Shown: positions 1 to 38,323 of the stretch, piece after piece | How positions within the stretch are numbered: the stretch's first letter is position 1 | Layout: each line of letters opens with the position of its first letter | DNA from: an uncultured Fibrobacterota bacterium | GTDB taxonomy: Bacteria > Fibrobacterota > Chitinivibrionia > Chitinivibrionales > FEN-1185 | Reading direction: 5' to 3' | Length of the DNA stretch: 38,323 nucleotides | NCBI GenBank assembly: GCA_963753345.1 | Contig: CAVWBU010000037.1 | Span: forward strand, 1-38,323 | Notes under the pieces: model-generated | Seen by the model: the letters and a program-made list of their open reading frames with translations, nothing else | What the model was told of the DNA's origin: nothing | Databases searched by the model: none | Translations under genes and position numbers: made by a program

Positions 1-708
1 CATCCCCCGCAATATCCTCTCCCTCATTATTTCCGACAACTTCGCTTTGTCAAGCGATGCGATCTCGGATGGCAGGATCGGGTCGCCGATCACGATGGTC
101 GCCGTGCCGGGCCTCAGCAGGCCGCTGTGTTTCGGAAGGATGTCGCGCGTGCCGCGGATGGTAAGGGGGACCACGGCGACGCCGGCCTCGAGCGCGAGCG
201 CGAAACTCCCGCGCTTGAACTCACCCATCTCGCCCGTAATGCTGCGCGTCCCTTCGGGAAACAGCACCAGCGAAATATTTTTGCGCTTGAGCATGGCGAT
301 GGCGCGCGTGATGGAACTGCGCGCGGCGCGCGCGTTGTCGCGGTCGATCCAGATATGACCGATGGCCGCAATCCCCCACCCGAAAAACGGGATGAAAAAC
401 AATTCCTTTTTAGCAATAAAGCTCAGGGCAAACGGAAGGCCCGTGTACAGCACCGGAATGTCGAAATAGCTCTGGTGGTTCGCGACAAAGACATATCGCT
501 CATTTCTGTCAAGTTTTTCCCCGCCCGTTATCTTCACCCGGATGCCGGACAGTGCCGTCAGGTGGACACACCACAAATGGGCAAAAAAGCGCGCAACCCT
601 GTTGCTGAAGGGTGCCGCGCACAGGGCGACCGTGCCGTACGCCACGGACGCTGCCGCCGCCCACACGCAGATTGCCGCGTTGTGAAGTGCGGTTACCATG
701 CCGTTCAT
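1..708 (-). CDS. plsC: 1-acyl-sn-glycerol-3-phosphate (lysophospholipid) acyltransferase, 3' end runs off the window
   Basis: Not in the ORF track because it has no stop in the window. Manual translation from ATG at 708 gives MNGMVTALHN...YVFVANHQSYFDIP...FIAKKELFFIPFFGW...WIDR...LFPEGTRS...FKRG, with the NHxxxxD and FPEGTRS acyltransferase motifs. ATGA overlap with the corrected dnaE stop. Confidence 0.9.
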   Translation of the reverse strand, partial: MNGMVTALHNAAICVWAAAASVAYGTVALCAAPFSNRVARFFAHLWCVHLTALSGIRVKITGGEKLDRNERYVFVANHQSYFDIPVLYTGLPFALSFIAKKELFFIPFFGWGIAAIGHIWIDRDNARAARSSITRAIAMLKRKNISLVLFPEGTRSITGEMGEFKRGSFALALEAGVAVVPLTIRGTRDILPKHSGLLRPGTATIVIGDPILPSEIASLDKAKLSEIMRERILRGM

Positions 709-3700
709 GCCGCGGCCTTGCTGATCCACACGTTTTCCTTTCCGACGCCTTTCTGAGCGACTCAATGGTTTCCTTTGCAGCGCTGAGCGTCACGTTCCTC
801 GCCTTCACGCGGTACTCGTTCTCCTCCTCGGTCAGCAGATGGAGCACAAGACTGCACTCGCCCGGCGTCCCGGCGCATTCGTCGTACAGGCCCTTTACAA
901 ACGTTTCCTCGAGGCCCTGCGTCTTGAGCCGCACGTGCACGCTCCGCGCGAGCTTGTCGCGCGTTTCCGAGAGCGCGATCACGTTGTCAACCTTGAGCTT
1001 CGGCTTCTTGTCGCCTTCCCGCACCGACACCTGTCCGCGCACGAGTATCATGGCGTCAAGCGCCAGCAGGTGCTTGAACTTCTCGAACGCGTCGCCGAAC
1101 GCGAGCAGCTCCATGGAGCCGTCGAAATCCTCGATTTCGAGAAACGCCATGGGCCTGCCGTCGCGCTGGACATGCGACTTTACCGACGTCACGATGCCGC
1201 CCACGGTGAGGTTCTGCCCCTCCCTCGCCTTCTCAAGCGATTCCAGCTTGAGGGAAATGTCGGCGAACCCGCGGATCTCGTCCTGGAACCGCTCCAGCGG
1301 GTGCCCGCTCACGTAGAAATTGAGCACCTCTTTCTCCTTTGCCAACAGCTCGTTGTAGGGCCACGGCTCCACCTCGGCAAGGGGCGGTTCCGGAGGCGCG
1401 CTCTGCGCGCCTTGCGCGCCTTGCGCAGACGAGTCGCCCGTGTCAAAGAGGCTCGTCTGGCCGGTCGCACGGTCCTTTTGGAACGAGCCGCCGTAATCGA
1501 TGGCCGCGTCGATGCTCGCGAACAGCTGGGCGCGCGTGCCCTTGAGGCAGTCGAGCGCGCCCGCGTACACCAGCGATTCGAGGCATTTCTTATTGACAAG
1601 ATGCAAATCGACCGAGGAGCACAGCTCGAAGAGACTGGAGAATTTTCCCTTTTTCTTCCGCGCGTCGAGGATCGAGACGGCGGCCTTGCCAACGTTCTTG
1701 ATGGTGCCGAGACCGAGCCGTATCCGTCCCTGGTCCATGGAGCAGGCGAAATCGCTGGCGTTTATATCGGGCGGCAGGATGCGGACGCCCATGCGCTCGG
1801 CCTCGTTCTTTATGGTGAGCACCTCGTCCTGGTCCTCAAGCAGGCTTGACAGGTTCGCGGTGAGGAACTCAAGCGGATAATGCGCCTTGAGGTACGCGCA
1901 CTGGTACGCCACGTGCGCGTAGACCGTGGCATGCGCCTTGTTGAAGGCGTATTCGGCGAACTTCGCCATGCGGTCAAAAATCTCTTCCGCCGCCTTCCCG
2001 CTTACCTTTTTCTTCGCCGCGCCCTCCATGAACTTCTTGCGCATGGCCTCCATCTTGTCAACGTCCTTCTTGCTCATCGCCTTCCGGAGGATGTCGGCCT
2101 GGCCCAGAGTGAAGCCGCCCATTTCCTGCGCGATGCGCATCACCTGCTCCTGGTACACGATCACGCCGTAGGTGATCCTGAGGATCTCCTCGATGAGCGG
2201 GTGTTTGTACTCCACCTTTTCCCTGCCGTGCTTGCGATGGATGTAGACCGGGATCTCCTCCATGGGGCCGGGGCGGTAAAGCGCATTCATGGCGATGAGG
2301 TCGTCCATACCGTCCGGCTTGAGCTTCCTCAGGTTGTCCTGCATGCCCTGCGATTCGAACTGGAACACGCCCACGGTTTCCCCTCTGCCAAGCAGGGCCA
2401 TGGTTTCGGGATCGCGGTCGGGCAGCTTCCACAGGTCGATCGCAGGCCCGCCGTTGTCCCTGATAAGCTTGAGCGTGTCCTGGAGGATGGTGAGGGTGAT
2501 GAGGCCGAGGAAGTCCATCTTGATGAGCCCGACCTCCTTCACGTCATTCATGTCGAACTGCGTCATGACCACGCCGGTGTCGGGCTGTTTGAACAGCGGC
2601 GCCCAGTTGACCACCGGCCCGGGCGCGATGATCACGCCGGCGGCGTGCATGCCCGCCTGGCGCGTGAGCCCTTCGAGCGCGCGCGCGTGGCGGAAAAGGT
2701 CTGCGTATTTCGGGTTGGTCCTCACGGCGGCCGCAAGCTCGCCGTTGTTCGACAGCGACGTGGAAAGGTCCTTATCGACCATGCCCGCAAGTTTCCCGGC
2801 CTCGGCGACCGAGATCCCCATGACGCGCGCCACGTCGCGCACCACCATCTTGCCCTTCATGCGGCCGAAGTTGATGATCTGGCTCACCGAATCGCGCCCG
2901 TATTTGTCAATCACGTATTCGATGATCGTGTGCCGATCGCGGTCGGCAAAGTCGATGTCGGCGTCGGGCATGTCGATGCGCTCCGGGTTGAGGAACCGCT
3001 CGAACAGCAGGTCGAACTTGATGGGATCGACGTCGGTGATGCCGATTGCATATGCAACAAGGCTTCCCGCGGCCGACCCGCGGCAGCCGGTCATGATGCC
3101 GCGTTCCCGGGCGGCGTGGACGAAATCGTAGACAATAAGGAAATACCCCTCGAAGCCCATTTTGCAGATGACGCCGAGCTCGAAGCCGAGCCGGTCCTCG
3201 ATTCCCTGCGTGACGTGCGGGTACTTCTCTTTGAGCCCGGAGCGCGCAAGGTGCGTCAGGTATTCGGCCTCGTTTGCAAATCCGGGAGGAACTGAGGTCT
3301 TGGGCAGCTGCGCGGGCACCTTGAGGTCCACGCTGCAGCGCTCGGCAATGGCGATGGTGTTGGCAAGCGCCTCGGGAATGTCCGGGAAGAGCGCGGCCAT
3401 CTCCGCGGGCGACTTGAAATAGACCTGGTCGGAACCGAAGCGGAACCTGCCCGGGTCGTCCATGGTGGTCTGGGTCTGGATGCACAGCAGGACTTCGTGG
3501 GAGTCGGCGTCTTCTCTGTTAAGATAGTGCGCGTCGTTGGCGACGATGAACGGGACGTTCATGCGCCTGCCGAGCTTGATGAGCTCGTCGAACGCCACGA
3601 TCTCCCGGTCGATGCCGTGGTTCTGCAGCTCGAAGTAGAAGTTCTCTTTTCCGAAAATGTCAATGTACTCCTCGGTAAGGGCCTGCGCCTTCTTCACATC

Positions 3701-4159
3701 GCCCGCGAGCAGCGCGCGCGGGATGGCGCCCGCCACGCAGGCGCTCGTGGCGATGAGCCCGGCCGAATACTTCCTCAGCACTTCCATGTCGATGCGGGGC
3801 TTATAATAGAACCCTTCGAGGTAGCCGATGCTCGAAAGCTGCATGAGGTTTTTGTAGCCCTCGTTGTTGCGCGCGAGAAGGATGAGGTGGTGGTAGTTTT
3901 CCTCGCCGGTCTTGGCCTTGTCAAGCCGCGACTGCGGCGCAACATACGCCTCGAAGCCGATGATCGGCTTGATGCCTTCGGCAAGGCAGGCGTTGAAGAA
4001 CTCGACCGCGCCGAACAGGCCGCCGTGGTCGGTGATGGCGAGCGCCGGCATGCCGAACTCCTTCGCCTTTGCCACGAGGTTCTTGATCCGTATCGCGCCG
4101 TCGAGAAAGCTGTATTCGGTGTGATTGTGCAGGTGGACGAAATTGCTTCGTTTGCTCAT
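705..4159 (-). CDS. dnaE: DNA polymerase III alpha subunit (as read, the ORF runs on to 509 because of a 1-nt frameshift near 748)
   Basis: PHP motif FVHLHNHTEYSFLDGA, AITDHG, RGSAAGS, FERFLNPER..MPDADIDF, FNKAHA, C-terminal OB fold. Restoring one base near 748 gives ...VGKENVWISKAAA* ending at TGA 705-707, which overlaps the plsC ATG. Confidence 0.97.
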
Positions 4160-5971
4160 GGCGCCCCCACTCCGATTTTCGCGATCTTCCTGACGAGGAA
4201 TGTCTTCCGCGCCTTTTTCGGCCCGGTCTCGGCCTCAAGCAGCGGCTCCTGCGCCTTGTGCACCGCAACCGGCCGCACCTGGTAGGTTCCGGTCCTCACG
4301 CGAGGGCTGCCCAGGTACTCGATGGTGGCATTCTGTCCCATGAGGACCGCGTAGTCCAACACGTGAAGCATGTCGTTTATGTCAAGTTCCTTGAGCCGCT
4401 CCCCGTACTTTCCCGTCCGCACCGGACGTGCGGGCGTTCCTTCGACATCCGGTTCAAACGCTACGACCGGCACCACGCGCCGCGGCTCTTCGGGGAACAG
4501 TTCCGGCGGCGCGTCCCGGACTTCGGCCGCGGTCTCGCCGGGTTCGCGCGGGTCGAATCCCATCCCCGAAAGGATCCTCCGCACTTCGGCCTCGCTTCCG
4601 TGCCGTATTGAGAAAATGCTGTCCGGACGGGCCGGTGTCACCAGTTTTTTGAGCGGTTCGTACGACAGTATCTGCCGGGACGCCTTCACGTCGAACGAAA
4701 CCACGCAGGCGTGCGAGGTGACGTGCAACCGGGAGAACTCACGGATCCACTCCCGTGCGGTCTCGACCACGTTGCGCGGGGCTTTCCACGCGGCGAGCCG
4801 GTCCGCAAGGCCCTTGCCGTCGACGCCGTCGCTGAGGGAATTGTTGATGATGTCGCGCCGTATGGTGCCTTTGTAAACCCTGTCGAACGACGAAATTTCT
4901 CCCACCCGCGTGAACCAGTAGAGTTCCTCGGGCAGGATTTCCTGCGACAGGACCGCGGAGAAATCCGGCAGCAGGGTCACGCGGTTCTCCGGAAGCTCCT
5001 TTACAAGAGACGCAAGGTCGCGCTTCGGCGCCGACGTGAACGTTATGCTCCCGGATTTTTTGCATGCGTCAAGATACCCGCAGTACCACAGCACGGCCGC
5101 GCACGTCCCCGCCTCCTTTTTCGCCGCGGGCGGGAACCCCGCCGTGGAAAGCGCGCGACCTGCGGCGCGGTCGAACATCCCGTCCATCACCGGCCGACTC
5201 CAGAGAAGGCCGTTGTCAAACGCGAACTCGCAGAAATCGGCATGCCGGGCTTCAAGGGGACGCGCGAGCCATTCGGCAACCGCGCGGTGTGGGGCCGTGT
5301 ACGATTCCTCGGATTCCGCAAGCAACCCGCGTTCCGTTGCATACGAAAGCAGCAGCGAAATGCAGGCCGCGCGCGGCTCTGCGGGCCAGTCTTCGTCGGC
5401 CGGAAGATCGTGGGACGCGTGGAGAAAGGTGCGCAGGCAGGTTCCTGCAGTCTTGGAAAGCTCTCCTTTTTTCGTCCTTTGGAGCTTTCCGAGCAGCGCA
5501 AGGGCAACGCACATCACGACGTCGGTGAGACAGTACCACGGCAGCGGCGCCCGGCAGGCCAGCGGCGTGGCAACCGCGGCGGCTCCGGCAAGCGTCTCCG
5601 CGGCAAGCGCCGCGAGCTTCGGCTCGAGCTCGGGAAATCCGACATAGCGGTACGACGGGGATACCGTCCCGTCTTTTTCGGCGAACACGAGGAAGGACGA
5701 CAGGAGCTCATCCGCAAATCCCCGCAGCCCTGGTGCTGGCACGCCCCTTTCGCCCGCAAGATAAACGGCCGCGCACATGAGGCGCGCGCTCAGGAGACAG
5801 CTCACCGAATGCCGCACGAACCGACTGGTCTGCCGTAAACCGGCGCGCCGCATCGTGAATGAGCGATGATGAAAGGATTTTCCGATTGCGGTCGGCGCGG
5901 GTGAGAAACTTTTCGAATATCAGGTCTGCAGGAAGCAGGCCGAGGTATTCTTCAAACGAAGGAAGGAGCAT
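4156..5971 (-). CDS. Helicase-associated (XPB/Ssl2 N-terminal, Helicase_C_3-like) domain protein with a possible C-terminal WYL-like domain; frameshift near 5785
   Basis: The segment LLPDFSAVL...YKGTIRRDIINNSLSDGVDGKGLADRLAAWKAPRNVVETAREW resembles Helicase_C_3. The N-terminus MLLPSFEEYL (ATG 5971) lies in ORF 5708..6157 and joins ORF 4156..5853. ATGA overlap with the dnaE start. Confidence 0.65.
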
Positions 5972-6129
5972 GATGATGCCGGGTTCCCTTTGGACCGATA
6001 CGGGTGAGATGCGGTCGGCCGACTGCAAAAATAGTATATACGGCGCGGGTCGTGGCATTCTCGGACGCTCGAACCGCGCCGGTCTCGCGCCGCTTGTGCA
6101 AACGGGAAACGGCTCGTATTTTTGATGCG

Positions 6130-6845
6130 ATGAACATTTCAATGCATCAACAGGCAACAGGTATCTGCGCGACTCGTTTACCGCTGTTGTTGTGATTTCC
6201 CTGCTGTTTCACGTAGTGTTTATCATAGGAATCATGGGGCTTTCCAAGGCAATGTACACGTCCCGCGAGTACGAACGGCCGCCCACATTCGATCTTGTCA
6301 AGTTGTCGCAGATCTTCGAAATCCCGCCCGAGCTGAAACAGGCCGCAGCGCCGAAACTGCACACCGCATCGCGCCAGGCCCGCGCCCGCCCCGACCTCGG
6401 CCGCACCGCCGCAGCCCGCGCCCGTCGAAGAAAAGACCCCCGTGCCGAGCGAGCAGAAAACCGCTGCGCCGACCCAGCCCCAGCCGGCTGCTCCGCAGGC
6501 GCCTTCGGGCGGACCGCCAGGCCCGGCGACCGAGGCTCCGGTGTCGACCGACAACGTTTACGAAGCGGGAATGATCGACGAAGCGCCGGTCTTTCCAAGA
6601 AAGTGGAGCCTTTTTATCCGGAATTCGTGAAGGACCAGGGCATTTCCGGCGTCGTGCGCGCGCAGGTCACCATAGACGAAAAAGGCAATGTCATGGAAGT
6701 GAAAATTCTCAACTCGCCGCACGAACTGCTCACCGACGAAGTCATGAAGGCCGTGAGCAGGTGGAAATACAAGCCGGGGAAGTTTAAGGGCGTTGCGGTG
6801 AAGGTGAGGAACAGGCCTATTGAGATTGAGTTCAGGCTGGATTGA
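6130..6845 (+). CDS. tonB: Energy transducer TonB family protein (2-3 apparent frameshifts)
   Basis: N-terminal TM with SLLFH. The Pro-rich linker is in the +1 frame (ORF 6442..6630: PTQPQPAAPQAP...MIDEAPVF). TonB_C domain PFYPEFVKDQGISGVVRAQVTIDEKGNV...WKYKPGK...IEFRL. Start uncertain (6130 ATG or 6192 GTG). Confidence 0.85.
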
Positions 6846-6867
6846 ATATCAGTTTAATAAAAAAGAA

Positions 6868-7007
6868 TTGGGCGTTCCCCCGCTGCGCGGGGTCGGTCTC
6901 CCTCCGGGCTCGGCTGTTCGCCTCGTTGCCGGACCGCCCTATGCCTTGCGGCCGGGTCGGCCGGCAATTCGCTCTTGCTCACCCTCCGGTCCACCTAACG
7001 CGCGGCA
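6868..7007 (+). repeat. Family-1 structured intergenic repeat (Flavo-1-like), copy 1
   Basis: TTGGGCGTT-hairpin-GGTCTCCCTCCGGGCTCGGCT...hairpin...GGTCCACCTAACGCGCGGCA; aligns by eye with 24019-24175(-) and 25355-25500(+). Confidence 0.85.
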
Positions 7008-7079
7008 ACAGAACTCTTATAAGTCAATCCAACCAATCTGCGCCCGTTGAATTCTCATGAAGAAATTTTAAAGATCTTC

Positions 7080-7119
7080 TTGAACTTTTCAACTCTTCAA
7101 CCTTTCAACTATTCAACTA
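7080..7119. repeat. Imperfect 8-mer tandem repeat (TTCAACTN) x5
   Basis: ttgaactt ttcaactc ttcaacct ttcaacta ttcaacta. Confidence 0.75.
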
Positions 7120-7133
7120 TTTTTTTGCCGCCG

Positions 7134-7253
7134 CTCTTCGTGGGTGCCCCCACACAGGTGCTTGATTCTTGCAACTGCTCCCTCTAGGGGTGCACCCAGG
7201 AGGGGGTGACGGAGGACGCCGAAGCCGGCCGTAGGCAGGGGGAAACTTCCCCC
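7134..7253 (+). repeat. Family-2 structured intergenic repeat, copy A
   Basis: CTCTTCGTGGGTGCCCCC...TTGATTCTTGC...CTAGGGGTGCACCCAGGAGGGGG...AGGGGGAAACTTCCCCC; homologous to 20899-21054(-), 25601-25739(+) and 36568-36717(-). Confidence 0.85.
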
Positions 7254-7363
7254 ACATAATTATTTCTTGTTTTTGACAAATGACTTAATGGCCTCGCTCG
7301 GGTGTGCGACCGCGCTCGCGCGCGGCCGGAACCCGGAGGCAGAACCGTTTCGCGGCACCCACT

Positions 7364-8605
7364 TTACTCCCCCTGTTTTATCGACGGTGCAAAATCCGCG
7401 TTGTATCTTTTCCGCAGGAAACCGACGTTGAGCGTGAATCCGATTTGGAAGCTTTGGCTTGAAGGCTCGAGAAAAGCCGCTTTTATCGAAGTGAAACCGT
7501 CGGATATCGTCGCCGAATCGGTGTTGCTTTTTCCGAAACCGTATAACAGGCCGAACAGCGCGAACGTGAGCGACGTTCGCTCGTTTACCCGCACCTGAAG
7601 AAACGTTTCGAGCCTGTACGATACGCGATTGCCCAGGGTCACGGCAGGATAGTCGTAGGTGATGCTCGAGCTCGCGTCGCTCTGCTCGATTTGCATCTGG
7701 CCGAAAAACATGAACTCGATGCGCGGCTCGATGCCGAGTACGGTCCTGGAAGAAATGGGATGCGCAATTATCGCTCCCAGAGGAACGCTTAACCAGTAAT
7801 AGGTTTCAGACGAGCTGACCGAGGAACCGGACTCATCAGGCGACGTTGAGGATTGGGTCATGTCGCGAATCCACAGCTTGCCGTCCAGACCAGTATACGC
7901 CACGCAGCTCCATCGCGCGGGTGAAAACGTGTAGCCGATGTCGCATGATCCGAACAGGAAAATGTTGCTCTTCTGCATGACGACCGGCGTAAATTCCAGG
8001 ACAGCCCCGGTCGACCCGCTGTCGTAGGCTCCTGCCGAGGAGCCGTCATAGGTGTTGTTCAAACCCAGCAGCAGGGCGACCTGGGGGCGGATGAACAAAT
8101 TCGGTTTCCGCAGGTAATGGGGCATCTGCAGCCGGACGCCGACCACAGCTCCGTACTCGCTGCTCTTGGGAGTTCCCACGACAACAGGAGATGTCCCGTA
8201 CTGATCACGATACCACTGGACCATCTGGCTTACGTCGATGTTCTCGTTATAGTAGAAATAGCTGAGCCACGGCCCCACCGAAATGACTTTCCTGTAGTCG
8301 AACAAGGAAAAATCCGGCAGACGCCCCGGCGGCGTCTCTGTATGTGCCGCGACTGGCTCCTCAGGCTCGACCGCAGGCTGCGTCGGCAGGGCGCTCGCGG
8401 CGGAATCGGCTTCAGGTTTCGCCGGTGACGGCGCGCGGGCCGCGGTGTCTGACGATTTCGGCGTCAGCTCGATAATGGTCGGCAGGTCATTTGATGCCGA
8501 ATCGGCCCGTGAAAGATTCCTTCGGCCGCCCTGTTGGGCAATGCCTGACAACACAAGAGCAATGACCATCGAGCATGCGGTTGTCGCATGACGCGCATGG
8601 AGCAT
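7364..8605 (-). CDS. Hypothetical secreted protein, probable outer-membrane beta-barrel
   Basis: 413-aa ORF with a signal-like N-terminus, a Pro/Ala linker, then alternating aromatic/hydrophobic strands (e.g. FQIGFTLNVGF). Confidence 0.6.
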   Translation of the reverse strand: MLHARHATTACSMVIALVLSGIAQQGGRRNLSRADSASNDLPTIIELTPKSSDTAARAPSPAKPEADSAASALPTQPAVEPEEPVAAHTETPPGRLPDFSLFDYRKVISVGPWLSYFYYNENIDVSQMVQWYRDQYGTSPVVVGTPKSSEYGAVVGVRLQMPHYLRKPNLFIRPQVALLLGLNNTYDGSSAGAYDSGSTGAVLEFTPVVMQKSNIFLFGSCDIGYTFSPARWSCVAYTGLDGKLWIRDMTQSSTSPDESGSSVSSSETYYWLSVPLGAIIAHPISSRTVLGIEPRIEFMFFGQMQIEQSDASSSITYDYPAVTLGNRVSYRLETFLQVRVNERTSLTFALFGLLYGFGKSNTDSATISDGFTSIKAAFLEPSSQSFQIGFTLNVGFLRKRYNADFAPSIKQGE

Positions 8606-8751
8606 GGGGCTTCCTCTGGTGAAGCGGTTCGGCGGCGGTGTGAGGAACTTGCGGAAAGAACACGAACAGGCGCAGCCTTGACTTCAGAAAATATTCTAAG
8701 ATGCGTGCGGTTGAAAAGCAAGGGAAAAAGTGGCCGCAGAGCCCGGCAGAA

Positions 8752-9258
8752 TCATCGCTGCTTGCTCCTCGCCTTCTCCCACCACAGTCCGGCAAACTCC
8801 CACAGCATTTTTGCATCCTTGACAAACACAAGGTGGGCTCCTTCCATCCCGCACAATGCCCTGCACACGATTTCCACCCTGTGTTTTCCCGCGATGTTCA
8901 CCTGCGAAAAATCCGATTCCGCAACCGGGTATGCGGCCCGGTTGAAGTCCACGCCGCAGTCCGAGGCAAGGGACGAGGCTGCATTGTCGGGCGCAACCGT
9001 GCGGAACTTCTTTTCGTACGGGTAATACCCGTCGGGCCGGACCATGAAGTTCTTCGTGTCCTTCAGCAGTTTCCTGTCGCTCCTGACATCGGCCATGAAA
9101 TAGCGGAACGTTTTCCCCTGGATGAGCGAAACGAGGTGCGCGGAGTCTCGATTGATAATGCACCGGATGACCGAATGCGTGAGCGTATCGTAGTTGTCAA
9201 CCGCGAACGCGCCGACTGCGGCGAAAAGCGTTGCAAGAAACATTAGACGGAATTGCAT
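8752..9258 (-). CDS. Hypothetical secreted protein
   Basis: 168-aa ORF with signal peptide MQFRLMFLATLFAAVGAFA and a GGGGAG RBS upstream. Confidence 0.65.
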   Translation of the reverse strand: MQFRLMFLATLFAAVGAFAVDNYDTLTHSVIRCIINRDSAHLVSLIQGKTFRYFMADVRSDRKLLKDTKNFMVRPDGYYPYEKKFRTVAPDNAASSLASDCGVDFNRAAYPVAESDFSQVNIAGKHRVEIVCRALCGMEGAHLVFVKDAKMLWEFAGLWWEKARSKQR

Positions 9259-9310
9259 GGCGGTACTCCCCCGTGGAATTGGATTCTGCTGCCTTCAACG
9301 TTCAACCTCG

Positions 9311-10207
9311 TTACCCGCGCGAACTCGGGGCCCCGAACATGCCCGAACCAGAGCCGGCGCCGTGCCCGAACAGCCCTTCGGAGCGCTCCGCGGCCGCTCC
9401 GAACCTCTTTTCGCTCGCGCCGGGAGCCAGATTGTGGCCGCCTGCGGACATGCGGAGGAGTTCGTCGGTGGCTGGGGCCGTCCAGTCTTTGTCATTAACG
9501 GAACTCGGGCCGGACTGCGGTACGTTGACAACATTGGAACGGACTGCGAGCAGAAACTTTCCTTCCGGCGTGAGAAACCCGCATTCGACGATGTAGGTCC
9601 TTGCGGATTCAGGAACGCGGATGTACCAGTTGCTGGCGAATTCGTTGATCTCGATGTCGACGTAGCTTAGCGCGTTGGTGCCGTCGTAATTAATGCCGGT
9701 GACGTCGCACAGGCGCAAGAGTTTCTTTGCCGAGGCAAACGCCGCCTCTCCCATCCTGCTCTTGAGCGAATCCCTCGTCTTCCCGGTTATTTCCCAGTAG
9801 ACAAACAGCCATTCCGGGTCGCGCGGCATGGCGCGCATGTAGGTTTCGTTGTAGGAATCGGGAACGTCGGCCCGGAAGAAGTACTTGGGGCCCGACATTC
9901 GCGGTTTTGCAGGTGCCGCTTGAGACTGGCGTATTGATGATTGCCTGACGTTTACGGGAATCGGCACGGATGCGTCCGGAGACGCTTTTGTCATCGATCT
10001 TTTCACAACGGGCGCAACCGATTTCTTTATCAACTTCCGTTTCGGGGGCTCCCGTCTGGGCGCAGCAGGCTTTTGTGCCGGACGCGGCTTCTTTGATTTT
10101 GCCGCCGCCTTCGGAGGGCGTGAAGGGATGGGTTTCTTCCTGATTGACATCGATGAAATTTTTACGGCACGTTTTCTTTTCGAAGTCATGGATTTTTTCT
10201 TTGCCAT
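9311..10207 (-). CDS. DUF4912 domain protein with Lys/Pro-rich N-terminus
   Basis: PDSYNETYMRAMPRDPEWLFVYWEI...LRLCDVTG...NWYIRVP....Y.VECGF......RSN.V matches the DUF4912 pattern. ATG 10207 is preceded by GGGAGG. Confidence 0.8.
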   Translation of the reverse strand: MAKKKSMTSKRKRAVKISSMSIRKKPIPSRPPKAAAKSKKPRPAQKPAAPRREPPKRKLIKKSVAPVVKRSMTKASPDASVPIPVNVRQSSIRQSQAAPAKPRMSGPKYFFRADVPDSYNETYMRAMPRDPEWLFVYWEITGKTRDSLKSRMGEAAFASAKKLLRLCDVTGINYDGTNALSYVDIEINEFASNWYIRVPESARTYIVECGFLTPEGKFLLAVRSNVVNVPQSGPSSVNDKDWTAPATDELLRMSAGGHNLAPGASEKRFGAAAERSEGLFGHGAGSGSGMFGAPSSRG

Positions 10208-10362
10208 AGCCAGCCTCCCTATTTGAGCAGAGCGGGGCAGCACCACAACGGTGTGCTGTTCACATCCGGCAATCAAACGCTCGCCATCTTCCTAGGAACT
10301 CACTTAGAAATTAAATAGCGACGCATCGGAGGACAATGCCTATTTGTGATTTGGTTCAGGCC

Positions 10363-11520
10363 CTACTCCCCTGCCGCGGCGCCCTTGATAAGAGCGAGCG
10401 CGATCTCGTTGCGCTGGATCTGGTTCGTGCCCTCGTAGATCTGGGTGATTTTGGCGTCGCGCATCCGCTTTTCCATGGGATATTCGCGCATGTAGCCGTA
10501 GCCGCCCATCACCTGCACCGCGTCCACCGTAACCTTCATGGCGGTGTCGGAGCAGAACAACTTGGTCATGGCCGACTCCTTTGAGAACTTCTTTTCGCCT
10601 GCGTCAATGGTCCTTGCGGTGGCGTACATCAGGGCGCGCGCAGCTTCAACCTGGGTCGCCATGTCGGCGAGCATGTGCTGAATCGCCTGGAACGACGAGA
10701 TGGGAGTGCCGAACTGTACGCGCTCGCGGGAATATTTCACCGCTTCTTCGAGAGCGCCCGCGGCAATTCCCAGCGCCTGCGCACCCACGCCGGGACGCGA
10801 ATAGTTGAGCGTGTTGATAGTCACAATGGCGCCCATGCCCTCGCGCGAGAGCAGATTCGCCTTGGGTATTTTGCAGTCCTGAAACACGAGTTCGGTAGTG
10901 CTTGACGCGCGGATTCCCATTTTGTCCTCGTGCTTGCCGAAGGTGAATCCCGGCGTGCCTTTTTCCACGATAAACGCGCTGATGCCGCGCGCGCCCTTTG
11001 CAGCGTTGGTCTTGGCCATAACCGTGTATATCTCCGCATTTTCACCATTGGTGATCCACTGCTTCGTGCCGTTTATCACGTACTGGTCTCCCTGAAGCAC
11101 CGCGGTCGTTTTCATGCCCAGCGCGTCGGAACCGGCATTCGCCTCGGTGAGACCGAAGGCAGCGAGCTTCTTTCCAGCTGCGATGTCGGGAAGGTATTTC
11201 TTCTTCTGTTCCTCGGTGCCGAACAGAAGGATGGGAAACGTGCCGAGCGCCGTGGCCGCGATGGCGAGTGAGATGCCGCCGTCCACCTTCGACATTTCCT
11301 CAACCGCAAGGCAAAGGTCAAGCACACCGCCGCCAAACCCGCCGTATTGTTCCGGAATGTAAAGCCCGCACAAGCCGGCCTCAGCGGCGGCTTTCACCAC
11401 GTCCCAGGGAAAAATGCCGTCCCGGTCGTAATGCTCGCGGACCGGAAGGATCTTCTTGTGCGCGAGCTCCCGTGCGGTATCAACGATCATCTGCTGTTCT
11501 TCGGTGAGAAACCAGTTCAT
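10363..11520 (-). CDS. Acyl-CoA dehydrogenase (short-chain/butyryl-CoA type)
   Basis: AFGLTEANAGSDA, INGTKQWITNG, EDKMGIRAS, RVQFGTPI, QVMGGYGY..EYP, KITQIYEGTNQIQR. Confidence 0.95.
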   Translation of the reverse strand: MNWFLTEEQQMIVDTARELAHKKILPVREHYDRDGIFPWDVVKAAAEAGLCGLYIPEQYGGFGGGVLDLCLAVEEMSKVDGGISLAIAATALGTFPILLFGTEEQKKKYLPDIAAGKKLAAFGLTEANAGSDALGMKTTAVLQGDQYVINGTKQWITNGENAEIYTVMAKTNAAKGARGISAFIVEKGTPGFTFGKHEDKMGIRASSTTELVFQDCKIPKANLLSREGMGAIVTINTLNYSRPGVGAQALGIAAGALEEAVKYSRERVQFGTPISSFQAIQHMLADMATQVEAARALMYATARTIDAGEKKFSKESAMTKLFCSDTAMKVTVDAVQVMGGYGYMREYPMEKRMRDAKITQIYEGTNQIQRNEIALALIKGAAAGE

Positions 11521-12311
11521 GGGATCGGTGCTCCTTTACTTTGAGTGATTGTTTCCCTGCTGTATGCCTTGAGCGCCTCGCGCGCGGCGTTCTGCTCCGC
11601 GAGCTTCTTGTTGGGGCCCGCGCCTTCGCCGAGCGCCACGCCGCCCACTTCGATGCGGACGGTGAATTCCTTGGCGTGTTCGGGCCCGACGGCCGACACC
11701 ACCCGGTACCGCGGAATGCCGAACCCGTCCCGCTGGGAAAGTTCGAGGATCCTGCTCTTGTAATTGATGTTGCTCTCGTCCCGCAGAAACGCGTCGATGC
11801 CGCCGAACAGGAAGCGCGACAAAAACCGTCTCGCCTTGTGAAGCCCGCCGTCAAGGTATAAAGCGCCCAAGAGCGCCTCGAAGGCGTTGGACAGGATCGA
11901 CATGCGCTCCTTGCCGCCCGACTTGCGCTCCGAGTACCCGAAAATCATGTACTCGCCTATGTTGAGCGCATAGGCGATCTCGCCGAGGATCTTCCGGCTC
12001 ACCACCAGGGACTTTACTTTCGACAGCTGACCTTCGGACCTGGTGGGATACGCCTGGTACAGGTGCTCGGTGATAAGGCAATTGAGCACCGCATCGCCGA
12101 GGAACTCCAGCCGCTCGTTGGACATGAGGCCCTTCTTGTCGTCCGGGCCGACGCTTGACTTATGCGTGAGGGCGAGCGTGAGCAGGTCGGCGTCGCGGAA
12201 CCGGTAGCCGATTGCCTTCTGGAACGTTTCGACCGACGTCCGGCCGCGGTCCGGCTTTCGAAAGGGGAATATGAACCTGAGAAAGTCGCCTGGCCCGCTA
12301 CGCCGCTTCAT
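11517..12311 (-). CDS. rnc: Ribonuclease III
   Basis: ALTHKS, NERLEFLGDAVL signature, FEALLGALYLD, C-terminal dsRBD (NYKSRILELSQ...KKLAEQNAA). Probable start ATG 12311 overlaps the fabF end. Confidence 0.95.
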   Translation of the reverse strand: MKRRSGPGDFLRFIFPFRKPDRGRTSVETFQKAIGYRFRDADLLTLALTHKSSVGPDDKKGLMSNERLEFLGDAVLNCLITEHLYQAYPTRSEGQLSKVKSLVVSRKILGEIAYALNIGEYMIFGYSERKSGGKERMSILSNAFEALLGALYLDGGLHKARRFLSRFLFGGIDAFLRDESNINYKSRILELSQRDGFGIPRYRVVSAVGPEHAKEFTVRIEVGGVALGEGAGPNKKLAEQNAAREALKAYSRETITQSKGAPIP

Positions 12312-13545
12312 ACTTTGCGACAACCAGAGACACATTGTGGCCGCCGAAGCCGAAGGAGTTGCTCATGGCGTACCGCACGGTCCGCTTCACGGCGGTGTTC
12401 GGCGTGTAGTTGAGGTCGCACTCCGGGTCGGGGTCTTCGTAGTTGATGGTGGGGTGGACAATGTCACGGCACACGGCAAGCGTGGTCGCGACGAATTCGA
12501 TGCCGCCCGACGCGCCGAGCAGATGGCCCGTCATTGACTTTGTGGAACTGATGTTGATTTTCTGGGCGTATTCGCCGAACACCTTCTTGATGGCGATGGT
12601 CTCGAGCTTGTCGTTAAGCTCGGTGGAGGTGCCGTGCGCGTTGATGTAGTCGATGGCGGAAGGCTTCAGTCCCGCCGACGCAAGCGCCATGGCCATGGAG
12701 CGCTGGGCGCCCTCGCCGTCGGGAGACGGCGCAGTGAGGTGGAACGCGTCGCCGGTGGCGCCGTACCCGATAAGCTCGCAGTAGATTCGCGCCTTGCGCG
12801 CCTGGGCATGTTCGAGCGTTTCGAGCACGATGATCCCCGCGCCTTCGCCCATCACGAACCCGTCGCGCTTCTTGTCAAACGGACAACTGGCCTTCTGCGG
12901 ATGTTCGTTGCGCGTGGACAGCGCCTTGAGCGAGCAGAACCCCGCATAGGACAGCGGCGTGATGGCGGCCTCGGACCCGCCGCAGACCGCAACATCCATC
13001 ATGCCGGCCCTGAGCATGAGGAACGAATCGCCGATGGCATGGCCGGCGGAAGCGCACGCGCTCACCGCGCTGTAGTTCGGCCCTTTAAGCCCGTACCCGA
13101 TGGAAACCCTTCCGGCTGCCATGTCGGTTATCATCATGGGAATAAGAAACGGCGAAACGCGTCCCGGACCGCGTGAAATCAATTTGCTGTGTTCGCCTTC
13201 CAGCGTCCTGAGGCCGCCCACGCCCGAACCGATGACGGTCCCGATACGGGTGAGGTCTTCGCGTCCAAGGTCGAGCCCGGCGTCCTTTATCGCCTGGTCT
13301 GAGGCGACCATGGCAAAAAGGATGAAGCGATCGGTCCTGTTGACCTCTTTGAGGTCCACGAGGTTTCCGACGTCGAAGTTTCCCACCTCACCCGCTATCT
13401 TCGACGGGTAATTCGTTGTGTCGAACGTGGTGATGGGCCCGAGACCGGATTTTCCCGAGCACAAGGAGTCCCAGTACGTTTCCACGGTGTTGCCAATGGG
13501 ATTTATGGTCCCCAGGCCGGTGACCACTACTCGCTTCGAAATCAC
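12298..13545 (-). CDS. fabF: 3-oxoacyl-ACP synthase II
   Basis: RVVVTGLG, SACAS active-site Cys, YINAHGTST, STKSMTGHLLGA, SNSFGFGGHN. Confidence 0.97.
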   Translation of the reverse strand: MISKRVVVTGLGTINPIGNTVETYWDSLCSGKSGLGPITTFDTTNYPSKIAGEVGNFDVGNLVDLKEVNRTDRFILFAMVASDQAIKDAGLDLGREDLTRIGTVIGSGVGGLRTLEGEHSKLISRGPGRVSPFLIPMMITDMAAGRVSIGYGLKGPNYSAVSACASAGHAIGDSFLMLRAGMMDVAVCGGSEAAITPLSYAGFCSLKALSTRNEHPQKASCPFDKKRDGFVMGEGAGIIVLETLEHAQARKARIYCELIGYGATGDAFHLTAPSPDGEGAQRSMAMALASAGLKPSAIDYINAHGTSTELNDKLETIAIKKVFGEYAQKINISSTKSMTGHLLGASGGIEFVATTLAVCRDIVHPTINYEDPDPECDLNYTPNTAVKRTVRYAMSNSFGFGGHNVSLVVAKYEAA

Positions 13546-13565
13546 GGAGCTGCTTTCGTTGTTGG

Positions 13566-13799
13566 TTAGAGCTTCTTTTCGAGGTAGTCCGTGGCGTCCT
13601 TGACCGTGCGGAGCTTTTCGGCGTCCTCGTCAGGGATCTCAATGTCAAACGCATCTTCAAAAGCCATGATGAGCTCCACCTGATCGAGTGAATCCGCGCC
13701 AAGATCTTCGACAAATGAAGCCTGTGGCGTCACCTTGTCTTCCGAGACGCCGAGCTTCTCCGCGATAATCTGCTTAATCTTGGTTTCTTTCTCGCTCAC
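13566..13799 (-). CDS. acpP: Acyl carrier protein
   Basis: DLGADSLD phosphopantetheine motif; AAGGAG RBS. Confidence 0.97.
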
Positions 13800-13872
13800 A
13801 CTGAACTCCTTTCAAGAGTGTTAAGGATGTACTTGATGTTGTTTTCGTTCCTATAAAATGATTTTCCCCGCA

Positions 13873-14616
13873 TCACATTACAAGCCCGCCGTCAACCGCA
13901 AGCACCTGCCCGGTGATATAATCGGAGAGGCTTGACGCAAGAAAAAGAACCGTGTTCGCGACGTCGACCGGCTGTCCGAGACGCTGCATGGGAATCTGCG
14001 ACGCAAGCTTCTCCCTGTCCTGCAGGGAAAGCCTGTCGGTCATAGCCGTCTGGATGAACCCCGGCGCCACGGCGTTCACCTGGATGTTGCGGCTTGCGAA
14101 TTCCCGCGCCAGCGACTTGGTGAGACCGATGAGCCCCGCTTTCGACGCCGAATAGTTTGCCTGACCCGCGTTGCCGATGATGCCCACCACCGATGCGATG
14201 TTCACCATCTTGCCGCTTCTTGCCTTCATCATGGACCGGGCGGCTTCTTTGCAGAACAGGAATGCGCTCTTGAGGTTGACGGAGAGGACCAGGTCCCAGT
14301 CCTCCTCCTTCATGCGCACGATAAGCCCGTCCCGCGTGATGCCCGCGTTGTTGACAAGAATATCGAGCGTGGGAAACGCGGCCCCGAACGCCGAAACCGC
14401 ATCCGCGACGTCGGAGGCCTTGGCAACGTCGCAGCAAAGGGAAACGGAGGTCCGGCCCAGCGCCTGCACTTCCCCGGCGGTGGACTGCGCCGTTGCGGCG
14501 TCGAGGTCGCACACCGCAACGTTGGCACCCGCCTTCGCAAGCGTAAGCGCCACTGCCCTGCCGATGCCGCGGCCCGCCCCGGTCACGAGAGCATTCTTGC
14601 CAGCCAATTGTATCAA
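13873..14616 (-). CDS. fabG: 3-oxoacyl-ACP reductase
   Basis: TGAGRGIG, NNAGITRD, YSASK SDR motifs; located in the fab cluster. Confidence 0.96.
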   Translation of the reverse strand: MIQLAGKNALVTGAGRGIGRAVALTLAKAGANVAVCDLDAATAQSTAGEVQALGRTSVSLCCDVAKASDVADAVSAFGAAFPTLDILVNNAGITRDGLIVRMKEEDWDLVLSVNLKSAFLFCKEAARSMMKARSGKMVNIASVVGIIGNAGQANYSASKAGLIGLTKSLAREFASRNIQVNAVAPGFIQTAMTDRLSLQDREKLASQIPMQRLGQPVDVANTVLFLASSLSDYITGQVLAVDGGLVM

Positions 14617-14698
14617 ACCGTGAACTCCGGATTTGATTTTGCAGTGCCGTGAGCCAGAAAAAACACGTCAAAGGCGGTTGAACCGCGCACAAAACGGC

Positions 14699-15613
14699 TC
14701 AAGGAACCATAGAATATACGTCTTCAACCCTTCCGCATGGAACAACATTGAGGGACGAATTGCACTTTTTGACGAGACCGGACAGCACCGCGCCGGGCCC
14801 GATCTCACAGCATGTCCCGGGGTCGTTTTTCGCGATCACGGCCGCCGATTCCACCCAGCGGACGGGCGAGGTGAGCTGCTTGACAAGAAGTGACTTGAGG
14901 GAGGCCCCCGATTGCTCCATGGCCGCCGTCACGTTGGCCACCACCGGGCACGCGGCGTTGTTGAAGGCAAACTGCCGCAGAAAAGCGGCGAACTCCTCTG
15001 CCGAAGGCGCCATGAGCGGCGAGTGGAACGCGCCGCTCACGCTGAGCATGACCGCGCGCCGCGCGCCGGCCTTTTTGAGCGACTCGCAGGCCTGCGTGAC
15101 CGCGGCAACGTCGCCGGAAATAACGGTCTGGTCCGGGCTATTCTCGTTCGCGCACACCACGGTGCCCTTGACAGCCGCGAGACTTTCCAGAATCCTGTCT
15201 TTGGAAAGACCGATGACCGCCGCCATGGTGCCCGGCATTATCGCGCCGGCGCGCGCCATGAGCGCTCCGCGCTTCGCCACAATGGCCAGCCCGTCCTCAA
15301 ACGAAAACACGCCGGCTGCGTACAGGGCGCCGTACTCGCCGAGGGAATGCCCCGCCGCAAGCGAGGGCACGATTCCTTTTTCCTTGAGGACATCGGCGAT
15401 GATTGATTCCACAACAAACAGCGCAGGCTGCGTGTTCTCCGTCCGGGTGAGTTCCTCCTCGGGTCCGCCGAAAATAATCGACGAAAGGTCACGGCCCAGA
15501 ATCTTGTTGCAGTCGTCAATTCGCCTCTTGGCGCTATCAAACGAATCGTAGAAGTCACGCCCCATGCCCACTTTCTGGGAACCCTGGCCGGGGAAAAGAA
15601 GCGTGTATCGCAT
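14699..15613 (-). CDS. fabD: Malonyl-CoA:ACP transacylase
   Basis: FPGQGSQ, TQPAL, GHSLGEY, SGAFHSPLM; start taken at ATG 15613. Confidence 0.96.
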   Translation of the reverse strand: MRYTLLFPGQGSQKVGMGRDFYDSFDSAKRRIDDCNKILGRDLSSIIFGGPEEELTRTENTQPALFVVESIIADVLKEKGIVPSLAAGHSLGEYGALYAAGVFSFEDGLAIVAKRGALMARAGAIMPGTMAAVIGLSKDRILESLAAVKGTVVCANENSPDQTVISGDVAAVTQACESLKKAGARRAVMLSVSGAFHSPLMAPSAEEFAAFLRQFAFNNAACPVVANVTAAMEQSGASLKSLLVKQLTSPVRWVESAAVIAKNDPGTCCEIGPGAVLSGLVKKCNSSLNVVPCGRVEDVYSMVP

Positions 15614-15633
15614 CAGACAAGCTCCATTTGTTG

Positions 15634-16596
<963 letters not shown>

Positions 16597-16597
16597 C

Positions 16598-17594
16598 TTA
16601 GCGTGTGCCTTTCGCAATGGTTGCTGCGTCCGCGGTCAGCGCGCGCGTCCGCACTGCGGAAATCGCGGCAAGGATGGCGTTCGCAATCGATCTCGACGTT
16701 GAGCTTCCGTGCGCCTTGAGGACCGCCCCCCGAATGCCGAGAAACGGGACGGCGCCGTAGTTTTCGGGATTGAGCACGCCGTCCATGGCGCCTTCGAACT
16801 TCTCGATCAGTCCGGGTTTTTCGGCGAGCACGCCGCGGGCGAGAGAGTAGAAGCTTTCGCACGCCTTAAGCAGCACGTTTCCCACGAAGCCGTCGCACAC
16901 CGACCACGTCGGCCTCGCCGCGGAGAACCCCCGAGCCTTCTATGAATCCGGCATACCCTTTGCAAACCTTGGCGAGTTTCTGTCCGGCTTCAAACAGCAC
17001 CCGGGTTCCCTTCGAGGGTTCTTCTCCAATGTTAAGCAACCTGAGCCTCGGCGACGGATTATTGCAGAATTTCTTAACATACGAGTATCCCATCTGACCA
17101 AAGCACACAAGATGGTCCACCCGGCAGTTGAGGTTCGCTCCAACGTCCAGGAGCAGGACCTGCCCCCTTCCCGCCGTGGGAAGAAACGCCGCAAGAGCGG
17201 GCCGGAGCGTGCCTGACTGGCGGCCCAGAATGAAAAGCGCGGCGCTCATGAGAATGCCGGTATCGCCCGCGCTTATGGATGCGTCGACACGGCCCTGTTT
17301 CTGCAGCGTAACGATCCGTATGATCGGCGCATCGGTCCTGGTTTTCCAGACCCGCGTGGGAACGTCGTCTGGTCCGACGCTGTTGCCGCAATGTTCCACG
17401 ATCAGCCGGCCGGAGCAGCCGTTTTCCGTCACGCCAATTTCGTCCATGAGACCGCGGATTTTTTTTTCATCGCCGCACAGATAGGCGACGAACGGGTCCC
17501 GCGATAGGCGCTCTGCTTCCAGAATTCCGTTGAGGATAACCCTGGAACCGTTATCACCGCTCATGACGTCAATGGCCAAGCGTATGGGGCGCAT
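16598..17594 (-). CDS. plsX: Phosphate acyltransferase PlsX (1-nt insertion near 16901 splits it into two ORFs)
   Basis: LAIDVMSGD, SAGDTG, RPALA, LLDVGAN, LLNIGEE in ORF 16866..17639, continuing as CDGFVGNVLLK...YGAVPFLG...KAHGSS in ORF 16598..16900. Confidence 0.92.
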
Positions 17595-17635
17595 GATCAC
17601 TCTGGCAAATGAGGTACGGTTGCTCGCTGCGCGGT

Positions 17636-17815
17636 TCAATCTTCGGGCTGGATTCTTTCAACCCCGGCGTAGAACCCGCAGTTCTGGCATACGTGATGCG
17701 CCATTTTCGGCTGCTTGCAGTGCGAGCACAGCGTGAAGGCCGTTGGCTTGAGCTTGAAATGCGTCCTGCGTTTGTCGCGCCGTGTGCTGGATATTCGCCT
17801 TTTCGGGAGAGCCAT
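17636..17815 (-). CDS. rpmF: 50S ribosomal protein L32 (zinc-ribbon form)
   Basis: Below the ORF-track cutoff. Manual translation MALPKRRISSTRRDKRRTHFKLKPTAFTLCSHCKQPKMAHHVCQNCGFYAGVERIQPED* (59 aa); AGGAGG RBS. Confidence 0.96.
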   Translation of the reverse strand: MALPKRRISSTRRDKRRTHFKLKPTAFTLCSHCKQPKMAHHVCQNCGFYAGVERIQPED

Positions 17816-17851
17816 TGTTCCTCCTGTGGATGGTCCTGGTTTTTCTTTTGT

Positions 17852-18367
17852 CTACGTTGACGCCTTGTTTCTGAGCCGCTCCAGCGCTTCCCACCGCGGG
17901 TCGACGGCCTTCCCGGGTCGATGAAATTCGACGGAAATTGCCGAATCGCCCTTGATCCCGATGCCCCTGCATTCCTCGGAGCAAAGCGGCTTCATGGGCA
18001 CCGAGAGCAGTATCTCGTCGAAAATAAACGGCGAAAGGTCGACATCGCCGGATGCATCGTCAAAAACGAGATCAACCTCTTCTTCCGGAAGATGATTGCG
18101 GCCGCCCGACCGGCCCTTCTCCTGCATCACGAGCCGGAATTCTCCCTGTACCGACTGGCGCACCGGCCCGAGACACCGCGAACATTGCAGGTGAAGCACG
18201 CACGCAAACCGCACCCGTGCGTGAATCTGCGCCTGGATTCTGTCAAGATCTGCGGTGCAGGAAACCGCGCCGTCCAGCACAAGCCCCTGCGTGTTGTCGT
18301 CCGGCGCCGTCACGTTCTGAGCGACAACGCTGCGCCCTTCGGGCACTCGATGTATGGTGATGCGCAT
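17852..18367 (-). CDS. yceD: DUF177/YceD family protein
   Basis: CSRCL and DEILLSVPMKPLCSEECRG...DPRWEAL motifs; canonical position upstream of rpmF; start ATG 18367. Confidence 0.88.
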   Translation of the reverse strand: MRITIHRVPEGRSVVAQNVTAPDDNTQGLVLDGAVSCTADLDRIQAQIHARVRFACVLHLQCSRCLGPVRQSVQGEFRLVMQEKGRSGGRNHLPEEEVDLVFDDASGDVDLSPFIFDEILLSVPMKPLCSEECRGIGIKGDSAISVEFHRPGKAVDPRWEALERLRNKAST

Positions 18368-18382
18368 GATAGCAAAACTGTC

Positions 18383-18412
18383 AAAATACTTTGAAAGGCC
18401 GAAAACTGTCAA
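18383..18412 (-). promoter_or_regulatory. Candidate sigma70 promoter for yceD-rpmF-plsX-fab, overlapping an 11-bp direct repeat
   Basis: Minus strand TTGACA-N18-TATTTT; TTGACAGTTTT occurs twice (18374-18384, 18402-18412). Confidence 0.45.
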
Positions 18413-18521
18413 GGAAACAATGTGGCAGCTGCGCTCGAAGGAAGGATGGGGGCCGCGAGCGCGTGCGGTCGGTGGAATGCGGAACCGGCAAAGAACACGG
18501 ACTTTGCCGGGCCCCGGAGTC

Positions 18522-19199
18522 TTACTGCTGGCTGCTGAGCGATGAAATAAGGCTGCCGGCTTTCTCAAAATTGTCGTGGGCGCTTCTTGCTTTCTGCCTC
18601 ATGATACGCTCGCGCAGCTCCTCCTGAGCCGTGTCTTCGGCCTTGTAGTAAAGCACCGCATACTGCGCCGCCTCGGCGAGCGTCTTGAGTCCTTCCTTGA
18701 TCTGGTTCGCGCATTCGGAAAATGCGTTGTCGGCGATGGCGATTTTGCCGAACTCCACGGTCAGGTCTTCGCATTTGCGTTTTGCCTCGGCCGCCCTTCC
18801 CACGAGACCGTCGAGCTCCAGGGACTGGTCGCGCATGTCCATGTTGGAAAGTTGACCGGCAAGCGCACTGGCGCCGGAGACAATCGCCGTGAGCCTTCCG
18901 GCAAGCCCGAGCCGCTCCTTATTCTCCTTCATGGCCGACTGGTACTGCTGATCGTGCGACTGCAACTGTTCCTCGGCCTTCTGCTTTTCCTGTTCGAGCC
19001 GCTTGACCTCTTCCCTGTTTCTTATGTTCTGGTCGTTGTTGACATACTGCACCGTGACCCAGACCGTCCCGGCCAGGATGACCGTGGCGATAAGATAGGA
19101 AATGGAGAGCCTTGTCGGCCCATGCGAATTGATCGCCACCATGTAGGCCAACAGCGTTATTCCGCCCATTACCGCAAGCAGAAGAATTTCCACGCTCAT
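18522..19199 (-). CDS. Hypothetical membrane protein (2 N-terminal TM helices plus coiled coil)
   Basis: 225-aa ORF with two hydrophobic segments followed by an EQEKQKAEEQ-type coiled coil; AAAGGA RBS. Confidence 0.75.
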   Translation of the reverse strand: MSVEILLLAVMGGITLLAYMVAINSHGPTRLSISYLIATVILAGTVWVTVQYVNNDQNIRNREEVKRLEQEKQKAEEQLQSHDQQYQSAMKENKERLGLAGRLTAIVSGASALAGQLSNMDMRDQSLELDGLVGRAAEAKRKCEDLTVEFGKIAIADNAFSECANQIKEGLKTLAEAAQYAVLYYKAEDTAQEELRERIMRQKARSAHDNFEKAGSLISSLSSQQ

Positions 19200-19290
19200 G
19201 TTTCAATCCTTTTCAAGGGGGTTGAAATCCGGGGCCACACCAAAAATACCGAACGCCGCATCATCGGGGCAATGCGCAGGCGTGCCGCCG

Positions 19291-19752
19291 TCAAAACGGC
19301 AGGTCGTCGGATGCGTTTGCCGGACCGGCCGCGGGCGCCGCCTGGTCGAAATCAGCAGACGGCTCGGCCACTGTGTCCTGACCCGCGGAGGCCTCCGGAG
19401 CCGGAGCGCCCGCTCCCTGACCAGGACCGCCGAGAAACTGCACGGTATTTGCGACTATTTCGGTCTTGTATTTCTTATTTCCGTCGCGGTCGTCCCACGA
19501 CCGCGTGGTGATTCTTCCCTCAACGTAGGCCGACCGCCCCTTCTTAAGATACTGGTTCACATTCTCTGCGGGTTTACCGTATACCACGATATTGTGCCAC
19601 TCGGTGCGTTCCTGGCGCTTGCCGGTTTTATCGGTCCATTTCTCGGTTGTCGCAAGAGAAAACGTGGCGACCGCCTGGCCGCTCGGAAGGTATTTGAGTT
19701 CCGGATCTTTCCCAAGATTCCCGATAAGAATCACCTTGTTCACGCCTGCCAT
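19291..19752 (-). CDS. ssb: Single-stranded DNA-binding protein
   Basis: [26 protein letters not shown]-terminal DDLPF. Confidence 0.98.
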
Positions 19753-19934
19753 GGTCCCTCCGCTTGATCTGCTGATACACGAAATGAGTGGTAATGATAA
19801 TCTACATTATGTGAAGGCCGGGGCAAAAGATTGAGGATTTTTGACTGCTGATTGAGAAGAAGGCAAACCGACAGCCTGCGCAGCGAAGCGCCACGGCTGC
19901 CTTGGCGGACCTTTACCATAGCGGCAGGCAACAG

Positions 19935-20061
19935 AGACTGTCTCAAAACCCTTCGTTCACCCTTCGACAAGCTCAGGGCGAACGGGAAACAGGCGAAATC
20001 TACTCAATATCGCCGCTCGTGCTGAGCGTGTCGAAGCATGCGGCGAGTTTTGAGACAGCCT
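19935..20061. mobile_element. MITE/REPIN-like element, variant with CTGTCTCAAAA-type ends
   Basis: Terminal inverted repeats agactgtctcaaaac / gttttgagacagcct (14/15) around the core CACCCTTCGACAAGCTCAGGGCGAACGG...CGTGCTGAGCGTGTCGAAGCATG shared with the 27898 and 37010 copies. Confidence 0.7.
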
Positions 20062-20072
20062 GAACATCCCCC

Positions 20073-20726
20073 TCACTGCAAACTAAAAAACAGTGCAATC
20101 CCCGCAGCAACGGCCACCAGCGCTATGGAAAGCGAAGTGACGACGGCAACAACCCGCGTTGTTTTCTTGTGCCGAACGTCGCGGTAGTCCGCTATCGGCT
20201 TGGCGATCGTCACGGAAAAGCCTTTGCCGCCGAGCATGGAAACGGAACCGTTCCACATGATTCCTCTGGTTTTCCCTTTGTCAACATCAACGATGACCCG
20301 CGTCTCGGTCCTCGTGAGCGCCATTCCGGTTTCAACGGTTCTCGCATGCAGCCATCTGAACGGGCTGTACGAAGGAAACTTGACGTCGTAATCATCCACG
20401 TCGGATTCGAAGACCTCGATCACCAGGTGACTCTGGCTGCTGTCAAAGTAGTACCAGTAATTGCCCGGCAGGCCGTTGCAGAAACATTGTAGCGTGAAAA
20501 AGAGGCTGTCGTGCCTGACCACGGGAATTCTTTCGACCCGGACCGAATCGATCCGGACTACTCTTGTCGGCTGCGGGGGCAGGGCCTCAGCCGCCCCGCT
20601 CAGTGCGGATGCAAGGACAACGGCGCACATCAGAGAGCGGGCCGCATCATTCGCGGATGAAAAAAGCATCAGGACCGCCTTGCCGCGGCGGAAAGCATGG
20701 GGCTGTTGAGGCTTTTGTGTGATCAT
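20073..20726 (-). CDS. Hypothetical protein with signal-like segment and C-terminal TM anchor
   Basis: 217-aa ORF with a hydrophobic C-terminus VVAVVTSLSIALVAVAAGIALFF; start uncertain. Confidence 0.6.
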   Translation of the reverse strand: MITQKPQQPHAFRRGKAVLMLFSSANDAARSLMCAVVLASALSGAAEALPPQPTRVVRIDSVRVERIPVVRHDSLFFTLQCFCNGLPGNYWYYFDSSQSHLVIEVFESDVDDYDVKFPSYSPFRWLHARTVETGMALTRTETRVIVDVDKGKTRGIMWNGSVSMLGGKGFSVTIAKPIADYRDVRHKKTTRVVAVVTSLSIALVAVAAGIALFFSLQ

Positions 20727-20898
20727 TGCGGCACGAGCGGAAAGCGTTCCTGTTTGTCATGGTTCTGCATCGCGCGGAAATGCCGCGCCTCTGTGCCAAC
20801 GACGATAGTATATCCCAATGATATTATATGTATTTTAACGTGAAGATTCGATAGAAAAATAGGGGTTGGCAGGATACCGATGAAAAAGACTCTTTATG

Positions 20899-21054
20899 AG
20901 GGGGAAGTTTCCCCCTCGCTGCGGTCCGGTCACGCTGCATTGTAAACAGAATTTCCTGAAGCGTGACCGTTCCTCCGCTACCCTCTCCAGGGTGGCCCCC
21001 AAGTAGGAGTATATGCAAGAATCAAACACCTGCGCGGGGGGCACCCACGAAGAG
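20899..21054 (-). repeat. Family-2 structured intergenic repeat, copy B
   Basis: Reverse complement reads CTCTTCGTGGGTGCCCCCC...TTGATTCTTGC...TTGGGGGCCACCCTGGAGAGGG...AGGGGGAAACTTCCCCCT. Confidence 0.85.
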
Positions 21055-21137
21055 TCGTTGCGCCGGGTGCTCTTCTTGCTTTGTCACTTTGTTACTTTGT
21101 CAACCGTCTCTCTTCTTGACAGGAGTTTAACTATCCA

Positions 21138-21971
21138 ATGAAAAAAACTGCCCGTAGCTTTATCCAACAGAAATCCGCCGCGTCCCCTATTGCCATGCTC
21201 ACGGCCTACGATTGCCCCACGGCGCGCATCATTGACGAGTGCGGGGTCGATGCCGTTCTCGTGGGCGACAGCGTGGGCGACACGGTCCTGGGGTACGAAG
21301 ACATCAAGGACGTCACCATGGACGACATGGTGCACCATACCGCCGCGGTCGCACGAGGTGTGAAAAACGCCTTTGTGATAGGCGACATGCCCTACCGTTC
21401 GTACGCGACGCCCGCTTGCGCGCTCGCGAATGCAAAAAGGCTTGTCAAATGCGGAGCGCAGGCGGTAAAAATGGAAGGCGGCGCGAAACTCGCACCCATC
21501 GTGCGTTCCTTGCGCAGAAACCGCATCAGCGTGTGCGGCCACATTGGCTACCTTCCGCAATCCGCACCACGACCGCGCGTGGTGGGCAAGACGATTGCCG
21601 AGGCGAAGGCACTTGTCGCCGACGCCCTCGCGCTTCAGGACGCCGGCGTCTTCATGATCGTTCTGGAACTTATCCCCGCGGAACTCGCCCGCGCCGTGAC
21701 ACGGCTTCTCCGTGTCCCCACCATCGGCATCGGCGCCGGGCCGTATTGCGACGGCCAGGTGCAGGTGTTCCACGACATGGCCGGGCTTTCGCCAGTGATA
21801 TTCCGCCATGTCAAGGTGTTTGCAAAAGGGAAAGAGGCGCTTTCGGCGGGCGTATTGCAGTATGTGAAGGAAGTGAAGAAGGGCACGTTTCCGACCATTC
21901 AAAACGCTTCATCGATGGCCGAAGATGTGGAATGTGAGCTTGAGAAATGGATTTCGAATAACTATAAATAA
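21138..21971 (+). CDS. panB: 3-methyl-2-oxobutanoate hydroxymethyltransferase
   Basis: MLTAYD, LVGDS, GDMPYRSY, VKMEGG, GHIG, PTIGIGAG..CDGQV. Confidence 0.97.
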   Translation: MKKTARSFIQQKSAASPIAMLTAYDCPTARIIDECGVDAVLVGDSVGDTVLGYEDIKDVTMDDMVHHTAAVARGVKNAFVIGDMPYRSYATPACALANAKRLVKCGAQAVKMEGGAKLAPIVRSLRRNRISVCGHIGYLPQSAPRPRVVGKTIAEAKALVADALALQDAGVFMIVLELIPAELARAVTRLLRVPTIGIGAGPYCDGQVQVFHDMAGLSPVIFRHVKVFAKGKEALSAGVLQYVKEVKKGTFPTIQNASSMAEDVECELEKWISNNYK

Positions 21972-22036
21972 AAAAGATAGGATTGGGCGTTCCACCCTCT
22001 CCAATCGATTAGCCTCCCCCAATAGCAACTCTTGAT

Positions 22037-23557
22037 CTATTTCTTCCCAAAATGCTTCTTCAAAAACTCCAGATCAATCTGCGGATACACTGGAAATTTT
22101 GACAGCAATTTTTTCACTCTGTCCTTGGCCTGCTTTGTTACTTTTTCATCCATTACATACTTTGCCTTGCTCGGTTTTCCTGCGTTCTCGCCCGAACTGC
22201 TGATCTCCGGCTTGGCTGCGGAAAGCACCATCTTGATAATCGAGGCGATTTCCTTCATCTCATTTTCGCCCATGCCGAGGGTGGTGACTGCGGGCGTGCC
22301 GATGCGCAGGCCGCTGGTGTACCAGGGACCGTTGGGATCGAACGGCAGCGAGTTGCGGTTGAGCGTAATGCCGCAGTCGCGGCTGGCAGCCTCGGCCTGG
22401 CGTCCCGTGATCCCAAATGAACGCACGTCGATGAGCATGAGATGGTTGTCGGTGCCGCCTGTGGCGACGGTCATGCCCTCACTGACGCAGGCCTTGGCAA
22501 GCGCGGCCGAATTCTCAACAATCTTTCTCGCATATGCGGCAAACGCCGGTGTGTTCGCCTCGGTGAGCGCGATCGCCTTTGCGGCGATAATGTGTTCGAG
22601 CGGGCCTCCGATAACAAGAGGGCACCCTTTGTCGACATGTTCCGCGAATTCCTTGGTGCACAGCACAAGGCCGCCGCGCGGACCGCGCAGGGTCTTGTGC
22701 GTGGTGGTGGTCACCACGTGCGCGTGCGCCACGGGATTGTTCGCTCCCGTAAACACGCGGCCGGCCACGAGCCCGGCAAAGTGCGCCATGTCGACCATGA
22801 GCACGCTGCCCGCCTTGTCGGCGATGGCGCGGAGCCTGGAGAAATCGATGGCGCGCGGGTATGCGCTGTACCCGGCAAGCAGGATAAGCGGCCTTATCTC
22901 CATCGCCATTTTCTCGATTTCCGCGTAGTCAAGAAGGCCCGTTTCCTTGTTGACGCTGTAGGAATATGCATCGAACATCTGGGCCGATACGTTCTGGCGG
23001 TAGCCGTGCGTGAGGTGGCCGCCCGAGTAGTAGTCCATGCCGAGCAGCTTCTGGTTTCCCGTCTCACGGCGGAGCGCGTCCCAGTCCTGCCGCGACATAT
23101 GAGCGGGGTTGGGGTCATCCAGTTTCTCGAGCGCGGGCGCGGTGACGCGCGCGTTGAGAATGGCCCAGTAGGCAATAAGGTTGGCGTCCGCGCCGCTGTG
23201 CGGTTGGACATAGGCGTGGTCGCACCCGAAAAGTTTGCACGCCTGCTGTGCCGCATATTCTTCAATATCGTCGACATTGGCGCACCCGGCATAGAAGCGG
23301 TGGCGGGGAATGCCCTCGGCGTATTTGTCGGTGAGCAGGTTCGCCATGGCGCACTGGGTTGACAGCGAACAGTAGTTCTCGCTTGCGATGAGCTTGAGAT
23401 TGCAGCGCTGGTCTGCAAGCTCCTGCACGATGGATGCCGCGACCTGCGGCGCGACCTTGGAGACTTCGGCGAGGTTGGCGATGTAGGCGAGAAAACCGGC
23501 GTCGATTGCGTCGGGCTTCACAGACGAGAGGTACTCCGATACGGCGGATTGCGGCAC
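22037..23557 (-). CDS. glyA: Serine hydroxymethyltransferase (long, ~506-aa form)
   Basis: LIASEN, DKYAEG, VQPHSGADAN, GGHLTHG, DMAHFAGLVA, TTTHKTLRGPRGG, SGLRIGTP; GTG start with AGGAGG RBS. Confidence 0.97.
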   Translation of the reverse strand: MPQSAVSEYLSSVKPDAIDAGFLAYIANLAEVSKVAPQVAASIVQELADQRCNLKLIASENYCSLSTQCAMANLLTDKYAEGIPRHRFYAGCANVDDIEEYAAQQACKLFGCDHAYVQPHSGADANLIAYWAILNARVTAPALEKLDDPNPAHMSRQDWDALRRETGNQKLLGMDYYSGGHLTHGYRQNVSAQMFDAYSYSVNKETGLLDYAEIEKMAMEIRPLILLAGYSAYPRAIDFSRLRAIADKAGSVLMVDMAHFAGLVAGRVFTGANNPVAHAHVVTTTTHKTLRGPRGGLVLCTKEFAEHVDKGCPLVIGGPLEHIIAAKAIALTEANTPAFAAYARKIVENSAALAKACVSEGMTVATGGTDNHLMLIDVRSFGITGRQAEAASRDCGITLNRNSLPFDPNGPWYTSGLRIGTPAVTTLGMGENEMKEIASIIKMVLSAAKPEISSSGENAGKPSKAKYVMDEKVTKQAKDRVKKLLSKFPVYPQIDLEFLKKHFGKK

Positions 23558-23592
23558 GCGCGGCCTCCTATTCTTGTACGGTCTTGCCCCCT

Positions 23593-23664
23593 CTGCCCAG
23601 GCGCGCGACAGATTGGGAGATCACTCCCCGATGGTAGGTTCCATCCCAAGCGCCAGTCGTAGTA
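23593..23664 (-). promoter_or_regulatory. ZMP/ZTP (pfl) riboswitch
   Basis: Minus strand ACGACTGGCG-CTTGG-GATGGAACCTACCATC-GGGGAGTG...GTCGCGCGCCTGGGCA contains the pfl hallmarks: GACUGGCG, the P2 hairpin, GGGGAG and a 3' CGCCUGGGCA able to form the GGCG/CGCC pseudoknot. It lies ~35 nt upstream of glyA, a typical ZTP target. Confidence 0.88.
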
Positions 23665-23755
23665 TAATAATAAACAGTAGACAAAAATAATATAAGAGCA
23701 TGGACATTTTTATTAGATTACATGAGAAGAGGGATTGGAAGAAATACAAAAAAGA

Positions 23756-23900
23756 TTGGGCGCCCCGCTGCTTCGCAGCGGCGGCCCTCCTTCCGGTCTC
23801 GGCCTTCGGCCTCGGGCCGCCACGGCCCTATGGCCCACAGGGCCGGGTCCGGGCGGCACCGCGTTCTAACGCGGCCTCCAGTCCGGCCTGGCGCCGGGCA
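23756..23900 (+). repeat. Family-1 structured repeat, copy 2
   Basis: TTGGGCGCC-hairpin-CCTTCCGGTCTCGGCCTTCGGCCTCGGG...GCACCGCG...CGCGGCCTCCAGTCC; closest to 34140-34299. Confidence 0.75.
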
Positions 23901-24018
23901 GAGGTTTGATGCCGGTGTTATTTTGCTTTGCCATCGCGCAAACACGGTACTTGTTGAGAAACTTTTTACGGCTTCCAGCTGGCGCAAGAATAGTATTTTG
24001 ACAAAAAAGATTTCGGTC

Positions 24019-24175
24019 TGCGCCGCGTTAGGTGGACCGGAGGGTGAGCCAGGGCGAATTGCCGGCCGACCCCGGCCGAAGGCCATCGGGGCGGTCCGGC
24101 AACGAGGCGAATAGCCGAGCCCGAAGGGAGACCGACCCGACCCCGAGCGAAGTCGAGGGGGAGGGTAACGCCCAA
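24019..24175 (-). repeat. Family-1 structured repeat, copy 3
   Basis: Reverse complement TTGGGCGTTACC...GGTCTCCCTTCGGGCTCGGCTATTCGCCTCGTTGCCGGACCGCCC...GCTCACCCTCCGGTCCACCTAACGCGGCG, nearly colinear with 6868-7007. Confidence 0.88.
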
Positions 24176-24192
24176 GTTCTCTTATATCAATT

Positions 24193-25341
24193 ATGAAAAA
24201 TTCACTTCTTTTTCTCCTACTCCTTCTCCTCACCACGTCTGCATCTGCCGACATCCTTCAATTCGAAGGCATTGTCCCGCCCGACGTGGACAGGGCTGCG
24301 ATGAACGGCGAGTATTACCGTCTCTACCGCCTCGTCGCGCCGGAGCGGCGGCCCGACGCTGCGCCGCTGCGCATCGTCTACTATTCCGATAAGTCAACAG
24401 TGAATTACGGCGGCATGCTGCCCGAATGGGGCGGCGGCGGAACCATAGGCGGCAACCTCATCGTGGTGCCCACCACGTTCAAGCCGTTTCTCGACCAGAG
24501 CTTTGCCCAGGTGACAAGGCACGAGCTCGTGCACGCCGTGCTTGCGCGGGCCTTTCCGGGCCTCGACATCCCGCGCTGGTTCCATGAAGGCGCGGCCATG
24601 ACGTTGTCCGGCGAGCTTTCGTTCAACGAGGACGTGGTCGTGTCCAAGGCGATTTTTACGGGCAGGCTCATGCCGCTGTCGTCCATAGACTCGGTGAACG
24701 CCTTCGGCCGCAACCGCGCCGATCTTGCCTACAGCCAGGCCCACCTTGCCGTGATGTTTCTCATCGAGCAATACGGCATTGAATCGATTGCCGAAATCCT
24801 GCAATCGGCCCGGAAGACCGGCTCCTTCTGGCGCGGGATGCGCAATGTTTTGTCGCTGTCCCCGCAGGAATTCGAATTTGCCGTCAACAAAGAAATTTCT
24901 TCGCGCTACAGGTTCGTTTTCCTCTTTGCCGATTATTCGGCGTTCTGGGTCGCCATCGCTTTTCTGTTTCTTGTCGCGGCAGGCGTCGCCATCGTGCGGA
25001 AACAGAGAAAGCTCGCGTTGATGGAGCAGGAGGAAAAGGAGGAAGCAGGATCGGGCGGGCCACCGGATACGGCACCACCGCCTCCCGCAAAAGCCGGAAC
25101 AGACGCTCCCCTGCCCGATCCCGCAGGACCGCAGGAGGCCGGGCCTCAAATTGACGAAGAGGAATATGCGGATGAATACTACGATGATGACGATGAATAT
25201 TACGATGAAGAAGACGACGACGACTACATTCTCGCCGACGGCGTGGAGCTGGAAGATGATGATGAGATTGAAGACGAAGAGGATGACGAGAATACGAATG
25301 ACGGCGAAGATGAAGATTCCGGGAAGCCACCTTCACATTAA
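24193..25341 (+). CDS. Peptidase MA-family (gluzincin) metalloprotease with TM helix and acidic tail
   Basis: Signal peptide; HELVH zinc motif followed by PRWFHEGAA; AYSQA; TM segment; Asp/Glu-rich C-terminus. Confidence 0.82.
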   Translation: MKNSLLFLLLLLLTTSASADILQFEGIVPPDVDRAAMNGEYYRLYRLVAPERRPDAAPLRIVYYSDKSTVNYGGMLPEWGGGGTIGGNLIVVPTTFKPFLDQSFAQVTRHELVHAVLARAFPGLDIPRWFHEGAAMTLSGELSFNEDVVVSKAIFTGRLMPLSSIDSVNAFGRNRADLAYSQAHLAVMFLIEQYGIESIAEILQSARKTGSFWRGMRNVLSLSPQEFEFAVNKEISSRYRFVFLFADYSAFWVAIAFLFLVAAGVAIVRKQRKLALMEQEEKEEAGSGGPPDTAPPPPAKAGTDAPLPDPAGPQEAGPQIDEEEYADEYYDDDDEYYDEEDDDDYILADGVELEDDDEIEDEEDDENTNDGEDEDSGKPPSH

Positions 25342-25354
25342 TAAAATATATGTT

Positions 25355-25500
25355 TTGGGCGTTTCCCTCGCTGCGCTCGGGCCGGTCTCCCTCCGGGCTC
25401 GGCTATTCGCGCTCGTTGCCGCCTGCCACGCAGGGCCCACGGCCCGTGGTCAGGCGGCAATGCGCTCCAGCGCACCCTGCGGTCCACCTAACGCGCGGCA
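25355..25500 (+). repeat. Family-1 structured repeat, copy 4
   Basis: TTGGGCGTTT...GGTCTCCCTCCGGGCTCGGCTATTCGC...GGTCCACCTAACGCGCGGCA. Confidence 0.88.
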
Positions 25501-25600
25501 GAAGAAAACGTATTGAGTCAAGGTAAAACTCTTCGCCATCTGGAATTCCAAGGCAATCCGTTAGAGACTTTCCCTTCTTCCGCATTCATCAATCCACAAT

Positions 25601-25739
25601 TCTTCTCGGTGCCGCCCGCAACTAAAGTTTCTATCTTGCGAATCAACTAGCCTTGGGCGGCTACCCACGAGGGGGTGTGCCCCAAGACCCCGCAGGCCAA
25701 GGGCCGAGGAGGCTTGGGGCCAGGGGGACACTTCCCCCT
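25601..25739 (+). repeat. Family-2 structured repeat, copy C
   Basis: CGGTGCCGCCC...TCTTGC...TTGGGCGGCTACCCACGAGGGGG...AGGGGGACACTTCCCCCT. Confidence 0.78.
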
Positions 25740-25761
25740 CCAAGATTATTTCATATTTTAT

Positions 25762-26031
25762 TTATATCGAAAACATACTCTCAAGATCATGCTTCGAATA
25801 AACCCTAAACGAAATAAGCGTCTCCGATTTCTGGATGCCTTCAACCTTGAGCATTGTCCCGGTAACGAGCTCCGCGAGCGTGTCGTTGTCTTTGGTGCGG
25901 ATGACGACCGCGAGATCGTACCTGCCCGCAACCGAGTAGACTTCGGAAACTCCCTTTACTTCCGAGAGTTTTTGAGCGATTGAATCGACCTTGTTTCGGT
26001 CGACGTTGAGAAGGACCAGTGCGGTGACCAT
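25762..26031 (-). CDS. Stand-alone Lrp/AsnC ligand-binding domain protein
   Basis: 89 aa, VKGVSEVYSVAGRYDLAVVIR...KVEGIQKSETLI; no HTH; GGGAGG RBS. Confidence 0.88.
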   Translation of the reverse strand: MVTALVLLNVDRNKVDSIAQKLSEVKGVSEVYSVAGRYDLAVVIRTKDNDTLAELVTGTMLKVEGIQKSETLISFRVYSKHDLESMFSI

Positions 26032-26078
26032 GGGGGCCTCCCTGTTTGTTAAGAAAGAATGTACTGTTTTGACTTACT

Positions 26079-26823
26079 TTACAATTCGCGTTCCCGTTTT
26101 TTATCTTCCATCAGCGACTTAAGCATATCGCCATCCGTTCCCAAAATGCCTGCCATGCCTTCAAATCTTTTGTCAATCACCTCAAGCAGATCCATGGGGT
26201 GTTTCAGCAGCGCCTTTGCCCCGTTCGCCATGAGCTCGTCCTTGTCCCGAAACCCCCACAGCGCGCCGACCGGAAACATGCCGGCCGCAACGGCCGTTTT
26301 CATGTCGACCCCGGAATCGCCCACATACGCGCATTGTGCGGGCGCGACGCCGAGCGCGGCCGCGGCCTCAAGCGCAATGGCAGGATCGGGTTTTGTGGGA
26401 ATGCCCGTGCGCTCTCCCAGCACAGCGCCGAACGGAACTCCCGGAAACAGCGCCCCACGGAACGCATCGTGAGCTCGTGAGGCTTGTTGGAGACTACGGC
26501 GCAGACGGATGTTTCTTTTGACAAGCTCGGCAAGGAGCTCCGGGACGCCCGGATACGGTTGAGTTTTGACAAGCAGGCTGCCGCCGTATTCCCTGCTGAT
26601 GGCCGAAAGGCAGGCCTTGACGTCGTCGACGCCCCGCCTGTTTTCCGGCAGCGCCCGCCGGGCGAGCTCCCCGATCCCCTCGCCCACGAAATACCGGTAG
26701 GCCTTGTTCGGGTGCGGCGGAAATCCGAGCGACGCAAGCGCCCGGTTCACCGCAGCCGGCAATGTCTTCCAGCGTGTCAAGCAATGTCCCGTCGAGGTCG
26801 AACAGAACGGCTGCGGTTGTCAT
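26079..26823 (-). pseudogene. HAD-family hydrolase (phosphoglycolate phosphatase-like) with ~3 frameshifts (possibly sequencing error)
   Basis: Motif I VLFDLDGTLLDT from ATG 26823. FVGEG and PYPGV...KPDP...YVGDSGVDM are in ORF 26079..26780, while AVVSNKP is in a third frame (ORF 26300..26737). Confidence 0.8.
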
Positions 26824-27872
26824 GATTGCGGATGTTCCTTTGCGGAAAGCCTGAGCGAGGCGATGGCGTTCCGGATTTCCCACAGCCGCTCGCCGCTCCG
26901 CACGAACGCGATGCAGCCGATGACAGCTTGCGGAATAAGCACGATCAGGAAAAACACCACCGAAAACCCGGCGGCTTTGGTGGCGTCCACGCCGAACAGC
27001 ATAAGCCCGAGCTTGCACAGGAACTGGAACGTGCCCACGTTCGACGGCGTGATGGGAATGATGAGACCCACGAAAACAAACAGCAGAATGGCGGCGGCGA
27101 CGTCGAACGGCAGCGTGATGCCATAGGCGATCATGATGATCCAGAACGCCACGATGTGGAACAGGAAATCGAACGACGACACGCCGAACGACGCCCACAG
27201 AAGGCCCGACCTGCCCACCAACCGAAGCCCGCTCCGTATGGTGTCGAGGAACGCCGCGACCTTCCGCACCGGACCGAACTTCTGGCCGGGAATTCCCGCC
27301 GTAAATATCGATTCGGACTTCCGGAAAACCACGAAGAACACGAACAGCGCGACCGCGACCAGCATGGCAAGGCCGAGGACGCGCGCGGCGAGAAGCACAT
27401 TTGCGGGAAGCGGGACAATGAGCCCCACGGCGCCGATGCCCACGGCCATCCAGATCCCGTCGATGAGATATTCAACGAAAATCGTGGACACCACCGTCGG
27501 AAAGCGCGCGCCGGAAAAGCGCGAGGCGAGATAGGCGCGCGCCGCTTCGCCGATGCGGAGCGGCAGGATGAGGTTGAGAAATATGCCCGCGTATAGCGCC
27601 TTGAATGTTTTTGCAAAGGAAATGGTCCCCACGGGCCCGAGCAAAAACCTCCACCGGATGCTCTGCGCAACATACCTTCCGACGTCAACCGTCATCCCCA
27701 AAAGCGCGAGCGGCCAGCAGATGTTGAGCATGTCGCGCTTGAGTTCACGAACGTTTACGTCGCGGAACACCCAGTACAGCGCGGCGGCCGCGATAACGTA
27801 CAGGGCCGCCGTCCGAAGCGCATTCCCTTTTGAAAAGCCTGATTTTTCTGGTGGAGCGGGAGTTTGGTTCAT
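26820..27872 (-). CDS. Lysylphosphatidylglycerol synthase TM-domain / flippase-like membrane protein (UPF0104 type)
   Basis: RWRFLL, NLILPLRIGEAAR, PITPSNVGTFQ motifs; multiple TM helices. Confidence 0.85.
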   Translation of the reverse strand: MNQTPAPPEKSGFSKGNALRTAALYVIAAAALYWVFRDVNVRELKRDMLNICWPLALLGMTVDVGRYVAQSIRWRFLLGPVGTISFAKTFKALYAGIFLNLILPLRIGEAARAYLASRFSGARFPTVVSTIFVEYLIDGIWMAVGIGAVGLIVPLPANVLLAARVLGLAMLVAVALFVFFVVFRKSESIFTAGIPGQKFGPVRKVAAFLDTIRSGLRLVGRSGLLWASFGVSSFDFLFHIVAFWIIMIAYGITLPFDVAAAILLFVFVGLIIPITPSNVGTFQFLCKLGLMLFGVDATKAAGFSVVFFLIVLIPQAVIGCIAFVRSGERLWEIRNAIASLRLSAKEHPQS

Positions 27873-27897
27873 CGTGGGGTACGGCCAACGCCAGCCA

Positions 27898-28038
27898 GCA
27901 GGCTATTGAAAAACTTTCCGTCCACCCTTCGACAAGCTCAGGGCGAACGGAAACGTGATGAAATTTGTGAGGAGTCGCCGTTCGTGGTGAGCTTGTCGAA
28001 CCATGAACGGCAGGAAACAAACTTTTTCAACACCCTTT
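27898..28038. mobile_element. 141-bp MITE/REPIN-like element
   Basis: Ends gcaggctattgaaaaa / tttttcaacaccct; internal CCCTTCGACAAGCTCAGGGCGAACGG...CCGTTCGTGGTGAGCTTGTCGAACCATGAACGG; same length as and highly similar to 37010-37150. Confidence 0.8.
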
Positions 28039-29855
28039 TACGGCCGTGCCGCCGGTGCGGTGTCGGACGCGATAAACCGTTCGAGCGCCTTGGCGGCCTG
28101 CAGGCAGAAGTTGAGGAAGATCTCCTTGTCTTTCTGCGTGAAGCTCTTTGCCGCGTACAGGTCGAGTGATTTCTTGTCGTACAGCGACAGGGTTCCCATC
28201 ACCCTGCCGTTGCGCTCAAGGTACATGCTCAGGACCGAGCGGGAGTCCATGCCCACCCACGCGTACGACGATTTGTTCAGGTCCTTGATGAGCAATGCGT
28301 TCTTGTTAAGCGCCACGTCGCGGCTGATGATGCCGTCAAGCGCCTCGAGCTCCTTAAGATGCGAAAACGTCTTGAGCGAAAACGAATCGAGCACCTTGAG
28401 TTCGTGCGACGCGGCATCGTACAGCCGCAGGATGGAGCTTTCCGCTTCGAGGATGACGCATGCGTGTGAATTGATGAGATTGGCCACTTCGCTCCTGTTG
28501 CGCGCCGAGGCAAGGTCGAACGAGACCTCGGAAATGGCGGAGAACTTGATCGACTGCACGCGGAACGATTCCATCTCGACGTTCTTTGCAAGGTCGGCGG
28601 AGATCATGTCGCCGATCTTTTTGAGAACGGCCGCTTCTTCCTTCATGTCCACCGCATCGGACGCGATGTGCAGGAACAGGAGCCCCACCATATCGCCGCC
28701 CTCGCGAATGGGCTGCATAAGGTACCACTTCCGGGGACCGGCGCCGCTCTTCTTGTCGGGCACGCACAGTGACACGGCGTCGCCGCTCTCCAGAACGAGC
28801 TTGGAGAAATAATCGTTGAGCTTGAGCTTCTTCCCTTTTATCAAGCCGATGTTGAAGGAGCTCGACGCCTTGGCGAGGAACGCGCCCCGTTCCGGGTAGT
28901 AATCGTAGTAGTTGCAGATTTCGGCCGAGAAGGAGGTCACCAGCTTGAGCAGGAGGAGGTTCAGGCGCTCGTCGAAAGGGTATTTCAGGTTGAGGATGTC
29001 GCGGGCGTTGTTGAGCAGCGACAGGAGGAACGTCGAGCTTGCCGATCGCTCGTATTCCTTCGATGTCGTGATGATGTCGGCGGTAAAATCGCTGAGCTTC
29101 TTGACATAGGCAAGGTCCGCCTCGGAAAAAATCCGCTGTTCCGTTTTGCTGTTGATGCTCAGGACCCCCACGACCTCCTTGCCGATAACGAGTGGCGCGC
29201 AGATGGACGATATAAGGTCCTTGCGCTCGAAGTCGGCGGCATAGCGCTCCCGGTCGGCCGCGCCCCGGATAAGAAGCGGAACGCCCGTGCGGGCCACGGT
29301 GCCCGCGATCCCCTTCCCCATCTTCTGCGTGGTGGAATTGACGATGCCCGGCTCCAGTCCGTCGGCGATCTCGATCTTGAGGACCTTCTTCTGCGGATCC
29401 ACGAGCATGATGGAGCCCGAATCCGCGCCGCTCGACCGGATCGCCACGTTGAGCACCAGCTTGAGCAGTTCCTCCTTGTTCTTCGACAGGTAAATCGCCT
29501 CGCGTATCTCGTGCAGGCTGTTGAGCAGCCTGGTCTTGTCTTCGGTGAGACCCGACCCGAGCAGGTCGTTCGTGCCTGTGGAAAACAGGATGCGCGCCGA
29601 AAGCCCGCTCAGGATATCCACATTGGACATGTTGAGCTTGCGGAGCGCGCGGTACACGCCCGCGTCGTTGGTGGTGTTGATGATGATGTCGAGCTGGGGA
29701 AAATTCTTCAGGTCGCCCAGGTCTTCGGTCTCGTGGTTGATGATGCGGATGACCCGCGCTCCCTCGGCTTCGAGGAGCTCGGACAGCACCGCCGCGCTCT
29801 CGCGGTTGATGCCCACGATGGCGATGGTGCGGGATTTCGATTTGACAAGTTGCAT
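28038..29855 (-). CDS. Multi-GAF domain protein with no evident output domain
   Basis: GAF-like segments (ADSGSIMLVD...GKGIAGTVARTGVPLLI...SSICAPL...VVGVLSIN...FSEADL; AESSILRL...VMGTLSLYDK...FTQKD). Confidence 0.8.
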   Translation of the reverse strand: MQLVKSKSRTIAIVGINRESAAVLSELLEAEGARVIRIINHETEDLGDLKNFPQLDIIINTTNDAGVYRALRKLNMSNVDILSGLSARILFSTGTNDLLGSGLTEDKTRLLNSLHEIREAIYLSKNKEELLKLVLNVAIRSSGADSGSIMLVDPQKKVLKIEIADGLEPGIVNSTTQKMGKGIAGTVARTGVPLLIRGAADRERYAADFERKDLISSICAPLVIGKEVVGVLSINSKTEQRIFSEADLAYVKKLSDFTADIITTSKEYERSASSTFLLSLLNNARDILNLKYPFDERLNLLLLKLVTSFSAEICNYYDYYPERGAFLAKASSSFNIGLIKGKKLKLNDYFSKLVLESGDAVSLCVPDKKSGAGPRKWYLMQPIREGGDMVGLLFLHIASDAVDMKEEAAVLKKIGDMISADLAKNVEMESFRVQSIKFSAISEVSFDLASARNRSEVANLINSHACVILEAESSILRLYDAASHELKVLDSFSLKTFSHLKELEALDGIISRDVALNKNALLIKDLNKSSYAWVGMDSRSVLSMYLERNGRVMGTLSLYDKKSLDLYAAKSFTQKDKEIFLNFCLQAAKALERFIASDTAPAARP

Positions 29856-29860
29856 GAAAA

Positions 29861-29909
29861 AGTTTAAAGTTTAGAGTTTAGAGTTGACAGTTGACGGTTG
29901 ACAGTTGAC
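29861..29909. repeat. Imperfect 7-mer tandem repeat x7 (AGTTTAG grading into AGTTGAC)
   Basis: agtttaa agtttag agtttag agttgac agttgac ggttgac agttgac. Confidence 0.85.
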
Positions 29910-29957
29910 AGCACGCATTCCTAACACTCTTTATGTTCAATCCTTGCCCTCGTATTA

Positions 29958-30073
29958 TGTCATTCCCGCGAAAGCGGGACCGCGACTTTGACTGCATACG
30001 AATGACAGGAGCAGAGGCCTTGCCAATCCATTTTCTACAGGTTTGCTGGACTCCCACTTCCGTGGGAGTGACA
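29958..30073. repeat. GTCATTCCCGCG-type palindromic (REP/RPE-like) element
   Basis: tgtcattcccgcgaaagcggga ... ctggactcccacttccgtgggagtgaca; the ends are inverted copies of each other. Confidence 0.7.
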
Positions 30074-30147
30074 AGCCTTGTCAGATCGCTCACTCATCAA
30101 CCTATTTCAGGCCATATTCCGGTTGTCTCAGCATCAACTTGATCCTA

Positions 30148-31542
30148 CTATTCGACACCCAGAAATTTCAACAGCAGGCGCACGCCGAACCCCGTGGCGA
30201 ACTGCGGGACGTCGCCGCTCGCCGCCTCCTCGTTGAAGGCGGTTCCCGCGATGTCAATGTGCGCCCACGGCGTTTTCCCCACGAATTCCCCGATGAACGC
30301 GGCGCCCGTGATCGAGCTCGCGTAGCCTTTTTTGAAGCGGCTCACGTTGCTCAGGTCGGCAATGTCGCTCTTGATCGACTCCGCGTATTCCGAGTACATT
30401 GGAAACCGCCAGAGCCGCTCCCCGGATTCCTCGCCGGCGGCAAAGAGTCGCTTGGCCAGGTCGTCGTCATTGGAAAAGAGCCCGGCGACCGTGGTGCCGA
30501 GGCATGAAAGGATGCCGCCCGTGAGGGTGGCAAGGTCTATGATGCGCGACGGTCTCCGTGTTTCCTTGCAATAGGAAATCGCGTCGGCAAGCACGAGCCT
30601 GCCTTCGGCGTCGGTGCTCGCGATCTCCACCGTGGTACCGTCGTAGGCCGCGTACACGTCGCCCGGAAAGTAGGCGCGCTCGCCCACGGCGTTGTGCGCC
30701 AGCGCGCACACGCCCGCGACGTTCACCGCGGGCGAGAGCGCGCCGAGCGCCTTCATCACGCCAAGCACGGCGGCGCTGCCGGCCATGTCGCACCGCATGG
30801 TTTCTATGTGGCCCGTCGGCTTGAGGTTCTGGCCGCCCGAATCAAAGGTGATGCCTTTTCCGACGATTGCCGTGATGTCCCGGGAAGATCGGTTGCCGCG
30901 GTACTCGATGATGGCGAGCCTGGGCGGATACTCCGAGCCCTGCCCTACGGCGGCAAGCAGCCTGAGGCCCTTCTTTGCGATTTCCTTTTCGGTAAGCACC
31001 TCCACGACCATGTTTCCGGCTCTTGCGATGGCGCGCGCCTGGCCTGCGAGAAATTCCGGATGTGCCACATGCGCATTTTCGTTCACCAGGTCCCTGCTGT
31101 AATTCACGGAATCGCACACGTCAAGCACGCGGCCCGCGCCGCGAAGGGGCACGGCCTCGCCCACGACCTCCAGGGACTCGATGGAAACAGCCTTTTCCTT
31201 TTTGTACTTGGTGAACTTGTATCCGCCGAGGATCGCGCCCTCCAGGGCGGGCGTCCAGTGGTCGCGCACGTGGCGCCCGGAGCGCGGCACAACGAGCGAC
31301 AGCTCGGAGCGCTTGAGCTCGAGCGCCGCGCGGGTCCCGGCTGCGGACGCGCCGCGGATCACCGCAGCGGTCACGGCGCCGGCCTCGCCCAGGCCGCAGT
31401 ACACGACGGCCTTCTTGCCGTCGTAACGGACCGTGGTCTTGTTCTTCGCGGCCTCGAAATCCGGGACGCCGGACGCGCTCTCCTTGGTTACGAAAACGAT
31501 CTGCGTGGGAAAATGCGCGGTCTTTGCAACGGTAAGTTTCAT
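30148..31542 (-). CDS. pepA: Leucyl aminopeptidase (M17)
   Basis: VGKGITFDSGG, DMAGSA, STDAEGRLVLAD, DLATLTG, WAHIDIAGT, TGFGVRLL; start ATG 31542. Confidence 0.93.
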   Translation of the reverse strand: MKLTVAKTAHFPTQIVFVTKESASGVPDFEAAKNKTTVRYDGKKAVVYCGLGEAGAVTAAVIRGASAAGTRAALELKRSELSLVVPRSGRHVRDHWTPALEGAILGGYKFTKYKKEKAVSIESLEVVGEAVPLRGAGRVLDVCDSVNYSRDLVNENAHVAHPEFLAGQARAIARAGNMVVEVLTEKEIAKKGLRLLAAVGQGSEYPPRLAIIEYRGNRSSRDITAIVGKGITFDSGGQNLKPTGHIETMRCDMAGSAAVLGVMKALGALSPAVNVAGVCALAHNAVGERAYFPGDVYAAYDGTTVEIASTDAEGRLVLADAISYCKETRRPSRIIDLATLTGGILSCLGTTVAGLFSNDDDLAKRLFAAGEESGERLWRFPMYSEYAESIKSDIADLSNVSRFKKGYASSITGAAFIGEFVGKTPWAHIDIAGTAFNEEAASGDVPQFATGFGVRLLLKFLGVE

Positions 31543-31647
31543 TGCTCGGCTTTCTCTGAGACGTTGGATGGGACAAGTGCCAAATGATAAAATAGTTCCA
31601 GTTTTGGTTGTGTCCAAAATAGTAGTAAATATAACTGCGGTTTTGGC

Positions 31648-31699
31648 GGGGGAAGCTCAGCCTGTCTCAAAACTCAAGAGAAGATCTGGGCGCCCCGCC
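31648..31699 (+). repeat. 52-bp direct repeat, copy 1 (solo TIR-like motif plus family-1 5' end)
   Basis: gggggaagctcagcctgtctcaaaactcaagagaagatctgggcgccccgcc matches 36496-36547 at 50/52. Confidence 0.9.
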
Positions 31700-32100
31700 G
31701 AAGACGGCGGCGGGACCTGTTCCGCCCTTCCTGTTGGGCGGGGTCTTCCTTCCGGGCTCGGCACAAGGCAAGCGACACAATAATGAAGCGCGAAGCGCTC
31801 TTACCATACCTTGGGGAACGAAGTGACAATGCGCTATTGCGCACCCTTCAGTCCAACCTGGCGCATGCGCATAGGACAGCTGCTTGGTCGAACGTTCCTG
31901 ATAATCAGCATGTGATTGTTGACAAAAGCGATTGAACCCTACTACGCGATCGCCGCGAAGCGGCATACAACTGAGGTTGCGTTGCGAGCCGGAGCGCCGG
32001 AGGCGCGGAGACCACGCGCGAAGCGCGCCCGAAGGGTGCGAAGCATGAACGGGCGACGCCGCGCGAGCGCAAGTCGAGCGCACCAGGCGCGCCCCTTTGC

Positions 32101-32178
32101 TGGAGGGGGGAGCGGAGGACACCGCAGGCCAAAGGCCGAGGAGGCCGCAGCGAGGGGGAAACGCATAGCGGTGCCCCC
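32101..32178 (+). repeat. Family-2 repeat, 3' half only
   Basis: Shares CGCAGGCCAARGGCCGAGGAGGC with copy C and CCGCAGCGAGGGGGAAAC with copy B. Confidence 0.65.
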
Positions 32179-32229
32179 ACCATCACAATTTATTAATTAT
32201 TAGGGGGTGAGCGGAATTCTTGATTCCGA

Positions 32230-32259
32230 TTGACAAAATTCTCATTTTCGTGATATATT
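32230..32259 (+). promoter_or_regulatory. Candidate sigma70 promoter for the 32345 gene
   Basis: TTGACA-N18-TATATT with an extended -10 TG, in an AT-rich context ~85 nt before the ATG. Confidence 0.55.
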
Positions 32260-32344
32260 TAAAGGACACAACTATAATTATAGATAGTCAAACGTAAGGG
32301 GATGCGGCCCAATTATTGCGGCAGAGAACAAATCGGGGCTTCCG

Positions 32345-34111
32345 ATGAAGATTACACATGCTCTTTGGACGTGCGTCCTCAGCGCATTCGCTGTAATGAA
32401 CACAGGCGCAAGCGCGCAGGTCTCACCCGCGTATCCCCAGCCCGTGCTTTCTCCGGCCGCGCCAACGCAGAACGACAGCGTGGCGTTGTGGCTCATTCTG
32501 GGACAATCGACAAGCTCCTGCGTGCCCGCCTACACAAGCTCGTTCAAGATCACCCAAACCAGCAGGTTTATATGCGCGCGTGCGCCGTGCCCGCAGAACT
32601 ACTCAATCGCCGTCTCCTATTCCCAGAACCCCCAGCTGCTGCTCGGACGGCCGTGCGTGCTTACGGCCACGAATTACGGGCCTCTGTTCTCATTCGGAAA
32701 GCTTGGCGCAGGCAATTACACGGTTGTCGACAGCACCGGCGGCGGCGCGGTCACGGCGTTCACGGTAACGGCAAACGCCGTTTCGTACGCGGTGACCGGC
32801 ACCGTGCTCAAGGATCCCGGCATCCTCACCGTGGTTTCCCCGATTCCGAAAGCGACGGTGTATCTGAAAACCGCCTCGATCTCGCCCATCCTGGCCGCGC
32901 AGGCGATCGCGCTGCCGCTGTACGCCATCATCGACTCCGCAGCCTCCGACGCCTCGGGAAATTTCTCTTTTGCAAACGTTGTTCAGGGCTCGTACGACCT
33001 CGGTTTTTCCGCGGCCGGGTACCAGGCCCGCGACATTTCGATCACCGTGCCGCCGGACACGCTTGTTAGCGTCATGCTGCTTGCGGCAACCGCCCTGTGC
33101 TCCGTGGCCGGCATTGTCAAGGAATCGCAATGCCCGGCGCCCGGCCTCGGGCTGCCGTGCAGCCTGATTCCGGTGCAGGGATGCAGCGTTACGGTGAGCC
33201 TGCCCATTTTCATAATGCCGCTTGCAAAGCAATCGGCGCTCATTGCCGGCCAAATGTACACCGCCGTGACCAACGCCGCCGGCACATACGTCATCGACAG
33301 CGTTCCCGTCACGTACAACGACAGAACCGTGACCCTGCTCGCGTCGATGGCCGGCTACGCGCAGGAAACCAGCCAGGCCATGCTGTACGCCAACAGTTCC
33401 GTCACTGTCAATTTTGTGCTGCAGGGCGCTTACTCGAACCCCGAAACCACCACGGTGAGCGACGTGCAGTTCATCGCAGCCACCGAGAGGCCGCACTATA
33501 CTCTTGGCGATTCCATCAAGGTGCGCTACACGGTCAAAAACAACTCGATGGCAACGGTCGTGTACGATTTCTCCTCCGGCTGCCAGTTCGATATGGTTGC
33601 CATGGCCCCGCCCATGGACACCGTGTACTGGTACGGCCGGCTCCTTGCCTGCACCATGATGGCGACGCAGATCTCGCTTGCGGCCGGCCAATCGAAGACA
33701 ATGGACTACCCGGCATTTGCCGACAACGATACGTCGGGCAGCCTTGCGATAACCGCGAAAATGATCGGTTACGACAGGAGCGCTTCGACGGTCATTGTGC
33801 CGGTTGGAAAGACCACGGCTGCGGCGCCTCTTTCCCACAAAACCGGGGACGCAAAGAAACAGGTCATCTCCTATTCCCCGTCCACAAAGACCCTGTCGCT
33901 CAACATCGCCAGAAGCCAGTTTGTGTCGGTCTCGGCGTATGTGGTGAGCGGCAAAAAGATTTCCCAGCTTTCCACGCGCAAGTACCTCACCGCAGGCACC
34001 CACGCCATCCACCTCACCAACGCATCGCTGTCGAACGGGATCATTATTTTCAGAGTAGACGGTGAGGGATTCTCGGCGGTCAAGAGAGTCAATTTGATTG
34101 AGGGTAGATAA
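32345..34111 (+). CDS. Secreted protein with carboxypeptidase-regulatory-like beta-sandwich domains, a BsuPI-like domain and a C-terminal T9SS/FlgD-like domain
   Basis: Signal peptide; SDASGNFSF..V..GSY.L.FSA.GY and TNAAGTYVID repeats; YTVKNNS...YDFSSGCQFD...CTMMATQISLAAGQS resembles BsuPI; C-terminal VSVSAYVVSGKKI...GTHAI...GIIIFRV. Confidence 0.7.
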   Translation: MKITHALWTCVLSAFAVMNTGASAQVSPAYPQPVLSPAAPTQNDSVALWLILGQSTSSCVPAYTSSFKITQTSRFICARAPCPQNYSIAVSYSQNPQLLLGRPCVLTATNYGPLFSFGKLGAGNYTVVDSTGGGAVTAFTVTANAVSYAVTGTVLKDPGILTVVSPIPKATVYLKTASISPILAAQAIALPLYAIIDSAASDASGNFSFANVVQGSYDLGFSAAGYQARDISITVPPDTLVSVMLLAATALCSVAGIVKESQCPAPGLGLPCSLIPVQGCSVTVSLPIFIMPLAKQSALIAGQMYTAVTNAAGTYVIDSVPVTYNDRTVTLLASMAGYAQETSQAMLYANSSVTVNFVLQGAYSNPETTTVSDVQFIAATERPHYTLGDSIKVRYTVKNNSMATVVYDFSSGCQFDMVAMAPPMDTVYWYGRLLACTMMATQISLAAGQSKTMDYPAFADNDTSGSLAITAKMIGYDRSASTVIVPVGKTTAAAPLSHKTGDAKKQVISYSPSTKTLSLNIARSQFVSVSAYVVSGKKISQLSTRKYLTAGTHAIHLTNASLSNGIIIFRVDGEGFSAVKRVNLIEGR

Positions 34112-34139
34112 AGGAATAGTAATTGCTGTTGGTGGGAGA

Positions 34140-34299
34140 TGGGCGTTCCCCTCGCCTTCGTCAGGACTCGGCGCTCGGGTCGGCCGTCCATACGGTCTCG
34201 GCCTCCGGCCTCGGGCTGCCTGCCACGATGGCGCTCCGGGCCGTGGCCAGGCAGCACCGCGCTCCAGCGCGGCCTCCAGTCCTTGCGAACGCAGCGGCA
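34140..34299 (+). repeat. Family-1 structured repeat, copy 5
   Basis: TGGGCGTTCCC...GGTCTCGGCCTCCGGCCTCGGG...GCACCGCGCTCCAGCGCGGCCTCCAGTCC...AACGCAGCGGCA. Confidence 0.8.
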
Positions 34300-34379
34300 A
34301 CCGAATTCTGTTAAGTCAGTGATTCATCCGCGCCAATCGGCATCTGCAATGAATCAGTCAAGACTTTCTCTTTGAGATC

Positions 34380-34403
34380 TTCAACTCTTCAACTTATCAA
34401 CTC
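34380..34403. repeat. 8-mer tandem repeat (TCAACT core) x3
   Basis: ttcaactc ttcaactt atcaactc; same motif as at 7080 and 36964. Confidence 0.55.
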
Positions 34404-34567
34404 TTCCTTTGCACCCAGGGACAGCGGTTGGTCCGGGAAGAATCATTAGACAAATGCCCAATTCCTATCTACCTAGCCATGGCGACCGGCAGCGTCCACA
34501 ATTACCATATGCTTGACTCATTAAAGCTTCTCTGGAAGTATTTCGTGTGTATTCCAGGTGGCGCGAA

Positions 34568-34705
34568 GGCGTTATTTCTTGACAGAGTGGCCTGATGCCG
34601 AAGGCCGACGACCTTAGAAGCACCCGAAGGGGCGGACCGGAAGCGATTGCCGGCCGACCCCAGGCGGAGCCGCATGTCGTGCGACTCTGCCTGGGGGAAC
34701 GCCCA
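34568..34705 (-). repeat. Family-1 structured repeat, copy 6 (divergent)
   Basis: Reverse complement TGGGCGTTCCCCCAGGC-hairpin-GCCTGGGGTCGGCCGGCAAT...TAACGCC, just downstream of the GH64 stop. Confidence 0.65.
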
Positions 34706-34731
34706 TCTCTTTTGTAAAGATTTATTTAACT

Positions 34732-36273
34732 CTAGTACCCTACTGCTATCTCCAACCATTGTGCGTTGCCGCTCGCGATGTACGACGACCAATTGTTATA
34801 ATCGTCGTACGGGAAGGTGTATTGCAGGTGGAAAAAAGCACGTCGATGAATGAAATACCCATAGAAAGTACAAGGAGCTTTCTTGTAGTGATAATTCCAG
34901 TTATTCTGCTGGGCAGCGGTAAGATCCAGGACATGCCGGTATAAACCTGAGGATATCGCTCGGATCATTGATGCCGACACACGCTCCTACACCAGTCACG
35001 CCGCATTGCAGCCGCATATGCATCCCAGTAATGGGCCTGCGACCCGCCTGTCGAGAAATCCGGCGTCATACAAGGATTGGTAATCTTCCATGGTTTCGCT
35101 ATGTTCGCGCAGACATCCCACTCCTTGGGAACCTCGTTCATGAATTCGTCGAAGATCGACTGGCGCGTCTGGAAGAACATGGGGTAGATCTCACCCCGGA
35201 CAAGGTCTTTGGAGCCGTCCGTGCAGTGCAGGCGCATCGCCAAAGGCGTTCCAAACCAATCCACACGCGTCAGATTGCCGAGGTAGCTGGTGGCCCCGGT
35301 GTTGTGCTCTTCGAAGTCCCAGACCTGGTTAGCGGGCCGGAATGGCGATGACTTTGCCGCATTGTAGCCAACCATGATGTACAATCTTCCCGCATTGGTG
35401 GAGGGAGTGATGAGCGATTGACGTTGTCATGCAAACCGGTGTCCCGCCATCTCCGTTTGCCCAATAGATCAGACTGTCGGGAACCGCACCATTGGTTTTA
35501 TTGATGAGCTTGAAGACGAAGTGTCCTGCCGCTTTCGCAGCCGCCGATAATGCGGCCGTATCGCCCCAGAATGCTGCCGTGTCCCCGTCCCATGTATTAG
35601 TTTTTGTCAACACAAAATCGTACTGGCCCGTGGTCACGTCTATCGGCGTTACGCCGAGGGAATAGCCGGGCTCGGTCGCGTGAATCGTGTCCACGACCGC
35701 GGCAAGCTTTTTCAAACTTGCATGGAATTCCGGAGCGTTTTGGGCGGCAACTGCCGCGCCGCGCGAATACGGCTGCAGCTTGAAAACCGTGGAAACGCCG
35801 TCAATGGAAACGCGTACCACATAGAACTGCGAAGAAACGTCGCGCGTGTCGATGGTTACCGAATAGCTTCCATTCGCCTTTCGGGCGTTAACAAGATCTT
35901 TTACCAAACGTCCTGTTACATCGAACATGCTTATTCTCACCCATGCATTGTCCTGAGGCACGGAGAATACCAATTCCCTGCCCACCAAAATCGGATGCGA
36001 AAACACGTTTCCCAGCGGGCGTGAGCTTTCCTGGATCACATTTGTCTGGCAAGTTCCCGAACCAAGATGGTAATAGCCGGTTGAATCGGTGGTGGTATAA
36101 TACGGATCATTGCCCACGGCATCGATTAAGCTTTGTCACACTCAGCCTCACCAACGTATTGGTTAATGGTTTACCACTCTGGTCCCTGACAAAGCCGCAG
36201 ATGTTCACCGTGGTCTGGGAAAAAACCGTTCCCGCAATTACCGCCAGCAGCAGAAGACTGATTCGTGGTCTAT
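34732..36273 (-). pseudogene. Secreted GH64 beta-1,3-glucanase-like protein with an internal T9SS/FlgD-like domain; >=4 frameshifts and a defective start
   Basis: Fragments in successive frames: RPRISLLLLAVIAGTVFSQ (signal); VRISMFDVTGRLV...YVVRV (35329..36117); WDFEEH...GNLTRVDWFG.PLAMRL (34965..35384); YRHVL...Y..APC.FY...IH...YTFPYDD...SSYI...IAVGY* (34732..34980). These match GH64 motifs. Confidence 0.75.
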
Positions 36274-36495
36274 TTCACTCCCCCTTTTTTTGGTGTAGGA
36301 ACCACGTGATTCTTGAACCTGTTAATATTCTTTTCCGCCAGAACATTGTCGTGCGCTTTAAGCGATCAAATGAAGGTTGGACATGTCAATGCCCGACATG
36401 ATGCATCATGAGGAATTTACAATAAATTTTGATGAGAAGTGCAATAAAAAATAAGGATTCTATTTTAATTAAATTCATACATAGAAACTATCTCT

Positions 36496-36547
36496 GGGGG
36501 AAGTCCAGCCTGTCTCAAAACTCAAGAGAAGATCTGGGCGCCCCGCC
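36496..36547 (+). repeat. 52-bp direct repeat, copy 2
   Basis: 50/52 identical to 31648-31699. Confidence 0.9.
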
Positions 36548-36567
36548 AGGTTAAGAATGTTTTTCAT

Positions 36568-36717
36568 GGGGGGAAGGCTCCCCCTCGCTCCGGCCCGGCG
36601 CTCAAATTTTCAAAGTGCGGCTTATTCCGCGCCGGTCCTGCGCTGCCCCCTCCTGGGTAGCCCCCTAGAAAGTTGAGCGGCAAGAAAGAAACAGTGGCTG
36701 CGGGGGCACCGTGAGAA
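36568..36717 (-). repeat. Family-2 structured repeat, copy D
   Basis: Reverse complement CGGTGCCCCC...TTTCTTGC...CTAGGGGGCTACCCAGGAGGGGG...CGAGGGGGAGCCTTCCCCCC. Confidence 0.8.
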
Positions 36718-36747
36718 ATGTAGATTGCAGAATGAAGAAAAACTTGA

Positions 36748-36777
36748 TGTCATTGCGAGGAGGGAAACGACGAAGCA
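36748..36777 (+). repeat. Half copy of a GTCATTGCGAG-type palindromic repeat
   Basis: tgtcattgcgaggagggaaacgacgaagca resembles the widespread GTCATTGCGAGGAGCGAAGCGACGAAGCAATC repeat; no partner end seen. Confidence 0.45.
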
Positions 36778-37009
36778 CCATGACTACCACTGCATACAAC
36801 CCTACAGGAGTAGCCGCGTCCGCGAATCTCCGGTTGAATCAAGGGCAATCATGGGACACGAGCCTTCAGGGTATTTGCGCGCAAACAGTTATTATCATCA
36901 GTCAACCTGTCTTCGCGGCAATCGGAATACTCAATGAATGATCCGGGGGCTTTTCTGCGACTTCTCAACTCCTCAACTGCTCAACTTTGCATGGTCTGGT
37001 GGCCCCTTA

Positions 37010-37150
37010 GCAGGTTGTTGAAAAACTCAATGTTCACCCTTCGACAAGCTCAGGGCGAACGGAAAAGTGCTGAAATTTGCACAGAATGACCGTTCGTGGT
37101 GAGCCTGTCGAACCATGAACGGCATATGAACGACTTTTTCAACACCCTGC
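37010..37150. mobile_element. 141-bp MITE/REPIN-like element with TA target duplication
   Basis: Ends gcaggttgttgaaaaa / tttttcaacaccctgc; TA at 37008-37009 and 37151-37152; REP-like inverted core. Confidence 0.85.
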
Positions 37151-37322
37151 TAGAGAGAGTAGTTGCATGAATCAAGCGGTAGTGGTGGGGGGGGCACCCG
37201 CGCAAAAGTTGGACCCCATTGCATGCGCATTTTTTTGTTATATTATATGCAGCCGCAGTCGTTACGATTGTTCACCGGCATCGAGGAAATTTTCTTAACC
37301 TTAAATTACCGAGGGGGGTTCA

Positions 37323-38285
37323 ATGCTGCACAGATGTTTTCTTGTTATAACGGCGTTGGGTCTTGTAGCGTTCCTTATGGCCGCAATGCCCGCAGGTTAT
37401 CTGGGTACGGTGTTTACCGGCGATACCTTGCTGGGCCATCCACAGCATCTTCCCGGCGACATTCACATGGGGTACTTCGACGAAGGGGCCGACGGCGTGG
37501 CGTTTCACTACATGTTCGGGTACCAGGGCGACTGCAGCATACGGACAGGCCATACGGGCACGACCGTGCCCATGCAGTCGTTCCAGGCATGGAGGGACTT
37601 TCTTTCCGGACCGACGGGCGGCATCAACGATACGGACGTAAAGCACGCCAATGTTTGCTATCTCGGCTGGACGGAAAACAAGAACGGAGACTGGGAATGG
37701 ATGAATTATACCGTGCATGTGGACAGCGCGGGCACCTACAGCCTCCAGATCCATGAATCGGATGCAAAATATCCCAATCTCATCAGGGTGACATTCAGCG
37801 GCGTCGCCACCGACTCCGTGGTGAACATGGCGCTCAGCATAAATTCGCCTGGGGATCTTGAGATATATCATGACTGGAAGTGGGACGATACTCCCAATAA
37901 GATCGTGCTCGACACCGGCATGTACGTCCTCAATGTAAACCTCGACGTAGGCAACTGGAACCTCGCCGTCATGAGGTTCAAGCTCGTCACACCGGCCCAA
38001 GGCGTGGTGATGCCCAGGGTGATAAGCCCGAACACCGCGCAACTGTCGGCACGCCTTGTCGGAAACGACCTGGCTGTCTGCTATGATTTAGAAGAGCCGG
38101 GGCGCACCACAATCTCGGTCTTCGACTGCGCCGGCAGAATGGTTTTCCCCGCCCTTGAAGGGAGTGCATCAAGCGGCAGTCATACGCAGACCATACATTT
38201 GAACAGGTGCGGTCAGGGCGTGCATTTCGTACGGATCGAGCAGAACGGGATTTCGAGAGTGAAATCCTTCTTCGTTACCCGCTGA
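37323..38285 (+). CDS. Secreted CBM6/CBM35-like carbohydrate-binding protein with C-terminal T9SS-like domain
   Basis: Signal peptide; YFDEGADGVAFH, YLGWTE...EWMNYTVHVDSAGTYSL, GNWNL; tail TISVFDCAGRMV...GQGVHFVRI. Confidence 0.75.
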   Translation: MLHRCFLVITALGLVAFLMAAMPAGYLGTVFTGDTLLGHPQHLPGDIHMGYFDEGADGVAFHYMFGYQGDCSIRTGHTGTTVPMQSFQAWRDFLSGPTGGINDTDVKHANVCYLGWTENKNGDWEWMNYTVHVDSAGTYSLQIHESDAKYPNLIRVTFSGVATDSVVNMALSINSPGDLEIYHDWKWDDTPNKIVLDTGMYVLNVNLDVGNWNLAVMRFKLVTPAQGVVMPRVISPNTAQLSARLVGNDLAVCYDLEEPGRTTISVFDCAGRMVFPALEGSASSGSHTQTIHLNRCGQGVHFVRIEQNGISRVKSFFVTR

Positions 38286-38323
38286 CCCGGAATTGAAGCG
38301 TTTTCAGAGTCGAGGAGTTTCAT

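Follow-up and report, generated by a model that had tools for sequence, protein, structure and literature searches.

What is the Family 2 repeat, which occupies about 200 intergenic gaps of an uncultured Fibrobacterota bacterium, and what does it do there? We approached this question from the window, i.e., the whole 38,323-nt stretch of DNA analysed here, where the initial annotation had placed four full copies (A–D), a partial copy and an interrupted copy; all of these were located (Table 1). A strict regular expression found 196 copies in the 4.5-Mb genome (G000). The covariance model R1 matched all 150 of the genome candidates that were scored and recovered copies A–D at E-values from 4e-45 to 1e-25. 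The abundance of the repeat and its model scores far exceed chance. In the genus, copies usually lie downstream of a heptamer tract and the B block, a distinct GC-rich structured repeat (GGGCGTTCCCC...CCTAACGCGCGGCA...). The B block of copy C begins 15 nt past the stop codon of gene 24193..25341, and copy C itself combines the stem variant GGTGCCGCCC/GGGCGGCTACC with a type II P2 (TGTGCCCC...GGGGCCA). Copy B, which lies 93 nt upstream of a divergent gene (21138..21971, + strand), is preceded by a GTGACAAAG-type tandem tract (about 21071-21104) without a B block. In the partial copy the order of parts is GGAGGGGGG, P2, the 5' half of P3 and then an H1-like GGTGCCCCC...GGGGGTGAGC hairpin. In the interrupted copy, on the − strand, the 5' arm with the loop occupies 37198-37151, whereas 37006-36998 holds the 3' arm, GGGGCCACC. 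The two are split by a 141-nt insertion (37150-37010) with terminal inverted repeats and TA at each side; this insertion, unlike the element, shows both features that define a MITE.

Table 1. Family 2 copies and associated modules in the window, with E-values under models R1 and R2.
Feature	Position	Strand	R1 E-value	R2 E-value	Remarks
B block	6870-7035	+			precedes copy A; B core 6994-7007
Tandem heptamer tract (TTCAACN)n	7084-7119	+			separates B block from copy A
Copy A	7134-7253	+	4e-42	8e-8	P0 5' arm CTCTTC, H1 (GGTGCCCCC...GGGGTGCACC), GAGGGGG, short P2, P3 GGGGGAAACTTCCCCC
Copy B	20900-21054	-	4e-45	1.6e-6	long P2
B block	25357-25530	+			upstream of copy C; core 25487-25500
Copy C	25600-25738	+	1.2e-25	2.6e-3	
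Partial copy	32088-32186	+	1.3e-9	0.047	rearranged
Copy D	36568-36717	-	3.8e-40	3.2e-7	
Interrupted copy	36998-37198	-	0.0013 (on 37151-37184)		H1 only

The unit measures 80-190 nt and folds into three to four helices, in which the stems covary and the junctions are fixed. One helix, P0, had previously gone unnoticed: pyrimidines 5' of GGTGCC pair with GAGGGGG. As a control for pairing we used the same alignment with the partners slid. Among 58 copies from this genome and its relatives, 95% of the cells pair, versus at most 63% in the slid alignment, and both sides have changed at 21 of 33 pairs; the variable hairpin P2 covaries at 10/10 pairs. The signal is retained in a larger alignment of 94 copies from several phyla (93.8% paired versus at most 64%, with changes on both sides at 14 of 20 pairs). 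The selection on structure proposed in the initial annotation is thus supported by both alignments. The stem change from which it was argued, GGTGCCCCC/GGGGGCYACC versus GGTGCCGCC/GGCGGCYACC, is real (CG 50, GC 12 in alignment A1), and the TCTTGC loop motif, GAGRGGG, the variable hairpin and the terminal GGGGGA-N4-TCCCCC hairpin were all found. By contrast, the large TCTTGC loop is not the conserved part that it had been taken for: the whole first hairpin (H1) is genus-specific and substitutes for a small GCGGGG/CCCCGC hairpin elsewhere. What does not vary is GAGGGGG, the terminal hairpin, and the base of P2 including its GNA/GNA internal loop. The copies constitute a homologous family under structural constraint.

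The 3' two-thirds of the repeat (GAGGGGG, the P2 base and GGGGGA-N4-UCCCCC) is part of an 80-110-nt unit that is also present in other phyla. Outside the genus, the consensus starts with GGGGCGUU, the GCGGGG/CCCCGC hairpin and AGAGGGGG, continues with a hairpin that has the base UAGCGGAAGAC...GGCUGNAGCGA, the GNA/GNA internal loop and a free distal part, and ends in GGGGGA-N4-UCCCCC. R1 matched 29 of 61 relatives and 86 of the 151 Fibrobacterota genomes searched. A second model, R2, was made from 46 copies, all from outside this genus; with the genus thus left out, it recovers the window copies at E-values from 8e-8 to 2.6e-3 and counts at least 142 copies in G000 and none in the congener G003. 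Carriers include Treponema sp. JC4 (39-54 copies), Leptospira ainazelensis (6), Collinsella (19), a Nitrospirae MAG (66-69) and Ca. Ancillula (3), and further carriers exist. The element also matches 15 plasmid records, alphaproteobacterial and acidobacterial plasmids being among the carriers. Family 2 is a genus-specific, expanded and remodelled form of a small multi-phylum non-coding element, and this element moves between phyla, in part by plasmids.

Members of a single genus have anywhere from 0 to about 200 copies, and in carriers the element can reach tens to hundreds of chromosomal copies. The sites orthologous to window copies B and C are empty in G002, G003, G004 and G005. In a reduced actinobacterial genome, one copy lies in frame in aroC, where an insert of about 33 aa in chorismate synthase corresponds to the element read on the opposite strand. 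The element is inserted into DNA or lost from it; no mobilising gene belonging to it was found in this genus.

Several lines of evidence bear on which strand is folded. In P0, G-U wobbles outnumber A-C by 108 to 2, and by 34 to 10 in the multi-phylum alignment, in alignments that were themselves fitted to the + strand model. Taken as a whole, the element folds more stably on the + strand in 150 of 196 copies; against this, the first hairpin by itself does so on the − strand (141 vs 48). In co-directional gaps of G000, the element is opposite to the genes in 79 cases and in the same sense in 22, and the antisense bias is seen on either skew-defined strand (36:7 and 18:7). Outside the genus this bias is absent: among 59 loci, (+,+) was found 19 times versus 9 for (-,-).

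Seven plasmid loci were inspected. At five of them, establishment genes (SSB, ArdC/zincin, LPD29, toprim, ParB-N, toxin-antitoxin) form a co-oriented run opposite to the + strand of the element, which lies 90-600 nt upstream of one of these genes. At the other two, in Tardibacter pHSL1 (upstream of CopG-RelE) and Treponema saccharophilum pTS1, element and flanking genes run in the same direction. According to PMC11541004 (Nature 2024), the orientation of leading-region genes suits their transcription from the transferred strand, with ssDNA promoters serving them. Judging by gene orientation only, the template strand of the plasmid loci would be the transferred strand. On reading the sequence, no -35/-10 mimic was visible in the GC-rich hairpins, which suggests that the element is not a Frpo-type promoter. 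The ~200 copies between chromosomal housekeeping genes are not predicted by a conjugation signal.

We infer that the element acts as a folded single-stranded nucleic acid on the + strand, most likely as ssDNA. Plasmid copies, placed upstream of SSB, ArdC and toprim-type establishment genes with the + strand as the template strand, would have the geometry of single-strand initiation signals and leading-region ssDNA promoters. The conserved purine-rich junctions may be recognised by a host polymerase, primase or another single-strand-binding protein, and in the genus copies would have accumulated in gene gaps with the + strand mostly opposite to the neighbouring genes. Family 2 as a whole is tentatively read as a mobile, single-strand-active, expanded genus form of a multi-phylum element and as a possible ssDNA initiation signal, which we consider quite possible, if somewhat short of probable. 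A more far-reaching proposal appears rather unlikely: the core would be an unrecognised cross-phylum single-strand initiation signal on folded ssDNA (for priming or transcription start), spread by conjugative and other mobile elements from Alphaproteobacteria to Spirochaetes, Actinobacteria and Fibrobacterota, and let loose in one Fibrobacterota genus in ~200 gaps, where the folded strand is mostly the template of its neighbours.

The conservation of the element is also what one would expect of functional RNAs, with junctions and internal loops near-invariant across phyla, covarying stems, and a distal P2 and P1 loop that are free in length. A cis-acting or stand-alone RNA (UTR stabiliser, terminator, insulator, processing site or undiscovered small ribozyme) would have spread with gene cassettes and by recombination, the DNA copies being merely its genes. 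Copies lie about 30 nt from stop codons, those outside the genus more often share the sense of the upstream gene, and pyrimidine-rich sequence follows 3' of P3. Toxin-antitoxin and defence cassettes occur between copy pairs, and small self-cleaving ribozymes usually have such cassettes as neighbours. A true U tract after P3 is nevertheless missing in most copies. Because most copies in this genus are antisense to their flanking genes, an RNA of the + strand would depend on a promoter of its own; no clear -10 box was seen on reading the element sequence. The initial annotation was right to assign the repeat to no named family: nothing in Rfam, ribozyme classes included, matched copies from G000, other Fibrobacterota families or other genera. 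At the gathering threshold, Rfam 15 found in the window only a ZTP riboswitch away from the element, E-value searches of the copies returned chance-level matches (E of at least 0.35, far below gathering scores), and the only strong matches in the searched loci were tRNAs outside the element. The in-frame aroC copy and the range from 0 to ~200 copies within one genus also fit mobile DNA better than RNA. We regard a structured RNA as possible yet somewhat unlikely.

Mobile DNA could also mean a selfish repeat of the REP/BIME or NTS type, the hairpins of which would be recognised by a dedicated single-strand nuclease or transposase (RAYT, Ssn-like GIY-YIG or an unknown one) that moves or maintains the repeat. 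The make-up of the copies is indeed mosaic: loop and P2 types are shuffled into 142 combinations in 196 copies, the A, B and tract modules are found jointly or separately, and copies are intergenic, in both orientations, and gained or lost between congeners. This explanation nevertheless looks unlikely. PF01797 had no match in G000 (94% complete) or G001, each with dozens to hundreds of copies, and its occurrence, in 49 of 61 relatives, shows no correspondence to that of the element; REP/REPIN-RAYT was thus rejected. TnpB was not found in G000, G107, G155 or G154, and an IS200/IS605 PATE or TnpB omega-RNA was rejected, no PF07282 match exceeding the cut-off in G000, G107, G155, G157 or G154. 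The RAYT or IS200-IS605 link once suggested for the repeat was accordingly not borne out, PF01797 being absent from G000 and its nearest relative, and TnpB not being found. Nor was any copy found to be split over a long range with a gene enclosed. REPs are short palindromes (about 20-40 nt) in which the stem sequence is the conserved part; the palindrome type was rejected for a unit of 80-190 nt in which junctions are fixed while stems covary. Near-identical sequence across phyla is not known to be a property of REPs, and the copies are old (median best identity 87%). A MITE was rejected as well, the ends of the element not being mutual inverted repeats and its flanks having no consistent target-site duplication. 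P1 with its fixed flanks is similar in form to the hairpin-plus-flank repeats of Ssn described in PMC11893778. Against this, the SRM consensus given there is, by our own reading, unmatched on both strands, and the loci of small GIY-YIG genes in G000, G107 and G155 carry no copy. No small GIY-YIG genes were found in two carrier genomes, Treponema sp. JC4 and Collinsella, and SRM/NTS was rejected. Finally, integron-like attC recombination sites at cassette boundaries would account for the direct or convergent copy pairs that in other genomes bracket PIN, AbiEi/AbiEii, RloB + AAA_21 and DUF4276 + AAA_21, and for gene runs in G000 with a co-oriented copy in each gap. In attC, the R''/R' boxes (RYYYAAC ... 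GTTRRRY) and L''/L' form one imperfect hairpin. The boxes are not seen in the consensus as read, no single imperfect hairpin links both ends of the element, housekeeping genes are what the copies bracket in this genome, and copies occur in both orientations. We regard attC sites as very improbable.

If the core element is as it appears, an 80-110-nt structured sequence is common, nearly letter-identical, to distant phyla and plasmids, and is missing from the RNA family catalogue and from the literature searchable in this analysis. Its SSB/ArdC-type neighbourhood offers a testable idea of how plasmids outside the enterobacterial models may start expression or replication from incoming single strands, and the ~200-copy expansion would be a natural experiment on the chromosomal effect of such a signal. 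The expansion also accounts for the breaks at gene gaps in the assemblies of these organisms, and for the spurious ORFs that annotation pipelines predict there.

The element can be compared with several known systems. Rickettsia palindromic elements (RPEs) are small structured repeats that may sit in frame in conserved protein genes and are not known outside one genus. The aroC copy, the one in-frame case verified here, is like them, whereas the great majority of the copies are intergenic. With REP/BIME/REPIN sequences the element shares an interspersed, intergenic, hairpin-forming and modular mosaic nature, both orientations and a copy number of the same order, in the hundreds. Unlike them, it has no RAYT in its genome, is 3-5 times longer with three helices, is conserved in unpaired junctions rather than stems, and keeps the same sequence across phyla. 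Like attC, it would be a structured, single-strand-active site that marks the limits of cassettes, and its folded strand would be opposite to the cassette genes; unlike attC, it shows no R and L boxes, has three separate hairpins versus one, and encloses housekeeping genes in this genome. The NTS/SRM repeats of Ssn GIY-YIG nucleases, as described in PMC11893778, are hundreds of hairpins with fixed non-palindromic flanks that act as ssDNA. The element resembles them in its many hairpin copies with fixed flanks, clustered around particular genes, and differs in the SRM consensus and in ssn-like genes, which are unflanked by it and were not found in two carrier genomes. Compared with Frpo and ssi, as covered by PMC11541004 (and Masai and Arai 1997 as cited there), the element is ~85 nt, GC-rich and made of three short hairpins with no -35/-10 mimic visible, versus Frpo search regions of 50-350 bp, and it occurs in addition in tens to hundreds of chromosomal copies. 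In other respects they are alike: both are non-coding, strand-specific and folded as ssDNA (for the element, by prediction), both are found in several copies per mobile element, and both lie upstream of SSB, anti-restriction and toxin-antitoxin genes, on their template strand (for the element, at five of the seven plasmid loci).

Family 2 represents a cross-phylum structured element, with a core (canonical) unit of 80-110 nt, that has been remodelled and has hugely expanded in a single genus of Fibrobacterota. The element is larger in scope than the original finding, being cross-phylum rather than genus-restricted, and it is uncatalogued. In agreement with the initial annotation, which could assign Family 2 to no named family, the Rfam search returned no family match. 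Literature searches, with most subscription journals outside their coverage, retrieved nothing joining Fibrobacterota to repetitive extragenic palindromic repeats, no report of such repeats in Chitinivibrio, and no report containing the motif strings of the element or matching repeats from Fibrobacter or Treponema.

The four full copies already listed (A-D) are present when both strands are read, and the sequence details initially described for Family 2 all hold. A strict regular expression written to capture them matches 196 copies across the genome that contains the window (G000; 4.5 Mb, 55 contigs). A covariance model trained on 64 copies (R1) recovers the window copies with E values of 4e-45 to 1e-25 and matches 150 of 150 scored candidates in G000. 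The copies are not young, since the median identity of a copy to its nearest fellow is 87%. The few near-identical copies lead to redundant small contigs bearing ordinary genes; a radical SAM protein, a metallo-beta-lactamase-fold flavoprotein, a class II tRNA synthetase and parts of ABC transporters are encoded beside them. Among contigs C4, C5, C16, C38, C42 and C55, several small ones duplicate parts of larger contigs, and both the repeat copies and their flanks are identical. Redundancy of the assembly or heterogeneity of strains is the probable cause (estimated contamination, 4.8%). The 141-nt insertion that splits the H1-only copy has terminal inverted repeats (GCAGGGTGTTGAAAAA ... TTTTTCAACAACCTGC) with TA at either side, and its inner part (GTTCGCCCTGAGCTTGTCGAAGGG-like) occurs 13 times across the genome. 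A third repeat, also genome-wide, is the hairpin CCCCTCTCC-N3-9-GGAGAGGGG, often found after CCTCACCCC; a pattern run on both strands gives 98 matches, but since a palindromic motif is counted twice these amount to roughly 50 sites.

Coordinates of the repeat copies, associated modules and related loci (window positions unless a locus is named)
Feature	Position	Strand	Remarks
Family 2 copy A	7134-7253	+	
Family 2 copy B	20900-21054	-	
Family 2 copy C	25600-25738	+	
Family 2 copy D	36568-36717	-	
Family 2 copy, partial and rearranged	32088-32186	+	
Family 2 copy, H1 only, split by a 141-nt insertion	37010-37150 (insertion)	-	
B block	6870-7035; 25357-25530		GC-rich, multi-hairpin, ~170-200 nt, GGGCGTTCCCC ... 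CCTAACGCGCGGCA ... TTCAGTCAA
Tandem tracts of 7-8-nt units	7084-7119; 21071-21104; loci L165, L166, L185, L217, L066-L068		
ZMP/ZTP riboswitch RF01750	23588-23670	-	46.8 bits, over gathering score
aroC of Ca. Ancillula	L281:693-1865	-	best-scoring copy in this organism, on the opposite strand
gyrB of Ca. Ancillula	L295:166-2406	-	weak, putative second match (E 2.6e-4)

Folding and alignments add to the initial account a helix, P0, formed by the pyrimidine run directly 5' of GGTGCC (CTCTTC and variants) and the consecutive Gs of GAGGGGG. Stacked on one another, P0 and stem 1 (P1) make up a single long hairpin, H1. Within its large loop, the sequences contain a candidate helix, P1b, whose sequence differs between sub-families (GAAGTT/AACTTC, ACAATG/CTTTGT, CAGGTGC/GCAACTG) and which would leave an apical loop keeping CTTGC. 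The variable hairpin P2 has a fixed base, UAGCG-GNA-GG-A-C ... G-G-CC-GNA-GCGA, with a symmetric three-by-three internal loop flanked by G and A; an alternative base type is TRTGGGTGC/GCACCCYA or TRTGCCCC/GGGGCYA. The distal part of P2 is unconstrained, and the terminal hairpin P3 consists of GGGGGA, a four-base loop and UCCCCC. The various loops and P2 forms occur in shuffled assortment, with 142 combinations in the 196 copies. The proposal that selection acts on structure is supported by two alignments. Among 58 copies from G000 and its relatives, 95% of cells are paired, versus at most 63% with slid partners, and in 94 copies from all sources the values are 93.8% and at most 64%; both alignments were fitted to the model, which favours structure, and the slid controls carry that bias only partly. 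Both sides change in 21 of 33 pairs of the smaller alignment, including 10 of 10 in P2, with P3 almost invariant, and in 14 of 20 pairs of the larger one.

The evidence on the functional strand is mixed but leans towards the + strand, that is, the strand as written. The 5' side of P0 varies solely between U and C, facing an invariant G; G-U outnumbers A-C by 108 to 2 in this helix, against 26 to 10 in the remaining helices of the same alignment and 34 to 10 in the cross-phylum alignment. Folding of the entire element favours the + strand in 150 of 196 copies, as does folding of P2 by itself (129 versus 41), but H1 minus P0 favours the - strand (141 versus 48). Fixed purine-rich junctions are confined to the + strand.

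R1 matches 29 of 61 relatives. Four of five congeners have at least 46-47 matches each; the fifth, G003, is 99% complete and has none with R1 or with R2, a model built from copies outside this genus. A window query spanning a B block, the GC-rich repeat usually found upstream of Family 2, gave a single match in G003, in the flanking gene. G003, which also lacks a PF01797 match, can serve this genus as a natural control free of the repeat. No copy is present in G003 or in three other relatives (G002, G004 and G005) at the sites orthologous to copy B, copy C and the partial copy. Around copies A and C, synteny is too poorly kept for exact insertion boundaries, and in relatives the place is taken by different genes or by a B block in inverted orientation. 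Matches to R1 in other families of the order are weaker (E 1e-13 to 1e-20). Of 151 genomes from the phylum as a whole, 86 have a match; these take in 50 of the 55 from family f10, and some are complete, one-contig genomes. Outside the genus, the matching Fibrobacterota lineages carry a shorter unit, composed of GGGGCGUU, a small GCGGGG/CCCCGC hairpin, AGAGGGGG, and the P2 base and P3 as in Family 2.

A 27-letter degenerate pattern covering the P2 base and P3, applied to one genome per species with about 0.5 chance matches expected, hit at least 120 stretches, and organisms were named from 80 of them. Among the matches listed are Treponema (including isolate JC4), Spirochaetaceae, Leptospira ainazelensis, Tannerella, Zixiibacteriota, Nitrospirae, Collinsella and Ca. 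Ancillula, as well as Fibrobacter, Chitinivibrionales, Chitinispirillia and a termite-gut 'Prevotellaceae' MAG with many matches at contig ends. The labels of MAGs may be mistaken; isolates and plasmids are independent of binning. By model, there are 66-69 copies in the Nitrospirae MAG, 39-54 in Treponema sp. JC4, 19 in Collinsella, 6 in L. ainazelensis and 3 in Ca. Ancillula. BLAST also finds the element in 15 plasmid records, from Sphingobium, Sphingomonas, Tardibacter, Sphingopyxis, Magnetospira, Caulobacter, Agrobacterium, Granulicella and Treponema saccharophilum, with no match in phages. R2, trained on 46 copies, recovers the four full window copies (E 8e-8, 3e-7, 1.6e-6 and 2.6e-3) and at least 142 copies in G000. 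In its alignment, the canonical 5' GGGGCGUU falls on the 3' arm of the window H1, and the canonical small hairpin is skipped. Family 2 is thus a derivative that has lost the small hairpin and has acquired a new 5' arm, giving rise to H1.

In G000, a B-block core lies at most 450 nt upstream of 153 of the 196 copies (median, 131 nt). TYAAC tracts, tandem 7-8-nt units that are mostly TTCAACN and at times of the GTGACAAAG or AATCCACA types, contribute at least one unit within 100 nt upstream of 148 copies and at least two upstream of 118. Tandem tracts of this kind adjoin the element in several phyla, each lineage having its own unit: TTCAACN here, and CACTAAT, TAGTAAC, GTTGAC/TTTTGAC or CTTCAATA. 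The B block is commoner than Family 2, with about 528 genome-wide pattern matches, some probably due to chance, only 141 of which are followed by Family 2. Because the orthologous site in the nearest relative (G001) holds the B block without Family 2, the two are separable modules. The B block opens with GGGCGTT, as does the canonical core element, and its reverse strand has a conserved TTGACT.

The composite of B block, tract and Family 2 fits tightly between genes, with a median gap to the stop codon of about 30 nt at both ends. With gene calls from a crude longest-ORF and codon-score filter, which make the orientation counts approximate, the 3' end of Family 2 points towards that of a gene on the other strand in 127 of 187 cases, and in gaps between co-directional genes the repeat is antisense 79 times versus 22 sense. 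Along some gene runs, each gap has a co-oriented copy, for instance five in 8 kb of contig C31. The bias tracks the direction of the genes whichever skew-defined strand is considered (36:7 and 18:7), and a replication-strand bias was rejected, since orientation follows gene direction and not GC skew, a weak proxy in this fragmented assembly. Chromosomal copies outside the genus show no antisense bias: among 59 loci, 19 are (+,+), 9 (-,-), 11 (+,-), 7 (-,+) and 13 lie at a locus edge.

The copy-number range (0 to about 200 inside a single genus), the empty orthologous sites, the separable modules and one clear insertion into a conserved gene speak for an element gained and lost as DNA. The conserved gene is the chorismate synthase gene aroC of Ca. 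Ancillula, whose reading frame stays open. Translation runs through the copy, giving an insert of about 33 aa; over the stretch where the solved homologue 4ecd has 7 residues, the enzyme has about 40. In the gyrB containing the weak, putative second match, the ATPase domain extends about 40 residues beyond the Pfam profile length.

We tentatively favour the reading that Family 2 and the core are a mobile, single-strand-active element, most likely working as ssDNA. Action as RNA is a somewhat less likely alternative. A REP/NTS-like repeat moved or maintained by some other enzyme is less likely again, as searches for a Y1 transposase, TnpB or small GIY-YIG protein found no partner enzyme. The suggested link to RAYT or IS200-IS605 genes was not borne out: PF01797 (Y1 transposase) has no match in G000 or G001 and shows no correlation over the 61 genomes, and a RAYT partner was accordingly rejected. 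TnpB was discarded because none was found in the genomes searched, and small GIY-YIG proteins because the element does not flank their genes and because a search of two carrier genomes found none. A master copy enclosing a gene was likewise rejected; 22 junction motifs have no P3 within 230 nt, none with an obvious gene inside.

Outside this genus, in the Nitrospirae MAG and in Fibrobacterota f10 genomes, pairs of copies enclose accessory cassettes: RloB with AAA_21, AAA_15, DUF4276 with AAA_21, PIN, AbiEi/AbiEii, DUF4143 and ORF6N. On plasmids, where the locus sequences were checked, the + strand lies opposite to a co-oriented run of establishment genes, 90-600 nt upstream of one, in five of seven loci inspected. 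The element is located between ssb and a zincin/ArdC-like gene in Sphingobium pCFD-1-1, upstream of ardC and adjoining a RepB primase gene in Granulicella pACIX903, between ssb and an LPD29 gene beside toxin-antitoxin genes in S. baderi pDE3, and 93 nt upstream of a toprim gene in a Caulobacter plasmid; in a Magnetospira plasmid, the + strand again opposes the establishment-gene run. The sense is the same as that of the neighbours in Tardibacter pHSL1 (140 nt upstream of CopG-RelE) and T. saccharophilum pTS1. According to PMC11541004, leading-region genes for SSB, anti-defence proteins, methylases and toxin-antitoxin systems face the way that lets the transferred strand act as their template and are served by folded ssDNA promoters (Frpo/ssi). 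The plasmid geometry of our element, as read from gene orientation in five of the seven loci, would match this arrangement, as would its antisense bias in G000. In appearance the element is unlike Frpo: it is short and GC-rich, with no visible promoter boxes.
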